This document shows, piece by piece, positions 1 to 64,000 of a stretch of DNA of 64,000 nucleotides. The notes under the pieces were generated by a model. That model ran no database searches. It was not told the DNA's origin and saw nothing but the letters and a program-made list of their open reading frames with translations. The position numbers were made by a program, and so were the translations under genes. Origin of the DNA: a bacterium (GTDB taxonomy: Bacteria; Patescibacteriota; Saccharimonadia; Saccharimonadales; SZUA-47); contig JAUHXF010000001.1 of assembly GCA_030427125.1 (NCBI GenBank), positions 19,091-83,090 of the forward strand, read 5' to 3'. Each line of letters opens with the position of its first letter. Position 1 is the first letter of the stretch.

Positions 1-1
1 T

Positions 2-241
2 CTTGTCGTTGGTAATGTTATCGGCTCAAGCATGTTCAACATACTCTTGATTGGTGGCGTCGCAAGCGTGATGAAGACACAGTATGTAGACCCGCTACTT
101 GTTGGCTGGATGATTGTAGGCTTAGCATTATCGGCACTTTTGCTTATGGCAGGCGGCATCTCAAAACGCATTCACCTATGGGAAGGCATGATTTATATTC
201 TGATCTATCTCACCATTGCAAGTAAGATTGCAGATATTTAA
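2..241 (+). CDS. Ca2+/Na+ antiporter (CaCA/YrbG family), C-terminal fragment; 5' end lies outside the window
   Basis: The frame is open from the window edge. The translation LVVGNVIGSSMFNILLIGG matches the CaCA alpha-repeat GNxxGSxxFN and is followed by hydrophobic helices. Confidence 0.6.
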   Translation, partial: LVVGNVIGSSMFNILLIGGVASVMKTQYVDPLLVGWMIVGLALSALLLMAGGISKRIHLWEGMIYILIYLTIASKIADI

Positions 242-244
242 ATT

Positions 245-1111
245 ATGACAGCGCTAATCGTCAATCAAGATGCTGGCAAAGCGCCAGCCAAGATGAAGCT
301 ACTATCTAAATTAGCACGTACCCATAAGCTTAAGTTGAAGTTCTGTGATGGAACCGATCTGGATTACACTATTCGTCAGTCGTTAGAAGATAGGCAAGTA
401 GATCGATTAATAATTGGTGGCGGTGATGGAAGCGTGAGTTTAGCCGCTAGTTTGATACGACGCATAAGTCCTAAAGTTGAGCTGGCTATCTTGCCTGTTG
501 GTACAGCGAACTATTATGCAAAGTCGTTAGGTATTGGACGAAATATTCATAAAGCATTTGAAGCTGCCTTGGGTAAAGCGACAGAAAAGCGACACCTATG
601 TTCTGCAAATAAGCGAGATTTTCTATTGGGTGTAAATATCGGTGCAACGTCGCGCATGTTCTCAGAAGTGACAAGTGAAGATAAGCAGCGCTTTGGTAAA
701 ATTGCGTACTTACGCGGGCTGTTGCAGGTTCTTAATCAAGTTGATGCTCCAGACATAACAGTGACAATAGACGGAAAAAGCAAAGAATATGTCAGCACTG
801 AATTGGTAATTCTGAACCAGCACATTCATGAGCCTGTACAATTAACACCGCGTGTTTCCGGAAGTGAGCCATATTTCGAAGTAATTACATATGGGCTCGG
901 AAACGGAAAGCTCTCACCGTTGTTTGCAGTTATAATTTTTGCTTTAACTTTTGGTAAAAATCAAAAATACCTAAAACGCATCAAAGCTACTAAAGTGAAA
1001 ATAGAAACGAAAAAACCCCAGCCAGTATCTATAGACGGTGACACGCTGGAGAAAACGCCAGTGGAAGTCAGTTTGTACAAGAAGCCAATTACCTTTGTAT
1101 GTTCAAAATAG
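245..1111 (+). CDS. Diacylglycerol/lipid kinase family protein (YegS/BmrU-like)
   Basis: 288 aa with DAGK catalytic-domain motifs IIGGGDGSV and LPVGTANYYAKSLG. It starts 3 nt after the upstream stop. Confidence 0.75.
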   Translation: MTALIVNQDAGKAPAKMKLLSKLARTHKLKLKFCDGTDLDYTIRQSLEDRQVDRLIIGGGDGSVSLAASLIRRISPKVELAILPVGTANYYAKSLGIGRNIHKAFEAALGKATEKRHLCSANKRDFLLGVNIGATSRMFSEVTSEDKQRFGKIAYLRGLLQVLNQVDAPDITVTIDGKSKEYVSTELVILNQHIHEPVQLTPRVSGSEPYFEVITYGLGNGKLSPLFAVIIFALTFGKNQKYLKRIKATKVKIETKKPQPVSIDGDTLEKTPVEVSLYKKPITFVCSK

Positions 1112-1188
1112 AAGCGTTTCGCATAAGTAATTCTAGACAGTAGCGCGATTGTGGATACAATAGAGTGTATAGAAAGGGTAGATTTTGT

Positions 1189-1914
1189 ATGAGTGAGTTC
1201 AAGGGGCTGAAAGCGGTTTTTATAAATTGTTCGATTAAAAAGGATAAGTCTGAATCGCATACGCAAAGATTAATTAATCGCGCTGCACATATCATGGAGG
1301 CAGAGGGCGTCTCCGTCGATCATATATATGCATTGGATCATAATATTGCATTTGGCATGGTTAAGGATGGTAAAGAAACAGGACAAGAAGATGACTGGCC
1401 TGAGCTACACAAGCGTATTATGAATGCTGATATTTTGGTTATTGGTTCACCAATATGGCTGGGAGTAAAGTCTTCTGTTGCGACACTTGTCGTTGAGCGA
1501 CTATATGCATACAGTGGCGACCTTAATAATAAAGATCAGTATGCCTATTATGGAAAAGTTGGCGGTATTTTAGTGACGGGAAATGAAGATGGAGCTAAAG
1601 CTGTTGCTATGGAGACCTTATACTCCCTGAGTCATATAGGATACACAATCCCACCACAAGCTGACGCTGCATGGCTGGGTGAGGCTGGTCCGGGTCCAAG
1701 TTACGGAGATACTGAATGGAGCGACGAGAAGCTTGAGGGTCCTGCTGGTTATGACAACGAGTTCACGAACAGGAACACGACTTTTATGGCATGGAACTTG
1801 ATGCACATGGCGAAAATCCTAAAAGATCATGGCGGGGTTCCTGCAAAAGGTAACACCACTTCTGGTTGGAAGCATGTAACGAACGCCAGTGATCAAAATC
1901 CGGAGTATAGATAG
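1189..1914 (+). CDS. Flavodoxin-like NADPH-dependent FMN reductase family oxidoreductase
   Basis: N-terminus KAVFINCSIKK...SHT and ADILVIGSPIWLG are typical of the FMN_red/flavodoxin fold. I prefer the ATG at 1189 (AAGGG upstream) over the GTG at 1165. Confidence 0.65.
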   Translation: MSEFKGLKAVFINCSIKKDKSESHTQRLINRAAHIMEAEGVSVDHIYALDHNIAFGMVKDGKETGQEDDWPELHKRIMNADILVIGSPIWLGVKSSVATLVVERLYAYSGDLNNKDQYAYYGKVGGILVTGNEDGAKAVAMETLYSLSHIGYTIPPQADAAWLGEAGPGPSYGDTEWSDEKLEGPAGYDNEFTNRNTTFMAWNLMHMAKILKDHGGVPAKGNTTSGWKHVTNASDQNPEYR

Positions 1915-2159
1915 TGGCTGATAAGAAGATTAATTTAAACACAAAGACCGGTATGATTAATGCTGCTGCGCTAAAGCTGCTTATGGAAGATCCTGACGGA
2001 CTACGGTATACGCAATTAAGAGATGCGCTGATTAAGAATCTGCCAGACCTACACCCAAAAACCATAAACGGCTGTGTCTGGTTATTGCAGGAAAATTTCC
2101 CAGACTCTGTCTATAAACCTGAAAAAGGATTATTCAAACACACAAAGTATAGAGTGTGA
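1914..2159 (+). CDS. Hypothetical small protein (possible winged-helix)
   Basis: 81-aa ORF whose GTG start overlaps the upstream TAG stop. I recognise no family motif. Confidence 0.4.
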   Translation: MADKKINLNTKTGMINAAALKLLMEDPDGLRYTQLRDALIKNLPDLHPKTINGCVWLLQENFPDSVYKPEKGLFKHTKYRV

Positions 2160-2969
2160 TTATTCAGTCGTTTTTCTCTTGTACAGAACATATGTGATAG
2201 GGATTGAGATAGCGATAAGAACGAGGCACCACATAACTGCCAGCCAGCCGTAGTCACCAAGTGGTTGTCCGAGTATGAGCGCTCGTACTGCTTCAACCAT
2301 CTGTGTTATCGGTTGGTTTTCAGCAAATACGCGTAACACTGTGCCCATGCCATCGGTTGGTGTGAACGCACTAGATGCAAACGTCAGTGGGAATATGATG
2401 ACAAAAGTGAGCCACTGTACGGCTTCAACACTTTTTGCAAGCACACCGATTATCGCTGAGAGCCATGAGAAGGCAAGCGTGATAAGAAGAAGTAGCCCAA
2501 TAATCCCAAGCCAGCCGTAGAAATCTGCTTCAGGTCGAAAGCCAATTACTAAACCAGCGAGTATCATCACAGTCGTAGAGATTGAGTTTCTAAAGATATC
2601 AGATATGACATGACCGTTAAGTACTGCCATATTGCTCATTGGCAGACTGCGAAATCGATCAATGATGCCCTTTTGCAAATCATTCGTGAGTGCAATCGCA
2701 GTGGTGGTCGATCCGAAAGCCACGGTCTGGACGATAATCCCAGCCATGAGAAAGTTTACATAGCTAACTCCTTCAGGGAGTGATTGTTCAATGGCGCCGC
2801 CAAAAACTGACACGAAAAGTACTAAAAACATAATTGGCTGGAAGAATGCTCCAAGAAGTTGGTCGGTATTACGCAGGATATGACGACTACTTCGTCCAAT
2901 CATCAGTGCTGTGTCAGAAATATATGCACTGACTTTTGAAGCGTGTTTATATTCCAATTTCGTCAGCAT
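2160..2969 (-). CDS. ABC-2 type transporter permease (DrrB-like)
   Basis: 269 aa with about six hydrophobic helices. It is translationally coupled to the upstream ABC ATPase, with the stop and start 1 nt apart. Confidence 0.75.
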   Translation of the reverse strand: MLTKLEYKHASKVSAYISDTALMIGRSSRHILRNTDQLLGAFFQPIMFLVLFVSVFGGAIEQSLPEGVSYVNFLMAGIIVQTVAFGSTTTAIALTNDLQKGIIDRFRSLPMSNMAVLNGHVISDIFRNSISTTVMILAGLVIGFRPEADFYGWLGIIGLLLLITLAFSWLSAIIGVLAKSVEAVQWLTFVIIFPLTFASSAFTPTDGMGTVLRVFAENQPITQMVEAVRALILGQPLGDYGWLAVMWCLVLIAISIPITYVLYKRKTTE

Positions 2970-2970
2970 A

Positions 2971-3909
2971 TTACTTTTCCTTCCTTGTGATATTTAGGAA
3001 TACATCATCAAGTGTCGGCTTATGAATGTCAGTAGATGAGATAGGAATTTTCTCTGAATCGAGTGTTTTCAAAACAGCCTGGATATCTTTACCTGTACCC
3101 TTAATTGGAATGTGTATCTGTAGTTCATCGTCGTTCGTTTGCGTAATTTTTCCTTTCAGGGCTGTACGTGCAGAATCGTAATGTTTCTTTGATGCGAATG
3201 TAACGATAAAGTGATCCTTGCCTATTTTTTGTTTTAGTTCGGCTGCTGTTCCTTCGGCTGCTACAATACCGTTGTTAATCAGGATAATTTTATCAGCGAG
3301 CTGGTCGGCTTCTTCAAGATACTGTGTCGTGAGTAGGATCGTTGTACCGTTGTCCATGAGTCTTTGAATGATATCCCACATAACTAAACGTGAACGTGGG
3401 TCTAGTCCAGTTGTTGGTTCATCGAGAAAAATAATTGGTGGTGTTGCAATCAAGCTAACTGCCAAGTCTAGCCTACGTCTCATCCCTCCTGAGTATGTCT
3501 TTGTGGGGCGATTAGCTGCTTCTGTGAGGTCAAACTCTATTAGTAGTTCTTCGGCTCTTGCGACTGCAGACTTTTTCGTCAGACGGTAGAGTTGTCCCAT
3601 CATGATTAAGTTCTCACGACCGGTGAGCAGTTCATCGACTGCTGCCGATTGTCCAGTAAGTCCAATGACACCCCTTACCTTATCAGGATCAGTGCTTACA
3701 TCGTGACCCTCAATTCTTGCACTACCACCGTTTGCTTTAAGCAGCGTGCTTAGGATCTTAACAGTAGTAGTCTTACCGGCACCATTTGGTCCCAGTAGCG
3801 CAAGCATTGTACCCTGGGGTACATCAAAAGACACGCCCTTTAGGACTTCATTTTCTCCAAATGATTTTTTCAGGTTTTTTACAGAAATAGCTGTGTTTTT
3901 TGTACTCAT
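2971..3909 (-). CDS. ABC transporter ATP-binding protein (DrrA-like)
   Basis: Walker A GPNGAGKTT, signature YSGGMRRRL, Walker B IIFLDEPTTGLD. Confidence 0.9.
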   Translation of the reverse strand: MSTKNTAISVKNLKKSFGENEVLKGVSFDVPQGTMLALLGPNGAGKTTTVKILSTLLKANGGSARIEGHDVSTDPDKVRGVIGLTGQSAAVDELLTGRENLIMMGQLYRLTKKSAVARAEELLIEFDLTEAANRPTKTYSGGMRRRLDLAVSLIATPPIIFLDEPTTGLDPRSRLVMWDIIQRLMDNGTTILLTTQYLEEADQLADKIILINNGIVAAEGTAAELKQKIGKDHFIVTFASKKHYDSARTALKGKITQTNDDELQIHIPIKGTGKDIQAVLKTLDSEKIPISSTDIHKPTLDDVFLNITRKEK

Positions 3910-3925
3910 TTATATGTAGTGTAAC

Positions 3926-4267
3926 CTATTTACCTATCTCTTTGAGTCGTAAGTGGGTCATTAGTATCACTGCTTTCTTTGGAATGGGTTTCTCGGGTGT
4001 AAATCTAATGACTCCCTTGCTGTGATCTAGGCTCGGGAACTCATCAATTACAAGTTGAACAATTTTCGGATCAAACGGGTAGACGTTCAGGCCGTGCTTG
4101 TTTGAGCTAAACCCGATTAATGAGCGTTTTTTTAGAAAAAATGCTGGCAATCCATAGCTTAAACCTTCTTCAGCGCCGGGAGCTTCTTTTTCGACCACAG
4201 CAATAACATGTTCTTGTAAGGCGGCGCGTTGCTCAGGGTCTATTGAACGGAGATATTCTTCAAACAT
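3926..4267 (-). CDS. DUF1801 (YdhG-like) domain protein
   Basis: 113 aa. The LSYGLPAFFLKKRSLIGFS...VIRFTPEKPIP pattern is typical of DUF1801. Confidence 0.55.
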   Translation of the reverse strand: MFEEYLRSIDPEQRAALQEHVIAVVEKEAPGAEEGLSYGLPAFFLKKRSLIGFSSNKHGLNVYPFDPKIVQLVIDEFPSLDHSKGVIRFTPEKPIPKKAVILMTHLRLKEIGK

Positions 4268-4391
4268 GTATTAGTATTGTATACGATAAACACTTCAGTT
4301 GCTGGCTGTTTATGCATCATTATTAGTGTAACAACATAAATCTGCTACACTATATGTAAGAAGGGCCCAACTCTGCGAGAGGGGCTCTTTT

Positions 4392-4928
4392 TTATTGCTC
4401 GAAGACTCCTACCATGACATCTTCTTGAGTATTGCCTGACTCTATGACGATTGCTTCATCGAGTCCAGTGATGTTCTCCGTACCGCTGTAACTTAAGCTG
4501 TAGGTATTTTCTGCTTCTTTCACAAGTGTGCCTATGATTACTGAAGATGTATCGTCTCTGACCACGAATTCGTAATGATTGCCCGTCTGAGGGTCTCCAA
4601 TCGTGCCGACAAATTCAATTGTGAAGTTGTTGGCCGGAGCGTCGTAACTCCTAACTGCTACAGCGAATTCATTGCCGTTGTCGCGAATGGATTCTAGGAC
4701 CGCAGTCTGGTTGCTTGGGTTTATGTCGTCTACCTCTTCATCTTCAATTAATTTTTCGAGCCCTTCTGCTAATTGATCTTGCTGTTGCTGCTCAGAGATT
4801 GACGTGTCTACTGGAGTAACTTGCTCGTTATTGATAGATCGTATGTAATATCCAGTTAGAATTAAGACACCAATAATTAGAAGTATAAGCCCACCCCAAG
4901 CGATGCGAATGAGGGTTTGGCGTTTCAT
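4392..4928 (-). CDS. Hypothetical membrane-anchored protein
   Basis: 178 aa with one N-terminal TM helix followed by an acidic extracytoplasmic region. It starts 3 nt after the upstream gene's stop. Confidence 0.5.
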   Translation of the reverse strand: MKRQTLIRIAWGGLILLIIGVLILTGYYIRSINNEQVTPVDTSISEQQQQDQLAEGLEKLIEDEEVDDINPSNQTAVLESIRDNGNEFAVAVRSYDAPANNFTIEFVGTIGDPQTGNHYEFVVRDDTSSVIIGTLVKEAENTYSLSYSGTENITGLDEAIVIESGNTQEDVMVGVFEQ

Positions 4929-4931
4929 TTG

Positions 4932-5288
4932 TTACTTCTTTTTACGCTTGGAGTTTTTGCTACGAAAACTTAATCGGCGAGTCATGCGACGCGTGATACT
5001 GTCGCTGAGTTGGTGTTCTTGTGTTGCGAGATATCGTGAACCAATACTTGTTAGTGCAGCGATGACAATTCCAACACCAACTAGAATAAATAGCGCAGTG
5101 ACAACGCGAGATTCGTCGGTAGTCGGATGAATGTCACCGTAGCCGACAGTTGTTAGGGTTGCGACAGAGAAGTAGAAACTTTCTGCCCAGGTCCAATCTT
5201 CGAGATAATGGAACATTACAGTTCCAGCACCAATGAGAAGCATGATGGAAAATACAGCTGATAAAACGGATGTCTTTAGTTTTGGCAT
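4932..5288 (-). CDS. Two-TM potassium channel (Ion_trans_2)
   Basis: K+ selectivity filter TTVGYGD lies between two TM helices, with a basic C-terminal tail. Confidence 0.8.
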   Translation of the reverse strand: MPKLKTSVLSAVFSIMLLIGAGTVMFHYLEDWTWAESFYFSVATLTTVGYGDIHPTTDESRVVTALFILVGVGIVIAALTSIGSRYLATQEHQLSDSITRRMTRRLSFRSKNSKRKKK

Positions 5289-5294
5289 AGTGCT

Positions 5295-5303
5295 ATTTTA
5301 CCA
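5295..5303 (-). promoter_or_regulatory. Extended -10 promoter (TGgTAAAAT) 6 nt upstream of the K+ channel ATG; leaderless mRNA predicted
   Basis: The minus strand reads TGGTAAAAT-AGCACT-ATG, with no Shine-Dalgarno sequence. Confidence 0.45.
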
Positions 5304-5310
5304 GTCATGC

Positions 5311-6093
5311 TTATTTTTTGACGAAACGACCTTTGAGAGAAAATCCTCTTGGAATTATGTATACGATTTCTTTGTCAGTAGATAAGTCGCTTGAGTATGA
5401 AAATCCGTCTTCAGCGAATTTTTCTAGATCTTCTCGTTTCTGAATGTCATTATCTATAACCCAACGAGCTAGTTTTCCACGTGCATACTTTGCAAAAAGA
5501 CCTTTCTCTTTTAGCCCATCATCTGTTTCTTGCATGAAGCGTGGACGAATTGTGGTGACGCCTACTGGTAATGACTGGGTGATCGCGACAGCATATTCCT
5601 GGCTCGCACACAGTAATAGTACTTTTTGTCTCGTACTTTCTAGATACGTCTTAATGTTGTTATGCCAGTATTCATATAAATTGGATTTATTATCTACCTT
5701 GAAAGGTAGCCGCATTTCGAGGCGGTACGGCTGGATAGCATCGAGAGGTCTTAGTAGTCCGTATAATCCACTTACGATAGTAATTCGTTGCTGTGATCGT
5801 TCGATTTCTGGTGACGTCATTGAGTAGGCGTCAATACCGTTATAGACATCACCGGCATACATCCACAAAGCAGCTCGCTTTGGAGTGCTGCTCCATTTTT
5901 GATACCGATCATAATTCAGCTCGCCGAGACTATCGCTTACTTCAAGCGTTTTTATGAGTTGTTTCTGGCTTAGCTTTTGTAATTTGCTGACAACCAGACT
6001 TGTTTCCTTCTGAAATAATGGTTTCGTCATGGAAATACCGTCAGGTTGCGGCTGTTTCATAACTGATTTACTCGGTGATAATACTATGAGCAT
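5311..6093 (-). CDS. yaaA: Peroxide stress protein YaaA (UPF0246/DUF328)
   Basis: N-terminus MLIVLSPSKS and overall YaaA-like pattern; 260 aa. Confidence 0.75.
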   Translation of the reverse strand: MLIVLSPSKSVMKQPQPDGISMTKPLFQKETSLVVSKLQKLSQKQLIKTLEVSDSLGELNYDRYQKWSSTPKRAALWMYAGDVYNGIDAYSMTSPEIERSQQRITIVSGLYGLLRPLDAIQPYRLEMRLPFKVDNKSNLYEYWHNNIKTYLESTRQKVLLLCASQEYAVAITQSLPVGVTTIRPRFMQETDDGLKEKGLFAKYARGKLARWVIDNDIQKREDLEKFAEDGFSYSSDLSTDKEIVYIIPRGFSLKGRFVKK

Positions 6094-6099
6094 GAGTAC

Positions 6100-6108
6100 A
6101 CTGTAGCA
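6100..6108 (-). promoter_or_regulatory. Extended -10 promoter (TGcTACAGT) 6 nt upstream of the yaaA ATG; leaderless mRNA predicted
   Basis: The minus strand reads TGCTACAGT-GTACTC-ATG, with no Shine-Dalgarno sequence. Confidence 0.45.
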
Positions 6109-6119
6109 AAGCAGGTGGG

Positions 6120-7496
6120 CTATTTACGAAGGGAATAGGTAGTTGAGGTTTTTCGTACGAGTATGGTTACAAGGATGCTTAAGCCCGCTCCAACAAACAG
6201 CGCAAGCAGGATTGCTTGACCTGTTTCTGCAAGAACTGACTCTTCACTAGAAGCCCCAAGCACTTGACCACCTTCGTTATCTGAAGATGAGTTGTCTGAA
6301 TTGGTAGAAGCCCCAAGTACTGCCCCTTCATCATCAATGTCGGCATCTGGCTCTGGCTGTGTCTCCTCAACATCAGAAACGGTTATTTCAAATTCTTTGC
6401 TGGTACTGAAGCCATCGCTATCTGTTGCACTGACACATACTGCATATATATTGTCACCGTTTTCGTCTTGCGGGTTTTCGTAGTCCAGGGTAGTTGTTAA
6501 TACGAGCTCGTCGTTATTCATTGAGAAGAAGGTGTTATCTGTAGATTGAGAACACCCAACAGAATAGGCATACGACTGTCCCTGTTCAATATCTACAGCA
6601 CTTAGTACTCCGATAACGACGTTACTGCTGTTTTCTGAAACTGACAGTGGGCCAGATGAGATTTCAATATCTGTTGGGCCGCACAATGAAGTATCTTGTC
6701 CTTGGTCTGTAATTATCCAATCAAGCACGTCTGTAAGGTAGGCAACTGATGTTGCAGCCTGACAGTGGGGTAGCCCGATTGGTGATAGGTTCACATCTCT
6801 TTGAGCCGCTGTGGCTTCCCACCCAATTAGTGTTGCATCATAGGATGCAGTGGTCATGCCTGATTCAGCGAATATGCTGGTTGCAAGCGTCATGTTTTCC
6901 ACGTTCCAGTTTGCAAGCGACTCATCGAATGAGCTTGCGCTCTCAAACATAGATCTGAAGTCAGTCGCATTCGAAACATCCCAATTTGCTATCCCACCGG
7001 TAAATTGGCTGGCATCTTTGAATGCAAAGCTAAAATTTGTTACAGCTGACGTGTCTGGAGTGTCGGTTGCACGTATAGTCATGTTTCGTGCCCCCTCAAA
7101 CGCTCGAGACATAGACTGCCATGCAATGTCGCCCCAATTATCTACTGACACGAGCTTATGCGCATCGGGGCCATTTGCAAGGTATAAGCGGGGAAAACTA
7201 CCAGATATCTTCAGCTGGTATGTACCGGGTGAGTCATATGTATGAGCTGCGTTCCTATCTATGTAGGTTGTAACTGTGCCGTCACCCCAATCAACCGTGT
7301 AGTTATAGCTGTAACGCGGGTTTCTATATATGGATAGTTCTATCGAAGCATCGCCGCTGTTTTCAATGTCAGTTTTCCAAGTTGTCGTGAATTCACCGGC
7401 TGCTGAAGCTATGTTTGTAGATAGTGCTAGCGAAGCCAGCAAAAATATGACTACAGCGAGAGGTAGCCACACAAAAAAGTGTTTCGTTTGTTTCAT
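6120..7496 (-). CDS. Cell-wall-anchored surface protein with DUF285/BspA-like repeats, a cadherin-like domain and an LAETG sorting signal
   Basis: Signal peptide at the N-terminus. Repeats of the type FxxAxxF..ANWDVSNATDFRSMF and LANWNVENMT. A LDYENPQD...ATDSDG cadherin-like block. C-terminal LAETG followed by a hydrophobic helix and the tail RKTSTTYSLRK. Confidence 0.7.
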   Translation of the reverse strand: MKQTKHFFVWLPLAVVIFLLASLALSTNIASAAGEFTTTWKTDIENSGDASIELSIYRNPRYSYNYTVDWGDGTVTTYIDRNAAHTYDSPGTYQLKISGSFPRLYLANGPDAHKLVSVDNWGDIAWQSMSRAFEGARNMTIRATDTPDTSAVTNFSFAFKDASQFTGGIANWDVSNATDFRSMFESASSFDESLANWNVENMTLATSIFAESGMTTASYDATLIGWEATAAQRDVNLSPIGLPHCQAATSVAYLTDVLDWIITDQGQDTSLCGPTDIEISSGPLSVSENSSNVVIGVLSAVDIEQGQSYAYSVGCSQSTDNTFFSMNNDELVLTTTLDYENPQDENGDNIYAVCVSATDSDGFSTSKEFEITVSDVEETQPEPDADIDDEGAVLGASTNSDNSSSDNEGGQVLGASSEESVLAETGQAILLALFVGAGLSILVTILVRKTSTTYSLRK

Positions 7497-7641
7497 TTTC
7501 GCGCCCTTTTTTAGTTTCTAAACTTTTTGTTTAAACAGTTTCTAAGATTACTATAACCAAAAGCATCACGCTATGCAAGCAACATGTAAATTCTATACGA
7601 GAAGGAGTACACTTAATTTGTAACATAGAGGAGTTCGATAT

Positions 7642-7875
7642 ATGGACCTTGGAATAGGTGGAAGAGGTGGCGCGCGACGTCGTACTAGAAGACGTGCTAA
7701 TGCACGTGCAGCTATGCGTGAAAATGCGTACGAGCAACAACAGGGGCAGGTATCAGAAGCTGAAGGTAATTCACCAGTGGCAATGCTCGACATGCTAAAG
7801 GTACTTCACAGTGAGGGCATACTCACTGACGATGAATTCAACGCAAAGAAGTCAATTCTCGTTGATAGAATGTAG
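7642..7875 (+). CDS. SHOCT domain protein with Arg-rich N-terminus
   Basis: The C-terminus LKVLHSEGILTDDEFNAKKSILVDRM matches the SHOCT motif. AGAGGAG lies upstream as a Shine-Dalgarno sequence. Confidence 0.6.
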   Translation: MDLGIGGRGGARRRTRRRANARAAMRENAYEQQQGQVSEAEGNSPVAMLDMLKVLHSEGILTDDEFNAKKSILVDRM

Positions 7876-7886
7876 TATTCAATAGA

Positions 7887-7915
7887 TTGACGGTTATCGG
7901 CTTTAGACGTATAAT
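7887..7915 (+). promoter_or_regulatory. Sigma-70-type promoter for tRNA-Asn
   Basis: TTGACG, 17 nt spacer, TATAAT. The element lies about 49 nt upstream of the tRNA 5' end. Confidence 0.6.
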
Positions 7916-7963
7916 CTACCTCTGTACTTGAGAATTTATTAAGTAAGTACCTTTCTTTAATAT

Positions 7964-8038
7964 TCCGGAGTAGCTCAGTGGTAGAGCAAGAAGCTGTTAA
8001 CTTCGAGGTCGCTGGTTCGAATCCAGTCTCCGGAGCCA
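7964..8038 (+). tRNA. tRNA-Asn (GTT), CCA encoded
   Basis: Cloverleaf by hand. Acceptor TCCGGAG/CTCCGGA, D arm GCTC/GAGC, anticodon loop CTGTTAA, T arm GCTGG-TTCGAAT-CCAGT, discriminator G, then CCA. Confidence 0.9.
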
Positions 8039-8090
8039 TGAAAAGAACCGTAGCCTAATGGCTGCGGTTTTTTTCATACCCCTGAGCCTG
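8033..8090 (+). repeat. Direct repeat copy 1 (last 6 nt of tRNA-Asn plus terminator and flank)
   Basis: GAGCCATGAAAAGAACCGTAGCCTAATGGCTGCGGTTTTTTTCATACCCC.GAG.CTG. It is near-identical to 8982-9038, differing by one T indel and two substitutions. Confidence 0.85.
8046..8074 (+). terminator. Intrinsic terminator after tRNA-Asn
   Basis: 10-bp stem AACCGTAGCC/GGCTGCGGTT, TAAT loop, T7 tract. Confidence 0.8.
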
Positions 8091-8299
8091 GATGAGAACC
8101 AGGCTTTTGCGTAAGCAAAAGTGGTTCGGTGTAGTGAGGTGTAAGCAGAGAAAGCACAAAGTATTTTCTCTGCATCCGAACGGAAAAGCGTAGCGCTATC
8201 CAGTCATATAAGCACTATGGAAACATAGTGTTTTTGTTTTGTTGGTAGTACTATATAGATTAAGAAATATATCTAATAAAAGCAGTGGGGAGAATACAT

Positions 8300-8950
8300 A
8301 TGCATACACAAAAAGGATTCAGTCTAATAGAGGGACTGCTCATAGTCCTAGTTATCTCAGTCATAGGATTTGGTGGCTATTATGTTTGGTCGCAGCAAGA
8401 TGATAAAGAGACAAATACTACTGAGACAGTTCAAGAGGTGCCAATGAATAGCGAAGCAGTGGGCCAATCAGGGGACGAAACCGCCAACTTATCCAGTAAT
8501 AGTTTAAGTGGTAATGAGTTTCTTGAGCTTGAAGAGCCGGCAGTTATTGTTAACGAAAAAGATGTTGATAGTTTGCCTGCGGAAACTCCAGGATCATTTG
8601 TGGAGTATTTAAGAGAAGTCGTCAGGGAAAATACGCCAGATGAGCTGAGCGGTTGTGTTGCGGAATATACCATATCAATAATTAGTAATGTGAATGTAGC
8701 AGGTGGTATATCGAGTATTGACGAGGAAACGCTCTCGAGCAGCGGATCTTGTGGGGCTGGAGCCAAAAAAGTCTGGGTGTATGACGGTAATAGTTGGGAT
8801 GATTCTGCAAGCGGACAGGATGCACCAGTTTGTTCTAATTTAAATGAACCAGTTATATATAGTGAATTTGTTGAGAAATGCTACGAGGACAGTGAAGGTA
8901 CGAAGTTAATTGATAACCCTAATGGGTCAATTACAAACTCTGTAAATTAG
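8300..8950 (+). CDS. Type IV pilin-like protein (prepilin N-terminal cleavage/methylation motif)
   Basis: Leader MHTQKG followed by FSLIEGLLIVLVISVIG, with Glu at +5. GGGGAG lies 7 nt upstream of the ATG at 8300. The ORF-track GTG at 8285 is less likely. Confidence 0.75.
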   Translation: MHTQKGFSLIEGLLIVLVISVIGFGGYYVWSQQDDKETNTTETVQEVPMNSEAVGQSGDETANLSSNSLSGNEFLELEEPAVIVNEKDVDSLPAETPGSFVEYLREVVRENTPDELSGCVAEYTISIISNVNVAGGISSIDEETLSSSGSCGAGAKKVWVYDGNSWDDSASGQDAPVCSNLNEPVIYSEFVEKCYEDSEGTKLIDNPNGSITNSVN

Positions 8951-8981
8951 ACATATTATTTCTAACCTCCTCCACTACAGA

Positions 8982-9038
8982 GAGCCATGAAAAGAACCGT
9001 AGCCTAATGGCTGCGGTTTTTTCATACCCCAGAGTCTG
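8982..9038 (+). repeat. Direct repeat copy 2 (tRNA 3'-end/terminator duplicate)
   Basis: Same sequence as 8033-8090. The bases immediately upstream (TCCACTACAGA) weakly resemble the tRNA T-arm/acceptor. Confidence 0.85.
8995..9022 (+). terminator. Intrinsic terminator after the pilin gene (duplicate of the tRNA terminator)
   Basis: Same 10-bp stem and TAAT loop, with a T6 tract. Confidence 0.75.
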
Positions 9039-9160
9039 ACTATGCTTACATGAAATATAATTGTGTATTGTCTGACTACAGTACGTGCTTGGTACAAATA
9101 GACACCTACTCCTGTATATTTGATTTGACGCTGTTAATCGAGCAACGAAGTAAGTAGACT

Positions 9161-9433
9161 ATGATTATGATTACCGAAAAAACTGCATTCCACGACATCA
9201 CAGATGAGCTAAAAGCAGCATTACAAAAAGAAAACCTCACTGAATATTGGAACAGTCTAACTGACATACAGCGTAACGAATGGGTTTGCTGGACAACAAT
9301 GGCGAAACAACAAGCCACTCGCGATAAGAGACTTAAGCGAGCGATTGAAGAAATGCTTGATGGTGATAAAACTCCGTGCTGTTGGCCTGGTTGTCCGCAT
9401 CGACGACCGAACGCAGCTAAATGGTTCAAATAA
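9161..9433 (+). CDS. YdeI/OmpD-associated family protein
   Basis: 90 aa. The NEWVCWTTMAKQQATRDKRLKRAIEEML...CCWPGCPHR pattern is typical of the YdeI/OmdA domain. An alternative ATG at 9167 lies 6 nt after a TAGACT box. Confidence 0.6.
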   Translation: MIMITEKTAFHDITDELKAALQKENLTEYWNSLTDIQRNEWVCWTTMAKQQATRDKRLKRAIEEMLDGDKTPCCWPGCPHRRPNAAKWFK

Positions 9434-9548
9434 GACACCTAATCCGTAAAGTCCACTTGAGCATATCCTTCAATAAAGATCAGAATAGTACCAATCTTTC
9501 TGCTTGTAGATATCAATAGGTCCTCACGGCTATATCCGAGTTCTTTGT

Positions 9549-9557
9549 TGCTATACT
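9549..9557 (+). promoter_or_regulatory. Extended -10 promoter (TGcTATACT) 6 nt upstream of ATG 9564; leaderless mRNA predicted
   Basis: TGCTATACT-TTAACC-ATG, with no Shine-Dalgarno sequence. Confidence 0.5.
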
Positions 9558-9563
9558 TTAACC

Positions 9564-9839
9564 ATGAAAACGGAAGGAAAATATACTAACGGACAGATCG
9601 TAAAGGAACAAAAAGGTGATATTCTTACGTTTTACCATAAAGATGGGAAGATAAAAGCTCGCGGCAAGTACATTAATGACTCATTTGAGGGCAAGTGGGA
9701 GTTTTTCAAAAAAGAAGGTTATCTATGGAACGTTGGTCATTTTAAAAACAATCAAAAACATGGGAAATGGATACGCTACCGCTCTGACGATAGTATCGAA
9801 AAAGAGCAAGTGTTCAGTGAAGGTATCGAAGTAAAGTAG
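9564..9839 (+). CDS. MORN-variant repeat protein (YwqK-like)
   Basis: Repeats of the type GKYINDSFEGKWEFFKKEG and GHFKNNQKHGKWIRY. Confidence 0.6.
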   Translation: MKTEGKYTNGQIVKEQKGDILTFYHKDGKIKARGKYINDSFEGKWEFFKKEGYLWNVGHFKNNQKHGKWIRYRSDDSIEKEQVFSEGIEVK

Positions 9840-9944
9840 CTGTTAGTAACTAGGTTTCTTGTATGACGGATATTCTGTGATGATAATCACACTATTATTT
9901 GCCTAGTTGAACGATAATACATTTGAATAATAAGGAGAAGCGAA

Positions 9945-10355
9945 ATGGCAAAGAGTAGTTCAAGTGATATTAGTGGCTGGATAGGATGGGTATATTTTGG
10001 TGGGCTGATGATGGTCTTCCTAGGGATAATGCATGCTATAGCTGGCCTGGTAGCACTATTCAAAGACGAGGTATACGTAATTGGTGAAAAAAATATCTGG
10101 GTTCTTGATTATACTTCTTGGGGCTGGATACACCTCTTAGCCGGTCTACTAGTATTGTGTGCAGGGTTCGCAGTCATGTCTGGAAAGATGTGGGGAAGAG
10201 TTTTGGGAATTATTTTGGGAATTATTGCTGCTGTTGCAAACTTTGCGTTTATACCAATCTATCCACTATGGTCCATTGTTATGTTGGTTGTAGCAATCCT
10301 CGTCGTTTATGCACTAGTAGCTCATGGTGATGAGGCAAAGAAAATACTAGAGTAG
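9945..10355 (+). CDS. Four-TM membrane protein (DUF7144-like)
   Basis: 136 aa with four hydrophobic helices. Upstream Shine-Dalgarno sequence is AAGGAGAAG. Confidence 0.55.
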   Translation: MAKSSSSDISGWIGWVYFGGLMMVFLGIMHAIAGLVALFKDEVYVIGEKNIWVLDYTSWGWIHLLAGLLVLCAGFAVMSGKMWGRVLGIILGIIAAVANFAFIPIYPLWSIVMLVVAILVVYALVAHGDEAKKILE

Positions 10356-10402
10356 AGATTAAAAAGTATCCATATCAATAAAGGAATACGGAGATTATTT
10401 CT

Positions 10403-10696
10403 ATGGACGAATCGAACACAAGTGATTCTGGTTCTCACAACGTGTTGACAGTTATTCTAATTTTAATGCTACTTGGACTGGGAGTTGCCTTCCTCTTATA
10501 CTGGCAAGATGTTAATAGAACGCAAGATGCACAACAAGCCGAAATAGAGCGTTTAAATCAACAAGTCGAAGAAACTCAGAACAACGTTTCTGATTCTATT
10601 GATGAAATAAATATGAATTCGCAGGAGCGGCAACAAGATAGACAAGACAAGGTAGATGATTTATCTGATTCTGATGATGTAGAGTCTGAAGAATAG
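10403..10696 (+). CDS. Hypothetical single-TM acidic coiled-coil protein
   Basis: 97 aa with one N-terminal TM helix and a Q/E/D-rich tail. CGGAG lies upstream. Confidence 0.45.
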   Translation: MDESNTSDSGSHNVLTVILILMLLGLGVAFLLYWQDVNRTQDAQQAEIERLNQQVEETQNNVSDSIDEINMNSQERQQDRQDKVDDLSDSDDVESEE

Positions 10697-10721
10697 CTAA
10701 GCTCTACAGTTTTTCATTATG

Positions 10722-10730
10722 TGAGATACT
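10722..10730 (+). promoter_or_regulatory. Extended -10 promoter (TGaGATACT) 6 nt upstream of ATG 10737; leaderless mRNA predicted
   Basis: ATGTGAGATACTGGT-CTA-ATG. The 15-mer is identical to 15004-15018. Confidence 0.45.
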
Positions 10731-10736
10731 GGTCTA

Positions 10737-11420
10737 ATGAAAAACGTGCTTTTGAAAAATTCAATTATCGCAACACCCCTTTATTTACTCTCTATAGTAC
10801 CGTTTGTTTTTATAGCATCGTGGTTAGAGATAGATATTAGTATGGGGCATGTGTTGCTTGGTGCTCTTGGCTGGTGGGTAGCATTACTGCTTAGGTTGCC
10901 ATTTATTCTTTTCATTCAAAAGCGGATAAACGACCAAGAGGTTGCTAGTAAGTATGTAGTAGGCATTTCAGGACCAGCCGAAGAATTTGTTCGTATGCTG
11001 GTACTCTTGGTGATTGGTCTGACTGTAGACAACGGGTATTCTATTGGACTAGGATGGGCAGCTATAGAGGTGTTGTACGGGCTTGTTCAGCTGTTTGGTA
11101 TTGCGAGTTTAAATCAAAAAACTGATAAGAAATCTCTTGAAGCCAAAGAAATGCTTGCAAAAATGGGCATGGACAAATCGTTTGAAAGTTCTACACCGTT
11201 TTGGGGTGCGCTCGAACGTGTTTCAGCTACAGCAGTGCATATAAGTTTCGGTTTAGTATTAGTACCTAATCCATTATTTATTTTATGTACTATTCCGCTG
11301 CATAGCCTTCTTAATTTCATGGTTCTGAAGCTGAATAAGAATAGCGTCATGTTGTCTCAATTGGCATTTCTTCTTGTGTCATTGCCAGTATTCTTGATGT
11401 TAGTCATTTTCGGACGTTAA
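10737..11420 (+). CDS. CPBP/YhfC-type intramembrane glutamic protease family protein
   Basis: Polytopic protein with motifs GPAEEFVR (EExxR), AVHISFG and HSLLN (HxxxN). Confidence 0.5.
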   Translation: MKNVLLKNSIIATPLYLLSIVPFVFIASWLEIDISMGHVLLGALGWWVALLLRLPFILFIQKRINDQEVASKYVVGISGPAEEFVRMLVLLVIGLTVDNGYSIGLGWAAIEVLYGLVQLFGIASLNQKTDKKSLEAKEMLAKMGMDKSFESSTPFWGALERVSATAVHISFGLVLVPNPLFILCTIPLHSLLNFMVLKLNKNSVMLSQLAFLLVSLPVFLMLVIFGR

Positions 11421-11468
11421 AAACCAATCAGTGAATGACAGTAAGGTGCTCTTTCGGGTCTATTGCGC

Positions 11469-11852
11469 CTAAGAAGTTGATGCTAATAGGTATAGCGTAC
11501 AGATTAGTGCAGCTAGTGTATATACTGCCCACCATCGTTCAGGTTTGCTTGGTGAAATTGCATTCGCAACCGTGCCAAGTCCGAAGAATACGGCCATGAC
11601 CCAGAGAACGGAGTCAACAAAGCCATCAGAATATGTACTGTTACTTGCTGCGAATGCCATGATGACAACGTTCATGAAAAATGCATAACCGATAACAGCG
11701 AAAGCGCTGATAATGCGGTATTTCTTTGGTAAAGTACCCTTGTTCCTGCCGCCATACGCAATATGGCCTAGCGGAGCGCCTAAAGCCAACTTTGCCTGAA
11801 ACGCAACTTGGACTGCAAGCAATCCAAGCAATATCCACCCTATAGTTTCCAT
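11469..11852 (-). CDS. Hypothetical four-TM membrane protein
   Basis: 127 aa and hydrophobic throughout. It is tightly coupled, starting 4 nt downstream of the stop of 11857-12495. Confidence 0.5.
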   Translation of the reverse strand: METIGWILLGLLAVQVAFQAKLALGAPLGHIAYGGRNKGTLPKKYRIISAFAVIGYAFFMNVVIMAFAASNSTYSDGFVDSVLWVMAVFFGLGTVANAISPSKPERWWAVYTLAALICTLYLLASTS

Positions 11853-11856
11853 TGAA

Positions 11857-12495
11857 TTAATCGTTTACTTTCTTGAACAGTATGTAGCCAATCATCCAGA
11901 ATTCACCGACGGTTGCAGGCATTGGTAGCACTTCAGTGAGAGTGCTCTGTTCTGGCAGTATTACTGATGTAAACGTCGAAATCACGTAGCCGACACCACC
12001 AGCTACCAAGAACCAGACCATAACTCGTGGCATGTTATATTTTCGTGCCATGTAAGCCATTGGCAGTAGCCATAAACCAAAGAAGAGGGCACCAACTTGC
12101 CACAGTGCATCGTGAGTTTCGAATAGCGTTTGTACTGATGAGTCCATGCCGCCAGCGAGAGCTGTATTGAGTGCTACTAGCCAGAAAGCAGAAGCTGCAA
12201 GAATAATAATTGAATTCACCATACCAAACACTGTAATCAAACCAGCCGCAAAGCTGTCTTTCTTTCTGAATAGCTTAAAAAACCATGCTGCAGCGAGGGC
12301 CTGAAAACCAGCTATTAATATCGTGCCGGCGATGCCCAAACGAGCTAACGTCTCGTTTTCTGATAAGTTCGTCATCGTTTCTAGCGCATTGCCCTCGACG
12401 AAGAGTTGATCTTTTGCAAACAAGAATGCAAAAACACCCGTTACTGCTAGGCCTAGATAAAATAGTCCTGTTACTTTTGCTGTTGTTAATTTCAT
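11857..12495 (-). CDS. DUF4386 family membrane protein
   Basis: 212 aa with the N-terminal pattern AKVTGLFYLGLAVTGVFAFLF. It is a paralogue of 12716-13336. GGGAGAG lies upstream as a Shine-Dalgarno sequence. Confidence 0.55.
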   Translation of the reverse strand: MKLTTAKVTGLFYLGLAVTGVFAFLFAKDQLFVEGNALETMTNLSENETLARLGIAGTILIAGFQALAAAWFFKLFRKKDSFAAGLITVFGMVNSIIILAASAFWLVALNTALAGGMDSSVQTLFETHDALWQVGALFFGLWLLPMAYMARKYNMPRVMVWFLVAGGVGYVISTFTSVILPEQSTLTEVLPMPATVGEFWMIGYILFKKVND

Positions 12496-12525
12496 CGTAT
12501 CTCTCCCTGTTGCCTATACTGGCGA

Positions 12526-12690
12526 TTATTTTTTACTGTGAGTCGACTCTAGTGCGACTCCGATTGCGATACCAATAACAAACAAGCCGTTATTGTTTGT
12601 AGCTACTGCTAGCATAACACCAATTGCTATTCCTGCTGCAAGCCCTAAGCCTCTTTGTCTCGTTTTGTCTTTTTTATCTACTGATTTCAT
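12526..12690 (-). CDS. Small glycine-zipper membrane protein (54 aa), absent from the ORF track
   Basis: AAGGAG lies 8 nt upstream of the ATG. Translation: MKSVDKKDKTRQRGLGLAAGIAIGVMLAVATNNNGLFVIGIAIGVALESTHSKK. Confidence 0.5.
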   Translation of the reverse strand: MKSVDKKDKTRQRGLGLAAGIAIGVMLAVATNNNGLFVIGIAIGVALESTHSKK

Positions 12691-12715
12691 TTGGCTGTAC
12701 TCCTTAGTTTTATTG

Positions 12716-13336
12716 TTACATAGTTTTAGAACTTTTCAGCAACAACCAAACTGATAGTGCCATTTCACCGAGAATGCTTGGAATAGCTACGAGCGCGAGA
12801 AAGGTATCAGCGTAAGTATCATAGTTAGAAAAGGTAAATTGCAGCGTTGTGTCTAGCATATACATTATTCCAGCAATAAAGAGAGAGATACTAATCCATT
12901 TTGGTACAACAGACCTAAGTATTTTACTCAACAAAATGAGGTGCACGCCAAAGAAGAAAAGTCCGATGAGCCACATGGTATCGAATACTTCAACTTGAGC
13001 GAGAATTGCATCCGCATCTGTAAGGCCACGTGTATTTACCAGGGCATATACTGCAATTCCCATGATTGCAGCGTGTAGTAGGCGGAAATAAGTGCTTGGT
13101 GTAGTGAGTGGGTGTTTTTCATATAGTGCTTTGAGCACCCAAGCGACAATAGTATCCAAAACAGCAGCAGCGAGGAAGGCAATTGCACCAAAACTAACCA
13201 GCGTCATACTGTCGGATACCATACCGACCGGATCTTCTTTGACTCCTTCGAGTACGAAAAAGTTTGCGAACATAGCCAGGAAGAATATTCCTACATAACT
13301 TAGTCCTGCTTTTCTGTATAAGTATTTTTTTGTCAT
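12716..13336 (-). CDS. DUF4386 family membrane protein
   Basis: 206 aa with AAGGAG upstream. It has the same architecture as 11857-12495. Confidence 0.55.
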   Translation of the reverse strand: MTKKYLYRKAGLSYVGIFFLAMFANFFVLEGVKEDPVGMVSDSMTLVSFGAIAFLAAAVLDTIVAWVLKALYEKHPLTTPSTYFRLLHAAIMGIAVYALVNTRGLTDADAILAQVEVFDTMWLIGLFFFGVHLILLSKILRSVVPKWISISLFIAGIMYMLDTTLQFTFSNYDTYADTFLALVAIPSILGEMALSVWLLLKSSKTM

Positions 13337-13408
13337 AAATGCTCCTTTTAGACTTGCAAAATGATTTTATTACGATAAACTTACAGTGTAAGGTTAACAC
13401 GAAATATT

Positions 13409-14074
13409 ATGAAGTCAAAACAATCTACCAGCCAAAAGTTATCTCGTCAGAAAATTATTGATGAAGCGATACGAATTGCAGATAAAGACGGCTTATCAAA
13501 ACTCTCAATGCGTAAACTAGCTGAACGGCTAGATGTTGAGGCTATGTCTCTGTACCATCACATTGAAAATAAAAGTGATTTAATCTCGTCGATGGTTGAT
13601 GCGGTTGTGCCAACCATTCCGGCTTTACACGACTGTAAGGACTGGAAGGAAGCTATGCGACAACGCGCAGATATCATGCGTGCCACGTTGATTACACATC
13701 CGTGGGCTGCACAAGAATTTGTTGCGGGGTTTAACATCGGACCGAATATGTTTAGATACGTCGACACAACAATCGGTTACTTGCTGCACGCAGGGTTTTC
13801 CTACAAAATGACAGACTACGCTTGGAACACACTTGATAGCTATATATATGGCTACAATATGCAGAGCCAGAATTTTCCGCTTCAACCACATGAATATCAA
13901 TCAGTAGCAAAGGAATATCTACCAATGATTCCAAAAGAAACGTATCCGAATATGCACGGCATGACTCAGTCAATTATCAAAGGTACGCATGATGGGATAC
14001 AGGATTTTCAATTTGGGCTTGAACTTATACTAGAGTCACTCGATCGACTATTAACAAACAAGAAGGAGAAATAA
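13409..14074 (+). CDS. TetR/AcrR family transcriptional regulator
   Basis: N-terminal HTH (LSRQKIIDEAIRIADKDGLSKLSMRKLAERLDVEAMSLYHHI). It is divergent from the DUF4386 genes. Confidence 0.85.
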   Translation: MKSKQSTSQKLSRQKIIDEAIRIADKDGLSKLSMRKLAERLDVEAMSLYHHIENKSDLISSMVDAVVPTIPALHDCKDWKEAMRQRADIMRATLITHPWAAQEFVAGFNIGPNMFRYVDTTIGYLLHAGFSYKMTDYAWNTLDSYIYGYNMQSQNFPLQPHEYQSVAKEYLPMIPKETYPNMHGMTQSIIKGTHDGIQDFQFGLELILESLDRLLTNKKEK

Positions 14075-14075
14075 T

Positions 14076-15002
14076 ATGAAGGCAGTAGTAGCAGAGGGAT
14101 ACGGTGCGCCAGAAGTTCTGAGCGTAGTAGACGTGCCAAAGCCAAAAGTAAAAGATAATGAGATATTAATACAGGTTAAAGCTGCATCGCTAAATTCTGG
14201 CGATGTTCGTATGCGAGCTCTTGATGGCGGTGACGGCATAAAAGGCTTTATGAGCGGTATTATTATTCGTCTACTTGTTGGATTAAGAAAGCCAAAGCGC
14301 ATCCAAGGCAGTGTACTGGCTGGTGTAGTTGCAGAAGTTGGTGATGCAGTTAGTCGATTTAATGTTGGTGATGAAGTGTATGCAATGGCTGGATTTAGTT
14401 TTGGCGCTTTTGCAGAATACTGTGTGTTACCTGATAAACGCGCAATTGCACTTAAACCAAAGAAAGCAAGCTTCGAAGAAGCTAGTTCCATTCCATTTGG
14501 CGGCAATACGGCTTTGTATTTTTTGCGCAAAGCAGGTGTTGGAAAAGGCAAAAGTGTATTGGTGTATGGTTCTACCGGTGCAGTCGGTACCTCTGCGGTC
14601 CAGGTAGCAAAGTACCTCGGCGCAGAAGTAACTGCGGTTAGTGGTCCAGATGGTTTAAAGCTTTCCAAAGAGCTTGGTGCATCAAAGGTATACAACTATA
14701 GAGAAACGGCTATTGAAGACATCGAAGGATCATTTGATGTGGTGTTTGATGCAGTGGGAAAGATATCAAAATCGCGCGCTGCACATTTACTCGCATCAAA
14801 TGGAAAGTACAGTACGGTTGATAGTCTGGACGTCGCGAAAGAGTCTTCGTCTGACTTAGAGGAGCTCGCAAACATGTTCGATAATGATCAGCTCACTGCG
14901 ACAATTGATAAGACGTTTTCACTCGATGAAATTGTTGAAGCAAATCGTTATGTTGACTCAGGACGGAAAAAGGGAAGCGTCGTCATACACGTTCGTGACT
15001 AG
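14076..15002 (+). CDS. NADPH:quinone reductase-like medium-chain dehydrogenase/reductase
   Basis: GroES-like N-terminus and a Rossmann motif VLVYGSTGAVGTSAVQVAK. AAGGAG lies upstream. Confidence 0.8.
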   Translation: MKAVVAEGYGAPEVLSVVDVPKPKVKDNEILIQVKAASLNSGDVRMRALDGGDGIKGFMSGIIIRLLVGLRKPKRIQGSVLAGVVAEVGDAVSRFNVGDEVYAMAGFSFGAFAEYCVLPDKRAIALKPKKASFEEASSIPFGGNTALYFLRKAGVGKGKSVLVYGSTGAVGTSAVQVAKYLGAEVTAVSGPDGLKLSKELGASKVYNYRETAIEDIEGSFDVVFDAVGKISKSRAAHLLASNGKYSTVDSLDVAKESSSDLEELANMFDNDQLTATIDKTFSLDEIVEANRYVDSGRKKGSVVIHVRD

Positions 15003-15006
15003 CATG

Positions 15007-15015
15007 TGAGATACT
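15007..15015 (+). promoter_or_regulatory. Extended -10 promoter (TGaGATACT) 6 nt upstream of ATG 15022; leaderless mRNA predicted
   Basis: ATGTGAGATACTGGT-GGA-ATG. The 15-mer is identical to 10719-10733. Confidence 0.45.
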
Positions 15016-15021
15016 GGTGGA

Positions 15022-15243
15022 ATGAAGAAAAATAAAAACACAATCAAAGCTTATTCGCACTCGGTCTCGATAATGAAGACATTCAGTTGGCGAATTATCG
15101 CAACACTAACAACATTTATGTTGGCATGGTTGTTTACAGGAGAGATTGATACAGCACTGAAAATAGGCGGTGTTGAGTTCTTTGCAAAGATGGTTTTCTA
15201 CTACCTGCATGAACGTGGTTGGGCTTGGATATTACAAAGATGA
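15022..15243 (+). CDS. DUF2061 membrane protein
   Basis: KTFSWRIIATLTTF...GGVEFFAKMVFYYLHERGW matches the DUF2061 pattern. Confidence 0.65.
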   Translation: MKKNKNTIKAYSHSVSIMKTFSWRIIATLTTFMLAWLFTGEIDTALKIGGVEFFAKMVFYYLHERGWAWILQR

Positions 15244-15283
15244 AGTATGTCATAATAAAACCAGAATGTAATAGGAGATTCAT

Positions 15284-15448
15284 ATGAAAAAAGATAGTCC
15301 AAGCGCCGCACTCGTACCTGCAGGTTTATTAATCGGTATGGGGGTAGGATTTCTTACTGGCTATTTTCTGGCTGGGACGCTTATTGGTCTTGGAGTTGGT
15401 TTGCTGGCAATGACCATTATTGAAATGATTAGACAAAATAAGAAATAA
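15284..15448 (+). CDS. Small glycine-zipper membrane protein (54 aa), absent from the ORF track
   Basis: TAGGAG lies 7 nt upstream of the ATG. Translation: MKKDSPSAALVPAGLLIGMGVGFLTGYFLAGTLIGLGVGLLAMTIIEMIRQNKK. Confidence 0.5.
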   Translation: MKKDSPSAALVPAGLLIGMGVGFLTGYFLAGTLIGLGVGLLAMTIIEMIRQNKK

Positions 15449-15517
15449 GCACCATATTGATAAGTTAGATCCGAACGTTGTTCACGAGCAAAAAAATGTT
15501 TTGCTTGTAGGCTCTGT

Positions 15518-15973
15518 CTAATAATCTTTCAATTTTTCTTTGACTTGACCCATTGGCTTTGTAAAGTCGGTCATTTTTGCCTGAATTGGATGGAATTGAA
15601 AGACACTAAACGCACCCTTATGAAGTTTGACTATAGGTGCATAGTCGCTATGTTTATCATATGAGACTTTAAAAACATGCTGCATTACTTCATCGCGTTT
15701 CTTCATGTCTTCTAGTCTGCGAGCTGTTCCCGTTATGTTGACCGCAAGCGGTTTCTCGTTGTCACTAATCGTTAAAGCCGCTCTATCATTCTCAAGAAGA
15801 TTTTTTGCCTTTGTCGTTTGTTCTTTCGTCACAAAGTAGATTTCGCTTTTATCGGCAAGCGCGTAGTAAATGGTTGAGGTATGCGGTTGGCCGTCTTTAT
15901 CTACCGTTGCGAGCACCGCTCGAGTGTGCTGTTTAATGAAATCATTAACTTCGTGATCGAATAGCGAAAGCAT
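15518..15973 (-). CDS. Pyridoxamine 5'-phosphate oxidase family protein (general stress protein 26-like)
   Basis: 151 aa. The RAVLATVDKDGQPHTSTIYY pattern is typical of the PNPOx-like split-barrel fold. Confidence 0.65.
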   Translation of the reverse strand: MLSLFDHEVNDFIKQHTRAVLATVDKDGQPHTSTIYYALADKSEIYFVTKEQTTKAKNLLENDRAALTISDNEKPLAVNITGTARRLEDMKKRDEVMQHVFKVSYDKHSDYAPIVKLHKGAFSVFQFHPIQAKMTDFTKPMGQVKEKLKDY

Positions 15974-15979
15974 AGCTCC

Positions 15980-15988
15980 ACTATAGCA
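15980..15988 (-). promoter_or_regulatory. Extended -10 promoter (TGcTATAGT) 6 nt upstream of ATG 15973; leaderless mRNA predicted
   Basis: The minus strand reads TGCTATAGT-GGAGCT-ATG. Confidence 0.45.
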
Positions 15989-16022
15989 TTAATATTCGAG
16001 AAGCAATTACTTTGATTGAGAC

Positions 16023-17339
16023 TTAGAGATAGTGAAATCCACGCTCTAGTTTGCTGATTGTCTCTCTCACTTCTTTCTCTGTTTTAGCTTGAGCCCAAAC
16101 CCGCAGGACAGGTTCGGTTCCTGAGCGTCTTACAACTACTCCGGCGTCGTCATGCGCTCCCAGTTGCTGGTCGATCACCTCTTCAATTGTTTCATCACTG
16201 AGCATCGATAGTTTTTCAGGAGGTAAGTGAATATTTTTCATTCGTTCTGGCCACAGTGGCAGCCCACTATACACATCGTCCAATGTTCCTTCTTCTTGTG
16301 CCAACAATACAGCCATGTGAGCAGCCATATATAAACCATCTCCACTTGAGAGATGCGTCCTATCTATTAAGTGTCCAGTGAACTCTCCTCCACGCTGTAG
16401 CCCGAGTTCACGGAGTTTTTTGGTTACCTTGCTGTCGCCGTTATCGCATTCATGAAAACTAATTCTTCTTATCCGTAGGTTTTCACGTAAAGCATTGTTT
16501 GTATAAAGAGTACCGACAATTCCGCGTTGATCATCTGCAAGATATTGCATCCAATGATTCCCGTTAACCTCATGTCCTTTAGGTGAGACACCCATAACTC
16601 GATCGCCATCACCATCAAATGAGAATCCACCTAAAAATTCGCCATCATCAAAGTCGTCTGGTACACGAGTCATAAATTGTGTAAGCCCTTGCAGGTCTGC
16701 AGCCCCAAACCCTTGGTTGATAGGTGCCCCAGTGTGAGTAGCTATTGTCGTTGTGTTAGCACCCAAGTGTTCACGAAAGAATTTTGGTGCTACATAACTC
16801 ATAGCTCCGTTTGCACAATCTAGAATTACTCGTTTACCTAGTAATGATCCTTCAGGAAAAGCTTGGCATAATGAGTCGTAGTAGGAGTCCAATGCACCTG
16901 AGTAGACGGCATCGTTTTGGTGTAGCAACGAACGATTCCTGTCTAGTGATTGAAGCTCTGTGTAATGATCCTCAAAAGATTGTATTGTATCTTCGTCAAG
17001 TTTATCTCCTCTGATAAATGGTTTAAAGCCGTTATCATACTCGGGGTTATGGCTAGCAGTAACTACTATTCCGGCACCAACTGATTCTGATAGTTTAGCA
17101 ACGGCAGGGGTGGGTGCTAATCCTACTATCCAAGGTAAGCAAGCGGCTGCCGACACACCCGCTGCAGTAGCTTGAGCCAATTCAGGGCTGGACTGCCTAG
17201 AGTCATGCCCGATAATTACCTCACTTGCAATGGGTAACTGGCAAGCGAGTGTTGCCCCCAAATCATAAAATGCTTCTGGGTTAATATGTTCGCTCCCGTA
17301 TTTTCCACGTATGCCGTCAGTTCCAAAAATTTCTGCCAT
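16023..17339 (-). CDS. glmM: Phosphoglucosamine mutase / phosphohexomutase
   Basis: FGTDGIRG at the N-terminus, active-site TASHNP and metal loop FDGDGDR. AAAGGAA lies upstream as a Shine-Dalgarno sequence. Confidence 0.8.
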   Translation of the reverse strand: MAEIFGTDGIRGKYGSEHINPEAFYDLGATLACQLPIASEVIIGHDSRQSSPELAQATAAGVSAAACLPWIVGLAPTPAVAKLSESVGAGIVVTASHNPEYDNGFKPFIRGDKLDEDTIQSFEDHYTELQSLDRNRSLLHQNDAVYSGALDSYYDSLCQAFPEGSLLGKRVILDCANGAMSYVAPKFFREHLGANTTTIATHTGAPINQGFGAADLQGLTQFMTRVPDDFDDGEFLGGFSFDGDGDRVMGVSPKGHEVNGNHWMQYLADDQRGIVGTLYTNNALRENLRIRRISFHECDNGDSKVTKKLRELGLQRGGEFTGHLIDRTHLSSGDGLYMAAHMAVLLAQEEGTLDDVYSGLPLWPERMKNIHLPPEKLSMLSDETIEEVIDQQLGAHDDAGVVVRRSGTEPVLRVWAQAKTEKEVRETISKLERGFHYL

Positions 17340-17481
17340 AATGTTCCTTTCGTGTTTGTATCATCATCCTAGATAAGCGAAGACTTCAAAAAAATGTTAA
17401 ATTTAATCACCTAGTAGGCATGGCTAGCTATACTGAATGAGCTTGTGAGACTCTATGAAGGTAAAAAGGTTGTATTTTTTG

Positions 17482-18165
17482 CTAATCTTGTTTTTCTAAA
17501 AATTCAGTAATTCTGTCGGTATGAATAATAAATCCACCATTGGCGGTGTCCTTGTACATTTTTTCATCCTCTAGTTCTTTCATCTGGATGCTCGCCGTTG
17601 AGCGGTTGAGGCCTGCCATATCAGCAATCATTTGGTGAGTGGTCGGAACACGAACGCGGTTTGTGCACTGCGCAATCTCTTCGCCATGAGATTTCGCCAG
17701 ATACGCTAGAACCTGCGCAACTTTGTGTTTCGCGCTCGTCGCTTCAATACACTCTAGTCTGTACATGATGTCACTCGTTCGTTCTACAAAATATTGGAGC
17801 ATGTGTAGCGAGAATGCATGACTTGATTTCAAGTGTTCTACAAAAGCAGCACGTTCTATAACTGATACTTTGACATCAGTTATAGATTCGTAGAAGTAGT
17901 GAAGCGGGTCAGATGAATCGAACAGCCATATAAGTGGAAATACATCTCCGGGCCCGAGAATCAGTAGGAGTTTTTCTTCCCCTGAGGCAGTAATATCGTA
18001 CATTTTGATATAGCCCGTTTTTATTCTGAAGGCGCTATTTGTTTTTTCTCCTTGGTACAGCAAAATCTGGCCTTTTGGATAGTCTCGGTCGTGTGCTTCA
18101 GTGAAAACTGATTCTATATCTTTTATTTGTTGCATATCTAACAATTTCCCTGCACGTATTATCAC
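17482..18165 (-). CDS. Crp/Fnr family transcriptional regulator
   Basis: cNMP-binding-like barrel followed by a C-terminal HTH (QMIADMAGLNRSTASIQMKELE). The start is uncertain, either GTG 18165 or ATG 18135. Confidence 0.75.
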   Translation of the reverse strand: MIIRAGKLLDMQQIKDIESVFTEAHDRDYPKGQILLYQGEKTNSAFRIKTGYIKMYDITASGEEKLLLILGPGDVFPLIWLFDSSDPLHYFYESITDVKVSVIERAAFVEHLKSSHAFSLHMLQYFVERTSDIMYRLECIEATSAKHKVAQVLAYLAKSHGEEIAQCTNRVRVPTTHQMIADMAGLNRSTASIQMKELEDEKMYKDTANGGFIIHTDRITEFLEKQD

Positions 18166-18249
18166 ACGGCACCTGTATATCTACTAACTGTTAAATAATA
18201 AAAGCGCAGTTATTCTGGAGTTATCAAATTAACAAACGAGGTATATGCC

Positions 18250-18750
18250 ATGAGTGAAAGAGTTAAGCCAAGTATGTATGTGGCACTAGTCAGAACGTTA
18301 AAGATGTCAATGCTCTTTGGGTTTTCTGCGCTGGTCATTCTATCAATAATTAGTTTCATAGACTTTATGCAGAACCCTGCTGAAAGCGTACTGTTTAACG
18401 CGTATTTAGACCCAATTTTTTGGTCGCAGACCATAGTAAGTCTCGGTCTATTAGGTGGTGTGCTGTATGGATTCACGGTCGGTCCAATTCGACTGCTGAG
18501 CACACGAATAAGCACTTCTTTAAAAGGGATAGCAATATCAGAAGGCGTCTTCAAGAGCCGACGTACAGTATATGCATTTGACACTGTTGATAGTGTCGGA
18601 GTGCACCAAAATAAACTAGAAAAAATGTTTGATGTTTCGGAAGTATATATAACTACGACCGACGACAATACTGAATTATTTCTTATTCCACAACATGAAG
18701 CCCGTTCATTTGCTGATGCATTACAAATGCAAGTCGCGAACGGAGTGTAA
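18250..18750 (+). CDS. Membrane protein with bacterial PH (bPH_2, YdbS/YdbT-like) domain
   Basis: Two TM helices are followed by a GIAISEGVFKSRRTVYAFDTVDSVGVHQNKLEKMFDVSEVYITT pattern. The antisense ORF 18210-18668 is judged a shadow. Confidence 0.55.
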   Translation: MSERVKPSMYVALVRTLKMSMLFGFSALVILSIISFIDFMQNPAESVLFNAYLDPIFWSQTIVSLGLLGGVLYGFTVGPIRLLSTRISTSLKGIAISEGVFKSRRTVYAFDTVDSVGVHQNKLEKMFDVSEVYITTTDDNTELFLIPQHEARSFADALQMQVANGV

Positions 18751-18776
18751 ATTAATTTAAATCGAAAGGAACAATA

Positions 18777-19031
18777 ATGGGAATCATAGCATTCATAATT
18801 TTAGGTGGACTAGCTGGCTGGGTAGCATCAATGATATTTGGAAACAACGAGGAGCAAGGAATAATCGGTAACATTATCGTTGGTATTATCGGAGCATTCA
18901 TCGGAGGTTTCATCGTAAATATTATCGGTGGCGACGGCATTACTGGTTTTAATATATATAGTTTTGTTGTTGCGCTGGGTGGTTCGTTAATCACTTTGTT
19001 CATAGCGAGAAGCATGTTTAATGCAGCCTGA
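18777..19031 (+). CDS. GlsB/YeaQ/YmgE family stress-response membrane protein
   Basis: MGIIAFIILGGLAGWVASMIFG and repeated GxxxG helices. Confidence 0.75.
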   Translation: MGIIAFIILGGLAGWVASMIFGNNEEQGIIGNIIVGIIGAFIGGFIVNIIGGDGITGFNIYSFVVALGGSLITLFIARSMFNAA

Positions 19032-19062
19032 ATTATATAAACCACTACCTCACAGACGAACT

Positions 19063-19320
19063 ATGAAAGAGGAGAAGCCTGATTCTCAAACAACACGTCC
19101 GGAGGAAAGAGGATTATCTGAAAGCCAGAAGAATCGGTTTCGAGCCGCGCGATATGTGCTCGAAATCGTCAGGAGGAGATTTCACGAATCTAAGGAGAAG
19201 TTTAGGCTCAGAAAACAATTGCGAGCTGAGCGTAATAAAAACCGGAAGATTCAAAGAGAGCGTGCTAATAAACTAGGTAAACAAGTTATGAAAGAATTAC
19301 GAGAAAGGAGAGAATCGTGA
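19063..19320 (+). CDS. Hypothetical highly basic small protein
   Basis: Lys/Arg-rich, roughly 85-99 aa. The start is uncertain (19021 or 19063). Its stop overlaps the next gene's GTG (GTGA). Confidence 0.35.
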   Translation: MKEEKPDSQTTRPEERGLSESQKNRFRAARYVLEIVRRRFHESKEKFRLRKQLRAERNKNRKIQRERANKLGKQVMKELRERRES

Positions 19321-19616
19321 ACGTCCTCGCGAACGTAGCCAGAGCAATCGTCAATTTCATGTTGGCAATTGTCGGGGTACTATTAGGATTACGGTTTGTA
19401 TTAAAATTGTTTGGCGCTAATGCAGAAAATGGTTTTGTGAATTGGGTCTATGAGGTATCTGGAGAGATTCTCGGGCCATTCAGAGGCATATTCCCCAGTG
19501 CAAATGTAGAAGGTTTTGTCGTAGAGTTCTCGACAATATTTGCCTTAATGGTGTATGCAATTATAGGAATGCTCGCCTACTACTTAATTGACGTATTAGA
19601 TCTGAGAAGGAGGTAA
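19317..19616 (+). CDS. YggT family membrane protein
   Basis: 99 aa and two TM helices with an LLGLRFVLKLF pattern. Confidence 0.55.
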   Translation: MNVLANVARAIVNFMLAIVGVLLGLRFVLKLFGANAENGFVNWVYEVSGEILGPFRGIFPSANVEGFVVEFSTIFALMVYAIIGMLAYYLIDVLDLRRR

Positions 19617-19619
19617 AAA

Positions 19620-19832
19620 GTGAAACAATACGAGACATTACAGGCGTTACCAAAAGGAGTAGCAGACAATCTGCCGCTTCATGCGCAAGAGATATATAAA
19701 AGCACTTTCAATAATGCAATGGAGTCTCACAGAGACGAAGAAAATGCTGAGTCGATAGCGCATAGGATTGCTTGGTCTGCAGTTAAGCAGACCTACGAGC
19801 AAACTGGTACAGGCGCGTGGCGCAAGAAGTGA
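19620..19832 (+). CDS. ChaB family protein
   Basis: LPLHAQEIYKSTFNNA...AHRIAWSAVKQTYE matches the ChaB pattern. GAAGGAGG lies upstream of the GTG. Confidence 0.7.
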   Translation: MKQYETLQALPKGVADNLPLHAQEIYKSTFNNAMESHRDEENAESIAHRIAWSAVKQTYEQTGTGAWRKK

Positions 19833-19866
19833 TAGCAGGATTAGTGGAGCGAAATAATCCTTTAAT

Positions 19867-20469
19867 CTATATCAGATAGTCGTTGTATGTCTGCAGCTGT
19901 TGAATTTCAGAGCCAGTGTCTACGAAGTAAAGATACACTTCAGCTTCACCTCCTGGTGCGAGTTCTAGCGTCAAATACTCTTTATTGTCATCAAGATTAA
20001 GATCGTCTTCTGTTGAGACAGTCGTAGATCGAGTAATCCTACCGTTATCGTCGGTATATCCTACGTCGCCTTCGTAGTAGTTGTAGATTGAGTCAGTGTC
20101 ATTAACTATTTGCACCTTCACTACGCGAATACTGCTGTCTTTAAATTTTTCTTCATCAGTATCATAATCATAACCATCAGGAACGCTTAATGTTTTTACT
20201 TCCTGGGAAAGTATGGTGAATTCAGGTGAATAGTTATTTGCGGGGTCATTCTCATCGAAATCACTTGGCGTTTCAAATGATGCCGTTGCTTCAGCCATCC
20301 TGGCCTGACCATATTCGGTATTTCCGTAGTAGTCGTCACGTATCTCATATAGATATTTATTCGTCTGACTTTGTTGTAGGAAAAGGTATATAACAGCTAG
20401 TATTGTTGCTACTAGAATTAGGGCCATTAATATCGAGATAACTTTGCTTTTATTAACATTAATTGTCAT
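19867..20469 (-). CDS. Hypothetical membrane-anchored extracytoplasmic protein
   Basis: N-terminal TM helix, D/E/Y-rich beta-type domain. AAGAGGA lies upstream as a Shine-Dalgarno sequence. Confidence 0.5.
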   Translation of the reverse strand: MTINVNKSKVISILMALILVATILAVIYLFLQQSQTNKYLYEIRDDYYGNTEYGQARMAEATASFETPSDFDENDPANNYSPEFTILSQEVKTLSVPDGYDYDTDEEKFKDSSIRVVKVQIVNDTDSIYNYYEGDVGYTDDNGRITRSTTVSTEDDLNLDDNKEYLTLELAPGGEAEVYLYFVDTGSEIQQLQTYNDYLI

Positions 20470-20571
20470 TTCTATGTCCTCTTATGAGCTAAATATAGCA
20501 TGCTTGAAAAAAAGAACAGCTAGAAAAAAATGCAAATATATTGCACTGTTATTTAATGGTAGGATTAGGCG

Positions 20572-21195
20572 GTGAATATTTTCAAAAATTACTGGGCCGA
20601 AGTGTTATTTATCATTTTGACAATTGGCGGAATAGTCTTGCTGGCTCTCGGTGTTGACACGATTATTCGGCTTACTCCACTTTATATATTGTTGAACGCC
20701 GCAATAATTGTGTATAGGTACTGGTCGATTCCTCATATCAAATCTATTATTGGTGTTGCTGCTTGCATCGGATTCTTCGCTGAATTATTAGGTGTGCAAA
20801 CAGGCATTATATTTGGGGATTACATATATGGTTCAGTACTTGGTCCGAAAATATTCGATGTGCCTATTATGGTCGGTGTTATGTGGGCGCTCGTGATGCT
20901 CGTTATTTGGTCGGTTCTTCCAGAAAAGTGGCGGCTGTATAGAATCCCTGTAGCTGGTTTGCTGGCAGCGCTGTACGACTTAGTTCTTGAGCATTTTGCA
21001 ACTCGGTTTGGTTTATGGGGTTGGGACGGAAGTATTCCACTGAGCAATTATCTTGGTTGGTTTGTAGTAGCCACGCTAATTGCGAGCATATATACATATA
21101 ATGGTTATGTGCTGAAGCCAACAGTAATTGCAGCTATCACAATGCCCCTACATATCGTGTTTTTTGTGACTGCGCTTGTGCTCGTGCGTGTCTAG
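20572..21195 (+). CDS. Carotenoid biosynthesis protein family (DUF422/PF04240-like) membrane protein
   Basis: Polytopic. The TGIIFGDYIYGSVLGPKIFDVPIMVGVMWAL block resembles the conserved FGxYxY..LG...VP....W core of this family. GTG start. Confidence 0.5.
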   Translation: MNIFKNYWAEVLFIILTIGGIVLLALGVDTIIRLTPLYILLNAAIIVYRYWSIPHIKSIIGVAACIGFFAELLGVQTGIIFGDYIYGSVLGPKIFDVPIMVGVMWALVMLVIWSVLPEKWRLYRIPVAGLLAALYDLVLEHFATRFGLWGWDGSIPLSNYLGWFVVATLIASIYTYNGYVLKPTVIAAITMPLHIVFFVTALVLVRV

Positions 21196-21240
21196 AATTG
21201 ACGATTCACATATACTAGTAGACATAACGGAGGGTACAAC

Positions 21241-21534
21241 ATGGCAGCAAAATCTACGAAAGATAAAGAATTCGAGAAGGAATTTGAAAAAAACTTTGAG
21301 CGGTATATAAAGTCAAAATTTGAAGGTTGGGATAAGAAAAGTAAAAAGAATAATGCATCCACTCACTCGAGTGGTGGAGCACTTTACTTCGTTGGATTTG
21401 TAGGAGCGCTCGTGTATTGGATGCAAGCGGCAGTTGGTTTCGGCGCTGTGTTAACTGGTTTCTTAAAAGCGCTCGCCTGGCCAGCATACGTTGTGTATAA
21501 ACTGCTCGAAAACTTTTATGGCGTCGTACTTTAA
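21241..21534 (+). CDS. Hypothetical membrane protein
   Basis: 97 aa with a charged N-terminus and two TM helices. GGAGGG lies upstream as a Shine-Dalgarno sequence. Confidence 0.5.
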   Translation: MAAKSTKDKEFEKEFEKNFERYIKSKFEGWDKKSKKNNASTHSSGGALYFVGFVGALVYWMQAAVGFGAVLTGFLKALAWPAYVVYKLLENFYGVVL

Positions 21535-21582
21535 GCGAATGTAATCGTCCACATCCTGTATAATTGCATGCAAGAGGAATGA

Positions 21583-22302
21583 GTGGAAAATAAAAAAGAA
21601 TTTGCACTAGCCATGGTTATTATCGCCGTTGTTGCAGCTGTAATTGGTGGCTACATATTCATGCAGAATAGTGATGAAACTATGTCGCGACAAACAGACC
21701 CGCAGACGAATGGACAAGCCGGAGTTATTGCCATGTTGGGGCAGCAACAAGCAGCCCAGCCACAAGTCCAAGCGGAGTCCATCACACCTCAGCCCGTAGA
21801 GACACCAGAAACAAAACCTGTCGAAAATGAACCACCCGTAGATGAAACGATAGAACCGTATGATTTAAAACTGCCAGAGGGATGGAAGAAAAAAGATTCA
21901 AAAGATGTTGAAAAGTCATGTGTTACAGGCAAAGACGCAATTATCGACACATACCAAAAAGGTGCAGAAACGATAAAGGTGTACGAGAACACACGTCCAG
22001 GTGGTTGCAACGGTAAGACTGTTGCAGACGTTGATCTGGCATTTACATTCAATGAAGATGGTGAAGGGCTAAAAGTCGCAACCGGAAAAATAAAACAATG
22101 CAGTAAAGATGAAAATGAATTATGTCCAAAAGGAGATGGTCGCGTGAGCGTCTTTATTAGTAACTTGCAAGAATCTGAACTTATATCTAATCCAAAGACA
22201 GGCAATGGTTACTTTATCGAAATTGTAGATACTGAAGTTGATGCAAGTCTCGAAACTCAAGTCAAAAAACTCGCAAAATTAGTCCAAGACATCACCTTTT
22301 AG
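21583..22302 (+). CDS. Hypothetical secreted/anchored protein
   Basis: N-terminal TM helix, a Q/P-rich linker and a Cys-containing globular domain. GTG start with AGAGGAA upstream. Confidence 0.5.
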   Translation: MENKKEFALAMVIIAVVAAVIGGYIFMQNSDETMSRQTDPQTNGQAGVIAMLGQQQAAQPQVQAESITPQPVETPETKPVENEPPVDETIEPYDLKLPEGWKKKDSKDVEKSCVTGKDAIIDTYQKGAETIKVYENTRPGGCNGKTVADVDLAFTFNEDGEGLKVATGKIKQCSKDENELCPKGDGRVSVFISNLQESELISNPKTGNGYFIEIVDTEVDASLETQVKKLAKLVQDITF

Positions 22303-22306
22303 CTGG

Positions 22307-22738
22307 TCAGCGATGAAGTCTGAAGTATGGTTTTCTGATATAAAAAAGCACCTTCATAGTTCTCTTGCCTGGTTTAATGAGGTGTGTGTGCTGGTGGATT
22401 ACTGATTTAATGGTGCTTTGTGGAGCTCGAGCCCATACGTTGTAGCCATCTTTTTCATAGCTACTTATAAGTTGCACATATTCCTGGGCTTCTGTAGGGG
22501 TTAGGTCGCTTAGTGTGTCGGTATGTTGCTTCGGTACTATCATTAGGTGATCATTTACAGTCTGGTCATCCCAAAGTGAGTAGGGGAATTTATTAATAAT
22601 GATCTTAAAATGCTTAGTCTCAGATATAAATTCTTCACTTGAGCTGTCAATTTCACAGAAAACACAGTTTCTCTTCCCTTTGAAAGATCTTCTGTCTTTT
22701 TTGTAGCTTCGCCATTCTTTGGATGATCGTGTAGACAT
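22307..22738 (-). CDS. HIT family (histidine triad) protein
   Basis: CVFCEI and histidine triad HQHTHLI. I prefer the ATG at 22738, because the alternative GTG at 22759 would sit inside a TGcTACACT -10 box (22750-22758, minus). Confidence 0.65.
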   Translation of the reverse strand: MSTRSSKEWRSYKKDRRSFKGKRNCVFCEIDSSSEEFISETKHFKIIINKFPYSLWDDQTVNDHLMIVPKQHTDTLSDLTPTEAQEYVQLISSYEKDGYNVWARAPQSTIKSVIHQHTHLIKPGKRTMKVLFYIRKPYFRLHR

Positions 22739-22783
22739 AATAGGCAACAAGTGTAGCACCTATCGTGATTTAGAAGAAGAGGA

Positions 22784-22789
22784 TATACT
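22784..22789 (+). promoter_or_regulatory. -10 box (TATACT) 6 nt upstream of the uppP ATG; leaderless mRNA predicted
   Basis: TATACT-GGTGTG-ATG. Confidence 0.35.
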
Positions 22790-22795
22790 GGTGTG

Positions 22796-23572
22796 ATGAG
22801 CATTATAGAAGCAATCATTCTTGGTTTGCTGCAAGGTTTAACGGAGTTTATACCTGTTTCAAGCTCTGGGCATTTACTGATAGCTCACGAGATATTTGGT
22901 ACGACCACAAACACGCTAGCTTTTGATGTTGCTTTGCACGTCGGAACACTTATCGCACTTATCTATTACTTTTGGCGTGACATACTAACGCTCGCAAAGA
23001 ATGTGCTAACCAAAAATAAAGAAGGAGCTCTCGCTCGGTTATTGGTATATGCAACCCTTCCAGCTGCTTTGTTGGGGTTTGTTTTTTCTGATTTTATCGA
23101 CGACCACCTCAGAGAACCAATCGTAGTTGTTATAACGTTGAGCATTATTGCTGTACTCATGATAATTGCAGATAAGCTTTCAGTGAGTAGAAAAAAAACG
23201 GATGAAGTCTCAACAGGTCAGGGGTTGTCTATTGGCTTTGCGCAGGCGTTAGCGCTTGTTCCAGGCGTGTCACGTTCGGGTATCACGATAACAACGGGAG
23301 TTCTAGCAGGATTGACGAAGAAAGAGGCTGCACGATTTTCATTTTTGCTCGCGGTACCAATTATTTCAGGTTCAGCACTAGGAATTTTTCTTCAAGAGTC
23401 CGATGGACTGTCGACGGGTGGATGGCAAATAGCATTTGGTATGATTGCAGCTTGCATTAGTGGTCTATTTGCAATCAAATTCATGCTCGGAATTATTGAG
23501 AAAACTGGACTAACGCCTTTTGCATACTATCGATTTATCGTTGCTGTGTTGGTTCTTATCTTCTTAGTATAG
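22796..23572 (+). CDS. uppP: Undecaprenyl-diphosphate phosphatase
   Basis: SIIEAIILGLLQGLTEFIPVSSSGHL and GVSRSG motifs in a polytopic protein. Confidence 0.9.
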   Translation: MSIIEAIILGLLQGLTEFIPVSSSGHLLIAHEIFGTTTNTLAFDVALHVGTLIALIYYFWRDILTLAKNVLTKNKEGALARLLVYATLPAALLGFVFSDFIDDHLREPIVVVITLSIIAVLMIIADKLSVSRKKTDEVSTGQGLSIGFAQALALVPGVSRSGITITTGVLAGLTKKEAARFSFLLAVPIISGSALGIFLQESDGLSTGGWQIAFGMIAACISGLFAIKFMLGIIEKTGLTPFAYYRFIVAVLVLIFLV

Positions 23573-23602
23573 TAAAATACTGCTAAAGCTTAAGGGGGAG
23601 AT

Positions 23603-24340
23603 ATGACGTTTAGTGTAAACATGAAACGATTGTTTCAAGGAGCACAGTTTTTGCTAGTGATTGCAGTATTTGGGTTGGTTTTATGGTCTCAGCCATGGAG
23701 CACTACATCGAGCTCTGATGCGGTGAAGACGATTACGGTCACCGGTGAAACAACTATTGAAGCAACGCCTGATGAGTTTACGTTCTATCCGTACTTTCGC
23801 AAAGAGGGTACAGATAAAGATGCACTTCGAGAGGAACTTGTCTCAGATGCGAACGCTATCGTGAACTCCTTGAAGGACCTAGGAGTAGCCGAGGAACAGA
23901 TTCAGCTTGATGCAAGTAGTTATGACGCTTGGTACTGGCAAGAGGACGAAGAAGGGATTTTGACCGTAAACCTTACAATAACGACAAAAGACGACGATCA
24001 AGCGCAGGCTATACAAGATTATCTACTGACCACTGACGCCGAAGGACAATTAACACCTCAAACGACATTTAGTGATGAGAAGCAAAAAGAGTTAGATGCG
24101 CTTGCTGTGGAACAGGCTGCAGCTGATGCTAAAGAAAAGGCGGCAAAACAGGCAGAACTATTTGGAGCTGAACTCGGTGATGTGCAAGAAATTAGTCAGG
24201 GAAGAGATTCGATATTCGGAGGCTACCCTATTGCAGCTGAGCTAGATCTACAGCGTAGTAGCGAAGCTAGCTTACCAGTTCTTCCTGGTCAAGACGACTA
24301 TCGACAGACAGTCGTTGTCGTCTACGAGTTGAAGCAATAA
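23603..24340 (+). CDS. SIMPL (DUF541) domain protein
   Basis: Signal anchor, ITVTGE...EATPDE start of the domain and LPVLPGQ...VVVVYEL end. AAGGGGGAG lies upstream as a Shine-Dalgarno sequence. Confidence 0.65.
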   Translation: MTFSVNMKRLFQGAQFLLVIAVFGLVLWSQPWSTTSSSDAVKTITVTGETTIEATPDEFTFYPYFRKEGTDKDALREELVSDANAIVNSLKDLGVAEEQIQLDASSYDAWYWQEDEEGILTVNLTITTKDDDQAQAIQDYLLTTDAEGQLTPQTTFSDEKQKELDALAVEQAAADAKEKAAKQAELFGAELGDVQEISQGRDSIFGGYPIAAELDLQRSSEASLPVLPGQDDYRQTVVVVYELKQ

Positions 24341-25468
24341 TTACGCCGCGTGCGTGTAGATGAATTCCAAATGTCTATCTTTATATAAAATATTTGGTCC
24401 GGGTGGGTTATATCTTGGTCTGTATTTTCCGGATGGTTTAAAGATGCTACCGGCTGCGCTAATTTCCCAAGCTGCTTGATGCACATCATTTTGCTTCTCG
24501 ATAAACCGTGGAGCGAGAAACGCAAACGGTGTTGGTTGTGGCTTGAGTAGCGTGTCTCTTTTGCCTGTAAATGGATTGGTATAAATATAGAGCGGTATGA
24601 CCATGACGTCGCTCATATCATCATGTCTTCCTCCAGCGATGAGTTTGGTAGTTCCAGAGGCATATGTAGCTTCAATATCGCGCTGTATGTCATGATTAAC
24701 CTCCATTTCTGTCCCTGCTGGTGCCATGAATATATCGCGACCGGATAGTTTACGTAATGCTTTATAGGCTTGCACGGTGCTCCCATTCAAATTCTTTCGG
24801 AGCTGACCTCCCTGAGGAACTCGATTAATAAATCTATCGTAGCCCGAGCCACTGCTCGGAAGTGTGCCAACTTGGCCGCCTGCAACTAGCAGTACGTCAT
24901 CTGAGATGAAGCCACCTTGATGCTCAAAATCACTCGGTTCATACAGTGTTTTAATCAGATCATTTTGGAATAAGTTGATAAGTCTGTGCGTAATTATATC
25001 TTGTGAGTGCTGTGGGTTATCTTGACCAGCCATGAGTTTTGCAATCGCTGATGCAGCTAATAATGAAGGTAAATCTGCGTATGTCTGGTGATTACAGATG
25101 AATAGAATATTGCCGCCTAGTGCTTTGTGGCGCTGAACGTCATCGCTGGAGTATATTTCTGAGAAGGCCGTAACCAGTGCCTCCCAGTCCCCGGGAAGCA
25201 TGACAAGACTACCTACAGTGTTAGACAACCACTCGATATGTTCAGGGCTTATGTCTTCGCGTGCGGGCAGGTAGGAGTACGAAGCATCCAGTGGGTGGGG
25301 CCTTCCAAGACGATCGAGATCTTCAGGGAATTCTCTAACACCGAAGCGAGAAGCATGTTTTGACGAATTAATCTCATGAGCCAGGTGTTCATGGATTGCT
25401 TGAGATTGTTCCGGAGAGACTTCGACACGCTGATCTTCAGCTAGGACATACGTATTTCGCATACTCAT
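24341..25468 (-). CDS. Putative acyltransferase (PlsC/GPAT-like HX4D motif)
   Basis: 375 aa. CNHQTYADLP contains the H-x4-D acyltransferase motif. The rest is unassigned. Confidence 0.4.
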   Translation of the reverse strand: MSMRNTYVLAEDQRVEVSPEQSQAIHEHLAHEINSSKHASRFGVREFPEDLDRLGRPHPLDASYSYLPAREDISPEHIEWLSNTVGSLVMLPGDWEALVTAFSEIYSSDDVQRHKALGGNILFICNHQTYADLPSLLAASAIAKLMAGQDNPQHSQDIITHRLINLFQNDLIKTLYEPSDFEHQGGFISDDVLLVAGGQVGTLPSSGSGYDRFINRVPQGGQLRKNLNGSTVQAYKALRKLSGRDIFMAPAGTEMEVNHDIQRDIEATYASGTTKLIAGGRHDDMSDVMVIPLYIYTNPFTGKRDTLLKPQPTPFAFLAPRFIEKQNDVHQAAWEISAAGSIFKPSGKYRPRYNPPGPNILYKDRHLEFIYTHAA

Positions 25469-25577
25469 ACAGTAAACTAGTTAAGGGACAATAAAAAGTA
25501 AAAAATACTATATCTAGCGTTTAGAATTGAGTGTACACTACTAGCAGTTTCGAGCAATCGAGCGCTTAAAAGCAAAA

Positions 25578-25670
25578 ATCGCCGGAAGAAGGGTGTAATT
25601 CCCTCACTGTGCCGCAACGGTTAAAGTCCGATCTGGCGTTAAAGTCCCGAGCAGGAAAACGAGAGATTTG
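25578..25670 (+). promoter_or_regulatory. Cobalamin riboswitch-like element (compact, class-II-like)
   Basis: The core CGGAA-GAAG-GGTG-TAATTCC-CTCA-CTG-T-GCCGC-AACGGT-TAAAGTCCGATCTGGCG follows my recollection of the RF00174 blocks (GGGAA, GGTGnnAAnTCC, CnG..CCGCnACnGT, B12-box-like AGTCCGA..CTGGCG). Hand-folded helices are 25580-85/25633-38, 25590-93/25601-04 and 25606-10/25617-21. Confidence 0.5.
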
Positions 25671-25680
25671 TATCTTCAAG

Positions 25681-25712
25681 CCCTCTTTACCAACGCTGGG
25701 AAGAGGGTTTTT
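25681..25712 (+). terminator. Intrinsic terminator / RBS-sequestering hairpin forming the riboswitch expression platform
   Basis: CCCTCTT (25681-87) pairs with AAGAGGG (25701-07), followed by T5. The hairpin 3' arm GGAAGAGGG is the only Shine-Dalgarno-like sequence before ATG 25715. Confidence 0.6.
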
Positions 25713-25714
25713 AA

Positions 25715-27361
25715 ATGAGTGTCGGGCAACACTTGAGTGAGGTGAGTTTAGATAAATACGAACAGGAACTACTACAAGATCCTGGTATTCAAGATGCGTA
25801 TGTAGATTTTGAGATGCAACGATTAGATGAGCAGCTTCTTGCACAGAATCGACTGCTCACGGAAGTCGACCATTTACTTGCGCTTCGCGTAGGGCCAAAT
25901 CAATTTGTCGATACTAAAGACGTTTTACAAAACATGGAAACGTCTATGCAAGAACAGGCTATGCCGTATGCGGTTACGACAACTGAGCATGATATTGATA
26001 TAGAAAAAAACACAAAAGAAAGAATTGTGCGTTGGCTCGGGATGACAGCGGTACAGGTGGCCGTATCGGGCTATGACTTTCATGCGCATGAGTCAGCTAG
26101 AGAACGCGTAGCAGTAGAGATTGACGAAGCGTACAGGGCCTCAACGCATCAGGATGACGGTACGATGCGGGTGTTTGTATCACCACGTATGAGCCGAAAG
26201 GATGCAAGTCTAGAAGTAGCTCGCAGTGAGCACCTCGGTGACGACGATGCTATTCGTGTGAGCTGGGTAAAAACTCTTCCAGACGGATCACAAAAACGAG
26301 TTCTGCAGTCGATCCTTGTACGGGATATTCCACTGTCAGCTTGGGTGGCAATGTTTGAAGATTCAAACAATATTTTCGGTAGGTCGATGAGTGTTGAAGA
26401 TTCTGAGTCTGCCTTATCAATTATGAAGCTGCATGACCAGCTCGATATCGATATGGATAAGTTACCCCATGGTCCAATCTCAGTAATAGAGGCTGTAATA
26501 CCGTACATAGATGATGCTCAGATACGTATGAAGGTTATCGAACAGTCTAAGAAGTACTATGGAGATCAAACTGCGATGCAGCGCGAAGCTGAAGCAAAAG
26601 CGAAGGAATGGTTGGTGTTTGATAAAGAGCTCGCAGAGAGTCTCTATAACGAACAAGCAACTTCGAAAATAAAGAGCTTCGTTTATTCACTGCAACATGA
26701 GTGGAGCAAGAAAGATCTTGCTACGCTGAAACGTCACGAGCTGCCATATGCAGGGTATCGAATGACCAGAGAGTTAGCGGCGATGCTTGAAAGTGCACAG
26801 CAAAAAATCCTGGCAGGGCGTGCAGCGTTAACGTCAAACCCAGAGTATGTCTTGAAAAAACTAGGTGGGGATACAAGGCAGTTACAACAATTGCAAGACG
26901 TCGAGAGGTTGATCGCAGTAGCTCGACATGAAGGTATGAATCAAAATCAATTACTCGCTATGCATGTGAGAGCAATTGCAAGCAATAATATTGATGGTGG
27001 TGGTGGTGGGTGCGCTGGTAGTAGCTCAACTGAATTTGGAAAAGAAGATGATCCATTTAATGACGAATATAAAGGTTTTACTGAGTCTGTATTTGATTGG
27101 CAAGAATCTGAGCAAACTGAAGATGGCGGCGCGTGTGAATACAGCGGGACTTTCTGCTACTGCTGCCCTTACAATAGCGATGGTTCCGACGCTTCAAAAC
27201 CGTATGAGGTAACAATTATTCGAGACGAAAAAGGAACTGCTCGTTGTACTCGTGGTGGGTGTGGAGCGACGATGAAAGGCGATACTGTTACAGACAAAGG
27301 TGGGATTTACAAAAAAGCGCAGGAGCATAGGAAAAATGAACAATTTACCGTCGCAGCCTAA
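25715..27361 (+). CDS. Hypothetical 548-aa cytoplasmic protein with C-terminal Gly/Cys-rich module
   Basis: Long clean ORF with no TM segments. The C-terminus has GGGGGCAGS, then C-x6-CYCC, then C-x4-C. I recognise no family. Confidence 0.6.
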   Translation: MSVGQHLSEVSLDKYEQELLQDPGIQDAYVDFEMQRLDEQLLAQNRLLTEVDHLLALRVGPNQFVDTKDVLQNMETSMQEQAMPYAVTTTEHDIDIEKNTKERIVRWLGMTAVQVAVSGYDFHAHESARERVAVEIDEAYRASTHQDDGTMRVFVSPRMSRKDASLEVARSEHLGDDDAIRVSWVKTLPDGSQKRVLQSILVRDIPLSAWVAMFEDSNNIFGRSMSVEDSESALSIMKLHDQLDIDMDKLPHGPISVIEAVIPYIDDAQIRMKVIEQSKKYYGDQTAMQREAEAKAKEWLVFDKELAESLYNEQATSKIKSFVYSLQHEWSKKDLATLKRHELPYAGYRMTRELAAMLESAQQKILAGRAALTSNPEYVLKKLGGDTRQLQQLQDVERLIAVARHEGMNQNQLLAMHVRAIASNNIDGGGGGCAGSSSTEFGKEDDPFNDEYKGFTESVFDWQESEQTEDGGACEYSGTFCYCCPYNSDGSDASKPYEVTIIRDEKGTARCTRGGCGATMKGDTVTDKGGIYKKAQEHRKNEQFTVAA

Positions 27362-27512
27362 GCAAAGCAACCATAAGGAGAAGACGTGTTCACTCGAATA
27401 CTTCTGCGAAATGTGCGACTACTATCCGCTGTATCCGGTGCATGGTCATTACGAATGTCCGCAATGCTACTACAAGACAAAATGCTGCGAAGGCATGCCA
27501 CTTGAACAGTAA
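27336..27512 (+). CDS. Small zinc-ribbon protein (58 aa)
   Basis: CEMC-x15-CPQC plus a terminal CC. It overlaps the 3' end of the upstream ORF. AGGAGCATAGGA lies upstream. An alternative start is at 27300. Confidence 0.5.
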   Translation: MNNLPSQPKQSNHKEKTCSLEYFCEMCDYYPLYPVHGHYECPQCYYKTKCCEGMPLEQ

Positions 27513-27518
27513 GAATTG

Positions 27519-27524
27519 TATACT
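27519..27524 (+). promoter_or_regulatory. -10 box (TATACT) 6 nt upstream of the nadD ATG; leaderless mRNA predicted
   Basis: TATACT-GATAGC-ATG. Confidence 0.35.
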
Positions 27525-27530
27525 GATAGC

Positions 27531-28103
27531 ATGAGAAGGATTGGATTGTTTCCAGGTACGTTTGATCCGATACACGAAGGACACATTGAAGTTGCGCGCT
27601 CAGCGCTAGAAATGCTTGGTCTAGATAGAATCTTTTTCCTTGTAGAAGAGAAGCCCTGGGGCGATAAACACCCAATAGAGGTTGCGCATAGACGCAAGAT
27701 GGTTGATGTGGCAACAAGTAGTGACGACAGAATTTCTCAATTAGTTACTATTGGTGATCATTTTACTATTGGTGAGACACTGCCTTCTCTTGAGCAGTTG
27801 TTCCCCGAAGACGAGCTATATTTTATTTTTGGCGCAGATGTATTCATACACATGAACCCCGAACAGTGGCCGGGGTTAGAAGAAATTTTCAAGCACTATA
27901 TTGTTGTTTTTGAGCGGGGAGTTTTGACAGAAAAGAGAATATCAGAGCATGCTCGCAATATTGGTGTCGCTACCGCTATTGTACCCTCAACACACCCGCA
28001 GCATTCTTCAACTGACGTCCGATTAGAAGCGCATAACAAGGCAGTTTGGGTCCCGGAGTCGGTAGCTCTGTACATAGAAGAGCACAGTTTATATCAAGCT
28101 TAA
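27531..28103 (+). CDS. nadD: Nicotinate-nucleotide adenylyltransferase
   Basis: MRRIGLFPGTFDPIHEGH (the (H/T)xGH nucleotidyltransferase motif). I prefer the ATG at 27531 over the TTG at 27516. Confidence 0.8.
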   Translation: MRRIGLFPGTFDPIHEGHIEVARSALEMLGLDRIFFLVEEKPWGDKHPIEVAHRRKMVDVATSSDDRISQLVTIGDHFTIGETLPSLEQLFPEDELYFIFGADVFIHMNPEQWPGLEEIFKHYIVVFERGVLTEKRISEHARNIGVATAIVPSTHPQHSSTDVRLEAHNKAVWVPESVALYIEEHSLYQA

Positions 28104-29800
28104 AGTGTCTCTGTCTCGCTGTCGTTAAAATGCGTTTGTAAATACGCGAGGTGCTTATCTCGGAACTTGCGAAATTCAGCTTTCTTAAAGCCATTCTTTT
28201 TTATGAAAGCACCAATTTTTTCTGAGCCAATGTAGTGAGGAAGCATGACATAACCTGCGCCCATCTCGTATAGCTCGGCTGCCTCTGCGATACCGTCTGC
28301 GTGACAGATAAGAGTACAGTTAGGATTCATAATGTCGAGAGTGCGGATTAAGAACTTATTCGTCTCAAAGTCAGTGACAACAGAAACAACTAACTTAACG
28401 TTGCTGATGCCTGCTTCGTCTAATAGTTCTAGGTCTGTCATATCACCGTATAGGTAGTGGACATTGTTTTTTTCAAGGGATTCAATGACTTCTGGGTCGT
28501 AGTCTATGACAGAAAAGCGTTTGCCGAGCTTTTTAAAGACTTTTATAAATTCTAGTCCACCTTTCTTATAACCGAAGAGCAACACTTCGTTATCGCGTCT
28601 GCGTTTATGCTCATTTTTCGTTTTCTTGCGCTCAAAAATTGATAAGTATTTTTCTACTTTGAGATAAATTTTTTCATCGTACAGAATGATATATGAAGAT
28701 ACCGCAATCGTGATGAGACCAACCACCGTCATGAGTGACAATACCTCGGCGTCTACTTGTCCTGATTTTTCTGCTAGCAGCAACAGAACAAGAGAGAACT
28801 CACTAATTTGTGCTACTGCAAGCGAAGTCTTGAAACTCGTTTTCTTTGTGTAACCAAGGAATCCCATAATGGACATCACAATAATTGGATTTCCAATAAG
28901 CACAAACGCAGACAATAGCAACGCAACAGGAAGGACTTCAAGAATGTTACTTAGATCAAGCTTAGAACCTAGGACGACAAAGAATAGCACTATAAAGAAG
29001 TCACGAAGCGGTTTTAGGCGTGATGCCGCCTCTTGGGCATATGGAAGTTGTGCGAGCGCAACGCCTGCTGCTAGTGCTCCAACTTCAAGCGAGAAGCCAG
29101 CTTTGTAAAAGACTGCACTGATACCAATACCCCACGATATTGCAAAAAGGAATAGCATTTCTTGTGAGCCGGCGATTGTTTTTTGAAGTAGGGGGAGTAT
29201 ACGCGAAACGAATAGATACAAGGCAGCAACTATCATCGCACCTTTTATGACAAGCAGCATCAAATCATTTGTATCGAGGCCCCCTTTACTGTTTGCGCTG
29301 ACGTATAACAACGCGAAAGTCGCAAGAATATCTTGAACAAGCAGGAATCCAGTTGCGATCTTACCGTGTAATCGTGTTTGCTCTTTCTTGTCGCTTAGAA
29401 GCTTGAGGATAATAATAGTACTTGAGAACGCTAGACCTATTGCAACGTACAAAGAGGCTTGGCTGCTTAAATCTGTTAATGCAGTAACTAGTAAAAATCC
29501 AATACTTGTCGTAAATGCAACTTGTCCCAGACCTGTTAGTACTGCTACTTTTCCAACCTCCTTTATGACTTTGGGGTTTAATCCTAGTCCAACAAGGAAT
29601 AATAGGAGTGCGATGCCCATATCAGAGAAAACAGTCAATGTTTCGCTCTCTGTGACGATATCAAAAACAGTTGGTCCTACAAGTAACCCGGTAATAATAT
29701 GGCCGATAATAAGCGGTTGGCGTAGTAGGCGCATGATTAGCGCGACGCCTGTTCCTATAGCGACAATAAGGCTAAGCTCGAGAAATAGACTATGTTCCAT
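28100..29800 (-). CDS. Cation:proton antiporter (CPA2/Kef-type) with C-terminal RCK/TrkA-N-like domain
   Basis: 566 aa. About 12 TM helices of the Na+/H+-exchanger type, followed by a soluble domain (VLLFGYKKGG...). Confidence 0.8.
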   Translation of the reverse strand: MEHSLFLELSLIVAIGTGVALIMRLLRQPLIIGHIITGLLVGPTVFDIVTESETLTVFSDMGIALLLFLVGLGLNPKVIKEVGKVAVLTGLGQVAFTTSIGFLLVTALTDLSSQASLYVAIGLAFSSTIIILKLLSDKKEQTRLHGKIATGFLLVQDILATFALLYVSANSKGGLDTNDLMLLVIKGAMIVAALYLFVSRILPLLQKTIAGSQEMLFLFAISWGIGISAVFYKAGFSLEVGALAAGVALAQLPYAQEAASRLKPLRDFFIVLFFVVLGSKLDLSNILEVLPVALLLSAFVLIGNPIIVMSIMGFLGYTKKTSFKTSLAVAQISEFSLVLLLLAEKSGQVDAEVLSLMTVVGLITIAVSSYIILYDEKIYLKVEKYLSIFERKKTKNEHKRRRDNEVLLFGYKKGGLEFIKVFKKLGKRFSVIDYDPEVIESLEKNNVHYLYGDMTDLELLDEAGISNVKLVVSVVTDFETNKFLIRTLDIMNPNCTLICHADGIAEAAELYEMGAGYVMLPHYIGSEKIGAFIKKNGFKKAEFRKFRDKHLAYLQTHFNDSETETL

Positions 29801-30103
29801 AAATATTTTTTATTTTAAATTTGCTATTAACAGTTTACATCAGGGAAGATATATTGACAATACTGCTCATGCTTGTGCTACACTAGAAGTACTTTCCGAG
29901 GTTTTGGGAAACTTAGTAGATACGTCTAAGGTCGCCAAAGGAAGATAAAAACGTTAAAACAAATGCGAGAGAAGGGATGATGTGATTTATTCATGTCTGT
30001 CAAAATATCTGCGCCCCGCAGTCGAACGTACAAGATAAAAGTTATTGTAAAACGAGCACGTTGGCAAAACTATATCGCGTTCCAGTAATAAGGCGTATTA
30101 ACT

Positions 30104-30137
30104 AAAAAGAGAGCAATCTGCGGGATGCTCTCTTTTT
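30104..30137. terminator. Bidirectional intrinsic terminator
   Basis: AAAGAGAGCA (30106-15) pairs with TGCTCTCTTT (30126-35). It is flanked by an A-tract and a T-tract. Confidence 0.7.
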
Positions 30138-30159
30138 AATTTATCGAAGGTTATTATTA

Positions 30160-30870
30160 TTATTCTTCTTCTTCTGGAGCGGTTGCTTCTTCTTGTGTTG
30201 GCGCTTCAGGCTCCGAGTCGTCGCTCGTCTGACCTAATGCTTCCTCTAGCACCGCGGTGAAACCTTCGACTGATGCAAGTTGGTTTGAGTCTTCAAATAG
30301 TTCGCCATTGATATAGAACGTCGGCGTACTTTCAACGCCATTTTCTCTGCCGAGTGAAATATCAGCATTTATCGTACCGATTGTTTCTGATGCTTGTACG
30401 TCTGTATCGTATTGTTCGAGATCAAGTTGTAATTCTTCAGCATAGCCTCTAAACGTTTCAGCTGCATTGGTGTTTGTGAAGCCGCCGCTACCGGTGCTCT
30501 GGGCAGCCCATGAGCTCTGTCGTTGGAACAATAGGTCATGCATCTCCCAGAATTTACCTTGCTGAGCTGCTGCTTGTGCTGCGCGATGCGCGGCAATTGA
30601 ATTTGGGTGAATCGATACAAGCGGGAAGTGCTTAAATTCGAACTTAACCTGGTCTTTAAACTGTTCTTTTACCTGACTAACTATTGGGTAGAATTGAGCA
30701 CATGCTGGACATTCAAAATCGGCATATTCAGTTACGACGACCTCTGCGCTTTCTGGTCCATAGAAGTTATTCGATACTGCGCCGGCGGTTTCTTCGTCAC
30801 CTCCACCAAGCAACACTGCCGCGCCAATGACACCAACTACTGCAACGATAATTATTATTATTTGCTTCAC
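30160..30870 (-). CDS. DsbA-family thiol:disulfide oxidoreductase with acidic C-terminal tail
   Basis: Signal anchor, active site CPAC in YADFECPACAQF. GTG start with GGAG upstream. Confidence 0.8.
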   Translation of the reverse strand: MKQIIIIIVAVVGVIGAAVLLGGGDEETAGAVSNNFYGPESAEVVVTEYADFECPACAQFYPIVSQVKEQFKDQVKFEFKHFPLVSIHPNSIAAHRAAQAAAQQGKFWEMHDLLFQRQSSWAAQSTGSGGFTNTNAAETFRGYAEELQLDLEQYDTDVQASETIGTINADISLGRENGVESTPTFYINGELFEDSNQLASVEGFTAVLEEALGQTSDDSEPEAPTQEEATAPEEEE

Positions 30871-30947
30871 GTTTTTACTCCATTAACTAACGTTATTATA
30901 AACGACGAGCCTTGCAGGTTACTAACGAATAAGCGAGAATATGAAAT

Positions 30948-31994
30948 ATGAATGACGTTTTCTATATTACTTTGTTGCTATTTGCAACTTGTGTGTCAGC
31001 GATTAGTGCAGGTGTCAGCACCGGTGTATTTAGTCTCAACAAGTATCAGCTGAAACGAAAGGCACAGTTCGGTGACGCGAACGCAAAGCTAGTCTTCTCG
31101 TTGTTTTCGAGGCGTTTTCAGCTTATGTCGGCATTACTTATCACAAATATTTTGGCAAATACAACAATCGTCGTCCTCGTAAATGCAAAAGTCAGTGGTT
31201 TTTTTGCTGTTTTGCTGAGCACCATTGTTATTTTATTTTTTGGTGAGCTGTTGCCGATGGTATACATCAAGAAAAATGTCGTGTATGTCGCCGCAAAGCT
31301 ATACCCTGTTTTATCTAAGCTTATGAGTATCACAGAGCCGTTTACGAAAAGGCTGGGTAGTTTGTTTGATAATTGGGTCGGCAATGATTCACAGGTTATC
31401 TACAGCAAAGAAGAGCTACAGAAAATGCTTGATGGGCAAGAACTGTCGAAGAATAGTGATATTGCTGCCGATGAGGCACGAATGATACGTAAAGTACTAG
31501 AGTTTGGCGACAAAAAAATACGAGACGTAATGACGCCGCAGCGCATGGTGAAACTTGTCACGCAAACTGATGAAATTGGCCCTATTCTCATGGGTGAGCT
31601 ACACGACTCTGGTCATTCACGTTTTCCAGTTGTCGCTGATATGAAACATACGAATTTTGTTGGGACACTATACCTACGAGACCTTGTTATGGAGTCAAAA
31701 GCGAAAGTGGTAAAAGAGATTATGAGTCCACACGTTCGCTATGTACACGAAGAGGAGTCGCTAGATCACGCACTTCGTGCTTTTATAAAACTGAAACATC
31801 ATTTGTTTGTTGTCGTGAATAATTTCGAAGAATTTGTTGGCGTGTTGAGTATCGAAGATGTATTAGAGGAAATAATTGGCAAAGAAATAGTAGATGAGTT
31901 CGATGAGCATGATAATTTGCGAAAAGTTGCACAATCGATTGCTGAAAAGGAAAAGAAACAGCGCCAAGAACACGCCAAAACAGATAAAAAATGA
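30948..31994 (+). CDS. CNNM (DUF21) plus CBS-pair domain membrane protein (hemolysin/CorC family)
   Basis: N-terminal four-TM DUF21 followed by a CBS pair (IRDVMTP..., VKEIMSP...). Confidence 0.75.
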   Translation: MNDVFYITLLLFATCVSAISAGVSTGVFSLNKYQLKRKAQFGDANAKLVFSLFSRRFQLMSALLITNILANTTIVVLVNAKVSGFFAVLLSTIVILFFGELLPMVYIKKNVVYVAAKLYPVLSKLMSITEPFTKRLGSLFDNWVGNDSQVIYSKEELQKMLDGQELSKNSDIAADEARMIRKVLEFGDKKIRDVMTPQRMVKLVTQTDEIGPILMGELHDSGHSRFPVVADMKHTNFVGTLYLRDLVMESKAKVVKEIMSPHVRYVHEEESLDHALRAFIKLKHHLFVVVNNFEEFVGVLSIEDVLEEIIGKEIVDEFDEHDNLRKVAQSIAEKEKKQRQEHAKTDKK

Positions 31995-32127
31995 TATACT
32001 ATGCCTCAATGAGACGTTATATTGCACACGATAATAATTTTGGGCTCTGCTCCTAACCGGATGCGGGTTAGGTTGCGCATGGCCCAAATGAGCTGCAACA
32101 AAACGGATAACTACTAAAGGAATAATT

Positions 32128-33876
32128 ATGAAACGAACATTATCGACTGAGACAGTTGACCGAGTCGGTCAATCGGTCGTGGTAAAAGGGTGGGTACACT
32201 CGAGGCGAGATCACGGTGGCCTGATCTTTATTGATCTTCGCGACCATAAGGGGATAGTGCAGCTTACTATTGGCGAAGATTCTTCGTCGTTTAAACTCGC
32301 AGAAAGCTTGCGGGATGAATTTGTCATTGAAGCAACTGGTACAGTTGCAGAGCGCGACGACGAACTCAAAAACTCAAATATACCAACTGGCACAATTGAA
32401 ATTATGGTTGGAAGCCTGCGGCTGTTGAACAAGTCAGAAGCCTTACCACTGCAAGTAAACTCTAATCAGCATGTAAATGAAGAACATCGGTTGAAGTATC
32501 GTTACCTAGATCTACGACGTGAAAAAATGCAATACATGCTCAGAAAACGAGCAGAGTATTTTGCATGGATGCGTAAGTACATGGACGAGCATGAATTTAT
32601 AGAAGTTACGACTCCAGTCTTGGCAAACTCTAGTCCAGAGGGAGCGCGTGATTTTCTCGTCCCGTCGAGACTTCACCCCGGACAATTCTATGCATTGCCG
32701 CAAGCACCCCAACAGTTTAAACAACTTCTCATGGTTGGCGGTGTTCCTCGCTATTATCAGATGGCTACCTGTTTCCGTGACGAAGATCCACGGGCTGATC
32801 GACTATATGGCGAGTTCTATCAACTGGACCTTGAAATGTCTTTTGTTGAAGACGGAGAAGAAGTAAGAAGTATGATGGAGCCGCTCATTGTAGACTTAGT
32901 AACGAATTTTGCTGGGAAGAAGCTACAGACTGAAGACATACCTCGAATACCGTACCAAGAAGCAATGGACCGGTATGGTTCTGATAAACCAGACCTTCGT
33001 TATAGTATGGAGCTTGTTGATTTGACCGAAGAGCTGCGAGGCTGCGGTTTCGGCGTGTTTTCTGGTGCGATTGAAAAGGGTGGCGTCGTTAAAGCGATCA
33101 GGGTTGAGAAGTCATTTAGTCGCTCAGAAATCGACAAACTCACTGATATGGCGAAAAAAGCTGGAGCAGGCGGCCTTCCCTATATGACTGTGGAGGGTGG
33201 CAAAGCAACGAGCTCAATTGCGAAGTTCTTTAACGATGATGAGCTGGAAACGATAGTTAAGAAGACAGGTGCACAAGACGGTGATATGTTGTTCTTTGGC
33301 TCTGATGCTCGCGATAAGGTAAACAAGACTCTCGGCGTGCTACGCAGCCACTTTGGCGAGGTACTCGAGCTTAAGGACACAAATATTGTTGCCCTAGCGT
33401 GGATTGTTGATTTTCCGTTCTATGAGATGGAAGACGGTAAGTTAGATTTTGGGCACAACCCGTTCAGTATGCCGAAGAATGGTATGGAAGATTTAGAGCG
33501 AGATGATAAGGAAAATATTTTAGCCGATCAGTACGATATGGTGATGAACGGCTACGAAATCTGTTCTGGTGGTGTGCGTAACCACCGTCCCGAAGTGATG
33601 TACAAAGCGTTTGCGAACCTTGGTTACGACGAAAAATACGTTGAAGACCGTTTTGGCGGCATGCTCGGTGCATTTAAGTATGGCGCTCCGCCGCATGCAG
33701 GTGCCGCGTTTGGTATTGATCGAATGTTTATGGAGCTTATGGGCGAAGATAACATTCGTGAAATTGTTGCTTTCCCAAAGAATGGTTCCGGTGTCGACGC
33801 GATGATGCAAGCACCGAATACAGTCGACGCAGTCCAGCTTTCAGAACTTTCAATTAAGACAACCCAGGCTGAATAG
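32128..33876 (+). CDS. aspS: Aspartate--tRNA ligase
   Basis: OB-fold N-terminus (GWVHSRRDHGGLIFIDLRD) and class II motifs FRDEDPRADR, GGVRNHR and GAPPHAGAAFGIDR. Confidence 0.95.
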   Translation: MKRTLSTETVDRVGQSVVVKGWVHSRRDHGGLIFIDLRDHKGIVQLTIGEDSSSFKLAESLRDEFVIEATGTVAERDDELKNSNIPTGTIEIMVGSLRLLNKSEALPLQVNSNQHVNEEHRLKYRYLDLRREKMQYMLRKRAEYFAWMRKYMDEHEFIEVTTPVLANSSPEGARDFLVPSRLHPGQFYALPQAPQQFKQLLMVGGVPRYYQMATCFRDEDPRADRLYGEFYQLDLEMSFVEDGEEVRSMMEPLIVDLVTNFAGKKLQTEDIPRIPYQEAMDRYGSDKPDLRYSMELVDLTEELRGCGFGVFSGAIEKGGVVKAIRVEKSFSRSEIDKLTDMAKKAGAGGLPYMTVEGGKATSSIAKFFNDDELETIVKKTGAQDGDMLFFGSDARDKVNKTLGVLRSHFGEVLELKDTNIVALAWIVDFPFYEMEDGKLDFGHNPFSMPKNGMEDLERDDKENILADQYDMVMNGYEICSGGVRNHRPEVMYKAFANLGYDEKYVEDRFGGMLGAFKYGAPPHAGAAFGIDRMFMELMGEDNIREIVAFPKNGSGVDAMMQAPNTVDAVQLSELSIKTTQAE

Positions 33877-34457
33877 TGCGAGAAATCCTTGGCTACGCGT
33901 CATTTGCACTATCAATGCTAGCAATGATTCCGTATGTCATTGACGTCTTAAAGGGGAATACAAAGCCTGAAAGAATTGCATGGCTATTGTGGTCAATCCT
34001 AGGGTTTATATATTTTGTTTCAGCCGTCATTGAAGATGGCGCGATTTGGTTTACACTCGGAACATTCCTAGGTCCTTTGGTTGCACTAGTTCTTTCAGTA
34101 AAATTTGGTGTTGGCGGTAAGAGCGCTTTAGACCGATGGTCGCTATTTATTGCTTCTACTGCGTTGGTATTCTTGCTTGTGACTGGTAACGCAATTATTA
34201 GTTTACTGATTGCGTTGTTCGTTGACTCTATCGGATCATTCCTAACTATTAGGAAAATATATTACGACCCAACATCTGAGTCGAAAAAAATGTGGCTCAT
34301 CTCAACAATAGCTGCGTTTCTAGGGCTGTTTTCTGTAGAAAATATTAGTTTTGAGAACTTAGCATTTCCTATATATTTAATCATAGTAACTACTACATTT
34401 ACATCAATGATTCATTTTGGTAACAGGAAAAATAAAGTCGACATCTCAGAATTGTAA
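33876..34457 (+). CDS. Hypothetical six-TM membrane protein
   Basis: 193 aa and hydrophobic. Its GTG start overlaps the aspS stop (TAGTG). Confidence 0.5.
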   Translation: MREILGYASFALSMLAMIPYVIDVLKGNTKPERIAWLLWSILGFIYFVSAVIEDGAIWFTLGTFLGPLVALVLSVKFGVGGKSALDRWSLFIASTALVFLLVTGNAIISLLIALFVDSIGSFLTIRKIYYDPTSESKKMWLISTIAAFLGLFSVENISFENLAFPIYLIIVTTTFTSMIHFGNRKNKVDISEL

Positions 34458-34471
34458 ATGGAAGGAGCGCA

Positions 34472-35095
34472 ATGAGAATATTAGTGTTTGGCGATTCGAT
34501 TGCCTTCGGTGGATATGACACTAAGGGTGGATGGGTTGATCGAATAAAACATGTTTTTCTTGAGGAACATGTTAATGGAGCAGACAGGATTAATATTCTT
34601 AATTTTGGTATTGGTGGAGATACAAGTGAGTTCTTACTTCAGCGCATTGAGTCTACCGTACAGTCAGCAAGAATATCTGACAAAGATATACGATTCATAT
34701 TCTCGATAGGTGTAAACGATTCTAGGCTAAAACTGGAGGGAAATGAAAAAACACCTCAGACCTCTATTGATGACTATCGCAGAAATATACGTGAAATTCT
34801 CACGCTTTTTCGTAAATACTCAGATAAGATTTTGTGTGTTGGCCTCACAACAATAGACCCAAGTGTGGATGATGTGTACCCAAAGACATATGAATACTCG
34901 AGGGATAGAATTACTGAGTATGGTCAGGCTCTTGAGCAAATATGCGAACACGAAAATATTGCGTTTATTGAGGTGGTATCAAAAATAGCGGGTAAGCCCG
35001 AAATGTTCTTCCGCGACCATCTGCATTTGAGCGATGAAGGTCATCAGAAAATTGCAGAAATAGTGTTGCCAGCGGCAAGAAAACTAACCCAATAA
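34472..35095 (+). CDS. SGNH/GDSL hydrolase family protein
   Basis: RILVFGDSIAFGG (block I), GINDS (block III) and DHLHLS (block V). GGAAGGAG lies upstream as a Shine-Dalgarno sequence. Confidence 0.8.
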   Translation: MRILVFGDSIAFGGYDTKGGWVDRIKHVFLEEHVNGADRINILNFGIGGDTSEFLLQRIESTVQSARISDKDIRFIFSIGVNDSRLKLEGNEKTPQTSIDDYRRNIREILTLFRKYSDKILCVGLTTIDPSVDDVYPKTYEYSRDRITEYGQALEQICEHENIAFIEVVSKIAGKPEMFFRDHLHLSDEGHQKIAEIVLPAARKLTQ

Positions 35096-35098
35096 ATA

Positions 35099-35129
35099 AA
35101 CTCGCGAACCTGGGAAGAATTCGCGAGTT
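35099..35129. terminator. Hairpin between convergent genes
   Basis: 10-bp stem AACTCGCGAA/TTCGCGAGTT. A T-rich tract is present only on the minus-strand side. Confidence 0.5.
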
Positions 35130-35162
35130 ATGATTCTGTAAATACTTTGTGAGTTTTACGGA

Positions 35163-35762
35163 CTACGGAAGCAGTACTGCATCGATGATGTGTACGACAC
35201 CGTTAGAGGCAGTGACGTCAGCAGTTGTTACTTGAGCACGTCCGTCGTTCGCATCGACGAAGAATACTCCTTCATCAGTAATATCTACAGTAAGCGTGCC
35301 GCCTTGTACAGTTGTCACTTCTTGACCGTCACTTAGGTCTGAAGAGAGTACTGATCCGGATACGACATGATATGAAAGTATATCTGCTAGATCTTCTCGA
35401 GCAAGCAGTTCTTCTGCGGTGATATCGAGTGCTTCTAGCGCGTCTGCGAATGCATCATCAGTAGGCGCGAGGACTGTAAATGGTCCGTCGCCCGATAGTG
35501 TCTCCACGAGACCAGCAGTGGTAACAGCTGTTACGAGTGTGCTGAGTTCTGGGGTTGCTACAGCGAGGTCAACAATTGTTGGCTCTGTCTGCGCTTCTTC
35601 AGCTGGTGCTGGTTCTGATGCTGGTTGCTGTGCAACTTCTGATGTTGTTGTTTCTTCCTCGTCATCGTTCTGCGTAAGAGCATAGATGCCAATACCGCCA
35701 CCGATGAGCACGAGTACCGCAATGATTGCTGCGATAATTGATTTGTTATTGCCACTTTCCAT
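35163..35762 (-). CDS. Fasciclin (FAS1) domain protein, membrane-anchored
   Basis: FTVLAPTDDAF and NGVVHIIDAVLLP motifs. GGAGG lies upstream as a Shine-Dalgarno sequence. Confidence 0.85.
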   Translation of the reverse strand: MESGNNKSIIAAIIAVLVLIGGGIGIYALTQNDDEEETTTSEVAQQPASEPAPAEEAQTEPTIVDLAVATPELSTLVTAVTTAGLVETLSGDGPFTVLAPTDDAFADALEALDITAEELLAREDLADILSYHVVSGSVLSSDLSDGQEVTTVQGGTLTVDITDEGVFFVDANDGRAQVTTADVTASNGVVHIIDAVLLP

Positions 35763-35850
35763 TTTATACCTCCTTCAAGGTTTAATTAAGTGATACCTCA
35801 ATTCTTACATCTTGATTGTATAGTCAGTGAGTTTTTACGTAAAGCTAGTG

Positions 35851-36846
35851 TTAAGAGGGGAGGGTAATGGTTACGGTTGTGCCTTTACCGGATTGACTTT
35901 CAATCTCTCTCGATCCTCCGTAGGTGTTCAGAATTTTCTGCACGATAGCCAGTCCTAGGCCCGTGCCATGAATCTTGCCGGTATTGCTTGCACGGAAGAA
36001 TCGCTCACCGATGTGCTCGAGGTCTTTTTTCGGTATGCCGATACCGGTATCTCGAATCATAATCTCGATTGTGTGTTTCGATTTTTTCTGGGATATGAAT
36101 ACGACCGACTCTTCATGTGAGTATTTTACAGCGTTGCTGATGAGGTTACGGACTAACCGGACGTAGTCGCTAGCTGACATTGTCTTCATAATCTCACCAT
36201 CAGTCTCTAAAAGAAGTGCTACTTTCTTCTTAATTGCAATTGGCTGTACTTCCTCAACGACGTCACCTAACAATTCTGAAAGATTCAGCAACTCAGGCGC
36301 TTGTTTATTACGTTTTTCAAGGAACAGTAAGTCTTCATTTATTCCTATAAGCCGTTTCGTTTGGCGTCTGAAAGTTTTCACGAGTGTTGTATTCGATTTT
36401 GTCTGTTGAAGCGCAGCGGTCATTGCGGCTAATGGGTTGCGCAGTTCATGAGCTGCATCCTGCAAGAAACGTTCCTGCGATTCGTAGGCTTCACGAACTG
36501 GCTTCATGAGTTTGCGTGCTGCGAAAAATGCGATAATCGTACCGAGCGTCACGACAACAACAAATGTGATGGCCAAGCCTCGCGTTACACGTTCAGCCTC
36601 CTGCTCTTTAATAGAGCTGGCGAGTGTAACAAAATGCGCCTCGTACTCTTTCTGTTCCTCGAGATATTCCCCAAAAGCAGTATTATGATCAGCAGCTTTG
36701 TGTACTTCTTGAATATCGGCAGGGCTAGCAATCTCTCGGTTATTATACACTTGCAAAATGCCCCATGAAGCTGCAACAACGAACACGACAATAAATATAA
36801 TTGTTGCCACAAATTTTCTTGAAGTAGACCTTAGTAATTTCTCCAT
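35851..36846 (-). CDS. Sensor histidine kinase
   Basis: H-box AAHELRNPLA, N-box LISNAVKY, and G-boxes DTGIGI and GTGLGLAIV. Confidence 0.9.
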   Translation of the reverse strand: MEKLLRSTSRKFVATIIFIVVFVVAASWGILQVYNNREIASPADIQEVHKAADHNTAFGEYLEEQKEYEAHFVTLASSIKEQEAERVTRGLAITFVVVVTLGTIIAFFAARKLMKPVREAYESQERFLQDAAHELRNPLAAMTAALQQTKSNTTLVKTFRRQTKRLIGINEDLLFLEKRNKQAPELLNLSELLGDVVEEVQPIAIKKKVALLLETDGEIMKTMSASDYVRLVRNLISNAVKYSHEESVVFISQKKSKHTIEIMIRDTGIGIPKKDLEHIGERFFRASNTGKIHGTGLGLAIVQKILNTYGGSREIESQSGKGTTVTITLPS

Positions 36847-36849
36847 AAT

Positions 36850-37527
36850 CTACACCTCTACCGGGTCATTAAAAATATAGCCGACACCAGGAATTGTTCG
36901 TATAATTTGGAAATTTTTATCACCGAGCTTCTTGCGTAGGTTTGCAATATGAATACGAACTGGAGGATTCACCATATCTGGTTGGTCGCCCCAAGCATGC
37001 TCAATTAAATCATCGACAGGAACGAGCACGTGATTGTTTTTCATCAGAATTTCTAACATGCGAATCTCGAGTGTGGTGACTTCTACTTTCTTACTGTCAG
37101 CTTTGAACTCAAATGAATCGGGTGTGAGTTCGAAGCGTTTGGTTTTAATAATCCCTGAGCCTGAAGCGGCTTTCGTATGTGCATTGATACGCGCACGCAA
37201 CTCAAGCAAGTCAAACGGCTTCACCACATAATCAGTCAAACCGAGGTCAAAGCCTTTTACCTTATCAACTATGCCATCGCGAGCAGTCATGGCTATAAGC
37301 GGATACTGGTGCCCTTCGCTCCTCACGTATTCGATAAGATTAAAACCAGATTTTCCTGGTAGGTTAATATCGACGATCGCGATATCGAATGATTTCTCAT
37401 CGACCGCGTCGATACCATCTTCCGCACTAGCTACCGCTGTAGCAAGAAAACCTTCCTCACTCAAAAAATCCTTGAGTGACTCTCGCAGGTCTTGGTTGTC
37501 TTCAACGATAAGTATCCGCCGTGCCAT
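36850..37527 (-). CDS. OmpR-family response regulator
   Basis: Receiver domain (ILIVEDN, DIAIVDINLPG) plus winged helix (TIPGVGYIF). The start is ATG 37527 or GTG 37533. Confidence 0.9.
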   Translation of the reverse strand: MARRILIVEDNQDLRESLKDFLSEEGFLATAVASAEDGIDAVDEKSFDIAIVDINLPGKSGFNLIEYVRSEGHQYPLIAMTARDGIVDKVKGFDLGLTDYVVKPFDLLELRARINAHTKAASGSGIIKTKRFELTPDSFEFKADSKKVEVTTLEIRMLEILMKNNHVLVPVDDLIEHAWGDQPDMVNPPVRIHIANLRKKLGDKNFQIIRTIPGVGYIFNDPVEV

Positions 37528-37599
37528 GCGCACAATAGTACCTCTGTTTCTGTATACCCAGTGTATACTTGCATTAAGATAAAAGCTAACTTACGTACT

Positions 37600-38004
37600 A
37601 TGCACAATAGAATTAATCCTGAGCATGCCACTCCGCTACCGAGTGATACATTAGTTTCTAATCGAGTCTATGAATTTGATCCAACCAAAGAGGGGGTCGT
37701 ATTCCCTCATGAGGTTGCAGGCTTTGTCGACGGCCAGACGACTACATTTGCCGGCATAATAGTCCCGACGAAAGTAAGCATGGCATTTAATGCTATACGG
37801 GATCGGGCAAGCGACTTGGGATGCCTTGAAACGAGCATGAGTCCTATCCAGGCAACCTTATTGCGAGCAGCCCTCGAGAAGTATAGAGGACATGCACTGA
37901 ACCTTGTGAGGCTGTACCAACAAATATGTGACGTTCGCAACGTACGACCCGATACGGATGACAGGCTATCATTAATTGATTTAGCAAAGAAACTAAAGCA
38001 ATAG
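37600..38004 (+). CDS. Hypothetical protein
   Basis: 134 aa from ATG 37600. The longer ORF-track start at 37492 would overlap the response-regulator gene. No recognised motif. Confidence 0.4.
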   Translation: MHNRINPEHATPLPSDTLVSNRVYEFDPTKEGVVFPHEVAGFVDGQTTTFAGIIVPTKVSMAFNAIRDRASDLGCLETSMSPIQATLLRAALEKYRGHALNLVRLYQQICDVRNVRPDTDDRLSLIDLAKKLKQ

Positions 38005-38039
38005 TGCCAAAATTCGCTTGGTGGTAAAATAAGCATAAG

Positions 38040-40187
38040 ATGGTTGAGAAGAAGAAAAACAGCGACGAGCTCGACGAGCTTCAAAAAAGCATTGATTCTG
38101 CCGCCAAGGAAGCGACAAAAATTAAAGTTGATTTCAAAGATGAGTCAATCTCGGATAGTGAAGAGTCTGCGACACTGGACGAAGCTGAGAAGATTGACCT
38201 GAAAGAAGAAGATGAGCCAGCATCTGATTCAGAACTAGACGAGATGACTGAGGATGAAGATCACGAATTAACACAAGAAGAGCTAGAGAAAGAATTTGAA
38301 GACAGCCAAGAGCTAGAAGAAGTTGCTGAGGAGCCAAAGAAACAAGCAGGCCCGGCAGGCCCGTACCAGCCGGTCGTCCCTGAGTCAAGTTACGGAGAGG
38401 AAGACGCTGAAGCAGCGGTATTTGATGATGTCTCAATGGAAAGTGAAACAGAAGAGGTCCCTGAAGAAGAGAATAAAGATAGTGTAGACAACACAGAGCT
38501 TCAGGAAGAGCCTGAAGAAAAAGACTTAGACTCTGAGGTCGATAGTATGCTGAGCGTTGAGCAACAGCAGGCTCAGGCAGCAGCTGCAGGAGCAAGTGAA
38601 GAAAAGAAAAAGAAATCATTGTTTGGTAAGATAAAATATTTCTTCGTTCGTTGGTGGCGGAACAAAAAGGCTCGCTATGGAACGCTACTGTTACTATTCG
38701 CACTTTTCACGTTGACTGCTTTCGTGCCTGCTATGCGCTATGGTGCTCTTAACCTTGTCGGTGTGCGTGTGAGCACGTCTCTCACGATTGTAGACAGCCA
38801 AACGGGCTTGCCATTGAAGAATATACCTGTCACCCTTGCAGGTGTAGAAGCGCGAAGTGGTGAAGATGGGCTAGTCGAATTTACAGAGATGAAACTAGGT
38901 GATACGACTCTAGTGATAGACAAACTGGGGTATGCTAAACTCGAAAAAGAATTAACACTTGGATTCGGTAGCAATCCGCTTGGCCCTCAATCATTGTCTG
39001 CAACTGGTGAACAGTATCGATTCAGGCTCGTCGATTGGCTCAGTGATCAGCCAATTACTGAAGCTGAGGCACAGAGTGGCGAGGATATCGCACAGACTGA
39101 CGCAGAAGGACGGATTCAGTTGACGGTGGGTGAGCTTGATGAGCAAACTGTTGTCACAATTCGCGCAGAAGGCTACCGTGATGAAACTATTGGTGTCACT
39201 GAATTAAATGATGATGTGAATGCTATCTCGCTTGTACAAGGTAAAAAACATGCATTCGTCAGTAACCGCAACGGAGAGTACGATCTCTATAAAATTGATG
39301 TAGATGGACAGAACGAAGAAATACTTTTGCAGGCAACAGGCCAGGAGCGAGAGATTCCTTTTGTACTACCACATCAGACTCGAGATGAAATCGCATTTAT
39401 ATCCTCGCGTGATGGCGAGACAAATAAAGATAATTTCATTCTCGATGGTTTATTTATCATAAACACGCAGACTAATGATGTAGAGAAAGTAACTCGCTCA
39501 GAACAACTGCAACTTATCGGATGGATGGATAACAAGTTAATCTACGTTTCGGTTATTGAAGGTGTGAGTGCCGGCAACCCGCAACGTAGCAAGGTTATTA
39601 GTTTTGATTTAGAAACCAGAGAAAGAATTGAGTTGGCAAGTGCTAATTACTTTAATGATGTAAAGATCGTGAATGACTCAGTGTACTACTCGGTATCTAG
39701 CGCAGCAGTTCCTGCAAGTCGTGCAAAGCTTTATAGTATTAATTCTGACGGTACAAACAAGCAGTTAGTCGTCGACACACAAGTTTGGTCAATAGTGCGT
39801 GCTGATTATAATACTTTGTATTTCAATGCAATTGATCGTGAGTGGTATGAACAAGAAATTGGACAAGCACCACAGAAAATTGATACAGAACCAACTGACA
39901 CGCTTGGTAGAAAGTATGTTGACAATCCAAACGGCGAGAAATCAGTCTGGGTCGATATTCGTGACGGCAAGGGAGTTTTGATAGTATACGATACAAAGAC
40001 GGAAGAAGATTTGGTAGTGTTGACTGAGTCTGGTGTGACCAACCCGGTTCACTGGATAGGCAACGATGTCGTAATTTACCGGGTTGATACATCGGGAGAG
40101 ACAGCGGATTATATTCTGAATTTGGATGGCGGCGATCCGCAGAAGATATCTGATGTTGTTGGTAATCATTCCCGGTACTTCTTCTAG
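38040..40187 (+). CDS. Large membrane-anchored protein with acidic N-terminus, carboxypeptidase-regulatory-like domains and a TolB-like beta-propeller
   Basis: 715 aa. E/D-rich cytoplasmic head, one TM helix, CarboxypepD_reg-like blocks (LTIVDSQTGLPLKNIPVTL), then PD40-like repeats (SNRNGEYDLYKIDVDG, SSRDGE). Confidence 0.6.
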   Translation: MVEKKKNSDELDELQKSIDSAAKEATKIKVDFKDESISDSEESATLDEAEKIDLKEEDEPASDSELDEMTEDEDHELTQEELEKEFEDSQELEEVAEEPKKQAGPAGPYQPVVPESSYGEEDAEAAVFDDVSMESETEEVPEEENKDSVDNTELQEEPEEKDLDSEVDSMLSVEQQQAQAAAAGASEEKKKKSLFGKIKYFFVRWWRNKKARYGTLLLLFALFTLTAFVPAMRYGALNLVGVRVSTSLTIVDSQTGLPLKNIPVTLAGVEARSGEDGLVEFTEMKLGDTTLVIDKLGYAKLEKELTLGFGSNPLGPQSLSATGEQYRFRLVDWLSDQPITEAEAQSGEDIAQTDAEGRIQLTVGELDEQTVVTIRAEGYRDETIGVTELNDDVNAISLVQGKKHAFVSNRNGEYDLYKIDVDGQNEEILLQATGQEREIPFVLPHQTRDEIAFISSRDGETNKDNFILDGLFIINTQTNDVEKVTRSEQLQLIGWMDNKLIYVSVIEGVSAGNPQRSKVISFDLETRERIELASANYFNDVKIVNDSVYYSVSSAAVPASRAKLYSINSDGTNKQLVVDTQVWSIVRADYNTLYFNAIDREWYEQEIGQAPQKIDTEPTDTLGRKYVDNPNGEKSVWVDIRDGKGVLIVYDTKTEEDLVVLTESGVTNPVHWIGNDVVIYRVDTSGETADYILNLDGGDPQKISDVVGNHSRYFF

Positions 40188-40192
40188 AGAGA

Positions 40193-40198
40193 TACAAT
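40193..40198 (+). promoter_or_regulatory. -10 box (TACAAT) 6 nt upstream of ATG 40205; leaderless mRNA predicted
   Basis: TACAAT-ATATCT-ATG. Confidence 0.35.
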
Positions 40199-40204
40199 AT
40201 ATCT

Positions 40205-41008
40205 ATGACTCAAAACGAACAGGTTTTTGTGAAAGCTGTTTGGGAATATTTCAACCATCATTCGCGCCAGATGCCGTGGCGTGAACCCGAGAAAGATGGT
40301 ACGTATGATCCGTACAAAATTCTCGTCTCTGAGCTTATGCTGCAACAGACCCAGGTAGATCGAGTTATACCGAAATATAATGCCTTTATTAAAGCATTCC
40401 CAAATTGCAAAAAACTTGCAGCCTCATCCCTAGGAGACGTATTAACTTTATGGTCTGGATTGGGCTACAATCGACGGGCGAAGTATCTCCACGACATTGC
40501 AAAGCAACTCGCAGGCAATCCGTTTCCTCGTACAAAAGAAGAGCTGTCGTCTCTGAAAGGCATAGGTGAAAACACAGCGGCTGCCATTCTGACGTACTCG
40601 TTCAACGAACCGCATGTATTCATTGAGACAAATATCCGCACCGTACTCATACATCATTTTTATCCCGGTAAAGAGTATATTGACGACAAAGATTTGCGAA
40701 ATAAACTGCAAAAGATAGTAGACACAGAGAATCCGCGTGAGTTTATGTGGGGGCTAATGGATTACGGCACCTACCTTAAAAAACAAGGAATAAAAACTCA
40801 TACAAAAAGCAAACATTACACGAAACAGGCTGCTTTTAGAGGTTCAACGAGACAATTAAGAGGCGAAGTACTACGTAGAGCGCAAAAAAGGAGCATGCTT
40901 TCAGATATGCACAAAGAAATAAACGATTCGCGACTGGATTCTGTCGTTAAATCCTTAGTTGATGATGGGTTACTGCTGGTTTCTGATGGCCGCGTGGTAT
41001 TGCCATAA
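40205..41008 (+). CDS. MutY-like HhH-GPD DNA glycosylase lacking an obvious Fe-S cluster loop
   Basis: PWREPEKDGTYDPYKILVSELMLQQTQVDRVIPKY and LKGIGENTAAAIL (HhH). No C-x6-C-x2-C-x5-C motif follows. Confidence 0.7.
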   Translation: MTQNEQVFVKAVWEYFNHHSRQMPWREPEKDGTYDPYKILVSELMLQQTQVDRVIPKYNAFIKAFPNCKKLAASSLGDVLTLWSGLGYNRRAKYLHDIAKQLAGNPFPRTKEELSSLKGIGENTAAAILTYSFNEPHVFIETNIRTVLIHHFYPGKEYIDDKDLRNKLQKIVDTENPREFMWGLMDYGTYLKKQGIKTHTKSKHYTKQAAFRGSTRQLRGEVLRRAQKRSMLSDMHKEINDSRLDSVVKSLVDDGLLLVSDGRVVLP

Positions 41009-41059
41009 ACGGAATCATGGTACAATGACAAAAAGACTCATGAGAGGAGTGGGACGAGC

Positions 41060-41689
41060 ATGTTACTCGTAAAAATTTTTAAGCTAGGTATTGCTTTTTT
41101 AGTAGTTGCCGCTGCGCTGACGACGACCACAATGGCTCAGGAACTTGAAGAGACACCATCAATTGAGCGAAATCGCCTCTCAGAAGAAGGCAATGCAGAG
41201 CAGGAGAGAGAAACTCGCGTGCAGCAATATCGTGAACAGGCCACAGAAAAACTCTCAGAAATTCGACAGGAGCGTATACAGGGCCGATGTGAGGCAGCTC
41301 AAACACGACTACAAACTGTTCTAGAACAAGATAGGATTAAAGCCGATGCACGGATAGAAGCCCATACAAGAGTTACTACTGGTGTGCAGCGGGTGATTAA
41401 CGCAGTAGACGCTGCAGGTGTTGATTCAACTGCACTGCAGCAAATAAATGATGATTTACAGTCAAGATCTAATGAAGTGGTGTCAGCTCTAGGAACATAT
41501 GTGACGGCAATAGAAGACATTGTCTCGTTAGACTGTACAGCTGATGTTGCAGGCTTTCAGGCTGGGTTATCACTGGCACGGCAAGAGCGTGCAAGTTTAC
41601 GGACGCTCGCATCATCATTCCGTGAATATGTGAAAAACGACGTTAAAGCAGCAATGCAACAAATTAAAAGTGAATTAAGCACCGAATAA
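41060..41689 (+). CDS. Hypothetical secreted coiled-coil protein
   Basis: Signal peptide and Q/E/R-rich helices. GAGAGGAG lies upstream as a Shine-Dalgarno sequence. Confidence 0.5.
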   Translation: MLLVKIFKLGIAFLVVAAALTTTTMAQELEETPSIERNRLSEEGNAEQERETRVQQYREQATEKLSEIRQERIQGRCEAAQTRLQTVLEQDRIKADARIEAHTRVTTGVQRVINAVDAAGVDSTALQQINDDLQSRSNEVVSALGTYVTAIEDIVSLDCTADVAGFQAGLSLARQERASLRTLASSFREYVKNDVKAAMQQIKSELSTE

Positions 41690-41700
41690 GGGGGTGTAGC

Positions 41701-42546
41701 ATGGACGAAGAACAAAAACCGCAAGATGATTCAACACCTGAGGTGAATGAAGCCGCACCGCCAACTGATGCCGAACCAAAGCAACAAATAGAGGTTATTG
41801 TTGATGCACCACCAGAAGAATCTACAGCTGAAGCGACTGTAGCAGAAGATACTCCTACAGATGAGACAGCTACAAGCGAGCCCGCAAGTGAAGAACCGGC
41901 AAGCGAAAGTGCTGACGTAGTTACCGAGGCTCCTGCCGAGCCTACACAACCAGCTGAAGAAGTTGCTGCTATACCACCAGCACCTGTGGAGACACCTTCA
42001 GAGGCTCCAATGGAGAGTAATTCTGATGAATCTCAAGTTTCACAATCTGAGAGTCCTCCAGACGAGGCAGTGCCTGCTCCAGAATCTACCATAGCGTCAC
42101 ATGACGACTCATCTACGCCAGAAGAGCTAGCTATGGCGCCTGTTAAAGACGAGCCTACCGAAGAGAATAATCTGACAAATGCAGAGCCAGCGGCTGTAGG
42201 AGTTTCAGCCTCTCAAATGAAGAAGCAGAATAAAAACCCTCATAGGAACAATAAGACGTTTGCCGTTATTGTAACGTTTGTTGTCGCACTTTTGCTTGCC
42301 TCAATTGCAGTATTTGTGTACCTGAACACGGACAGCAACACACAAGAATCAACAGATAATAGTACAGCTAATGAAGCACAAACTGAGTCGTTGCCACCAG
42401 CTGAAGAACAGCCTGCTGAGCCAGTAGCACCAGCAACTCCAGAAACAGTCGACAACGCTATTGAAGAAGCCGAGCAAGCAGTAGATGGACTTAGCGACGA
42501 AGACTTCAACGACTCTGATTTGTCTGACGATTCATTAAATCTCTAG
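41701..42546 (+). CDS. Hypothetical P/E/A-rich membrane protein
   Basis: Low-complexity acidic regions flank a single TM helix. AAGGGGG lies upstream as a Shine-Dalgarno sequence. Confidence 0.5.
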   Translation: MDEEQKPQDDSTPEVNEAAPPTDAEPKQQIEVIVDAPPEESTAEATVAEDTPTDETATSEPASEEPASESADVVTEAPAEPTQPAEEVAAIPPAPVETPSEAPMESNSDESQVSQSESPPDEAVPAPESTIASHDDSSTPEELAMAPVKDEPTEENNLTNAEPAAVGVSASQMKKQNKNPHRNNKTFAVIVTFVVALLLASIAVFVYLNTDSNTQESTDNSTANEAQTESLPPAEEQPAEPVAPATPETVDNAIEEAEQAVDGLSDEDFNDSDLSDDSLNL

Positions 42547-42590
42547 AATTATTTCTCATTCTATCCTCTAAGCCAGTACTATAGATATAG

Positions 42591-43433
42591 ATGAGTATTG
42601 AAAGAGATATTTTTAAGAACGGCAGCACAACCTACTATTGGTCCAGTAAATTTTTCCCGAAAAAAGTCCGCGATGATGTATTCAAGCTATATTCATTCGT
42701 ACGTGTTGTAGATGATTATGTAGACAAACCGAAGCCAGACGTAGAGTCATTTAAATATATTGTCCATCGTTGGAAGACAGCGAAGAGAGATTTAGCCGGA
42801 TTCGATCCGCTGGATGATTCAATAGCAGAGCGTATTCTGCAAAATATTGTGTACATTGTGCATCGATTTAACTGTGATCCTGCGTGGGTCGATGCGTTTC
42901 TCGCCAGCATGCAGATGGATGTTAATAAACGACAATACAAGACCCTAGATGACACACTCGAGTATATTTACGGCTCAGCAGAAGTCATCGGTCTATTTAT
43001 GGTAAAGATTCTTGATCTGCCAGAAGAGTCACATGAGTTTGCAATGATGCAGGGTCGCGCCATGCAGTTTATTAATTTTATAAGAGATATTGACGAAGAT
43101 ATTGCTCTCGGTAGGCGCTATTTCCCGGACAAGGATTTAAAAGAATTTGGTTTGGAATCGTTAGTCAAGGACGAGGTTGAAAAAAACCCTGAAAAATTCC
43201 AGTCATTCATGAATCTGCAGCTGACTAGATATACAGAGTGGCAGTCTCAAGCAGACAAAGGCCTAGCGTACATTCCAAAACGACTGCGTGTTGCGGTTAA
43301 GACCGCAGTAGATGGTTACAACTGGACAGCCGAAGAAATCCATAAAAACCCAATGATAATCTACGAGAAAAAGGTGAAGCCAAGGAAACGACAGCTAGTG
43401 TTACGTGGTCTTGCTACTACAGTCAAAGATTAA
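42591..43433 (+). CDS. crtB: Phytoene synthase (squalene/phytoene synthase family)
   Basis: Aspartate-rich motifs VVDDYVD and RDIDEDIALGRRYFP, plus an N-terminal YYWSSKFFP block. Confidence 0.85.
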   Translation: MSIERDIFKNGSTTYYWSSKFFPKKVRDDVFKLYSFVRVVDDYVDKPKPDVESFKYIVHRWKTAKRDLAGFDPLDDSIAERILQNIVYIVHRFNCDPAWVDAFLASMQMDVNKRQYKTLDDTLEYIYGSAEVIGLFMVKILDLPEESHEFAMMQGRAMQFINFIRDIDEDIALGRRYFPDKDLKEFGLESLVKDEVEKNPEKFQSFMNLQLTRYTEWQSQADKGLAYIPKRLRVAVKTAVDGYNWTAEEIHKNPMIIYEKKVKPRKRQLVLRGLATTVKD

Positions 43434-43992
43434 GTTTTTCCTCTATCCAAGGAATAATATCTTCCGGAATGGCTTGGTCATCGTATATCGAAAACATCTT
43501 TCCGGACTTTTCAACATATTGTCTCTGGTCTACTAAGTCATTGATGTCTTTTTGGATCAGTTTTTTTCGTTTTTCAATTGTTTCAGGTGTATCACCACGG
43601 CTTTTCATGCGCGCAACAAGCAATTGCTCCCAGTCTTCCCGAGGCATCATGCCGATAATTAGTACATGATCGAGCTTTGAAAACTGCTCTGCCAGCCACG
43701 GCCAAATATTGACGAGTAAGTGCTTGCCCTTAGGCGTAATTGATTCTTCAGTGAATCCGTACCAATTTCCTCCAAATTCTTCTGCTACAATAAAATCGCC
43801 GTCCTTTCTCTTCTTCTCGAATTCTTCTTCACTCAGAAAAATCCTATCAGTGGCAATCTCGCCATCGCGGGGGAGGCGAGTCGTGTACAGTTTTGCTTGC
43901 TCGAATTCACCAGGATATCGTCTCATTAGCTCATCAGCAATAAATGTCTTGCCTACTGCAGAGGGCCCAGCGAACATAATAGTTCTATTCAT
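43423..43992 (-). CDS. Guanylate kinase-like P-loop kinase
   Basis: P-loop GPSAVGKT and TTRLPRDGE...F..EEF. The usual YGT is replaced by NWYGF. Confidence 0.6.
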   Translation of the reverse strand: MNRTIMFAGPSAVGKTFIADELMRRYPGEFEQAKLYTTRLPRDGEIATDRIFLSEEEFEKKRKDGDFIVAEEFGGNWYGFTEESITPKGKHLLVNIWPWLAEQFSKLDHVLIIGMMPREDWEQLLVARMKSRGDTPETIEKRKKLIQKDINDLVDQRQYVEKSGKMFSIYDDQAIPEDIIPWIEEKLNL

Positions 43993-44722
43993 GACTAGCT
44001 AAATCAAGTTGACTGAATCTTATATCAACCCAGTTGCCAGTATCAGTATCGAGTTCTGCTGGTAGCTGAATCGGGTCCCAACTAAGTTCTGCCATTGCTG
44101 GGTAATGTGCAGTGTAGTCGTTCAACCAGGTATCAAATGCAGATCGGTAATTACCGTTTTCTATCACTTGTCTCAAGCTTTGTATTGGCCTAAATAGTCC
44201 AGGCCTAGCTTCGTCCGAGTCTCTAGCATTCAAGGCAATATAGCTTGCCATAGCTGCATTAGCTCTAAGAGCTGAAACAATACCTAATGTACTGGGTATT
44301 GATCCATCATCGCTCATTTGCCAGTCTAGAACAGTAAATGGCTGGTTGCGAGTAATTAGAAGTCGTGCTTCATCAGGTGCTTCCCGAAGATCTAGTAGCT
44401 GTTCGTCAAGAAAGCACCTTACTAAACAAGACGCGATGTTTTCGATCTTTTGTAGTCTATTTCCTGTAAGATCAACCATTACAGTTTCTGATAATATTCC
44501 TACCTGGTGATCTGTCACTCCATTTTCGGCTCTAGCTTTATGCTCAACAGTAAAGACTCGACCTAATGGGTCTTCTATTGCAAAGCCATAGCCTATTTTG
44601 CCAAAACCATCTCGCTGTGCTTGCGCAATAGCAGCAATATCAAGCTTCGGAAACTGCTCACTCGTATTGATTAGTTCTGAGTAGACACCTAGATGTTCTG
44701 GAAGTGATAGTGAAGACGACAT
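43985..44722 (-). CDS. Hypothetical protein, overlapping and co-oriented with the kinase gene
   Basis: About 245 aa with no recognised motif. ATG 44722 lies 6 nt after a TATTAT box. The ORF-track TTG at 44737 is the alternative. Confidence 0.45.
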   Translation of the reverse strand: MSSSLSLPEHLGVYSELINTSEQFPKLDIAAIAQAQRDGFGKIGYGFAIEDPLGRVFTVEHKARAENGVTDHQVGILSETVMVDLTGNRLQKIENIASCLVRCFLDEQLLDLREAPDEARLLITRNQPFTVLDWQMSDDGSIPSTLGIVSALRANAAMASYIALNARDSDEARPGLFRPIQSLRQVIENGNYRSAFDTWLNDYTAHYPAMAELSWDPIQLPAELDTDTGNWVDIRFSQLDLASHE

Positions 44723-44762
44723 CCATATATAATACAATTAAAACAAAGAGATGCAAATAAGG

Positions 44763-44768
44763 TAATAT
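44763..44768 (+). promoter_or_regulatory. -10 box (TAATAT) 6 nt upstream of the idi ATG; leaderless mRNA predicted
   Basis: TAATAT-GATTGT-ATG. Confidence 0.35.
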
Positions 44769-44774
44769 GATTGT

Positions 44775-45380
44775 ATGGAGTATGTATATTACGTAGATGA
44801 GTCAGATACCCCTACGGGTGAGACGTCAGAAAAGTATACTGCTCATTACAGTGACACGAAACTGCATGCTGCGTTCTCGTGCTATATTTTCAACGAAGAA
44901 GGTAAATTCCTCGTAACTCAACGCGCTGATTCAAAAAAAGTCTGGCCTGGCGTGTGGACTAATTCTTGTTGTGGCCACCCCGCACCCGATGAGAGCAGAG
45001 AGGATGCCATTAACAGGCGAGTTCAATACGAATTGGGTATGAAAGTAAAGAACATCCGTCAAATCATCCCTGATTACATCTATAAAACACCACCGTATAA
45101 TGGCATTATTGAACATGAATATTGTCCGGTATATGTCGCAATAGCGGATTCTGATATAGAACCAAACCCAGATGAAGTGATGGATCATGCATGGATGGAT
45201 TGGTCTGAATATATGCAGAGATTAGAGAGCGACTCTGATGACTACTCTGTCTTTTCAGAAAACGTGCCAGCTGAAATCACAGATGATATGCCTAGGTGGA
45301 GCTGGTGGTGCAAGGATCAGCTAAAGCACCTAAAAGATAATCAAGCTTTCTCTGATTTTATTGAAGATATTATTTCTTAG
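44775..45380 (+). CDS. idi: Isopentenyl-diphosphate delta-isomerase, type 1 (Nudix fold)
   Basis: LHAAFSCYIFNEEGKFLVTQRADSKKVWPGVWTNSCCGHP and EHEY are type-1 IDI hallmarks. Confidence 0.85.
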   Translation: MEYVYYVDESDTPTGETSEKYTAHYSDTKLHAAFSCYIFNEEGKFLVTQRADSKKVWPGVWTNSCCGHPAPDESREDAINRRVQYELGMKVKNIRQIIPDYIYKTPPYNGIIEHEYCPVYVAIADSDIEPNPDEVMDHAWMDWSEYMQRLESDSDDYSVFSENVPAEITDDMPRWSWWCKDQLKHLKDNQAFSDFIEDIIS

Positions 45381-46233
45381 ATTCTTTTGGGTGGTGGACA
45401 ACTCGTTGTGGGAATGGAATCTCTATGCCGTTTTTATCAAACGCAATCTTTAGGCGTTTACGTAGTTCCCCGGTTGCAGCCCATTGCTCCATAGGTACAG
45501 TCGTGCCAAGAATTTTGACGTCTACCGACGAATCACCGAAGTTATCAACGCGCAAAAATACTGGTGCTTCAACGATAATATCTTTCCATTCTTCGTCGTT
45601 CGCGAGCTCTTCACCAACTTGGTTAATAACTTTTTCAACTTTGGCTAAATCGTCACTATAGCTCACGCCCACGTTTAGATTGATATTAGCAAAGTCCATG
45701 GTCATATTTGTTGCCATAGTGATTTCACCGTTTGGAATATGGTGTAACATGCCGTCCAAGTCGCGAAGTACGGTTGCACGCAGCGTGAATTTTTCCACTG
45801 TTCCTGACACTTCTTTATTTAATTCTACGACATCCCCAACTCGATATTGGTTTTCAAGCAGAATAAACGTACCTGTCACAACGTCTTTCACGAGCGATTG
45901 TGCGCCGAAACCAATTGCCAGACCAGCGATACCGGCGCTTGCGATAAGTGGTCCAAGATTGATATTGAATTGCCCCAAGACAATCATGACTGCTACAGCC
46001 CATATGAATACAGTGGCTGTGGTTGAGAGGATGCTTTTTAGCGTGTCTTCACGAGCCACTTCATCTCTCTCTGACTCAAATTGGTTTGATTTAACAGCTC
46101 GCTCAACCGCACGACCAATGAATGTGTTAACGGTTTTCTGTGCAAAGCTAGCAATTGCAATAACGACTAAAACACCAAGGACATTGTTCAAAAAGAAATC
46201 AATAATCGTTTGCCATGTTGAGCTGTCTTCCAT
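45370..46233 (-). CDS. Small-conductance mechanosensitive channel (MscS family)
   Basis: Three TM helices and a beta-domain with the RVGDVVEL pattern. TGtTATACT lies 7 nt upstream of the ATG. Confidence 0.8.
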   Translation of the reverse strand: MEDSSTWQTIIDFFLNNVLGVLVVIAIASFAQKTVNTFIGRAVERAVKSNQFESERDEVAREDTLKSILSTTATVFIWAVAVMIVLGQFNINLGPLIASAGIAGLAIGFGAQSLVKDVVTGTFILLENQYRVGDVVELNKEVSGTVEKFTLRATVLRDLDGMLHHIPNGEITMATNMTMDFANINLNVGVSYSDDLAKVEKVINQVGEELANDEEWKDIIVEAPVFLRVDNFGDSSVDVKILGTTVPMEQWAATGELRKRLKIAFDKNGIEIPFPQRVVHHPKESKK

Positions 46234-46286
46234 TCAGTCTAGTATAACAACTCTACTGTATGATGGAAGTAGTTTGGAGGAAATAA

Positions 46287-46631
46287 ATGAAGTTTAATGA
46301 ATATCAAAAACAAGCACTAAAAACAGATTTAATGATCGGCAAGGGAACTGATCTTAATTCAACCGGATTCTTGGAGAAACTCCTTGGTCTTGTTGGTGAA
46401 ACCGGTGAGCTTGCAGATAAGTTCAAAAAGATACTTCGTGATGAGGATGGAGTGATAAGTGATGAAAAGATGGACCTTATTAAAAAAGAATTAGGCGATG
46501 TCCTCTGGTATCTAGCGTCGTTATCTGACTACTTAGGCTTTGAGCTCGAAGACGTCGCACAGACAAATATCGAGAAGCTAGCCAGCAGACAAAAGCGTGG
46601 CAAACTCGGCGGGGCGGGTGACAGTCGATGA
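46287..46631 (+). CDS. MazG-like nucleotide pyrophosphohydrolase domain protein
   Basis: GLVGETGELADKF and ELGDVLWYLASL. GGAGGAA lies upstream as a Shine-Dalgarno sequence. Confidence 0.75.
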   Translation: MKFNEYQKQALKTDLMIGKGTDLNSTGFLEKLLGLVGETGELADKFKKILRDEDGVISDEKMDLIKKELGDVLWYLASLSDYLGFELEDVAQTNIEKLASRQKRGKLGGAGDSR

Positions 46632-47092
46632 AATTTGACGACATCTATGATACAGCTCGACCCTATATCGCATGTTTCACGATTTTGAGACGTGGGAACG
46701 AGATTGCCATGGTTAAGCGCAAGAATACAGGCTGGATGGATGGCCATTACGGGCTGCCAGCAGGAAAAGTAGAGTATGGTGAAACGTATATGCAGGGAGC
46801 TGTTCGAGAAGCGAAAGAAGAGGCTGGTGTGAATGTTGAACAAGAAGACTTACTATACGTACATACAGTTCACAGGCATTCAGAGCAGGACTACGGAAAG
46901 TTTCAAGACTGGATTGATGTATATTTTGAGGCAAAACAATGGGAAGGTGAGCCATATAATGCAGAAGAGGAAAAGGCTGAGTCTCTTGACTGGTTAGATT
47001 TTAATAATCTTCCCGATAATATTGTTCCGCCTGTCCGAGACGCGCTTATGCAGATTCATGAAGGGAAGCAGTATAGCGAGTATGGCTGGTAA
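46628..47092 (+). CDS. NUDIX hydrolase
   Basis: Nudix box GKVEYGETYMQGAVREAKEEAGV. It overlaps the upstream stop (ATGA). Confidence 0.85.
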   Translation: MKFDDIYDTARPYIACFTILRRGNEIAMVKRKNTGWMDGHYGLPAGKVEYGETYMQGAVREAKEEAGVNVEQEDLLYVHTVHRHSEQDYGKFQDWIDVYFEAKQWEGEPYNAEEEKAESLDWLDFNNLPDNIVPPVRDALMQIHEGKQYSEYGW

Positions 47093-47336
47093 AGCATGGA
47101 AAAATGTAGATAAGGACGGGGTGCAGTCGCTGTATCGTGAGTTCTCGTTTGAGAATTTCAGAGAAGCTTTGTCTTTCGTGAACAAGGCAGGAGAGCTGGC
47201 AGAAAAGTCGAATCATCATCCTGATGTAACACTCGGTTGGGGGTATGTAAAACTGTGGCTGACAACGCACAGTGACGGAGGAGTGACCGAGAAAGACCAC
47301 GAACTCGCTAGACAAATCGACCAACTAACAGATTAG
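47082..47336 (+). CDS. 4a-hydroxytetrahydrobiopterin dehydratase (PCD/DCoH-like)
   Basis: FENFREALSFVNKAGELAEKSNHHPDV...W matches the PCD pattern. I prefer the ATG at 47082 over 47022. Confidence 0.7.
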   Translation: MAGKAWKNVDKDGVQSLYREFSFENFREALSFVNKAGELAEKSNHHPDVTLGWGYVKLWLTTHSDGGVTEKDHELARQIDQLTD

Positions 47337-47358
47337 ATTGAAGATAATACGTATTGAT

Positions 47359-47400
47359 CTGAAATCGGATTTAAATCCGAGAAAAATCCGATTTCAGTTT
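47359..47400. terminator. Long hairpin between convergent genes
   Basis: 14-bp inverted repeat CTGAAATCGGATTT (47359-72) / AAATCCGATTTCAG (47384-97), followed by TTT. Confidence 0.6.
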
Positions 47401-48141
47401 CTAGATATTAAAATCCAAGATAAGTGCTTTATGATCAGATACAATCATGTCGGACGCCCAATAATCTTTGACTTCTATTGCTTTATTTACAAAAACAAAG
47501 TCAATAACTTCTTTTCGTTTTGCTAGTATACTTCGTGTATTCTTAATTCCGTATTCTGTACATAAGTTATTTAGCCTCGAATGGATAGGTTTTAACGATG
47601 TACTTTTTGGGTGTAGGTTGAAATCTCCAGTAAGTATAACCGGTCCCTCCAGGGCATCTACATAATCTGCTATGCGTTGCATCTGTCTTGTATTTTCGGG
47701 CGAACCATCTTTGGAGTGTGGATCGTGGTGCCCCTGATGCGTGAGAACGTGCAGGATTTGGCCGTTTACGTCGATTTTTGCATGGATAAAGTTACGGGTA
47801 TTGTATGATCCAGATCCGTCTCCAATCTCAGTGTCTTCTACAGGTTTGTTGCCGCGTGTGAATGTAACTTTCGATGAAATAATTGGATATTTGCTGATAA
47901 TAGTGTTGCCGAAGTCATCAAGCCGATGCATAAATCGGTAGCTTTGTACTTTTCCAAATGCTCGATGTGGATAGGAGTCGGACGGAAATAGCTCGTTAGA
48001 TGAAGCGAATATACTACCTGGTCGCTCAATTGTTAGATAATCTTCTTGTAGGCAGACAATATCTGGATTTTCTGCATCTCGGAATCTTTTTATTTGTGTT
48101 GCGAGTTTTCCACTCCAACAGTTTAGCTGCACCAGTCTCAA
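47401..48141 (-). CDS. Endonuclease/exonuclease/phosphatase (EEP) family protein
   Basis: LRLVQLNCW start and the SDHKAL C-terminal motif. I prefer the TTG start at 48141, because AAAGGAG lies 5 nt upstream and the TTG overlaps the murC TGA stop. The ORF-track ATG at 48198 would overlap murC by 61 nt. Confidence 0.7.
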   Translation of the reverse strand: MRLVQLNCWSGKLATQIKRFRDAENPDIVCLQEDYLTIERPGSIFASSNELFPSDSYPHRAFGKVQSYRFMHRLDDFGNTIISKYPIISSKVTFTRGNKPVEDTEIGDGSGSYNTRNFIHAKIDVNGQILHVLTHQGHHDPHSKDGSPENTRQMQRIADYVDALEGPVILTGDFNLHPKSTSLKPIHSRLNNLCTEYGIKNTRSILAKRKEVIDFVFVNKAIEVKDYWASDMIVSDHKALILDFNI

Positions 48142-49433
48142 GCGAACTCCTTTCGGAGCCACTCGTCGAGCGAGCCACCACCGCCCGCTGAAAGACAAAG
48201 TACTAAGTTTCCACTATCTAGTTCGGAGCGTATGTGTTCTCTCAGGTCATTGTTTAGTTCAGCTGGGATTTTTTCGTCTGGGGATTGTATGATCTGAACG
48301 AGTTTTTCTGGTGTGAGGTCCTCGAGTGATTCGTCTTCACGTGCTTTATAGCTTGGTACGACGTAGAGTTTTTTGCACCCCCTAAATATGTCAGCTAGCT
48401 GTTCACGAATAAAATGCTGTCTCGTGTTGTGTAAGCCCTCATAGATGACAACAACATTATCACCTGCGATTTCACGAGTCAGCTGCAGCGCTCCCTTGAT
48501 CTTTTCGGGTGTGTGGGCATAGTCCGTGTAGAGATTATCAGCGAGCTTTTCGAAGCGGCGTGATACTCCTGGAAAAGAACACAGCAAAGATTGAAGCTCG
48601 ACAATATCTTCTTTTTCTAATTCAAGCAGCAGTGCTTGAGCGACTAAATGGGCATTCTCTCGGTTTACTCTGCCTGGTAGTTTTATCAGTTCATCAGGAT
48701 AGTCTTCTTTGTTCATGAGTAGCATTTTTTGCGTAGACTCTAGTTTGCCTAAACGGTTTGCATCGTCTTCCCACATAACTATCTGTTCAGATTGGTGTAT
48801 AAACTGTAGAAACGCGTTGTTATAGTCATCTGTTGTTGGGTAAATATCTGGATGATCATATGCTATCCCGGGGATAATGGATAGCTGTGGCTGAAACGCT
48901 AGAAAGTTTCGGTCATACTCATCAGCTTCATATACGAAATACTTTGCTTGCGGATTAAACTCGCCCACGCCCCCAAACGATAATTTACCACCAACAGAAT
49001 AGCTGACGGGTAGTCCGAGTTCTTTGAATAACCAGATAACCATTGCTGTCGTTGTAGTTTTGCCGTGTGTTCCCGCAATCGCAATCATCTTTTGATCAGT
49101 ATCATCCAATAATTTCTGTAGAAACTCGTCTCGTTTTGATCTCCGAATGTTATTTTTATCAGCAAAGACTAACTCAGGATGATGTTCATGCTCTTTTTCG
49201 ACAGCTGACGAATATACAAGCCAATCAATTTGGTTTGTATCGTGTACAGCCCGAATTGCTTCTTCTGTTTGGCCGATGTGGATAGACTTGATGCCTTTGG
49301 AGCGAAGATTCTTTAGGTAGTCAGAATCTTGTTTATCAGAACCTGATACTTCATAGCCAGCTTGTTTCGCTATTAATGCTAAAGGGCCAATACCAGCTCC
49401 GCCAATTCCTGAGAAGTATATGTGTCCGCGCAT
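48138..49433 (-). CDS. murC: UDP-N-acetylmuramate--L-alanine ligase
   Basis: GIGGAGIGPLA N-terminal Rossmann motif and Mur-ligase P-loop GTHGKTTTTAM. Confidence 0.85.
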   Translation of the reverse strand: MRGHIYFSGIGGAGIGPLALIAKQAGYEVSGSDKQDSDYLKNLRSKGIKSIHIGQTEEAIRAVHDTNQIDWLVYSSAVEKEHEHHPELVFADKNNIRRSKRDEFLQKLLDDTDQKMIAIAGTHGKTTTTAMVIWLFKELGLPVSYSVGGKLSFGGVGEFNPQAKYFVYEADEYDRNFLAFQPQLSIIPGIAYDHPDIYPTTDDYNNAFLQFIHQSEQIVMWEDDANRLGKLESTQKMLLMNKEDYPDELIKLPGRVNRENAHLVAQALLLELEKEDIVELQSLLCSFPGVSRRFEKLADNLYTDYAHTPEKIKGALQLTREIAGDNVVVIYEGLHNTRQHFIREQLADIFRGCKKLYVVPSYKAREDESLEDLTPEKLVQIIQSPDEKIPAELNNDLREHIRSELDSGNLVLCLSAGGGGSLDEWLRKEFA

Positions 49434-49495
49434 AGCTCCTAGTCTACCCTGTTGCAGAGATGTTTGCTATAGTGGTGCCAAAGGTTTAAACAAAA

Positions 49496-50704
49496 ATGAT
49501 ACAAAAATTAATTCATAAGATCGCTGCACGGCGCCACCCTTGGCGAGATATGAAGTTTGACGAGCTTGCTGAAATCTACACCAGTATGACTGTTCGTAGT
49601 GTCGGCTTTGGCATGATAGGTATTTTTGTACCGGTATATCTCTATGATGTTGGGGTTGCTATTCAAGAAATAGTTTTTTTCTTTTTTCTCATGTTTGTTT
49701 TTCGAATACCTGTTTCTGTTATCGTTGCGAAGATTGTTGCACGTGTGGGTCCGAAGCATACCATCGCTTTAAGCACAGTAGCCTCGATACTATTTTTAGG
49801 GATGTTATTATCATTTGAATCACAACAATGGCCGTTAGCGCTATTGTCTCTTGTTTATACGTCGTCACTAGCTCTGTTTTTTATCGCATATAATGTCGAC
49901 TTCTCAAAAATTCAACACAGCAGCCACGGCGGGAAAGAGCTCGGGTGGCTATACGCGTTTGAGAAGCTGGGAATGGCTGCAGGTCCGTTTGTTGGGGGAG
50001 TGGTGGCAAGTATATTCGTTCCTGAATTAACACTCATCGTATCCATCCTTGTGTTAGTTGTTTCTCTGGTTCCATTATTCATGACGAGAGAGCCTGTAAA
50101 GACGCATCAAGAACTTGTGTTTAGAGGTTTCCCGATGAAGAAGCACATGCGAGGTTTTGTATCGTTAGGCTCATTTAATGCGGTTAATAGTTCGTATAAT
50201 ATGCTGTGGCCATTGTTTCTGGCCGTTTTTATCTTTACTGAAGATGCATACTTCAAGCTCGGTGCACTTGCCGCTATTTCTGTATTGGTTGCAGTATTTG
50301 CTGCACGCATGTTTGGTGCATTTATTGATAGTAGGAAAGGCGGTGCGCTGCTTAGATATGGAGTTGGCATGGGCTTCATTCTACAGATATCGCGTGCTCT
50401 AACAACAACCGCAGGTGGGGCAGTCGCAGTGAATACGTTGGGAGAGCCGATTATGTTAGCTTACAGGATGCCACTAGTGAAAGGTGCCTATGATGCTGCC
50501 GATAGCGAAAATGGCTACAGAATCGTATTCATGACATGGTTTGAGGTCTGGACGGCAGTTGCGAAAGCTTTGTATTATTTTGCGCTTTATATCGCAATGT
50601 TTCATTTTGACGAAATAGCTGCTATGAGAGTGAGCTTTGCAGTATTGGGAGTAGTAGGATTTGGAATGTTGCTCCAACGATTTCCTGCGCTAAAGAAGGT
50701 ATAA
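49496..50704 (+). CDS. MFS-type transporter
   Basis: 402 aa with about 12 TM helices. A TGcTATAGT promoter-like box lies about 24 nt upstream. Confidence 0.6.
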   Translation: MIQKLIHKIAARRHPWRDMKFDELAEIYTSMTVRSVGFGMIGIFVPVYLYDVGVAIQEIVFFFFLMFVFRIPVSVIVAKIVARVGPKHTIALSTVASILFLGMLLSFESQQWPLALLSLVYTSSLALFFIAYNVDFSKIQHSSHGGKELGWLYAFEKLGMAAGPFVGGVVASIFVPELTLIVSILVLVVSLVPLFMTREPVKTHQELVFRGFPMKKHMRGFVSLGSFNAVNSSYNMLWPLFLAVFIFTEDAYFKLGALAAISVLVAVFAARMFGAFIDSRKGGALLRYGVGMGFILQISRALTTTAGGAVAVNTLGEPIMLAYRMPLVKGAYDAADSENGYRIVFMTWFEVWTAVAKALYYFALYIAMFHFDEIAAMRVSFAVLGVVGFGMLLQRFPALKKV

Positions 50705-50709
50705 TTAGC

Positions 50710-51357
50710 ATGAGCATGAAAAACAACCGTGAATTGATACGCACCGATCATCGAATGATACTAAAGATCGCTGTTTTTGGCGTTTTGACTATTGTGTCGG
50801 TTGGGTTGTTTATTTTTGGCATGGTTACTAACAGTAATGGGGCGGTGGAGCGATTCAACACACTCAAAGCGGTTGATAAAGCTGGTGGCGATGTTGAGAC
50901 AGCACTCGCAGAGCTTCAAGATTATATACATGCACACATGAATACAGAGCTAGGTGGACCGAATAGTATATATCCACCAATACAGCTGAACGGAACATAC
51001 AACCGTCTCGTTGCTGAGGAGACAGCAAGAATTGAGAAAAAGAACGAAGATGCTCGAAAGACTAATGAGAAAGTCAGGCAGGATGCGGATAGGATATGTG
51101 CAGCTCGCCATCCTGTCGGGCAGATAATTCAACGAGCACAGTGTAATGCTGAGTATATCGAGGAAAACAGTGTGAGCGAAACAAATGAATCTGTTGTTAT
51201 TGATGAATCATTCTATAAGTTTAATTACGTTGCGCCTCGATGGTCTCCTGACCTTGCCGGCTTCAGTCTTTTATTCGCTATAGGCTTTGGTGTCATAACG
51301 CTTATCTATCTAATAAGACACTTACATATTCGTCACCTAATCAATATTGGGAATTAA
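50710..51357 (+). CDS. Hypothetical protein with N- and C-terminal TM helices
   Basis: 215 aa with AAGAAGG upstream. No recognised motif. Confidence 0.5.
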   Translation: MSMKNNRELIRTDHRMILKIAVFGVLTIVSVGLFIFGMVTNSNGAVERFNTLKAVDKAGGDVETALAELQDYIHAHMNTELGGPNSIYPPIQLNGTYNRLVAEETARIEKKNEDARKTNEKVRQDADRICAARHPVGQIIQRAQCNAEYIEENSVSETNESVVIDESFYKFNYVAPRWSPDLAGFSLLFAIGFGVITLIYLIRHLHIRHLINIGN

Positions 51358-51367
51358 CGATAGAATT

Positions 51368-51398
51368 AAAAAACCCGCTCGATTTTGGAGCGGGTTTT
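51368..51398. terminator. Bidirectional intrinsic terminator
   Basis: AAACCCGCTC (51371-80) pairs with GAGCGGGTTT (51388-97). It is flanked by an A-tract and a T-tract. Confidence 0.8.
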
Positions 51399-51417
51399 AA
51401 TGGTTACGACTTCTCGT

Positions 51418-52110
51418 TTAGTTGTCTGTACCAGTTTCTGTTGGTACTTCTGACGATCCAGTAGGAGTATCGTTTTGCTCCTCTGTACCTGTTGGCTGTG
51501 TGCCTGCTGCTGGAGCTGCACCTTGTTGGTTAGCGGCTGGAGTCTGTTGTGTAGGTTGCTCACCGTTAGCTTTAAACTCGGTGATTGCTGTTACGACTTG
51601 GCCGTCATTCTTAAGATTTTCCCAGTAAAGTACTTTCTCTCGTGAGATGAACATGACATCTTCAGGTCCATGTAGCTCGTTACCAAGCTTTGCTAGGCTG
51701 ATGTTTGGCTGGGACTGTGTCTCTGCGCCTTCCGGTTGGATCGGCTGTTCTACACGAACATAGAATATATCGGTTAGTTGATATAGATCTTTGTTGTAGA
51801 CGTCAAGTTTACCAAAGTATACTTGACCGTCAGGACTATCAAGGAAGACTGCCTGATATCGATCATCATTGATTAGTTCTTCCTCAGGGTTACCGTTACT
51901 ACCAAATACGAGACCGATAACGAGTGCAGCCGCGATAATAGCGACGCCAAATACGACCACCATCGAGCTTACTTTACCAAAGTCAAAACCTTTGCCTTTT
52001 TTTTCTTTTTTTGGAGCTTGTGGTTGGCTTCCACCGGTGCTCATGTCTGTTTGTGCAGGTGCAGCTTGTTGCTGTTGCTGCGGACGATTGCCTCTATTAG
52101 AGAAATCCAT
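51418..52110 (-). CDS. Hypothetical membrane-anchored protein with Q/P-rich termini
   Basis: 230 aa with one TM helix. AGGTGGGA lies upstream as a Shine-Dalgarno sequence. Confidence 0.5.
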   Translation of the reverse strand: MDFSNRGNRPQQQQQAAPAQTDMSTGGSQPQAPKKEKKGKGFDFGKVSSMVVVFGVAIIAAALVIGLVFGSNGNPEEELINDDRYQAVFLDSPDGQVYFGKLDVYNKDLYQLTDIFYVRVEQPIQPEGAETQSQPNISLAKLGNELHGPEDVMFISREKVLYWENLKNDGQVVTAITEFKANGEQPTQQTPAANQQGAAPAAGTQPTGTEEQNDTPTGSSEVPTETGTDN

Positions 52111-52342
52111 CTATTCCCACCTAACCTTTCTCAATTTATAGTGTTATAAACATAAGTGTAATGCATATATGTACGCAAGTGCAATACTTTTTATAGGGTG
52201 AGGGCTATCATACGTGGCTGCTTATTCACAATAATCAATCCGTTTACGTAGCGCTTAATCTGTTAAAAAGAGTTGACAAGTGTTATTAACCAGTAGTATC
52301 GTGTGGTTACTAACTAATGTTAAGAGGGGAAAGGTGTAAGCA

Positions 52343-52543
52343 ATGGCTTATAAGCACACAAACTCAAAGGGTGTAACATACTATCTAAACTCAAAGGACG
52401 TTACGCTCCGAGGTGGAAAGACACAAACAATCTATTACTTTTCAAAAGACGAGCGACCTGAAGGTATCGATGATGTACCTGCTGGTATGCAAGTTAATGA
52501 AAACCCACGTAACGGCTTCCTAACTGTTAGCCGCAAGAAATAG
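52343..52543 (+). CDS. Hypothetical small protein
   Basis: 66 aa with GAGGGGAAAGG upstream, followed by a terminator. Confidence 0.5.
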   Translation: MAYKHTNSKGVTYYLNSKDVTLRGGKTQTIYYFSKDERPEGIDDVPAGMQVNENPRNGFLTVSRKK

Positions 52544-52564
52544 TACTAATTATTTCTTATATTA

Positions 52565-52595
52565 TAGCTCTCGGTTTTCGTCGGGGGCTATTTTT
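52565..52595 (+). terminator. Intrinsic terminator
   Basis: TAGCTCTCG pairs with CGGGGGCTA (including G-U pairs), followed by T5. Confidence 0.6.
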
Positions 52596-52633
52596 ATTGG
52601 AAACTAACTTCAAGCAGGTATATAGTTAAAGTG

Positions 52634-53404
52634 ATGAAATCAAGCGGGTCAAAACCAATTCTACAAGCAGAAAATCTCACGAAGCATTATGATGGGGTTC
52701 AAGTAGTAAAAGGGATTAGTTTTGACGTTAAAAAGGGTGAAATATTCGGGATTCTTGGCCCTAACGGGGCTGGCAAGACGACGACACTCGAAATGCTTGA
52801 AACAATGCGAGAGATTGATGGCGGCAAGGCAATCATAGCCGGCATCGATGTAGCAAAGAACCAAGATAAGGTTAAAGCTATCATTGGTGTGCAACCTCAG
52901 ACGCCGAATTTTGAGGAAAAGACCAAACTTGTTGAATTGATTAGTTTTCTAGCATCTTGTTATGGTGAAAAAGTTGACGCTATTGAGCTGTTAAAAAAGG
53001 TTAACCTTGAAGAAAAAGCCAACAGCTATCCTGAAAACCTTTCAGGAGGCCAGCGGCAGCGCTTTAGTATTGCTACTGCTCTTGTGCACGGACCGAAAGT
53101 ATTCTTCCTCGATGAGCCAACGACCGGCTTAGACCCACAGGCACGCAGAAACCTTTGGGATCTTGTAAAAGAAGTACGTGATAGCGGTATAACTGTTGTT
53201 ATGACGACGCATTATATGGATGAGGCTGAAATACTTTGCGATCGCGTTGCGATAATGGATGAAGGTAAAATCATCGCACTTGATACGCCAAAGAAACTGA
53301 TTAAAAACCTGCTTGCCAAAGGATTTAAGAAAGAGCAGCATGTGGAGCAAGCAGACCTCGAAGACGTGTTTATAGATTTAACCGGAAAGGCCTTGAGGGA
53401 ATAG
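52634..53404 (+). CDS. ABC transporter ATP-binding protein
   Basis: Walker A GPNGAGKTT, signature LSGGQRQRF, Walker B VFFLDEPTTGLD. Confidence 0.9.
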   Translation: MKSSGSKPILQAENLTKHYDGVQVVKGISFDVKKGEIFGILGPNGAGKTTTLEMLETMREIDGGKAIIAGIDVAKNQDKVKAIIGVQPQTPNFEEKTKLVELISFLASCYGEKVDAIELLKKVNLEEKANSYPENLSGGQRQRFSIATALVHGPKVFFLDEPTTGLDPQARRNLWDLVKEVRDSGITVVMTTHYMDEAEILCDRVAIMDEGKIIALDTPKKLIKNLLAKGFKKEQHVEQADLEDVFIDLTGKALRE

Positions 53405-53405
53405 T

Positions 53406-54524
53406 ATGAGTGATTTTCGTCGGGCTATTTTACCGATCACGACCTTTGTAAGGATCGATGTAAAGAGATTATTTCGAGATAAAGTAGCGATTTTCTTTGT
53501 CTTTGTCTTTCCGCTTATTTTCTTGCTGATTTTTGGAAGTATATTCAGTGGAGATAACAACGTATCGTTTCGTGTGGCGCTATTTAACGAATCAGAATCA
53601 GAAATTGCTACGGAGCTTGAGAATCAGATGAGAGAAAACGATTTCTTTCAGCTTGATGAGGATGTGACGACAGCGGAACAAGCGGAAGAAAAAATGAGTC
53701 GCGGCCAGCTTGACGCGACAATTGTACTGCCAGCAGAATTCGGTACGGTTGCGGAGGGGCAACAAAACCCAAGCGGTAATCTAGATATCACATATAACCA
53801 GTCGAATGAGAACGCAGGCCAAACATTGGCTTCAGTCATGAATTCTGTCATGGCAGAAATTAACAATCAGTTTGTGGATACATCTGTGCCATTTACGGTG
53901 ACCGCAAGCTCAACAGACACCCAGGGATTATCGCAGTTTGATTATACTTTTTCAGGTATTCTTGGATTCACGCTGTTAAGCCTCGGTATATTTGGTCCGA
54001 CAACAGTATTTCCACGGCTAAAACAACGTGGTGTATTAAGGCGGTACAAAGCAACGACGCTAAAAATATGGCAGTTTTTTACAGGGAATGTTCTTTCGAA
54101 TGCATTTGTGGGTCTCATCGCGCTCGTTATCATGTTCGCTGCAGCCGTTCTTATTTTTGATCTAAATATGCGGGGCAGCTACCTTAATCTCGCGATTGTC
54201 GTGACGCTCGGAACAATATTACTGTTTGGTATTGGACTTGCAATCGGTGGTTGGGCGAAGAATGAGAACCAGGCCGCGCCAATATCGCAACTGGTTACGT
54301 TACCGATGATGTTCTTAAGCGGTGTCTTTTTCCCTGTATTCTTGATGCCAGAAATTCTCCAAAACATTACAAGATTCATACCACTCACGCCGATCATTGA
54401 CTCCATTAGACTTGTTATTACTGAGAATGCTAGCTTGCTTGATCTTGGATCTGAGCTCGGGATAATTCTCGGCTGGACGGTAGTTGTTTATTTAGTCGCA
54501 TTCAAAGTCTTCCGCTGGGAATAG
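53406..54524 (+). CDS. ABC-2 type transporter permease
   Basis: 372 aa. N-terminal TM helix, a large extracytoplasmic loop and five C-terminal TM helices. It starts 2 nt after the ATPase stop. Confidence 0.75.
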   Translation: MSDFRRAILPITTFVRIDVKRLFRDKVAIFFVFVFPLIFLLIFGSIFSGDNNVSFRVALFNESESEIATELENQMRENDFFQLDEDVTTAEQAEEKMSRGQLDATIVLPAEFGTVAEGQQNPSGNLDITYNQSNENAGQTLASVMNSVMAEINNQFVDTSVPFTVTASSTDTQGLSQFDYTFSGILGFTLLSLGIFGPTTVFPRLKQRGVLRRYKATTLKIWQFFTGNVLSNAFVGLIALVIMFAAAVLIFDLNMRGSYLNLAIVVTLGTILLFGIGLAIGGWAKNENQAAPISQLVTLPMMFLSGVFFPVFLMPEILQNITRFIPLTPIIDSIRLVITENASLLDLGSELGIILGWTVVVYLVAFKVFRWE

Positions 54525-54531
54525 TTGATAC

Positions 54532-54540
54532 TGATAGAAT
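54532..54540 (+). promoter_or_regulatory. Extended -10 promoter (TGaTAGAAT) 6 nt upstream of the crtI ATG; leaderless mRNA predicted
   Basis: TGATAGAAT-TAAGTA-ATG, with no Shine-Dalgarno sequence. Confidence 0.5.
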
Positions 54541-54546
54541 TAAGTA

Positions 54547-55995
54547 ATGAAAAAAGTTGTCATTATCGGCGGTGGCTTCGGTGGGTTGTCTGCTGCGTGC
54601 TACTTGGCTCGTGATGGCTATGATGTAACGTTGCTTGAGAAAAACGATCATGTTGGTGGTCGCGGTATGGTCATGAAGGACAAGGGATATACGTTTGACC
54701 TGGGTCCAAGCTGGTACATGATGCCCGATGTGTTCGAAGATTTTTTTGCAGATTTTGGTAAGAAGACGTCAGAGTATTTTGAACTTGTGAAACTAGATCC
54801 ATCCTATAAGGTTTTTTTCGCCAATGAGCAATATGATGTACATGACGCACCAGAGGTGTTTACGCTATTTGAAGCGCTCGAAAAAGGGTCGTCGGAAAAA
54901 TTAAAGCTGTTCCTAAAGCAAACCAAAGAAGAATACGACACGGTTCGAAAAAATCTTCTCGAGCTGGCCATGACGAATCCAACTGATGCCCTGAATAGCT
55001 CAGCGATAAAGATGCTATCAAGACCTGAGTTGGTTGGCTCATACCATCGGCGGGTGAAACGCTATGTGAAAGACGAGAGGCTACAAAAAATTCTAGAATT
55101 TATGGTTGTCTTTATGGGCGGTTCACCTAAAAACATTCCTGCACTCTATTCGCTGCTTGCCTATGTCGACATGGGGCTTGGCATTTGGTATCCAATGGGC
55201 GGTATGAGTAGGCTTGCAGCCGCCTATGAAAAGCTTGCATTAGAACTAGGTGTAGCAATTCATACAAATCGTGAAGTAGTCGGGATAACACGTAAGAATG
55301 GTCGAGCCAATATTGTTGAAACAGTCGATGAGGCCTTTGATGCTGACATTGTTGTTGCTAATGCAGATTATCAGCATGTTGAGACAAAACTTCTTGGAAT
55401 AGAATCAAAAAAATGGGACAAGATGACCATGTCACCGTCCGGCTTGTTGATATACCTTGGCATAAATAAGAAGATTCCATTTTTGCGTCATCACAATCTG
55501 TTTTTTGATGTTGATTGGGACGCCCATTTTGGAGAAGTATTTGACCAGAAAGTATGGAGTGAAGAGCCGTTGTTTTATATTGGCGCGCCATCTGTCACTG
55601 ACCCTAGCGTTGCGCCAAAAGGGAAAGAAAATATCTTCATATTGGCTCCCATGGCAAGCGGCATCAAGGTAGACAAGGAGCAGGAGACGAGGACAGTAAA
55701 TAAAATTTTAGAAAGGATCTCTAAGCATACAGGTGTAGATATTGATAAACATACAGACGTTAAGCATGTGAGATCGCATCAGTATTTCATAGAGACGTTC
55801 AATGCATTCAAGGGTAATGCCTTTGGTCCAGCTCATACACTGAAGCAATCAGCTATTTTCCGCCCTAAAATGCAGAGTAAGCATGTACAAAATCTCTACT
55901 TTGTTGGGCAGTTTACTAACCCCGGTACAGGCGTGCCTTTGGTGACGATATCTGGTAAAGTTGTTGCAACGCTTATAAACAAGCGGGAGAAATAA
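54547..55995 (+). CDS. crtI: Phytoene desaturase family FAD-dependent oxidoreductase
   Basis: Dinucleotide fold VVIIGGGFGGLSAA, LGPSWYMMPDVFE and C-terminal FVGQFTNPGTGVP. Confidence 0.85.
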   Translation: MKKVVIIGGGFGGLSAACYLARDGYDVTLLEKNDHVGGRGMVMKDKGYTFDLGPSWYMMPDVFEDFFADFGKKTSEYFELVKLDPSYKVFFANEQYDVHDAPEVFTLFEALEKGSSEKLKLFLKQTKEEYDTVRKNLLELAMTNPTDALNSSAIKMLSRPELVGSYHRRVKRYVKDERLQKILEFMVVFMGGSPKNIPALYSLLAYVDMGLGIWYPMGGMSRLAAAYEKLALELGVAIHTNREVVGITRKNGRANIVETVDEAFDADIVVANADYQHVETKLLGIESKKWDKMTMSPSGLLIYLGINKKIPFLRHHNLFFDVDWDAHFGEVFDQKVWSEEPLFYIGAPSVTDPSVAPKGKENIFILAPMASGIKVDKEQETRTVNKILERISKHTGVDIDKHTDVKHVRSHQYFIETFNAFKGNAFGPAHTLKQSAIFRPKMQSKHVQNLYFVGQFTNPGTGVPLVTISGKVVATLINKREK

Positions 55996-55996
55996 T

Positions 55997-56662
55997 ATGC
56001 CTATCTATGCATTATTCTTACTTGGTATAACCTTAATAATCATTTCACTGAATTACTACTATAAATTGCATCTGTTTTCTATGAAATGGCAGGGTTTATT
56101 AGCTGGTTTTGGGGTTGTATCATTGCCGTTTATCATTTGGGATATCATCGCTACAGATAATGGCCACTGGGCATTTAACGAGGAGTTTATACTCGGACCA
56201 AAGCTATTTGGGCTACCTATTGAGGAGATTCTTTTTTTCTTCTTGGTGCCTGTTGTCATGCTTATTGTGTGGTATCTCGTTCGTTTTCGAGTGAAAGAAC
56301 GCTACATTGATACAACGATGTTTTATCGTCCGGTGCTCGTGTTTTTATTTTTCTCATCTTTGCTGACAATACATAGACCATACACGTTCATTGTCACGGC
56401 TGCAGCGACATTATTCTGGTTCGTCGCGGGAAAGACAGATTTCATGAACTCATATCGCTTCATTGTGTTTCAGTTCTGGCTTGTGCTGCTGTTCTTTATC
56501 TCTAACACATTGCTCACCTGGCCACCAGTCGTCACATATACAGATGGTGCAATTATGGGGTTGCGGATTGGGACTATCCCGATTGAAGATTTTCTCTACA
56601 ACTTCGTGCTCATCAATGGTTTCATATTGGCATATATGAAAACCGAGCGCCTGAAGAACTAA
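55997..56662 (+). CDS. Lycopene cyclase domain protein (fused CrtYc/CrtYd type)
   Basis: Two internally repeated membrane halves, each with the hPhEE-type motif (GLPIEEILFF and GTIPIEDFLY). It starts 1 nt after the crtI stop. Confidence 0.75.
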   Translation: MPIYALFLLGITLIIISLNYYYKLHLFSMKWQGLLAGFGVVSLPFIIWDIIATDNGHWAFNEEFILGPKLFGLPIEEILFFFLVPVVMLIVWYLVRFRVKERYIDTTMFYRPVLVFLFFSSLLTIHRPYTFIVTAAATLFWFVAGKTDFMNSYRFIVFQFWLVLLFFISNTLLTWPPVVTYTDGAIMGLRIGTIPIEDFLYNFVLINGFILAYMKTERLKN

Positions 56663-56686
56663 ACTGTTGAATAATTAGCATAACTG

Positions 56687-56695
56687 TGATATAAT
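56687..56695 (+). promoter_or_regulatory. Extended -10 promoter (TGaTATAAT) 6 nt upstream of ATG 56702; leaderless mRNA predicted
   Basis: TGATATAAT-ATGATT-ATG. Confidence 0.5.
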
Positions 56696-56701
56696 ATGAT
56701 T

Positions 56702-57025
56702 ATGAATCGACTACTTTTTGATGGTCCTAAATTCGACTCTAATGATTCTGGTGATGCAGCACTTGTAGACCCCCATGTTCCTAACAGATCAAGGGCGCAG
56801 GGCGAAGATGTCGAGGGCAGGGATAGATTAACAAATGCAGAAATGCTGGAAATTGATCATCCTCAAACTGTCTCAGTTGAGTTATCGGCAAAGGATATTG
56901 CAATGCGAGCAGCGCAAAGAATTAAACCAGAGGAACCTTTTTCTTACCGGAACTTACCAAGCGGTTCTGACGGGCTAGCTGAAGACCGTGCTCGAGCACT
57001 AGGTAGAACAACAGATGACGAATAG
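56702..57025 (+). CDS. Hypothetical protein
   Basis: About 107 aa, acidic, with no motif. The ORF-track ATG at 56696 abuts the -10 box, so I prefer 56702. Confidence 0.45.
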   Translation: MNRLLFDGPKFDSNDSGDAALVDPHVPNRSRAQGEDVEGRDRLTNAEMLEIDHPQTVSVELSAKDIAMRAAQRIKPEEPFSYRNLPSGSDGLAEDRARALGRTTDDE

Positions 57026-57803
57026 TTCAACAGGGTATCAACCCGAGCTTGAAGGTATGCCAAATCACGAAGTTAAAGAGCCGCGTGTAGTTGCATTTGG
57101 GCGATTTTTGAAAGGTGATATCTATACGGACGCACTCGTCACTCCGGATGTGAACGTTACAGACGAAGAAGCTCATTGGTTTAATGTTGGAGCAATAAAG
57201 AAAATTTTTCTCGGACCAGTAGACGTAGATGAGTATCGAGCAGCAGATAGGTTTGATGGAGTGCTATTGAGCCCGGCGGAAAGGACAGCTTTAGTTAGAA
57301 GCCCAACGATGCTTGCTCAAACAGCAATGGATAGAACAGTAAATGCGGGCCATGATTTGACTGAAGAGAGATTGGCGGCGGCAGAACGCAGTAGAGGTCA
57401 CATTGCTCAATCAAAGCTTGATGCAATGAATGAAATAGCAGACGGAATAGCTGGCCGTTTAGCAGATGTAGAAGAACTAAGAAAAGAAGCTAGAGCTCCA
57501 GGATTCGCACATAAATCACCTACGCGCATGCACGAACTGCTGTCTGCTTCTTGGCAGGAATTCTTGAACATGTCAGATATATTGCAGATAAAGAGAAACT
57601 GGGATGATGACAAAAAACTACGCTTTCGTAAAGTAGTCAGAGACCATTTGACTACTGGTAGTCAGAGAGATAGAGTCGCACATTGGCATGAGTTTCTAGA
57701 TTTTCAGAGCACTTATCTTAATCGAAAGCATCACATTTTTGGCAGGCAAATAGCAAAAACAAGAGCATTACTAGGGGATGAAGTCTCAGAGGAGAGTCGG
57801 TGA
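57015..57803 (+). CDS. Hypothetical protein
   Basis: 262 aa, soluble, with no recognised motif. It overlaps both the upstream gene and the downstream dus-type gene. Confidence 0.5.
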   Translation: MTNSSTGYQPELEGMPNHEVKEPRVVAFGRFLKGDIYTDALVTPDVNVTDEEAHWFNVGAIKKIFLGPVDVDEYRAADRFDGVLLSPAERTALVRSPTMLAQTAMDRTVNAGHDLTEERLAAAERSRGHIAQSKLDAMNEIADGIAGRLADVEELRKEARAPGFAHKSPTRMHELLSASWQEFLNMSDILQIKRNWDDDKKLRFRKVVRDHLTTGSQRDRVAHWHEFLDFQSTYLNRKHHIFGRQIAKTRALLGDEVSEESR

Positions 57804-58762
57804 AGGGTGACCCATTGTTCTTTCTGGCGCCGATGGATGATGTGACAGATACGGTTTTTCGTCGTATTGTCGCTGATTGTGCAGCACCAGACTACACCAT
57901 GACTGAATTCGTTAACGTTGACGGGCTGTGTAGTCCGGGCCGAGACAGATTGATACGAAAGCTCGATAATACACAAGACGAAGTGCCGGTAGTCGCACAA
58001 ATCTGGGGGAAAAAGCCAGAGAATTTCAAAACGATAGCTCGGGAAATCGCAGATGGAACTATCCCAGGATTTTCTGCAATTGATATTAACTTCGGCTGTC
58101 CTGCTAAGAGTGAAGTAAAAGCGGGTTGTTGCTCAGCATTGCAGCAGCTAGAACTGCGTCCTGAGGCAGCAGCAATGATTGAAGCAACTCTCGAGGGGGC
58201 TGGCAATATGCCGGTAAGCTTCAAGACTCGTTTAGGTTTCGATAAGATCGACTACTCTTGGCACGAATTCCTTTTAGGCTACAAGCCGTGGGTGCTGACG
58301 GTGCACGTTCGTACTACCAAAGAAATGAGTAAGGTCCCAGCACACTGGGAAGCTATACAGCCTATTTTGGAACTGAGAGACAAGATTTCACCTCAGACAA
58401 AAATCATTATGAACGGCGACATTGCGAATAGAAAACACGGCGAGGAAATCATAGAAAAATACGGCGTAGATGGAGTAATGATTGGCCGTGGCATTTTTCA
58501 CGATCCCTATGCCTTTGCGGAGGTCGGACCTCAGAAAGAGAGTCCGTGGGTGTCAGTCGATCGCGATGCACGCATCGAGCATTTTCGTCGTCACGTCGAA
58601 CTCCATATCAAGCAGTGGCCTAATAACATGAAGCCATTTAATCCCTTGAAGAAATTTGCAAAGGTATATATCTCTGATTTTCCGGGTGCAGCTGAGTTGC
58701 GTGCTAAGGTCATGGAAATAGAAACAGCTGACGAAGCTCTAGATTTGATAAATAACCTGTAG
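57800..58762 (+). CDS. dus: tRNA-dihydrouridine synthase
   Basis: LAPMDDVTDTVFR, INFGCP and a TIM-barrel pattern. Its GTG start overlaps the upstream stop. Confidence 0.85.
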   Translation: MKGDPLFFLAPMDDVTDTVFRRIVADCAAPDYTMTEFVNVDGLCSPGRDRLIRKLDNTQDEVPVVAQIWGKKPENFKTIAREIADGTIPGFSAIDINFGCPAKSEVKAGCCSALQQLELRPEAAAMIEATLEGAGNMPVSFKTRLGFDKIDYSWHEFLLGYKPWVLTVHVRTTKEMSKVPAHWEAIQPILELRDKISPQTKIIMNGDIANRKHGEEIIEKYGVDGVMIGRGIFHDPYAFAEVGPQKESPWVSVDRDARIEHFRRHVELHIKQWPNNMKPFNPLKKFAKVYISDFPGAAELRAKVMEIETADEALDLINNL

Positions 58763-58788
58763 CTACTATACGAACTTCAGACCAAAGA

Positions 58789-59130
58789 TTAATCAGAGTA
58801 TTTTTCGCCCCACTCAGCCATAGAGCTGAGGATGTCTGTCAGGCTTTTACCTTTCTCGGTTAGCTCATAGGTATAGCGCGGAGGGTGTCTATTGTACTGT
58901 TTACGAATAATAATTCCTTGATTTTGTAGAGAATCAAGTCTTGAACTGAGTGTCCGCGGGCTGATTCCAGCTAATTGTGTCTCTAAGTCACCGAAAGTTC
59001 TTGCTTCTGTTACTAATTGACCGACAAGTAGGGGGCTCCACTTGTCTCCAAGAATTTTTAGTGCAGCATGAATGCAGCCTGGTCTTTTTTCTACTTGCTT
59101 GACTTGTGGTTTAGGGGAGGTGAATGACAT
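58789..59130 (-). CDS. HxlR family transcriptional regulator
   Basis: LKILGDKWSPLLVGQL...FGDLETQLAGISPRTLSSRLDSLQNQGII..PPRYTYELTEKG. Confidence 0.85.
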   Translation of the reverse strand: MSFTSPKPQVKQVEKRPGCIHAALKILGDKWSPLLVGQLVTEARTFGDLETQLAGISPRTLSSRLDSLQNQGIIIRKQYNRHPPRYTYELTEKGKSLTDILSSMAEWGEKYSD

Positions 59131-59303
59131 GTGAGATTTCTCTGGTTCCCTGCCATTTTACCACGTAGAGACTTTACAAAATATAGTCAAGTACTGTAGA
59201 CTCTGATTAAACCAGTCACTATACATAATGTAGTGACAGGGGAACAGTATGCATTTAATAAATTCAAAATAATTAATCTCAAATATTTTAAGGAGATAAA
59301 AAT

Positions 59304-59849
59304 ATGAGTAAGAACCTAAAACTTATTATCGGCTCTACCCGACAGAATCGTAATGCGAAGCCTGTTGCAGATTGGCTCGTAAAAACAGCGAGTGAAGCAG
59401 GCTATGATCTCTCATTACTGGATCTTAAAGAAATAAACTTACCTAAATTTGATGCAGGTGTTTCACCGATGTATGCCCCAGTGGATACTCCGGAAGCGAA
59501 AGCATGGGCAGCAGAGATTGCAGAAGCTGATGGGCTTGTTTTCCTTACAGCAGAGTATAATCGCAGCATTCCTGGATCGTTGAAAGACGCGATTGATTAT
59601 CTGTATGCAGAGTGGAATGACAAGAAGGTAAGTATCGTAAGTTATGGCTGGATTGATGGTGGTGGGAGTGCGACAAAGCACCTAACCGAGATTCTAAACT
59701 GGGTAAAGACGAAGATAGTTGGCCCAGAGATTGCTATTCCATTTACTGAGGCGACGTTTGACGAGCAATTTCAGTTCAAGGATATTGACGCCGCACTTGG
59801 GGGTATAAAAGACGACTTTATTGCGCAGCTCGAAGCATTATCGCAGTAA
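59304..59849 (+). CDS. NADPH-dependent FMN reductase family protein
   Basis: LKLIIGSTRQNR and FLTAEYNRSIPGSLKDAID. AAGGAG lies upstream. It is divergent from the hxlR-type gene. Confidence 0.8.
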   Translation: MSKNLKLIIGSTRQNRNAKPVADWLVKTASEAGYDLSLLDLKEINLPKFDAGVSPMYAPVDTPEAKAWAAEIAEADGLVFLTAEYNRSIPGSLKDAIDYLYAEWNDKKVSIVSYGWIDGGGSATKHLTEILNWVKTKIVGPEIAIPFTEATFDEQFQFKDIDAALGGIKDDFIAQLEALSQ

Positions 59850-59855
59850 TATCAC

Positions 59856-59883
59856 TTGTTACTCTGGTAGTTACTCCTATAAT
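59856..59883 (+). promoter_or_regulatory. Sigma-70-type promoter for tRNA-Met
   Basis: TTGTTA, 16 nt spacer, TATAAT. A second TATAAT lies at 59888-59893. Confidence 0.45.
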
Positions 59884-59919
59884 TCAGTATAATGACCTCT
59901 ATCAAACAGTATCTACCGT

Positions 59920-59995
59920 GGGGCTGTAGCTCAGGGGTTAGAGCAGTCGGCTCATAACCGATTGGTCGCTGGTTCAAATCCAGCCAGCCCCACCA
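59920..59995 (+). tRNA. tRNA-Met (CAT), elongator-type, CCA encoded; a lysidine-modified tRNA-Ile2 cannot be excluded
   Basis: Acceptor GGGGCTG/CAGCCCC, anticodon loop CTCATAA, T arm GCTGG-TTCAAAT-CCAGC. It lacks the 1:72 mismatch and the three G-C pairs of initiator tRNAs. Confidence 0.85.
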
Positions 59996-60031
59996 CTGAT
60001 GCTGTTTTTTTAATGGTAAAATGTATTCGTA

Positions 60032-60472
60032 ATGGAATACTTACAAACAAAAATTTCTCAAATAAAGTCTTTCTTAGCCAAACAAAAGCTAGATGATTCA
60101 AGATTACTTGGCCTGCTATTGCTCGCTGTCATTGGGCTCAGTGTTGTTTGGAACGGCGCGAAGGTTGTCCAGCAGAATTACGATCTCGTACAGAAAATCG
60201 CAGTACTTGAGGAAGAGAATCGAATCCTAGAGCTTGAGAATAGAAACAGAGAAATACAGATTGAGTATTACAAAACTCCAGAGTTTGCTGAACTGAAAGC
60301 CCGTAAGGTCAACGGTAAGGCTGCTAAAGGCGAAGAAGTCTATATCGTCACGAATGATGTTGCTCTCGCAAGCTTGCAGTCATTACCGGATGACCAGCAA
60401 GATGCAACTACTCAAAAACCCGAGTACCAACAAAATTTTGAGGACTGGATTGATTTCTTCCTTGGCTCTTAA
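60032..60472 (+). CDS. FtsB/DivIC-like septum formation initiator
   Basis: N-terminal TM helix, a leucine-zipper-like coil (VLEEENRILELENRNREIQIEYY) and a PEFAELKAR block. Confidence 0.6.
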   Translation: MEYLQTKISQIKSFLAKQKLDDSRLLGLLLLAVIGLSVVWNGAKVVQQNYDLVQKIAVLEEENRILELENRNREIQIEYYKTPEFAELKARKVNGKAAKGEEVYIVTNDVALASLQSLPDDQQDATTQKPEYQQNFEDWIDFFLGS

Positions 60473-62232
60473 AAGTGTGTTTCTATAATTGCGTCTAGGG
60501 ATCGATTAATATTGTTACGAAGCAATGCTTTAGCAAGATGGTCGTTTCGACGAGACAACGGGTTGTGGATCAAGTTCAAGTCATATTCCAGAAAAATACA
60601 ATAGATTTTCATTTCAGGGAACATGGGCTGTATCTCTTCATGGAGCCATTTAATGGTGTGGCTTTGCTTGTATACGCAGTTAATCTCCGCTGTAAAAGAT
60701 GTGTGCGCCTCAAATTTTTCTTTGAATGTTTGTAGGTAGTCTGGTGGGCAAGAGAGGAGTCGTTCTGTGTCGGGATCATACTTTCCAGAAGTACGTTTTC
60801 CCCCGTTTGATACGGTAATTGCTGGCATGTAGGTACCAGTTCTGCTCACCGGGTGATCACTTGCTGTGTTGTGGTGGTCGACGAACAATATCTGCTTGAT
60901 GCCAGCTTTATGTGCTTTTTTTAGCGACTTAAGGATTTTTGAGCGATATGCTTTCGCGTACTTACGTAGAAATAAGACTCTCTCCTCTTCGCTAAACTCT
61001 AATCCCTCCTTAAATACTTCGTTTCCGTAGAAGTCCGTTTCTCTGAAGGCCAGTGTTGGATTTTCACCTTGGGATAAGTCGCACAAAATTCGGTTGGCAT
61101 CGCCTTTTATATGATCAAAAGCAGCATAATGCTTCGAAGTGAACCCCGTGAATGGATCACCCATCCGCCACACTTCATACTCACTGAGCGCGACTCTATC
61201 TCGGTATTTTGCTGGAATTGTCGTCTTGGCGTGCGGAGCAGCTACAATAAGGGGTAATTTCGTGTCCTTTTCAGAACGGAGTGATCTTACGAGTGCATCA
61301 CCAATTGCTGTTCCGATACGCCAGTAAAAATCTGTTCCATCATGTGTGGAGTTTGCGACACTAGGCCGAGAGTTTAGTTCAATGAGCCTATATCCGTCTT
61401 CCGTCCTCACAAAATCAGCTCGGACTAAGCTCGGATGATTGTTCTGTAGTGCAGTTTTAATACTATCGATTGCATCATGTAAAGAAGGCTCTAGTTTTTG
61501 GACGTCAATAGGCGTATTTGGTCCACTGGTGGCCCTGGTTTGACTTGAGATTATATGACCTTCGTGAAGTCGTTTATAGCGTGCCCCAGCCACTTCACCA
61601 TTTATTAACCACACCTTTAGTTCGTGTGTTCCTTCAAACAATCCTGGGATTCCACCACTTGAGTCTAGATACTCTTGAAGGAGTATATTTTTCCAGTCAT
61701 CGTATAGCGTCTCTTCTACTTTATCGACATCTATTAGATGTACGCCCTCAGATTTTTCTCCATACCGTGGTTTAGTTATTATTTTTTTACTTGTGAATTT
61801 TTGTAGGATTTCTTTTGCTTCTGTATAACTATGCGCAATGTAGGTACGTGGGGAAAACGCTTTGAACAAATTATACGTTGCTAACTTATCTCGACACAGT
61901 CCATCAATCTCTTTCGAGTTACATGTTGGGATATCATTAATCTTTCGGTGAGTATTCTTTGAGCCTCGGACCCACAAGAGATCAACGTGAATTGATTTTT
62001 CAATTGTTACAAATTTTTGCTTTTTTTTGGACCAACTCGAGTATTTAGTGAAAACCCCCTTTTTTGTGTAGGTGTCACCTCGAACAATGACTACCTTTAC
62101 GCCTTGGGATTCAATGTAGCCGATGATTCCCCGGTATGCTTGTACAAAGGTCAAGGTAGTAAAGGGTGCGCCCATAGGCTTCGGATCGGAAAAGTAGATG
62201 CCTATTACTGATCTTTTTTGTAGGTTACTCAT
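60469..62232 (-). CDS. Fusion protein: N-terminal ATP-grasp ligase-like domain plus C-terminal N-formylglutamate amidohydrolase (FGase)-like domain
   Basis: ATP-grasp blocks ITKPRYGEKSEGVHLI, LLQEYLD, HELKVWLINGEV and ADFVRTEDGYRLIELNSRPS. FGase-like blocks LIVAAPHAKTTIP, GDPFTG, NRILCDLSQ and LFVDHHNT. Confidence 0.55.
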   Translation of the reverse strand: MSNLQKRSVIGIYFSDPKPMGAPFTTLTFVQAYRGIIGYIESQGVKVVIVRGDTYTKKGVFTKYSSWSKKKQKFVTIEKSIHVDLLWVRGSKNTHRKINDIPTCNSKEIDGLCRDKLATYNLFKAFSPRTYIAHSYTEAKEILQKFTSKKIITKPRYGEKSEGVHLIDVDKVEETLYDDWKNILLQEYLDSSGGIPGLFEGTHELKVWLINGEVAGARYKRLHEGHIISSQTRATSGPNTPIDVQKLEPSLHDAIDSIKTALQNNHPSLVRADFVRTEDGYRLIELNSRPSVANSTHDGTDFYWRIGTAIGDALVRSLRSEKDTKLPLIVAAPHAKTTIPAKYRDRVALSEYEVWRMGDPFTGFTSKHYAAFDHIKGDANRILCDLSQGENPTLAFRETDFYGNEVFKEGLEFSEEERVLFLRKYAKAYRSKILKSLKKAHKAGIKQILFVDHHNTASDHPVSRTGTYMPAITVSNGGKRTSGKYDPDTERLLSCPPDYLQTFKEKFEAHTSFTAEINCVYKQSHTIKWLHEEIQPMFPEMKIYCIFLEYDLNLIHNPLSRRNDHLAKALLRNNINRSLDAIIETHF

Positions 62233-62267
62233 TATGTGTATAAGTATAGTTCTGCTTTAGCGTTTTC

Positions 62268-62861
62268 TTAAGAAATAATATTCGTGATGCCGTCAATAAT
62301 TAGTCCTACGCCATATGCACCAACAATGAACCCATTCATTCTAAGAAGAATCTCGGCATTTTTATCAAACATGATGTTGTATTTGTTAGGCAGGTAATGC
62401 CTAGCGGTCATTAGGGCTGCTACAGCTACAAAAGTCGCGAGCATAACAATCAGCAGGGTAGTGATACCTTTTATTGGTCTGAGCGCCTCCCCGATAAGAA
62501 TGCTTAATGTAATAGTTCCTGCGCCCACCATGAATGGGAGCGCCACTTCTGAAGCGATCTTGCCTATCTCGCCTCTCGTGGTAATCATTGATTTCTTACC
62601 CTGCAAGATGAAGCTTAGGGCAAAGCTGACGAGTACGATGCCACCAAAAATTCGAAAGGCCTCGAAGTCGATTTGTAGAAACTCGAACAATCCTTGTCCA
62701 AATAGAACAAATGCACCGTAAATTATAAAAGCAATCGCACAGGCGCTAGCGAGGATGCGGTAGAACGTACCCAGGCCCTGCTCCTTGTAGAGCGGGACCA
62801 TATATATGAATAGTGCGAACGGGTTGAGTAGGATGAGAAATGAAACTATATATGCGAACAT
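62268..62861 (-). CDS. MarC family (UPF0056) membrane protein
   Basis: 197 aa and six TM helices, with an LLNPFALFIY pattern at the N-terminus. Confidence 0.7.
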   Translation of the reverse strand: MFAYIVSFLILLNPFALFIYMVPLYKEQGLGTFYRILASACAIAFIIYGAFVLFGQGLFEFLQIDFEAFRIFGGIVLVSFALSFILQGKKSMITTRGEIGKIASEVALPFMVGAGTITLSILIGEALRPIKGITTLLIVMLATFVAVAALMTARHYLPNKYNIMFDKNAEILLRMNGFIVGAYGVGLIIDGITNIIS

Positions 62862-62914
62862 GCGAAGCCGATAATAGCAGGTTTATTTCTTCGTTACCAT
62901 AAGATTTTTTATGT

Positions 62915-63223
62915 TTAGTATCTCAAGATTTCAACTATTGAAAGCTCTTTGAGTTTATTCTTTTTTGAGGTTGCATCTTGACTAAGGATGAGTATTTGCT
63001 TGTCAGTGTTTTGCTCACAAATCGACTTGTTTTGCGGCGTCTGCTCTTTCCCGTCCATGCAGCTTGTGTAAATATCGTTTTGTAGCGCCGTTGCATTTTG
63101 GATTTGTCCGTCAAGCTTAGTGATTTCTCTGTCGACCTCACTCTTCTTATACAGATAGAAGCTCGATAACCCTACTACGAGAATCATGAGGATAAATAAC
63201 AAACCGATGAAAAAGTTTTTCAT
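62915..63223 (-). CDS. Hypothetical membrane-anchored coiled-coil protein
   Basis: I prefer ATG 63223 (MKNFFIGLLFILMILVV...). The longer ORF-track N-terminus from 63340 looks non-coding. Confidence 0.4.
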   Translation of the reverse strand: MKNFFIGLLFILMILVVGLSSFYLYKKSEVDREITKLDGQIQNATALQNDIYTSCMDGKEQTPQNKSICEQNTDKQILILSQDATSKKNKLKELSIVEILRY

Positions 63224-63380
63224 ATGCACGATTATCTCACAAAAACAAAAACCCATCCGATGATGGGTCTTTATCTTGGTAGCCCAGGTGGCTTCAGTTA
63301 GGAACGATATTCTAGCTGAGTTGAGTCGGTGGAGACACATAGAATACGGATATAACTAAATTGTAATATATAAAAAACCG

Positions 63381-63389
63381 TGTTATAGT
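63381..63389 (+). promoter_or_regulatory. Extended -10 promoter (TGtTATAGT) 6 nt upstream of ATG 63396; leaderless mRNA predicted
   Basis: TGTTATAGT-ATACCA-ATG. Confidence 0.5.
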
Positions 63390-63395
63390 ATACCA

Positions 63396-64000
63396 ATGAG
63401 TGAGATTTTAACTAACCAATTAGAGCTTGAAGCTGAACTAGCTTCTCAGGCAGTTATTGATAAAGAGAGCCTGAGTGCAGTCGCAAGTGTTATTAATCCC
63501 GAAGCAGCAAGGTTCGTAACGGCTATTTCAACACCAGAGGCTGCTTTTATTCCAGCGTATACAGCTTATCTTCTAGATCGTGAAGGAAGCATCATTGAAT
63601 ACCCAGTTATTACTGGTGTCAATCAGGATAACGCTGAGGCTTTTACAGCTGGCGCAGAACAGGTAAGTCGAATCTATACCGAAGGAAATCCACTTATAAG
63701 AGCTACTGCAGTTATGATGTTTTCTGAGGAGGGTCTTCTTTCAGGTATGCATGAAGAGTTAACAGAAGGTTCAGGAAGTTCAGGGCCAGTTCTATTAGGT
63801 GGCGGCATGATGGTATATGGAAGTAAGTCTGATGGAGTCAAGGGTGCTGATTTTGTAGGTATAGACTTTGCAGAACAAATGGGAGACGCAACGGATCTTG
63901 CAGATATGGTTGGGTTGAACAGAAATATGCTAGATACGATGCTTGATACTCTTGAATCACCCCAGGCCCAAGCAGTGAAGCCACTACTAGATATTTACGA
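63396..64000 (+). CDS. Hypothetical protein, N-terminal fragment; 3' end lies outside the window
   Basis: The frame is open from ATG 63396 to the window end (about 201 codons, MSEILTNQLELEAELASQ...). It is absent from the ORF track because no stop falls in the window. Confidence 0.55.
   Translation, partial: MSEILTNQLELEAELASQAVIDKESLSAVASVINPEAARFVTAISTPEAAFIPAYTAYLLDREGSIIEYPVITGVNQDNAEAFTAGAEQVSRIYTEGNPLIRATAVMMFSEEGLLSGMHEELTEGSGSSGPVLLGGGMMVYGSKSDGVKGADFVGIDFAEQMGDATDLADMVGLNRNMLDTMLDTLESPQAQAVKPLLDIY

Follow-up and report, generated by a model that had tools for sequence, protein, structure and literature searches.

Results

The window analysed here is a single stretch of 64,000 nt (GCA_030427125.1 JAUHXF010000001.1:19091-83090) that we assign by sequence to the chromosome of a member of Candidatus Saccharibacteria (TM7, Patescibacteria/CPR); its AspRS shares 80% identity with Saccharibacteria genome bins. 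Start codons were assigned by ORF logic only, and of the resulting 81 gene starts, 38 were led by a Shine-Dalgarno (SD) sequence, 19 lacked an SD but had a -10 box at 6-7 nt, one had both an SD and a box at that distance, and seven had a box at 8-10 nt. About a quarter of the genes, those that lack an SD and have the -10 box at 6-7 nt from the ATG, are probably expressed from leaderless mRNAs. The sites discussed below are as follows (coordinates and strand; box, spacer and start codon; gene or remark):

5286..5303 (-): TGgTAAAAT, 6 nt, ATG 5288; 118-aa K+ channel-like gene
6091..6108 (-): TGcTACAGT, 6 nt, ATG 6093; YaaA-family gene
9549..9566 (+): TGcTATACT, 6 nt, ATG 9564; 91-aa ORF
10719..10739 (+): aTGTGaGATACT, 6 nt, ATG 10737; non-canonical -10 with TRTG-type upstream extension
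15004..15024 (+): aTGTGaGATACT, 6 nt, ATG 15022; DUF2061 membrane protein
15971..15988 (-): TGcTATAGT, 6 nt, ATG 15973; PNPOx-like gene
22784..22798 (+): TATACT, 6 nt, ATG 22796; uppP/bacA
25460..25474 (-): TACTGT, 6 nt, ATG 25462; weaker candidate, rival ATG 25468
27519..27533 (+): TATACT, 6 nt, ATG 27531; cytidylyltransferase-like (NadD-type) gene
37527 (-): TACTAT, 7 nt; ambiguous start, GTG 37533 has GAGG at 7 nt
38019..38042 (+): TGgTAAAAT, 9 nt, ATG 38040; example of the 8-10 nt class
40193..40207 (+): TACAAT, 6 nt, ATG 40205; HhH-GPD glycosylase gene
44720..44734 (-): TATTAT, 6 nt, ATG 44722; divergent partner of 44775, 52 bp apart
44763..44777 (+): TAATAT, 6 nt, ATG 44775; NUDIX gene
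46231..46249 (-): TGtTATACT, 7 nt, ATG 46233; MscS-like channel gene
49431..49446 (-): TAGACT, 7 nt, ATG 49433; MurC-like ligase gene
52597..52636 (+): TTGGAA, 18 nt, TATAGT, 7 nt, ATG 52634; ABC ATPase gene
54532..54549 (+): TGaTAGAAT, 6 nt, ATG 54547; FAD amine-oxidase / phytoene-desaturase-like gene
56667..56704 (+): TTGAAT, 17 nt, TGaTATAAT, 6 nt, ATG 56702; rival ATG 56696
63381..63398 (+): TGtTATAGT, 6 nt, ATG 63396; ORF open to the window end

An initial annotation of this DNA had cited 15 of these sites, and the codon, box and spacing were present in all 15; two of its extended -10 boxes, at 10737 and 15022, are non-canonical, sharing an identical 15-mer (at 10719 and 15004) and carrying GATACT (G at -12) behind TGTGa, fitting TGnNAnnnT and not TGnTAnnnT. 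Four other sites at 6-7 nt had been missed: 49433(-), 52634(+), 25462(-) and 37527(-). The two hexamers ahead of 56702 match at 10 of their 12 positions, and the TG is present too. A GGAG at 15973(-) lies just 2 nt from the ATG and is too near to act as an SD, and weak GAGG/AAGG sequences occur 10-12 nt before the ATGs at 22796 and 44775. Chance should account for about one in four TANNNT matches at 6-7 nt; weak single sites may therefore be coincidental, and 25462, 37527, 44775 (TAATAT) and 44722 (TATTAT) may be among them. Besides 38040, boxes at 8-10 nt, which would leave a leader of 1-3 nt, occurred at 3909(-), 4267(-), 42591, 60032, 62232(-) and 62861(-).

A genome-scale distribution of box-to-start distances had been predicted to peak at 6-7 nt, and such a peak was found both in the window and in the best 80 loci used for comparison (1.37 Mb from 80 other genomes, essentially all Saccharibacteria; 1332 starts). 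Among window starts at the first ATG of an ORF, TANNNT occurred nine times at spacer 6 and seven times at spacer 7, against ~2.5 per spacer elsewhere (Poisson P ~7e-5), with a box at 15 of 70 starts versus 2 at the control spacing. Across the 80 loci, TANNNT was counted 172 times at spacer 6 and 99 times at spacer 7 (other spacers ~42), and TGnTANNNT 60 and 32 times (other spacers ~4), so that 278 of the 1332 starts had a box, compared with 69 at the control spacing. Of the 81 sequences (window and 80 loci), 66 showed the peak, over a range of 36-58% GC, and it was kept once hexamers with in-frame TAA/TAG were removed (TA[TC]NNT, 124 and 66 vs ~21); the other in-frame spacers of 3, 12 and 15 showed no TANNNT peak. 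Bare TGNTANNNT-N6-ATG was in weak excess in the window, with 7 occurrences against 3.06 expected and at least 7 in 3 of 100 shuffles, and in all 7 extended matches in the window the ATG was the first in a long ORF.

The positional profile, conditioned only on TA...T at spacers 6-7, had T-15 at 52%, G-14 at 49%, T-17 at 42%, A-9 at 65%, A or C at -8 and A-6 at 52%, for a consensus of T-R-T-G-n-T-A-t-a-a/c-T; T-G-n-T-A...T also arose unconditioned from starts lacking an SD. Among the 19 window sites with a 6-7 nt box and no SD, 11 had TG one base ahead of the hexamer; at other spacers, TG precedes roughly 10% of TANNNT. The -35 region was nearly empty (at most 0.04 bit at -30 to -36), and promoter matches with two hexamers showed no excess in the window over shuffles (38 vs 46, 36 vs 40 and 47 vs 40), which agrees with extended -10 promoters that are independent of a -35 element. 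The base ahead of the ATG obeys the Y(-1)R(+1) rule of transcription initiation, being a pyrimidine at 86% of spacer-6 starts versus 67% of SD-led ones (P = 1.6e-7). SD-led genes and tRNAs also have this kind of motif, but well upstream: TATAAT promoters lie at 7887-7915 and 59856-59883, and a further TGcTATAGT lies 21 nt before 49496, upstream of an SD-led gene. Cloned promoter fragments of TM7x and Southlakia drive reporters in Saccharibacteria; both tuf fragments contain TTTACA-N17-TATAAT and rpsJ has TGaTATAAT, well upstream of the SD (PMC10633639 Table S4).

SD motifs peaked at spacers 4-10, and across the loci an SD and a 6-7 nt box were strongly anticorrelated (odds ratio 0.20, P = 5e-28). 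Choice of start codon differed between the two classes: an extended -10 at 6-7 nt preceded 112 ATG, 10 GTG and 3 TTG starts (background ~12, 5 and 6), versus 506, 130 and 100 among SD-led starts (P = 3e-7). Position within operons mattered likewise, with a box at 157 of 488 divergent genes (32%; control spacing 49, 10%) and at 78 of 237 same-strand genes behind gaps of 14-60 nt (33%), but at only 20 of 240 behind gaps of <14 nt (8%), where the SD was dominant. GGAGG/AAGGAG-led genes were present in the same window, in line with the initial annotation.

Box position was also retained among orthologues. For the MurC-like gene (27 orthologues), TANNNT stood 6-7 nt before the conserved ATG in 20 and an SD in none, and the box kept its position while its flanks diverged; for the HhH-GPD gene (27 orthologues), the box was at 6-7 nt in 11 and at 8-10 nt in nine, again with an SD in none. 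The 78 orthologues of aspS were mixed (SD in 42, box at 6-7 nt in nine and at 8-10 nt in 17), suggesting switching from the SD to a leaderless form. Orthologues of uppP/bacA (22796) in loci L001, L002, L003 and L007 had TATAAT or TATACT 7-8 nt before the aligned ATG, those of the 27531 gene in L001, L002 and L026 had a -10 box at 6 nt, and all six orthologues of the MscS-like gene at 46233 with an aligned N-terminus (L003, L006, L015, L007, L040 and L078) had a nearby in-frame ATG preceded by TANNNT at 6-7 nt. Pfam models for YaaA, BacA, PNPOx, cytidylyltransferase, MurC and the FAD Rossmann domain begin at residues 1-6, with model position 1 falling on residue 1 of the YaaA protein at 6093(-), and the Rossmann motif at 54547 runs from residue 2-3, so its start can lie no further downstream. 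Together, the Pfam models and the orthologue alignments indicate that the called ATGs are the true N-termini.

Discussion

We propose, with a probability of roughly 80%, that sigma-70 extended -10 promoters place the transcription start at the A of the ATG in these genes and yield leaderless mRNAs. The housekeeping sigma-70 RNA polymerase would use an extended -10 with little or no -35, beginning transcription at that A, 6 or 7 nt past the hexamer; the resulting mRNA would have neither a 5' untranslated region nor an SD, and the ribosome with initiator tRNA would bind the 5'-terminal AUG directly. The remaining genes, notably those abutting an upstream operon gene, would use ordinary GGAGG/AAGGAG sites. 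We infer both the start at the A and the leaderless transcript as the translated species; every sequence-level prediction tested for the widespread leaderless mRNAs of the initial annotation came out as expected.

One alternative would be chance or a compositional effect, TANNNT being frequent at 43% GC and in-frame TAA/TAG before first ATGs mimicking a box at -12; indeed, TANNNT-N6-ATG showed no clear excess over the window as a whole (52 vs 47 in shuffles) and ~30% of spacer-6 hexamers start with an in-frame TAA/TAG (175 TANNNT vs 124 TA[TC]NNT). Yet the peak is confined to spacers 6-7 and spares the in-frame 3, 12 and 15, it persists for TA[TC]NNT and over the whole GC range, the unselected positions -15, -14, -9 and -1 are biased as for a promoter and the position of the box is conserved in orthologues. 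Spacing peak, motif signature, orthologue conservation and the TA[TC]NNT control effectively refute this explanation, to which we give almost no credence. Alternatively, the UAUAAU-like element could act on RNA, as an A/U-rich non-SD translation enhancer or ribosome (S1) site and not as a promoter. Many sites do lie in very short same-strand gaps, with 5288, 6093, 15022, 40205 and 54547 being 17-26 nt behind a same-strand gene and lacking an intervening terminator, so read-through polycistronic transcripts carrying genes without an SD should also exist, and in other phyla A/U enrichment around -10 has been considered a potential S1 site (PMC5397173). An RNA element would hardly be expected to have the position pattern of sigma-70, with invariant T-12, A-11 and T-7 plus TG at -15/-14 and TRTG, nor a spacing restricted to 6-7 nt and tied to a pyrimidine at -1. 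Moreover, operon-internal genes that abut their predecessor, which would have the greatest need of a ribosome site, are depleted in the motif, and divergent genes are enriched in it; it is nearly missing before GTG and TTG starts and also turns up a long way upstream of tRNAs and SD-led genes, making an action on RNA very unlikely.

The elements could also be real promoters whose transcripts are not strictly leaderless, with transcription starting a few bases off the ATG or with the true start codon further downstream. The tail of spacings at 8-11 nt (seven window genes and 17 of 78 aspS orthologues) and the calling of start codons by ORF logic would allow for this, and the one TM7x start-site set that our search found (188 sites, ordinary RNA-seq), in which the distance from -10 to start was reported to be unusually variable, counts against a start fixed at the A (PMC12641261); a preprint on the TM7x transcriptome makes no reference to start sites. 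A downstream start codon, however, would truncate conserved N-termini, since the Pfam models begin at residues 1-6 of the proteins listed above, and orthologue alignments begin at the identical ATG. Leaders of 1-3 nt, for their part, behave as leaderless in characterised systems. We therefore regard this alternative as unlikely, and retain leaderless transcription from extended -10 promoters as the preferred reading.

Leaderless transcripts are abundant in Actinobacteria (Mycobacterium tuberculosis, M. smegmatis, Corynebacterium, Streptomyces) and in Deinococcus-Thermus. In the 'group C' leaderless genomes of GeneMarkS-2, the first genes of operons have a Pribnow box at 6-8 nt from the start codon, and leaderless operons are estimated to make up 25-50% of the total (PMC6028130). 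The architecture described here is of that known type, in a lineage for which our literature search found no published account as leaderless-rich; the mechanism itself is not new. Shared features are the box at 6-8 nt, SD sites at a similar distance on internal and other genes, a weak or absent -35, a strong preference for AUG, and a comparable frequency (25-50% of operons there vs 32% boxed divergent genes here, control 10%). In contrast to the high-GC Actinobacteria or Deinococcus, Saccharibacteria belong to the CPR and have tiny epibiont genomes of 36-58% GC, a prominent TGn/TRTG extension, and predicted promoters that often sit in gaps of 17-30 nt right behind the preceding stop codon. The element resembles the extended -10 (TGn) of E. 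coli and the TRTG '-16 region' of Gram-positive bacteria in its TG at -15/-14, T-17, TAnnnT and dispensable -35, but that class is not tied to a start codon, whereas in Saccharibacteria it is fixed at 6-7 nt from the ATG. Archaeal leaderless genes (Haloferax, Sulfolobus; GeneMarkS-2 group D) likewise combine a fixed distance from element to start and no SD with SD-led internal genes, but depend on TBP/TFB and a TATA box with BRE ~26 nt upstream, not on a sigma-70 -10 box at 6-7 nt. In E. coli, lambda cI (from PRM) and tetR of Tn1721 are transcribed from the A of the AUG and translated from the 5'-terminal AUG; such cases are rare in a genome where the SD dominates, whereas the mode in Saccharibacteria appears genome-wide and lineage-wide.

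On balance, we lean slightly towards leaderless extended -10 initiation being old and class-wide in Saccharibacteria, possibly extending to the wider CPR/Patescibacteria, and serving roughly between one quarter and one third of all transcription units. The MurC-like ligase and HhH-GPD glycosylase genes may then have been almost always leaderless over deep divergence, and aspS and a MazG-like gene may have switched repeatedly between the SD-led and leaderless forms. If so, the CPR would join Actinobacteria and Deinococcus-Thermus as leaderless-rich, and leaderless translation would extend to a deep-branching lineage of reduced genomes with clear switching of initiation mode. Cultivated Saccharibacteria live on Actinobacteria hosts. 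Saccharibacteria as a group are the best-studied members of the CPR, genetically tractable only recently. According to reviews, the field is still held back by a shortage of basic tools for expression (PMC11665869); under the leaderless model, a promoter cassette of ~15-20 bp (TGnTATAAT-N6-ATG) could suffice for expression with no ribosome-binding site. Leaderless genes would have no 5' untranslated region, leaving transcription and the coding region as the levels at which they could be controlled.

A -10 box at 6-7 nt would also improve the placement of start codons in thousands of genome bins, and gene finders that ignore it would mis-start such genes. Of four starts that the pattern had been said to resolve, 22796 and 27531 agree with orthologue N-termini and Pfam models; the calls at 56702 and 44722 hold only with the promoter reading, because a competing upstream start adjoins the -10 hexamer (ATG 56696 directly abuts its 3' end on the plus strand, and 44737 lies immediately 5' of it on the minus strand). 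As to the placement of individual promoters, that of 5288(-) fits in the 22-nt gap behind the yaaA-like gene, and that of 52634(+) lies immediately behind a strong terminator at 52564-52591.

Gene starts and their upstream signals

The window (43% GC, with genes densely packed on both strands) encodes an aspartyl-tRNA synthetase (32128-33876) with at most 80% identity to uncultured Candidatus Saccharibacteria genome bins. A test set independent of the window comprised the 80 best loci in a species-representative genome collection (L001-L080; 1.37 Mb, 80 species, 36-58% GC), essentially all of them from Saccharibacteria/Saccharimonadales, and this affiliation together with the synthetase identity places the window on the chromosome of a Saccharibacterium (TM7, Patescibacteria/CPR). 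The 16S rRNA 3' end (GGATCACCTCCTT), sought as confirmation of the anti-Shine-Dalgarno (anti-SD) sequence, occurred in none of the 80 loci, so support for SD use comes from motif enrichment alone.

The initial annotation had proposed leaderless mRNAs from a -10 hexamer ('box', usually TANNNT) some 6 nt before the ATG at 15 sites, identified here by start-codon position. All 15 were as described, except that the hexamer at 10737 and 15022 is GATACT and so departs from TANNNT. Both lie in an exact 15-nt repeat, ATGTGAGATACTGGT (10719-10733 and 15004-15018, + strand), which includes the non-canonical GATACT box with a TGTG extension and ends 3 nt before the ATG in each copy; it could be a promoter variant, or a shared operator of two small membrane-protein genes. 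Purine runs near other cited starts were misplaced (GGAG 2 nt from the ATG of 15973) or weak (GAGG/AAGG at 10-12 nt from the ATGs of 22796 and 44775).

Signals at the 81 gene starts in the window
Box at 6-7 nt, without SD: 19/81
Box at 8-10 nt: 7/81
SD-led: 38/81
Both signals: 1/81
Neither signal: 16/81

The first class contains four starts absent from the initial list, 49433(-), 52634(+), 25462(-) and 37527(-), the last of which is ambiguous because a competing GTG at 37533 has GAGG 7 nt upstream. One divergent pair, 44722(-)/44775(+) (44720-44777), has starts 52 bp apart, each with a box 6 nt from its ATG, giving predicted leaderless promoters arranged back-to-back with ~28 bp between the two hexamers.

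Box-preceded starts at which a Pfam model aligns from residue 1-6
6093: YaaA
15973: PNPOx
22796: BacA/UppP
27531: cytidylyltransferase
49433: MurC-like ligase
54547: FAD Rossmann domain

These six ATGs are the first start codons past an upstream in-frame stop, which excludes an earlier start, and the N-terminal Pfam alignments exclude one that is appreciably later. Orthologue alignments placed the N-terminus at the same ATG, and the start calls for which the box pattern had been invoked at 22796 and 27531 are backed by both lines of evidence.

Spacing of the box

Counts over the whole window were unremarkable against shuffled sequence, only weakly raised for TGNTANNNT-N6-ATG (7 observed versus 3.06 expected) and hardly at all for TANNNT-N6-ATG (52 versus 47), and were rejected as too blunt a test, because the signal is the location of matches at gene starts and not their number. 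All seven extended matches (TGn plus hexamer) in the window belonged to long ORFs and marked their first ATG, and TANNNT preceded such first ATGs nine times at spacer 6 and seven times at spacer 7, against ~2.5 at other spacers (Poisson P ~7e-5). The genome-scale check of motif-to-ATG distance suggested at the outset, run on the 80 related genomes, yielded a sharp peak at spacers 6-7, both for TANNNT (172 and 99 versus ~42) and for TGnTANNNT (60 and 32 versus ~4). It was also present without start calls, when the distance was measured to every ATG that begins an ORF of 80 codons or more. An in-frame TAA or TAG at -12 was rejected as its cause, since TA[TC]NNT retained 124 and 66 matches versus ~21, and other in-frame spacers had no excess of the box. 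Overall, 278 of 1332 starts had a box at 6-7 nt and 69 had one at the spacing used as control (16-17 nt), with an excess in 66 of 81 sequences (the 80 loci and the window).

Identity of the motif

When a motif profile was fixed at T-12, A-11 and T-7 alone (spacers 6-7, n=364), the positions outside the selection were enriched upstream (T-17 42%, T-15 52%, G-14 49%) and in the hexamer region (T-10 43%, A-9 65%, A or C at -8 82%, A-6 52%), with essentially zero information around -35. This is the classic sigma-70 extended -10 signature, and the same T-G-n-T-A...T pattern emerged with no conditioning when sequence preceding non-SD starts was profiled. Matches in a two-hexamer sigma-70 scan of the window were not in excess, which fits weak use of the -35 element rather than an absence of promoters. 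The scan did recover full -35/-10 promoters before 56702, 52634 and two tRNA genes, the tRNA promoters being among its best matches:

7887-7915 (+): TTGACG-17-TATAAT, the top two-hexamer match (11/12), 49 nt upstream of the tRNA at 7964-8035
59856-59883 (+): TTGTTA-16-TATAAT (10/12), 37 nt upstream of the tRNA at 59920-59992

Stable-RNA genes appear to use full -35/-10 promoters, and protein genes to differ.

Promoter or ribosome-binding element

Divergently oriented genes need their own promoter, and 32% of them had a box at 6-7 nt, versus 10% at control spacing, as did 33% of same-strand genes with gaps of 14-60 nt. Among genes abutting or overlapping their upstream neighbour the value fell to 8% and SD predominated; in the window, genes with a gap of <6 nt and a callable signal were all SD-led, and none had a box. 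Were the box an A/U-rich ribosome-binding element acting on the RNA, it would not be expected to be common at divergent genes and rare at abutting ones. The motif also occurs at leader distances, as in TGcTATAGT 21 nt before the SD-led start 49496 and TGgTAAAAT 26 nt before 59130(-), and upstream of tRNAs. Promoter fragments with reporter activity in cultivated Saccharibacteria likewise have TTTACA-N17-TATAAT or TGaTATAAT, well ahead of an AAGGAG(G) site (PMC10633639 Table S4). Operon position and these further occurrences together favour a DNA-level promoter.

One oddity is that the putative promoters of 5288, 6093, 15022, 40205 and 54547 lie in gaps of 17-30 nt directly past the stop codon of the upstream gene, without a terminator; this short-gap class is enriched in related genomes (box at 32 of 119 genes versus 6 at control spacing). 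Such genes must also be present on read-through transcripts without an SD, from which they are candidates for translation by re-initiation, or else for translation solely from their own leaderless transcript.

Predicted initiation at the A of the start codon

Promoter geometry places transcription initiation ~7 nt past the last T of the -10 hexamer, and RNA polymerase prefers a pyrimidine at -1 and a purine at +1. A pyrimidine immediately preceded the ATG at 86% of spacer-6 starts versus 67% of SD-led starts (P = 1.6e-7). Start codons with the motif at 6-7 nt were ATG in 112 cases, GTG in 10 and TTG in 3 (background ~12, 5 and 6), the near-exclusive use of ATG that a requirement for a 5'-terminal AUG predicts; GTG and TTG were far commoner at SD-led starts (P = 3e-7). 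Box and SD were strongly mutually exclusive (odds ratio 0.20, P = 5e-28). These three independent features agree with a predicted start at the A.

Published Saccharibacteria expression cassettes were considered as leaderless examples and rejected, as their tuf and rpsJ promoters have ~60-90-nt leaders with AAGGAG(G) (PMC10633639 Table S4). The only TM7x start-site set found derives from ordinary RNA-seq and has been characterised as imprecise (PMC12641261), and a TM7x transcriptome preprint mentions neither start sites nor promoters.

Conservation among orthologues

Initiation signals of orthologues in the 80 genomes (orthologues; box 6-7 nt; box 8-10 nt; SD; none)
MurC-like ligase: 27; 20; 3; 0; 4
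HhH-GPD glycosylase: 27; 11; 9; 0; 7
236-aa gene, 30160-30870 (-): 54; 2; 0; 43; 9
aspS: 78; 9; 17; 42; 10
MazG-like gene (GGAGG in the window): 24; 7; 1; 13; 3

Upstream of the MurC-like gene, the position of the box was kept though the flanking non-coding sequence could not be aligned. Taken with the orthologue counts, this shows initiation mode to be gene-specific and under selection, now and then switching, and the orthologue pattern makes the most compelling case for functional boxes.

The essential aspS gene (its match begins at ~10001 in most loci), SD-led in the window, frequently carries TGGTAnAAT in other genomes: TGGTA(A/G/C)AAT lies 6-10 nt from the ATG in 26 of them versus SD in 42, and a few loci, such as L049 (TGGTAAAATAAGGAGAATATG), have both signals together. 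One gene thus documents, as a natural series, how initiation mode has switched in evolution.

Proposed leaderless initiation and known systems

We propose that sigma-70 holoenzyme would use extended -10 promoters that are independent of a -35 element and begin transcription at the A of the ATG, producing leaderless mRNAs translated from their 5'-terminal AUG, with SD sequences serving operon-internal genes and many others. Such initiation and translation are the best explanation of the data, all of it read from sequence; to that extent the spacing peak, sigma-70 signature, -1 pyrimidine, ATG preference, SD exclusivity, operon bias and orthologues support the leaderless reading, which would generalise to the whole class. 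The same architecture occurs in Actinobacteria and Deinococcus-Thermus, which belong to group C of GeneMarkS-2, its class of leaderless-rich bacterial genomes: first operon genes have a Pribnow box 6-8 nt ahead of the start, other genes rely on SD sites, and leaderless operons make up 25-50% of the total (PMC6028130). All the defining features that can be addressed by sequence, the sole source here, were found.

A survey of non-SD initiation in 260 genomes contained zero CPR genomes (PMC5397173). Full-text literature searches, covering cross-phylum leaderless surveys, found no link of leaderless mRNA or SD usage to Saccharibacteria, Patescibacteria, CPR or TM7, the matches being confined to entries in reference lists and to the terms in other senses, and the group C genome list could already include Saccharibacteria. 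The NCBI annotation pipeline applies GeneMarkS-2 to such genomes, and the pattern may therefore already be implicitly modelled there. While the mechanism itself is unsurprising, the result is useful for annotation and tool design in this emerging model group.

Other genes in the window

An AdoCbl-II (cobalamin) riboswitch aptamer (25565-25644, +; 44.2 bits versus a gathering score of 36.5) precedes a 548-aa ORF (ATG 25715) with no Pfam match. Past the aptamer, a terminator-like hairpin and T-run (25678-25713) holds the gene's GAGGG ribosome site in its 3' arm, suggesting a leadered, riboswitch-controlled gene of no assigned function in a reduced genome. Isoprenoid genes of carotenoid or squalene type would seem surprising in a Saccharibacterium with reduced metabolism, yet the window has two, a squalene/phytoene synthase family gene (42591-43433, +) and an FAD amine-oxidase (phytoene-desaturase-like) gene (54547-55995, +). 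Two large gene products, probably secreted or at the surface, may serve the epibiont as cell-surface or host-attachment proteins: one of 458 aa with DUF285, cadherin-like and PKD-like domains (6120-7496, -), the other of 715 aa with DUF5050 and carboxypeptidase-regulatory-like domains (38040-40187, +).

Follow-up and report, generated by a model that had tools for sequence, protein, structure and literature searches.

The direct repeat at the 3′ end of a tRNA-Asn gene delimits a small cassette with a pilin gene, which is one unit of a recombinase-less array whose gene cassettes are swappable and which is located behind tRNA-Asn in many Saccharibacteria. As far as we found, this tRNA-Asn cassette array has not been described earlier. 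In the window (the whole stretch of 64,000 nucleotides that was analysed), the array consists of the following features:

7964-8038, + strand: tRNA-Asn (GTT), the anchor of the array (ARAGORN; Rfam tRNA, 67.6 bits)
8021-8038, + strand: site 0, the tRNA 3′ end ATCCAGTCTCCGGAGCCA, an 18-mer copied as "s18" sites in relatives
8033-8090, + strand: direct repeat copy 1 (GAGCCA, terminator and opening 16-17 nt of the mini-cassette)
8046-8074, + strand: intrinsic terminator 1 (stem 8046-8055/8060-8069, loop TAAT, T7 run)
8075-8205, + strand: non-coding body of a type-A mini-cassette (homologues, fold, end complementarity)
8208-8243, + strand: "termX" module (ATAAGCACTATGGAAACATAGTGTTTTTG...; terminator scan 8210-8233)
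8300-8950, + strand: gene for a type IV pilin-like protein of 216 aa, the cassette cargo (N-terminal motif; Pfam N_methyl)
8959-8987, + strand: s31′ site TTTCTAACCTCCTCCACTACAGAGAGCCA, diverged from the conserved 30-nt pseudo-tRNA-Asn end with which ORF cassettes finish
8982-9038, + strand: direct repeat copy 2 (GAGCCA, terminator and truncated mini-cassette start)
8995-9022, + strand: intrinsic terminator 2 (stem 8995-9004/9009-9018, T6 run)
9023-9039, + strand: mini-cassette stump (CATACCCCAGAGTCTGA), the distal end of the array

A repeat search of the window revealed 41 nt of exact identity between 8033-8073 and 8982-9022, continued by a 22-nt stretch with 91% identity (8069-8090 and 9017-9038). 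The full copies, 57/58 nt long, occur only twice in the window, as does the 34-nt core when three mismatches are tolerated in the 64 kb (chance expectation 0.00). The repeat reported in the initial annotation is therefore real, and global alignment gave the same differences between the copies: one T indel (T7 versus T6) and two substitutions, T/A and C/T. Since the tRNA-Asn gene, which is preceded by a sigma-70-like promoter (7887-7915; promoter scan 11/12), occupies 7964-8038, the repeat opens with the final 6 nt of the tRNA, GAGCCA. This composition had been proposed before, as had the inclusion of a terminator with a 10-bp stem (one of its pairs is G-T); the "about 15 nt beyond" the terminator are also present, but the final 17 nt are the start of a mini-cassette. 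The similarity to a tRNA noted 5′ of copy 2 is stronger than the "faint" one described, as 8959-8987 is a diverged form of a 30-nt site conserved across many genomes. The view that duplication of a tRNA 3′ end is an integration signature gains support, in that the tRNA-Asn 3′ end carries a recombination (att-like) mark. The GC content that had been proposed for comparison does not distinguish the bracketed segment (0.41-0.43) from its neighbours (0.39-0.45).

A purely local and ancient duplication of the tRNA terminator, now serving the pilin gene and involving no mobility, would agree with the fact that both copies look functional and are well placed for the tRNA and the pilin gene. We regard it as very improbable: copy 2 has a conserved site on its 5′ side and a mini-cassette stump on its 3′ side, the layout is found again elsewhere, where terminators and cargo are unrelated, and relatives differ at the locus, which already contradicts this explanation.

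From the tRNA onwards, the window contains tRNA-Asn, a terminator with a mini-cassette, termX with the pilin-like gene and s31′, and the same terminator again with a truncated mini-cassette; from 9040 the flank is unrelated (CTATGCTTACATG). The bracketed ~890 bp had been described as a hairpin-rich stretch and a pilin gene. Both are there, but they represent two array units (a mini-cassette and a termX-pilin-s31 unit) and not one cargo, and the 57-mer is best read as the shared start of two successive units. The best reading of the junction at 8205/8206 is that the mini-cassette (8039-8205) and the pilin cassette (8206-8987) were fused by a deletion of ~10-13 nt of a site. The right end of the mini-cassette is a truncated s18 copy, ATCCAGTC (8198-8205). 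In many arrays, ORF cassettes open with the termX module as their terminator; it directly follows GAGCCA in L037, L038, L043, L045, L048 and L052 (L numbers denote compared loci); the window copy is without the usual "GAGCCA-AGC" leader. Because the middle site is damaged, the unit pair in the window may now be immobile.

The type-A mini-cassette opens with a CATACCCC leader, and its left inverted repeat (8083-8094, TGAGCCTGGATG) resembles the reverse complement of the tRNA end. It contains a conserved hairpin, GAACCAG...CTGGTTCGG (8096-8130), its left and right ends are complementary (p about 0.006), and the non-coding stretch as a whole is strongly structured (fold z = -3.95). Homologues are located 3′ of tRNA-Asn in L006, L013, L020, L021, L023 and L048. 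A search of 8075-8243 against Rfam gave no family at the gathering threshold, and only chance-level matches at E up to 10.

The cargo gene (8300-8950) is the sole ORF in the window with a type IV pilin N-terminus, and an RBS-like GGGGAG lies upstream of it (8287-8292). Its N-terminus, MHTQKG/FSLIEGLLIVLVISV, has the features of a class III signal peptide, namely G at -1, a hydrophobic helix and E at +5 (MHTQKG/FSLIEGLLIVLVISVIGFGG); the match to Pfam N_methyl has E = 0.0047 and 16.9 bits, where the gathering cut-off is 21.2. The protein is a near-orphan, with 34% identity to its best full-length relative. Its N-terminus is 68% identical to that of a pilin-like cassette ORF in L048, and its relatives carry the JGI names PilA/FimT.

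For comparison, about 25 Saccharibacteria loci were used, mostly MAG or metagenome contigs whose relatedness is not established. Their arrays have the same modular architecture. Each unit has its own intrinsic terminator, which opens it immediately behind a GAGCCA, and ends with a conserved pseudo-tRNA-Asn 3′ end that closes again in GAGCCA; three types of this site were distinguished, s18 (copied from the tRNA end), s31 (AGTTCGAACGTCCTCCACTAYGGAGAGCCA) and sV2. The units fall into two classes with a bimodal size distribution: non-coding palindromic mini-cassettes of 120-183 nt, which are regular components of the arrays, and ORF cassettes of 0.5-2.2 kb (480-2152 nt). Type-A mini-cassettes are imperfect palindromes, whereas type-B ones are not significantly so. 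In most cassettes there are one to two ORFs, and the orientation is mostly that of the tRNA; one reverse-oriented cargo interval is read, from its ORF layout alone, as toxin-antitoxin-like. The cargo comprises pilin-like genes (recurring in the window, L045 and L048), HNH, kinases, DUF1801 and a methyltransferase. The array in L048 has up to 8 units in 3.3 kb. In L037, a tRNA end and a terminator bracket one ORF with termX, and in L052 a ~70-nt repeat brackets the array.

The genes 5′ of tRNA-Asn vary between genomes (SHOCT, UppP, Kch). Kch could not serve as an anchor in some loci, because L050 and L051 end before the tRNA and L053 has no tRNA-Asn within 10 kb. OmdA, too, was rejected for anchoring synteny: it does not form a stable flank, because homologues close to it (72-85% identity) occur in unrelated contexts, one of them next to an RM system and a large serine recombinase.

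The search for the three site types covered 238 kb of Saccharibacteria DNA. All matches were located downstream of tRNA-Asn and on the same strand wherever the fetched locus had a tRNA-Asn, and the sites were not found elsewhere in this DNA. From the metagenome scan, four of the 13 matches (L040, L041, L047 and L049) were discarded as high-GC chance matches. The per-position identity of s31 is 0.94 over 30 nt, compared with 0.46 upstream and 0.55 downstream, and that of sV2 is 0.93. Such strong conservation of the flanking sites across genomes argues for a maintained function and not for decay, which makes the "decayed islet" of the initial annotation a less apt description. Several other identities for the tRNA-like sequences and the repeat were considered and rejected: a tmRNA or permuted tmRNA (unfit acceptor and discriminator; none found by ARAGORN), a second tRNA or one with an intron, on either strand (acceptor pairing is missing), a retroviral-type primer-binding site, suggested by the 18-nt length (no RT; the boundary simply lies in the T loop), and a DGR template/variable repeat (the repeat is non-coding).

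Comparison of the junctions defined the breakpoint exactly. The same downstream modules are interchangeable behind the tRNA, s18, s31 or sV2, and the break is always directly after GAGCCA. The HIT-like cassettes of L048 and L043 are 85% identical, with the onset of homology exactly at GAGCCA, and the site preceding the cassette is of the s18 type in one locus and of the s31 type in the other. Two loci from one sample (L038 and L045) are identical through the cassette end, s31 and the start of termX, and then unrelated, which gives this one metagenome two alternative junctions. A C/T variant within s31 is independent of the downstream module, which places the exchange in the last ~9 nt of the site or beyond. 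Among syntenic relatives (Kch...tRNA-Asn), L009 has only a mini-cassette and L052 has two multi-gene cassettes; the cargo at the same tRNA turns over, and an arrangement shared by all relatives and free of polymorphism was not what the comparison revealed. The proposal of a cassette-exchange site for pilin variants comes close to these comparative results as regards exchange, but the cargo is diverse and not pilin-specific.

We consider it fairly probable that the arrays are formed by serial Campbell-type recombination at GAGCCA, catalyzed by an unlinked putative recombinase. The partners would be a circular or incoming unit and either the tRNA end or any site already in place, the site-specific, Campbell-type crossover occurring at GAGCCA or immediately beside it. 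The tRNA would stay intact, the terminator of the unit would be set behind it, and the former downstream module would be shifted to the far side of the insert. With related opening modules in donor and recipient, the insert would end up bracketed by a direct repeat, as in the window. The hypothetical recombinase would be encoded elsewhere in the genome, and the exchange would be site-specific and still active.

Searches for such an enzyme near the arrays agree with the statement of the initial annotation that there is no recombinase: inspection or searches of ~20 window ORFs (of 54 ORFs of at least 170 aa) revealed none, and a large serine recombinase query gave no match in the whole window. 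Likewise, neither a recombinase nor other integration or transfer genes were found in the Pfam-searched cargo proteins (10 of the 22 cargo ORFs), and the precomputed Pfam hits for the loci that were looked up, including L052 and L026, contained no recombinase. The sole recombinases found in the fetched loci were serine recombinases in L019, where the gene (for a large serine recombinase) abuts tRNA-Asn, and in L032, both without a link to the sites. No conserved right-hand binding arm is evident 3′ of GAGCCA, where the opening modules differ; this is unusual for tyrosine-recombinase core sites. On IMG/VR viral contigs, s31, the mini-cassette pattern, sV2 and GAGCCA+termX had no matches, and the tRNA 18-mer matched only an unrelated high-GC phage tRNA cluster. 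Same-strain contigs (L001-L004) are 100% identical to the window and break at the repeat or the tRNA, which makes them uninformative about polymorphism. Neither an excised circle nor an empty site of the window strain was seen.

These results bear on the possibility that the array is what is left of a single integrative element of a classical kind (prophage, ICE or IME), integrated at tRNA-Asn, that lost its integrase and most of its genes and is now immobile. The tRNA end within the direct repeat, the lack of a detected integrase, the recombinase gene beside tRNA-Asn in L019 and the damaged middle site in the window all fit this scenario, and CIMEs are defined as such remnants (PMC5704250). 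We nevertheless judge it improbable, as the units are tiny, mostly single-gene and numerous, the site families are common to several genera and strongly conserved instead of decaying, the Pfam-searched cargo contains no phage or conjugation relics (10 of 22 ORFs), and the IMG/VR viral contigs contain no site.

Homologous recombination without a dedicated recombinase is unlikely too, but it deserves more serious attention. RecA-dependent exchange or gene conversion would swap, duplicate and delete cassettes, the 57-mer would be merely the homology used, and the cassettes would be exchanged because conserved modules (pseudo-tRNA sites, terminators and mini-cassettes) act as short homology arms in bacteria that naturally take up DNA. 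In N. lyticus, natural transformation works with 300-bp arms (PMC11623550). The 41-nt perfect identity in the window would permit RecA-mediated exchange, opening modules are near-identical within arrays (one is present three times in L048), additional breakpoints lie at a GGTTCG motif inside chimeric mini-cassettes, and no recombinase was found near any array. However, a length of 30-40 nt is close to the minimum that RecA exchange requires of homology arms. This explanation also does not account for the 93-94% conservation of a 30-48-nt tRNA-like sequence across genera within variable surroundings, for the location of arrays only behind tRNA-Asn, or for the onset of homology exactly at GAGCCA after different site types.

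Alternatively, the modules could act at the RNA level, the pseudo-tRNA end with its terminator being a 3′-end processing or stability element (the tRNA-like end as a substrate of RNase P/Z or the CCA enzyme) and the mini-cassette a small structured RNA; arrays would then arise secondarily because the elements are repeated. The position of the sites directly 3′ of stop codons and 5′ of terminators, the strong structure of the mini-cassette and the hairpin GAACCAG...CTGGTTCG, which keeps its pairing while its interior changes between genomes, speak for such a role. Against it, terminator 1 lies too close to the mini-cassette for a promoter to fit between them, every unit is preceded by a strong terminator, no Rfam family matches, s31 by itself forms only a 4-bp hairpin, and the sites are absent from the remainder of the 238 kb examined. 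Cargo turnover with a fixed DNA breakpoint is not expected from an RNA function, and we think this explanation has little probability.

Going beyond serial recombination at GAGCCA, we tentatively suggest, as a conceivable rather than a probable extension, that Saccharibacteria hold an undescribed gene-cassette capture system, integron-like in its working but independently built. In such a system, the tRNA-Asn 3′ end would take the role of attI and the 30-48-nt pseudo-tRNA ends (s31, sV2, s18) that of attC, while the palindromic ORF-less mini-cassettes would belong to the machinery. Single-gene cassettes for surface proteins (such as pilins) and other accessory functions would be shuffled by the unlinked recombinase, which might belong to a new type or take its guidance from the structured mini-cassette. 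Versions related to this system also seem to operate at tRNA-Met and tRNA-His.

Tiny genomes and dependence on a host bacterium are common to Saccharibacteria and the other CPR bacteria, whose surface structures include type IV pili that mediate attachment to the host. With a fixed chromosomal address, short conserved sites by which it can be recognized and turnover between close relatives, a compact array would represent a defined route to gain and swap accessory and surface genes. The sites provide a handle by which arrays could be found in thousands of MAGs and the responsible recombinase searched for by phylogenetic profiling, and they may serve as a natural landing pad for engineering the few cultivable Saccharibacteria. 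The system would also be a second, independent example of an integron-like genome architecture.

Among known systems, tRNA-targeted islands and prophages likewise target the tRNA 3′ end and keep the tRNA intact, with an element-supplied terminator and a direct repeat around the insert; here, by contrast, no integrase or phage genes were found, the insert is <1 kb and the repeat in the window holds only 6 nt of the tRNA. The pdif (XerC/D) modules of Acinetobacter plasmids are small gene modules between short conserved sites with the recombinase outside the module, and IMEX arrays at dif (CTX/TLC) are tandem arrays at one chromosomal site; bounded small modules, tandem arrays at a single site and an external recombinase (putative in our case) are common to these systems and the arrays described here. 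Unlike pdif sites, which are 28-bp dif-like palindromes in alternating orientation with no tRNA link, s31 and sV2 have on inspection no 28-bp dyad (two 11-bp arms, 6-bp spacer) at the boundary, and a dif-like site was accordingly rejected.

The resemblance to integron arrays (attI-[ORF-attC]n) is a matter of layout: a fixed anchor is followed by small, mostly single-ORF, mostly co-oriented cassettes with diverse accessory cargo that varies between relatives, a conserved recombination-type site closes each cassette, and the mini-cassettes are of attC size (110-180 nt) and imperfect palindromes with a variable central hairpin. The differences are that no intI was found beside the array anchor, that the anchor is a tRNA gene end and not attI, and that s18, s31 and sV2 end in GAGCCA, which forms the cassette boundary, and on inspection contain no R″/R′ (RYYYAAC/GTTRRRY) boxes. 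Moreover, the terminator at the start of every unit means that cassettes need their own promoters instead of Pc. CIMEs and the tandem accretion of integrative elements at tRNA genes (Pavlovic 2004; reviewed in PMC5704250) provide a parallel in logic, with integrase-less units between att-type direct repeats that hold the tRNA 3′ end, stacked in tandem by successive site-specific integrations and presumably mobilized in trans. The window has a repeat of this kind, in which the exact part comprises GAGCCA and the sequence downstream, and the tRNA-like arm of copy 2 is the diverged s31′. In contrast to CIMEs, the units are 0.12-2 kb long with one or two genes, up to 8 of them in 3.3 kb, no cognate ICE or IME with an integrase was seen here, and the site families are conserved across genera; the crossover would fall at the very last bases of the 3′ end (GAGCCA), which allows the tRNA-like arm on the element to be degenerate. 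By analogy with both systems, the arrays are best read as integron-like in layout and CIME-like in logic.

The tRNA-Asn(GTT) gene of the window overlaps a direct repeat, which a repeat search found to be exact over 41 nt (8033-8073 and 8982-9022) and which runs on at 91% identity up to 8090/9038, so that the region is as the initial annotation described it. The first bases of the repeat, GAGCCA, are the final six of tRNA-Asn; the repeat includes a terminator with a 10-bp stem and ends about 17 nt past the T run. Alignment of both copies bore out the differences noted between them, one T of the T run and two substitutions. A 34-nt core occurs only twice in the 64 kb with up to three mismatches allowed (expected 0.00). 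The bracketed content, a strongly structured non-coding stretch (z = -3.95) and a single ORF (8300-8950), likewise agrees with the earlier description, and a comparison of GC content found nothing remarkable in the region. The N-terminus encoded by this ORF is that of a textbook type IV pilin, which no other ORF of the window shows. This arrangement had been read as a duplicated tRNA-Asn end around a pilin cassette, either a decayed islet or an exchange site.

Species-representative genomes were scanned for exact matches to the 3' 25-mer of tRNA-Asn, which yielded 20 loci, mostly from Saccharibacteria (fetched comparison loci are designated L001-L053). In L009, L010, L013 and L021, the non-coding element behind the tRNA, 120-180 nt long, ends in another copy of the 18 nt at the tRNA 3' end, ATCCAGTCTCCGGAGCCA (s18); in L010 the terminator after s18 is likewise duplicated. 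The bases 5' of copy 2 in the window, TTTCTAACCTCCTCCACTACAGA followed by GAGCCA, match L013 2588-2617 (AGTTCGAACGTCCTCCACTATGGA followed by GAGCCA), where a terminator and a mini-element come next, as in the window. The tRNA-like similarity reported at this position is real, and represents a site conserved in L013 and in metagenome contigs. Of the 13 loci obtained by scanning metagenome contigs with TCCTCCACTAYRGAGAGCCA, nine were genuine, with the same array in L037 and L039. Aligned at the GAGCCA end, this 30-nt site (s31, consensus AGTTCGAACGTCCTCCACTAYGGAGAGCCA) has a mean top-base frequency of 0.94, as against 0.46 just upstream and 0.55 downstream. A second family, sV2 (consensus ...TTAATTACAGTTATAACTTCCTCTATTGTGGTGAGCCA; score 0.93), has 21 of 31 positions in common with s31. 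Both contain the GTTNNAAC palindrome and a CTC...GAG dyad and finish in GAGCCA; judged from their sequences, they look like shrunken tRNA-Asn 3' halves. All s18, s31 and sV2 matches in 238 kb of Saccharibacteria DNA were downstream of tRNA-Asn and on its strand wherever the fetched locus contained the tRNA.

A fourth site type, a near full-length degenerate tRNA-Asn copy of about 75 nt (...GATGTAAGCTA.AGTAAAGCGAGCCTGAAA.AGGGTGGTAGC....CTGGTTCGAATCCAGTCTCCGGAGCCA), is conserved in three genomes, and ARAGORN called no tRNA in it. In L012 the two sites, separated by 1.76 kb, enclose three small genes.

Fourth site type
L012 1678-1760 and 3443-3520, minus strand
L016 640-718
L022 2650-2722

The sites delimit arrays whose architecture recurs among the loci, most clearly in L048. 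Here termX is a terminator module that opens many ORF cassettes, a mini-element (mini-cassette) is a non-coding unit, and s31' is a diverged s31.

Order of units in arrays
L048, 1: tRNA-Asn
L048, 2: terminator, mini-element, s18
L048, 3: termX, ORF155, s31
L048, 4: terminator, mini-element, degenerate site
L048, 5: termX', ORF200, s31'
L048, 6: terminator, mini-element, s18
L048, 7: opposite-strand ORF interval (possibly toxin-antitoxin-like, judged by ORF layout), sV2
L048, 8: terminator, mini-element, site
L048, 9: termX, pilin-like ORF212, s31
L048, 10: terminator, mini-element (contig end)
L020: tRNA-Asn; three ORF cassettes of 908, 670 and 663 nt, each closed by sV2; two mini-cassettes
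L037: tRNA-Asn; termX, ORF194, s31; termX, ORF118
L052: two multi-gene cassettes, both closed by sV2

Each unit is opened by an intrinsic terminator directly after GAGCCA and closed by a site finishing in GAGCCA. The units fall into two length classes: those of 120-183 nt contain no ORF, and those of 480-2152 nt hold one or a few, mostly on the strand of the tRNA. Short-read assemblies of the strain of the window (L001-L004, Logan/NCBI) have their breaks exactly at the 41-nt repeat and within the tRNA; in MAGs, such arrays can therefore be expected to be often broken up or absent, and to be counted less frequently than they occur.

By these rules the insert in the window comprises two array units rather than one islet.

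Array of the window
7964-8038, plus strand: tRNA-Asn(GTT) (ARAGORN and Rfam)
8021-8038: site 0, the tRNA-Asn end
8046-8074: unit 1, terminator
8075-8205: unit 1, type-A mini-cassette ending in a truncated s18
8208-8243: unit 2, termX
8300-8950: unit 2, pilin ORF
8959-8987: unit 2, s31'
8995-9022: terminator, the same as that of unit 1
9023-9039: first 17 nt of another mini-cassette, with unrelated flank after it

It follows from this reading that the 57-mer is the opening module (GAGCCA, terminator and CATACCCC.GAG.CTG) common to unit 1 and the truncated last unit. Only the first 8 nt of s18 are kept, ATCCAGTC at 8198-8205, and termX, usually preceded by GAGCCA-AGC, is here preceded by ATCCAGTC-AT, which indicates that about 10-13 nt of the middle site were lost and units 1 and 2 fused. 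Small same-strand genes come after the array end (9161-11420; OmdA/YdeI of 90 aa, MORN-like of 91 aa, DUF7144 of 136 aa and others), and OmdA homologues of 72-85% identity occur elsewhere in unrelated, partly mobile contexts. These genes may be former cassettes that lost their sites; no site remnants were found among them. The genes for UppP and a 245-aa membrane protein, which directly adjoin tRNA-Asn in L037 and L048, lie 14 kb from it on the other strand in the window (22796-24340), where the tRNA has SHOCT and a DUF285 surface protein as its neighbours; the upstream neighbourhood of the anchor has thus been rearranged. An AdoCbl-II (cobalamin) riboswitch at 25565-25644 (44.2 bits, above the gathering score) is upstream of a 548-aa ORF (25715-27361) without a Pfam family.

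The pilin cassettes of the window (783 nt) and L048 (743 nt) are close in length and have the common order termX-ORF-s31, and their pilins are 68% identical in the N-termini with unrelated globular parts. Pilin-like proteins appear repeatedly as cargo, together with HNH endonuclease, shikimate kinase, GrpB, zeta-toxin-like kinase, DUF1801, peptidase S51, methyltransferase and membrane proteins; a Pfam search covering 10 of the 22 cargo ORFs found no recombinase among them. In L053 (1-816), a region without tRNA-Asn or recognisable sites, a peptidase S51 gene is beside a zeta-toxin-like kinase gene, families also seen as cargo in L038 and L020. Cargo turns over at the locus itself: among relatives sharing the Kch...tRNA-Asn synteny, L009 carries a mini-cassette only and L052 carries FUR/rhodanese and RibD_C cassettes. 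The layout first noted in the window recurs in L037, where GAGCCA and termX bracket a single ORF, and in L052, where the entire array lies between the copies of a repeat of about 70 nt. The att-like recombination signature and the cassette site proposed by the initial annotation stand, whereas a single islet and a pilin-specific system do not, given two units and diverse cargo.

Four opening modules (termX, the 'GAAGTCAGAACTG...' terminator, the 'AACTAAGAATAGACC...' terminator and the window-type 'TGAAAAGA...' terminator) are interchangeable behind the tRNA, s18, s31 or sV2, within and between genomes, and the break is always right after GAGCCA. A HIT-like cassette is 85% identical between L048 and L043 from GAGCCA to the stop codon, unrelated left of GAGCCA (s18-type versus s31-type) and differing right of the ORF. 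L038 and L045, from one sample, share one identical stretch, from the end of a cassette across s31 into the beginning of termX, past which they are unrelated. At a C/T polymorphism 10 nt inside s31, the base varies independently of the downstream module, which places the exchange within the last ~9 nt or just beyond.

The hairpin-rich untranslated stretch of the window is not foreign cargo: similar sequence (...CTGGAT..GAACCAG-hairpin-CTGGTTCGG...GCGCTATCCAGT) comes after the tRNA-Asn terminator in L006, L013, L021 and L023. Type-A mini-cassettes are imperfect palindromes, with the left end complementary to the right-end s18 (p about 0.003-0.05 in five of seven); this terminal complementarity is absent from type B. 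Pairing in the central hairpin is kept while its sequence changes. Mini-cassettes may be empty units, accessory (attC-like) recombination sites or RNAs. In those of type B (L009, L010, L013, L048 and L026), a bulged hairpin, AATCCCCCGCC-loop-GGCAGAYGGGCGGATT, is conserved. It lies between a T-loop-like GGTTCGATAATCC and a terminal ATCCAGT..., which looks as though an insert of about 40 nt had split a copied tRNA T-loop, with ATCC duplicated on both sides. Mini-cassettes are also found behind other tRNAs, the terminal copy matching whichever tRNA precedes. Behind tRNA-Met in L026 (5650-5920) come a terminator, about 110 nt, a copy of the 3' end of that tRNA in degenerate form (GTCCTAGTCCCGCTACCA) and then a run of pilin-like genes; L025 (778-1030) has a similar arrangement at tRNA-His (copy TTCTCATCACTCGACCCA), with a pilin-like gene just upstream of the tRNA.

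In the simplest reading, a site carried by the unit would undergo Campbell-type recombination with the tRNA end or with a resident site. A crossover at or next to GAGCCA would leave the tRNA intact despite the degenerate tRNA-like arm of the unit, keep that arm always at the distal end and let each unit supply a terminator to whatever precedes; with related opening modules, it would also produce the flanking direct repeats. Both the conservation of the 30-48-nt sites and their exclusive placement speak for a protein that recognises them. The main rival, RecA-dependent exchange after natural transformation, a process documented in this phylum (PMC11623550), fits the repeated modules but leaves site conservation, the restriction to tRNA-Asn and the sharp breakpoint unexplained. 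We infer that the exchange is site-specific, involves a recombinase and is currently active. No such recognition protein was identified, and none is encoded next to the arrays. In agreement with the initial annotation, no recombinase was found among about 20, inspected or searched, of the 54 window ORFs of at least 170 aa, and a large serine recombinase query had no match in the whole window. Large serine recombinase genes are present in L019 (oriented; 6374-7900, 503 aa), abutting the tRNA-Asn 3' end, and in L032 (9884-11464, 526 aa), where an OmdA homologue, a type I RM system and a SMODS gene are close by; they are possible candidate enzymes, with no link to s31 or sV2 sites established.

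A full-text literature search of limited coverage found no description of such arrays in Saccharibacteria/Patescibacteria. They resemble integrons in having an anchor, an array, single-gene cassettes and units closed by sites, but fail the defining tests of one, having no intI, attC boxes or common promoter logic. There is a substantial chance, if less than even, that CPR bacteria have in them a cassette system that is integron-like yet independent. Closest in logic are CIMEs and tandem accretion at tRNA genes (PMC5704250); compared with these, no parental integrase-bearing element was seen for the arrays described here, which differ also in scale, regularity and the cross-genus conservation of their sites.

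Follow-up and report, generated by a model that had tools for sequence, protein, structure and literature searches.

Five carotenoid-type genes lie scattered along this stretch of DNA, and the question they raise is whether they belong to the organism that carries them, from where they came, and whether together they could still make a pigment. An initial annotation of the 64-kb stretch analysed here (hereafter the window) had read them as crtB, a type-1 idi, crtI with a coupled fused lycopene cyclase, and a PF04240-type gene, and had suggested acquisition from actinobacterial hosts. Comparison of the genes and their order with those of relatives leads us to consider it highly probable that the five are native, vertically inherited, dispersed remains of a single Saccharimonadales cluster, most likely still specifying a C40 carotenoid pathway.

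The carotenoid gene set

All five gene calls were correct: the open reading frames lie exactly where annotated (Table 1), and each matches its claimed family.

Table 1. Features of the carotenoid loci and their neighbours; scores are in bits, against model cutoffs.
Feature	Position	Strand	Evidence
PF04240 membrane protein, candidate CruF-type carotenoid 1,2-hydratase, 207 aa	20572..21195	+	PF04240 Caroten_synth 78.2 vs 25
crtB, phytoene synthase candidate, 280 aa	42591..43433	+	PF00494 SQS_PSY 171 vs 26
Guanylate-kinase-like P-loop kinase, adjoining idi region	43423-43992		
Rare divergent NUDIX-like protein, adjoining idi region	43985-44722		
idi, type-1 isopentenyl-diphosphate isomerase, 201 aa	44775..45380	+	NF002995 216.7 vs 127; TIGR02150 138.7 vs 105.8
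ABC-2 exporter pair (ATPase 52631/52634-53404, permease 53406-54524)	52631..54524	+	PF00005, PF12698, PF01061
TGATAGAAT, candidate extended -10 element, 6 nt before crtI ATG	54532..54540	+	pattern only
crtI, phytoene desaturase family, 482 aa	54547..55995	+	TIGR02734 crtI_fam 446.1 vs 238.1
Fused CrtYc/Yd-type lycopene cyclase, 221 aa	55997..56662	+	TIGR03462 90.3 vs 39.4; PF18916 75.6 vs 27

CrtI, encoded by the sole crtI-family gene within the 64-kb window, scores above the curated cutoff of its family and carries the N-terminal FAD-binding GxGxxG stretch (IIGGGFGGLSAA, residues 6-17). Its best-scoring model is NF058655 CrtID (589.6 bits, under the equivalog cutoff of 640) and its closest PDB entries are the gamma-carotene desaturase 4REP (226 bits) and the CrtI 4DGK (197 bits); it is possibly a bifunctional desaturase with a 3,4-desaturase role. 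The cyclase has two CarR/Lycopene_cyc domains (residues 3-90 and 129-212), and its GLPIEE and IPIEDF motifs, one PxE(E/D) motif for each domain, are invariant in an alignment of 6 homologues. Such lycopene beta-cyclases, heterodimeric or fused, include CrtYc/Yd of Brevibacterium linens, haloarchaeal CrtY and the N-terminus of fungal CrtYB; the window protein shares their two CarR-type membrane domains with this motif but, unlike the heterodimeric CrtYc/CrtYd, has both fused into one chain. IDI passes both type-1 equivalog cutoffs, and contains TNSCCGHP (NSCCGHP) and EHEYCPV, which we take, by comparison with E. coli IDI, to be the Cys and Glu active-site stretches.

The two remaining proteins are further from their characterised families. 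The PF04240 protein reaches 51.8, 34.1 and 21.9 bits on CruF equivalog models with cutoffs of 154.7, 300 and 400 respectively; in 28 of 80 related loci a homologue is found within a crt cluster. CrtB shows both Asp-rich motifs, VDDYVD and DIDED, but scores 86-88 bits on CrtB equivalog models (cutoffs 480-550) and higher, 118.7 bits, on HpnD. Its role is supported by the adjacency of crtB and crtI in 71 of the 80 related loci, and it is 50-52% identical to the crtB that adjoins crtI in two of these (L002 and L004). Might this synthase instead make a C30 carotenoid from FPP, as in CrtM/CrtN-type systems, so that a GGPP synthase would be unneeded? The SQS_PSY protein does score nearly the same against the PDB entries for CrtM (8IS6, 53.7 bits) and phytoene synthase (5IYS, 52.9 bits), and the HpnD and HpnC models both outscore the CrtB models. 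However, its partners here are a crtI_fam desaturase and a lycopene cyclase of two domains, for staphylococcal CrtN-type genes the identity is only ~33%, and a type-I GGPP-synthase-like gene is found in the orthologous clusters, so that we regard a C30 product as very improbable.

Arrangement and start signals

The genes occupy three loci spread over 36 kb and not one operon, as had been annotated. The annotated spacing also held: crtI starts 22 nt downstream of the ABC-2 pair, and the cyclase gene is tightly coupled to crtI, with a 1-nt gap and a GGGAG Shine-Dalgarno sequence inside the crtI 3′ end. The ABC-2 pair, itself preceded by a terminator-like hairpin (52564-52591) and a TTGGAA-18-TATAGT site ending at 52626, also stands upstream of crtI in two other assemblies, L085 (79% and 70% identity) and L086 (74% and 60%); its place beside crtI is conserved, and a functional link is putative. 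In L085 the cyclase encoded at the corresponding position is 54% identical to that of the window, and the syntenic IDI is 64% identical.

The proposal that each locus has its own leaderless promoter is plausible. At crtB, idi and crtI there is no Shine-Dalgarno sequence (none lies in the 22-nt spacer ahead of crtI) and a TAnnnT hexamer occurs 6-8 nt before the ATG, extended at crtI to TGaTAGAAT; this leaderless-like pattern is seen at approximately 17 of 71 gene starts in the window. On the other hand, a generic promoter scan of the window gave chance level only, and the cruF-like gene start is ambiguous in this respect. As for the transcription units predicted for the five genes, a leaderless crtI-crtY transcript would arise from the candidate -10 element, and read-through from the ABC-2 genes into crtI may occur.

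The host and its contig

The supposition that the host is of Saccharibacteria type was right: every named match to the window's aspartyl-tRNA synthetase (AspRS) at 72-74% identity is from Candidatus Saccharibacteria or Saccharimonadales, which places the organism in Candidatus Saccharimonadales. The source is a metagenome-assembled genome, and the initial annotation had allowed that the crt genes might be contamination from another bin, the contig being mis-binned and the genes those of another organism. Against this, a single NCBI contig of 193,797 bp encodes the five crt-set proteins as well as two housekeeping proteins that were mapped, and all crt genes share it with AspRS, with GlmM and with a Mur ligase; the ABC2-crtI-crtY-dus stretch is reproduced in independent Logan assemblies; and its synteny is kept in two other assemblies, MscS-MurC-MFS-ABC2-crtI-crtY-dus being common to the window, L085 and L086. 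The base composition of the genes is native, like the rest of the window: the GC of all five is within ~1.2 SD of the window mean and the GC3 of four is within 1 SD, with crtY as the outlier (z = 2.2). Contamination or mis-binning is effectively refuted by these observations. Proteins identical to those of the window were found in run SRR24442557, which derives from oxic shrimp biofloc water (PMC10582022).

An intact cluster in a relative

A Saccharimonadales contig of 881,425 bp (L087, JGI 3300071643) carries orthologues of all five window genes (IDI 54%, CrtI 62%, PF04240 protein 55.5%, CrtB 57% and CrtY 41% identical) in the contiguous order dnaG-rpoD-cmk-like-pps-idi-crtI-crtD-like-PF04240-crtB-crtY, so that its PF04240 gene lies between the crtD-like gene and crtB. 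In three further loci (L002, L004 and L088) the same dnaG-rpoD...polA site is occupied by crtI-crtB(-crtY)-pps, and a contiguous crtI-crtB-crtY-crtD-cruF set occurs in spirochaete and Verrucomicrobiota loci. Whereas L087 has one block, which includes genes for a polyprenyl synthase and for a CrtD-like desaturase as well, the window genes are at three loci, both of these extra genes are absent from its 64 kb, and crtI-crtY has moved next to the ABC-2 pair. Gene for gene, this comparison identifies the three loci as a fragmented form of the single cluster intact in L087, and not as independent origins.

Vertical descent or acquisition

CrtI divergence roughly tracks that of AspRS on two contigs that carry both: on a 186,759-bp contig AspRS is 74% and CrtI 73% identical to the window proteins, and on the 881,425-bp contig the values are 71% and 62%. 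This suggests vertical descent of the crt genes. A CrtI phylogeny, which the initial annotation had proposed as a check on actinobacterial origin, pointed the other way from that origin: in a neighbour-joining, midpoint-rooted tree without support values, the window CrtI falls in one clade with those of L085, L086, L002, L004 and L003, all outgroups nearest to the Saccharimonadales being non-actinobacterial. Similarly, CrtI comparisons that drew among others on a GTDB scan, seeded by two peptide patterns and from which the best 80 loci were taken, placed Saccharimonadales at 52-73% identity and Spirochaetes and Archaea at 40-46%, the latter two being the nearest relatives outside Patescibacteria among the matches listed; for CrtI, CrtB, CrtY and the CruF-like protein alike, the nearest outgroups are Spirochaetes, Thermoplasmatota and methanogens.

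The suggestion that an actinobacterial host had recently passed on the carotenoid genes by horizontal transfer was not supported, with no Actinobacteria (Actinomycetota) among the 80 closest GTDB loci. One relative, L086, does have a split cyclase and a UbiA prenyltransferase (NF009608, 285 bits vs 217), a layout that we take to resemble actinobacterial C50 clusters. Saccharibacteria are also known epibionts of Actinobacteria (PMC9296517). Nevertheless, among the actinobacterial CrtI proteins sampled the nearest one, encoded on an Arthrobacter plasmid, is just 34% identical, far from the Saccharimonadales range, and Streptomyces plasmid copies rank below the best 40 matches listed; with the native composition and the parallel divergence of CrtI and AspRS also against it, such a transfer has, in our estimation, only a slight chance of being the explanation. 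The present data indicate that the Saccharimonadales CrtI clade lies away from Actinomycetota.

Prenyl supply and the question of decay

The initial annotation saw no crtE in the window, and this was confirmed: a six-frame scan of the 64 kb gave no PROSITE polyprenyl-synthase signature, and tblastn with polyprenyl synthases of related Saccharimonadales gave no match there. Nor does the 64-kb window hold a UbiA-type elongase, a second desaturase (CrtD) or a C5 precursor pathway. The polyprenyl synthase linked to the clusters of relatives is, however, represented by at least 120 clusters that share 60% identity or more, and those that carry a name are all from Saccharimonadales or Patescibacteria; given this wide conservation in the order, one is probably encoded elsewhere in this genome, outside the window.

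A cluster that breaks up may go on to lose its genes, and the five genes could be a decaying remnant, with the cluster fragmented, crtD and crtE gone, no prenyl diphosphate and no pigment. The spread of genes that are contiguous in relatives, and the lack of crtE and crtD in the window, fit this reading, as does the report that the class is without C5 isoprenoid synthesis, Saccharimonadia having only the C10-C20 steps (PMC9166423). Yet all five reading frames are complete and retain the conserved catalytic motifs; in L085 both idi and the crtI-crtY arrangement are intact, with divergence similar to that of a housekeeping gene; the polyprenyl synthase is widely conserved in the order; and, with genes for UppP and a Mur ligase, the organism has to deal with polyprenyl phosphates in any case. 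We consider decay unlikely.

One speculation is that this lineage, lacking a C5 pathway as is reported for its class, feeds both its cell-wall lipid carrier and the carotenoid from salvaged host isoprenoid units, with the NUDIX-like and kinase genes beside idi (the guanine-contact residues of the kinase are replaced) forming a salvage module which would turn isopentenyl phosphate, or some related compound, back into IPP. To this we attach very little weight.

A proposed pathway

We propose that IDI would balance IPP and DMAPP, that GGPP would come from a polyprenyl (GGPP-type) synthase whose gene would lie beyond the window, and that CrtB would join two GGPP to give phytoene, which CrtI would desaturate to lycopene. 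The fused cyclase would then close one or both ends, and the PF04240 (CruF-like) protein would hydrate an end that remained open. In experiments with a lycopene background, CrtY and CruF yield 1′-hydroxy-gamma-carotene and, with CrtD added, 1′-hydroxytorulene (PMC11855829). Going by the enzyme specificities that we infer, the product is likely to be a monocyclic hydroxy-carotenoid such as 1′-hydroxy-gamma-carotene, and/or beta-carotene; it could be 1′-hydroxytorulene if CrtI also carries out 3′,4′-desaturation. The pigment would be a membrane component of an organism that occurs in oxic water. Neither a rhodopsin gene nor blh was seen in the window.

Known systems and significance

The view that cyclic carotenoid synthesis would be unusual for a CPR host needs qualification: the gene set is real, but close CrtI relatives among the best 80 GTDB matches come from species-representative genomes of at least nine Saccharibacteria, two Dojkabacteria and one other member of the Patescibacteria, and none of the best 120 CrtI clusters listed from a large protein collection falls below 47% identity, several of them being on contigs of 0.6-0.94 Mb. 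Carotenoid genes of Patescibacteria are also already published, and annotated in public MAGs: lyeJ, crtD and cruF are described, with a Saccharibacteria MAG in which cruF is far from the others (PMC9948471). Those bacterioruberin-type sets, from Lake Baikal Patescibacteria/Saccharibacteria, belong to the same phylum and share the detached cruF, and they correspond to our crtI-crtB-ubiA(-cruF) loci L009, L015, L033 and L036. In contrast, the window encodes a lycopene cyclase but lacks an elongase of the UbiA type, and its CrtI is in a different Patescibacteria clade. The myxol (Nonlabens spongiae) and deinoxanthin (Deinococcus) pathways employ the set predicted here, CrtB, CrtI, lycopene cyclase and PF04240 hydratase (PMC11855829), although their cyclase is a flavoprotein CrtY and not a small fused CrtYc/Yd, the PF04240 protein of the window is short and scores far below the CruF equivalog cutoffs, and neither CrtD, CrtA-OH nor CrtZ was seen in the window.

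On its own the finding extends the known picture and does not change it. It indicates that some environmental Saccharimonadales, with genomes of ~0.8-0.9 Mb, keep a complete pigment-tailoring enzyme set as an inherited trait, which is relevant to the way in which such epibionts withstand light and oxygen; and, should the product be beta-carotene, it has a bearing on the debated source of retinal in rhodopsin-bearing Saccharibacteria. It also sharpens the question of where the isoprenoid units come from in a lineage that keeps IDI, polyprenyl synthase and carotenoid enzymes, while the C5 pathway is reportedly missing.

The carotenoid genes, their host and the contig

The five carotenoid ORFs proposed in the initial annotation are all present at precisely the coordinates claimed, and profile searches back every assignment (see table). 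Each occurs as a single copy within the 64-kb window. The cyclase motifs GLPIEE and IPIEDF do not vary between the window protein and five homologues aligned with it, and crtY, which begins 1 nt past the crtI stop and is preceded by GGGAG, is clearly coupled to crtI, as had been suggested. The ABC-2 pair, an ATPase and a permease, does end 22 nt ahead of crtI. The pair may have a role as a carotenoid exporter: the adjacency to crtI recurs (L085, L086 and L070, crtI-bearing loci of related genomes), but such transporters are very common. A second pair lies elsewhere in the window.

That crtE was not visible holds for the whole window, as no polyprenyl synthase was found in the 64 kb; nor does the window contain a UbiA-type elongase, a second CrtI/CrtD paralogue or, by tblastn with a bacteriorhodopsin query, a type-1 rhodopsin. 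The other ORFs of unassigned function, scanned with Pfam and NCBIfam, gave no further carotenoid-related genes; for heliorhodopsin and blh the coverage is that of the Pfam scans of these ORFs.

Features of the window and the carotenoid cluster of a related locus (L087), with profile scores in bits
Feature	Position (strand)	Score or description
PF04240 Caroten_synth	20572-21195	78.2 vs cutoff 25
PF00494 squalene/phytoene synthase (crtB)	42591-43433	171
Type-1 IDI	44775-45380	NF002995 216.7 vs 127; TIGR02150 138.7 vs 105.8
crtI_fam TIGR02734	54547-55995	446 vs 238
Two lycopene-cyclase domains (crtY)	55997-56662	TIGR03462 90.3 vs 39.4
L087 crt cluster (pps-idi-crtI-crtD-like-PF04240-crtB-crtY)	L087 7501-15031	intact; flanked by dnaG-rpoD and polA
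Second DrrA/DrrB-like ABC-2 exporter pair	2160-3909 (-)	ATPase 37% identical to that upstream of crtI
Region with two DUF4386 membrane-protein paralogues	11857-14074	148 and 95
AdoCbl-II cobalamin riboswitch	25565-25644 (+)	44.2 vs gathering score 36.5
ORF with Cys-rich C-terminus	25715-27361	548 aa; no match in Pfam or NCBIfam
Guanylate-kinase-like P-loop kinase	43423-43992 (-)	60 vs cutoff 160
Rare-family protein	43985-44722 (-)	245 aa
ATP-grasp (RimK-like) + N-formylglutamate amidohydrolase (FGase) fusion	60469-62232 (-)	587 aa; uncommon domain pairing

The window's AspRS has at least 120 listed matches at 69-82% identity, and all the named ones are Candidatus Saccharibacteria or Saccharimonadales, in agreement with the Saccharibacteria-type host first proposed. 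The 193,797-bp NCBI contig bears all five carotenoid proteins together with AspRS, GlmM and a Mur ligase; the ABC2-crtI-crtY-dus stretch was recovered also in an independent Logan assembly; and in GC content and codon usage the five genes resemble the rest of the window (none departs in GC from the mean of the window by more than about 1.2 SD), the sole outlier being the GC3 of crtY (z = 2.2). Contamination or mis-assembly is therefore very unlikely.

Elsewhere in the window, the DUF4386 pair adjoins a divergent regulator, TetR-type by eye, followed on the regulator's strand by a gene that by eye resembles quinone oxidoreductases. Between the cobalamin riboswitch and the Cys-rich ORF, directly before its ATG, come a GC-rich hairpin and a T-run; the B12 riboswitch would control a protein without a family match in this Saccharibacterium.

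A fragmented cluster

In L087, on an 881,425-bp contig (JGI 3300071643) whose AspRS is 71% identical to that of the window, the genes are contiguous in the order dnaG - rpoD - cytidylate-kinase-like - pps (polyprenyl synthase) - IDI - crtI - second desaturase - PF04240 - crtB - fused cyclase. The orthologues there share 54% (IDI), 62% (CrtI), 55.5% (PF04240), 57% (CrtB) and 41% (cyclase) identity with the window proteins. Its IDI scores above its equivalog model (209.7 bits), while the second desaturase passes crtI_fam and has as its best match the 1-hydroxycarotenoid 3,4-desaturase CrtD (345.6 bits vs cutoff 500). Three further Saccharimonadales loci (L002, L004 and L088) have crtI-crtB(-crtY)-pps, likewise at the dnaG-rpoD...polA position; since L002 and L088 bear these shorter clusters at the same chromosomal site as L087, that site is probably the ancestral crt location. 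More widely, crtB adjoins crtI in 71 of the best 80 GTDB loci listed.

The closest relatives are L085 and L086, with CrtI 73% and 68% identical to the window's, and these share with the window a derived arrangement, MscS-MurC-MFS-ABC2-crtI-cyclase-dus; the idi of L085 lies about 9 kb upstream, as it does in the window. Our strongest result, which follows from the L087-type clusters of relatives, is that the window's three loci are fragments of one cluster and not independently assembled parts.

The locus L086 (7589-13735; ENA ERZ650159, an 832,861-bp contig) keeps the ABC2...dus synteny with other genes in place of the fused cyclase. Its cyclase is split, with the CarR domains on individual proteins of 103 and 100 aa. 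Of two UbiA-like genes, one encodes a prenyltransferase scoring above the NF009608 cutoff (285 vs 217), and a glycosyltransferase of HpnB/CruG type is encoded upstream of crtI. The set has the look of a variant for C50 or glycosylated carotenoids and of a non-orthologous replacement at a single locus.

Origin of the genes

Neighbour joining of 83 CrtI sequences gave a tree, without support values, in which a single Saccharimonadales clade unites the window protein with those of L085, L086, L002, L004 and L003; there are two more Patescibacteria clades, one of which is an elongase-type set (L009, L015, L033, L036 and L025). A GTDB scan was seeded with two peptide patterns and its best 80 loci were listed. 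Among these the nearest CrtI proteins from outside Patescibacteria, at 38-46% identity, are from Thermoplasmatota, Spirochaetes, DPANN and Asgard archaea, methanogens and haloarchaea, and CrtB, the cyclase and the PF04240 protein have the same pattern of neighbours.

The initial annotation had suggested that the genes could have been acquired from actinobacterial hosts. The data argue against recent capture of this kind: there are no Actinomycetota among the best 80 loci listed for CrtI, a plasmid-borne Arthrobacter copy reaches 34% identity, none of 13 Streptomyces plasmid copies is among the best 40 matches listed, and CrtI identity follows that of AspRS on the same contigs (73% vs 74%, a close agreement, and 62% vs 71%, a looser one). 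This parallel and the neighbour pattern argue instead for vertical inheritance inside a Saccharimonadales subclade, after what would have been an old acquisition.

The observation of a scattered pathway in this host was solid, although to call it unusual was an overstatement, as carotenoid genes of Patescibacteria are already published and annotated. The genes lyeJ, crtD and cruF have been reported from Patescibacteria, and in a MAG of Saccharibacteria cruF stands apart from the others (PMC9948471); public annotation already includes a 'phytoene desaturase family protein [Candidatus Saccharimonadales bacterium]'. In the searchable literature we found no description of a cyclase-type, CruF-containing set in Saccharibacteria, of its fragmentation in one subclade, or of the L086 swap, in which a split cyclase is accompanied by UbiA prenyltransferases and by a glycosyltransferase.

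Gene starts and transcription

A Shine-Dalgarno sequence precedes about 32 of the 71 gene starts in the window, and about 17 of the 71 lack this sequence but carry, 6-8 nt ahead of the start codon, a TAnnnT hexamer. The latter class includes crtB, idi, crtI (with the extended TGaTAGAAT) and the ABC ATPase. Examples from the window-wide set of starts are 2971-3909, 40205-41008, 45370-46233 and 52634. These two classes of start suggest that leaderless mRNAs may be frequent in this organism. The leaderless promoters proposed for the crt loci are a reasonable reading, because the pattern is window-wide, although promoter and terminator consensus scans of the window gave counts at chance level.

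Downstream of crtY (56667-57803, +), a strong promoter-like TTGAAT-17-TGaTATAAT ends right at ORF 56696-57025, so the true start of this ORF may be the second ATG, at 56702. Neither this ORF nor the 262-aa ORF that follows has a family match; the latter has a 58% identical counterpart at the same position in L085.

Isoprenoid supply

A survey of freshwater CPR found that all classes except Gracilibacteria, Saccharimonadia included, have C10-C20 isoprenoid steps only (PMC9166423). Despite this reported C5 gap, isoprenoid-handling genes are present: IDI is kept, UppP and a Mur ligase are in the window, and pps is found in relatives. Polyprenyl synthase is common across the order, with at least 120 protein clusters at 60% identity or more, and one cluster member shares a 942-kb contig with a CrtI; the window's 193,797-bp contig has no member among the best 120 listed matches to a relative's polyprenyl synthase.

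Between crtB and idi there are two genes that overlap. The family of the 245-aa protein is rare, with 13 representatives in a set of 1.84 billion proteins, and its affinity to NUDIX proteins is weak: PF00293 is matched by 4 of 12 members, and the best PDB match of the family profile is MutT (E = 0.008). Its single-sequence AlphaFold2 model was unusable (pLDDT 36). The guanylate-kinase-like protein retains phosphate-binding arginines and is changed at positions that contact guanine in yeast Guk1 (Y50 to R, E69 to V and S80 to F). Precursor salvage by this pair is a guess, offered as a speculative lead, and L085 does not share their association with idi. A possible isoprenoid role was also considered for the kinase that neighbours pps in L002, L003, L087 and L088 and was dropped, this kinase being probably a housekeeping neighbour of cytidylate-kinase type.

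Pathway, product and role

The enzyme families and their co-inheritance are shown, and the chemistry is inferred. IDI would interconvert IPP and DMAPP, a type-I GGPP-synthase-like polyprenyl synthase would supply GGPP, and CrtB and CrtI would convert this to phytoene and then lycopene; the fused CrtYc/Yd cyclase could form a ring at one or both ends, and the PF04240 protein would hydrate a remaining psi end. In lycopene-producing E. coli, CrtY with CruF gives 1'-hydroxy-gamma-carotene, and the further addition of CrtD gives 1'-hydroxytorulene (PMC11855829). As the window is without the CrtD-like desaturase that L087 has, its predicted end product is 1'-hydroxy-gamma-carotene, unless CrtI also carries out 3',4'-desaturation. 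There is a hint that it may: the desaturase scores best on NF058655, 'bifunctional phytoene desaturase/3,4-desaturase CrtID' (589.6 bits, slightly under the cutoff of 640), and the best PDB match is the gamma-carotene desaturase 4REP (226 bits, vs 197 bits for CrtI 4DGK). A literature search for 'CrtID' found nothing relevant. Beta-carotene as a co-product would be equally possible.

Proteins identical to the window's are contained in run SRR24442557, from oxic and brackish shrimp biofloc water; the study behind it yielded 29 MAGs of Patescibacteria (PMC10582022). A photoprotective or antioxidant role for the carotenoid in the membrane would fit this oxic habitat.
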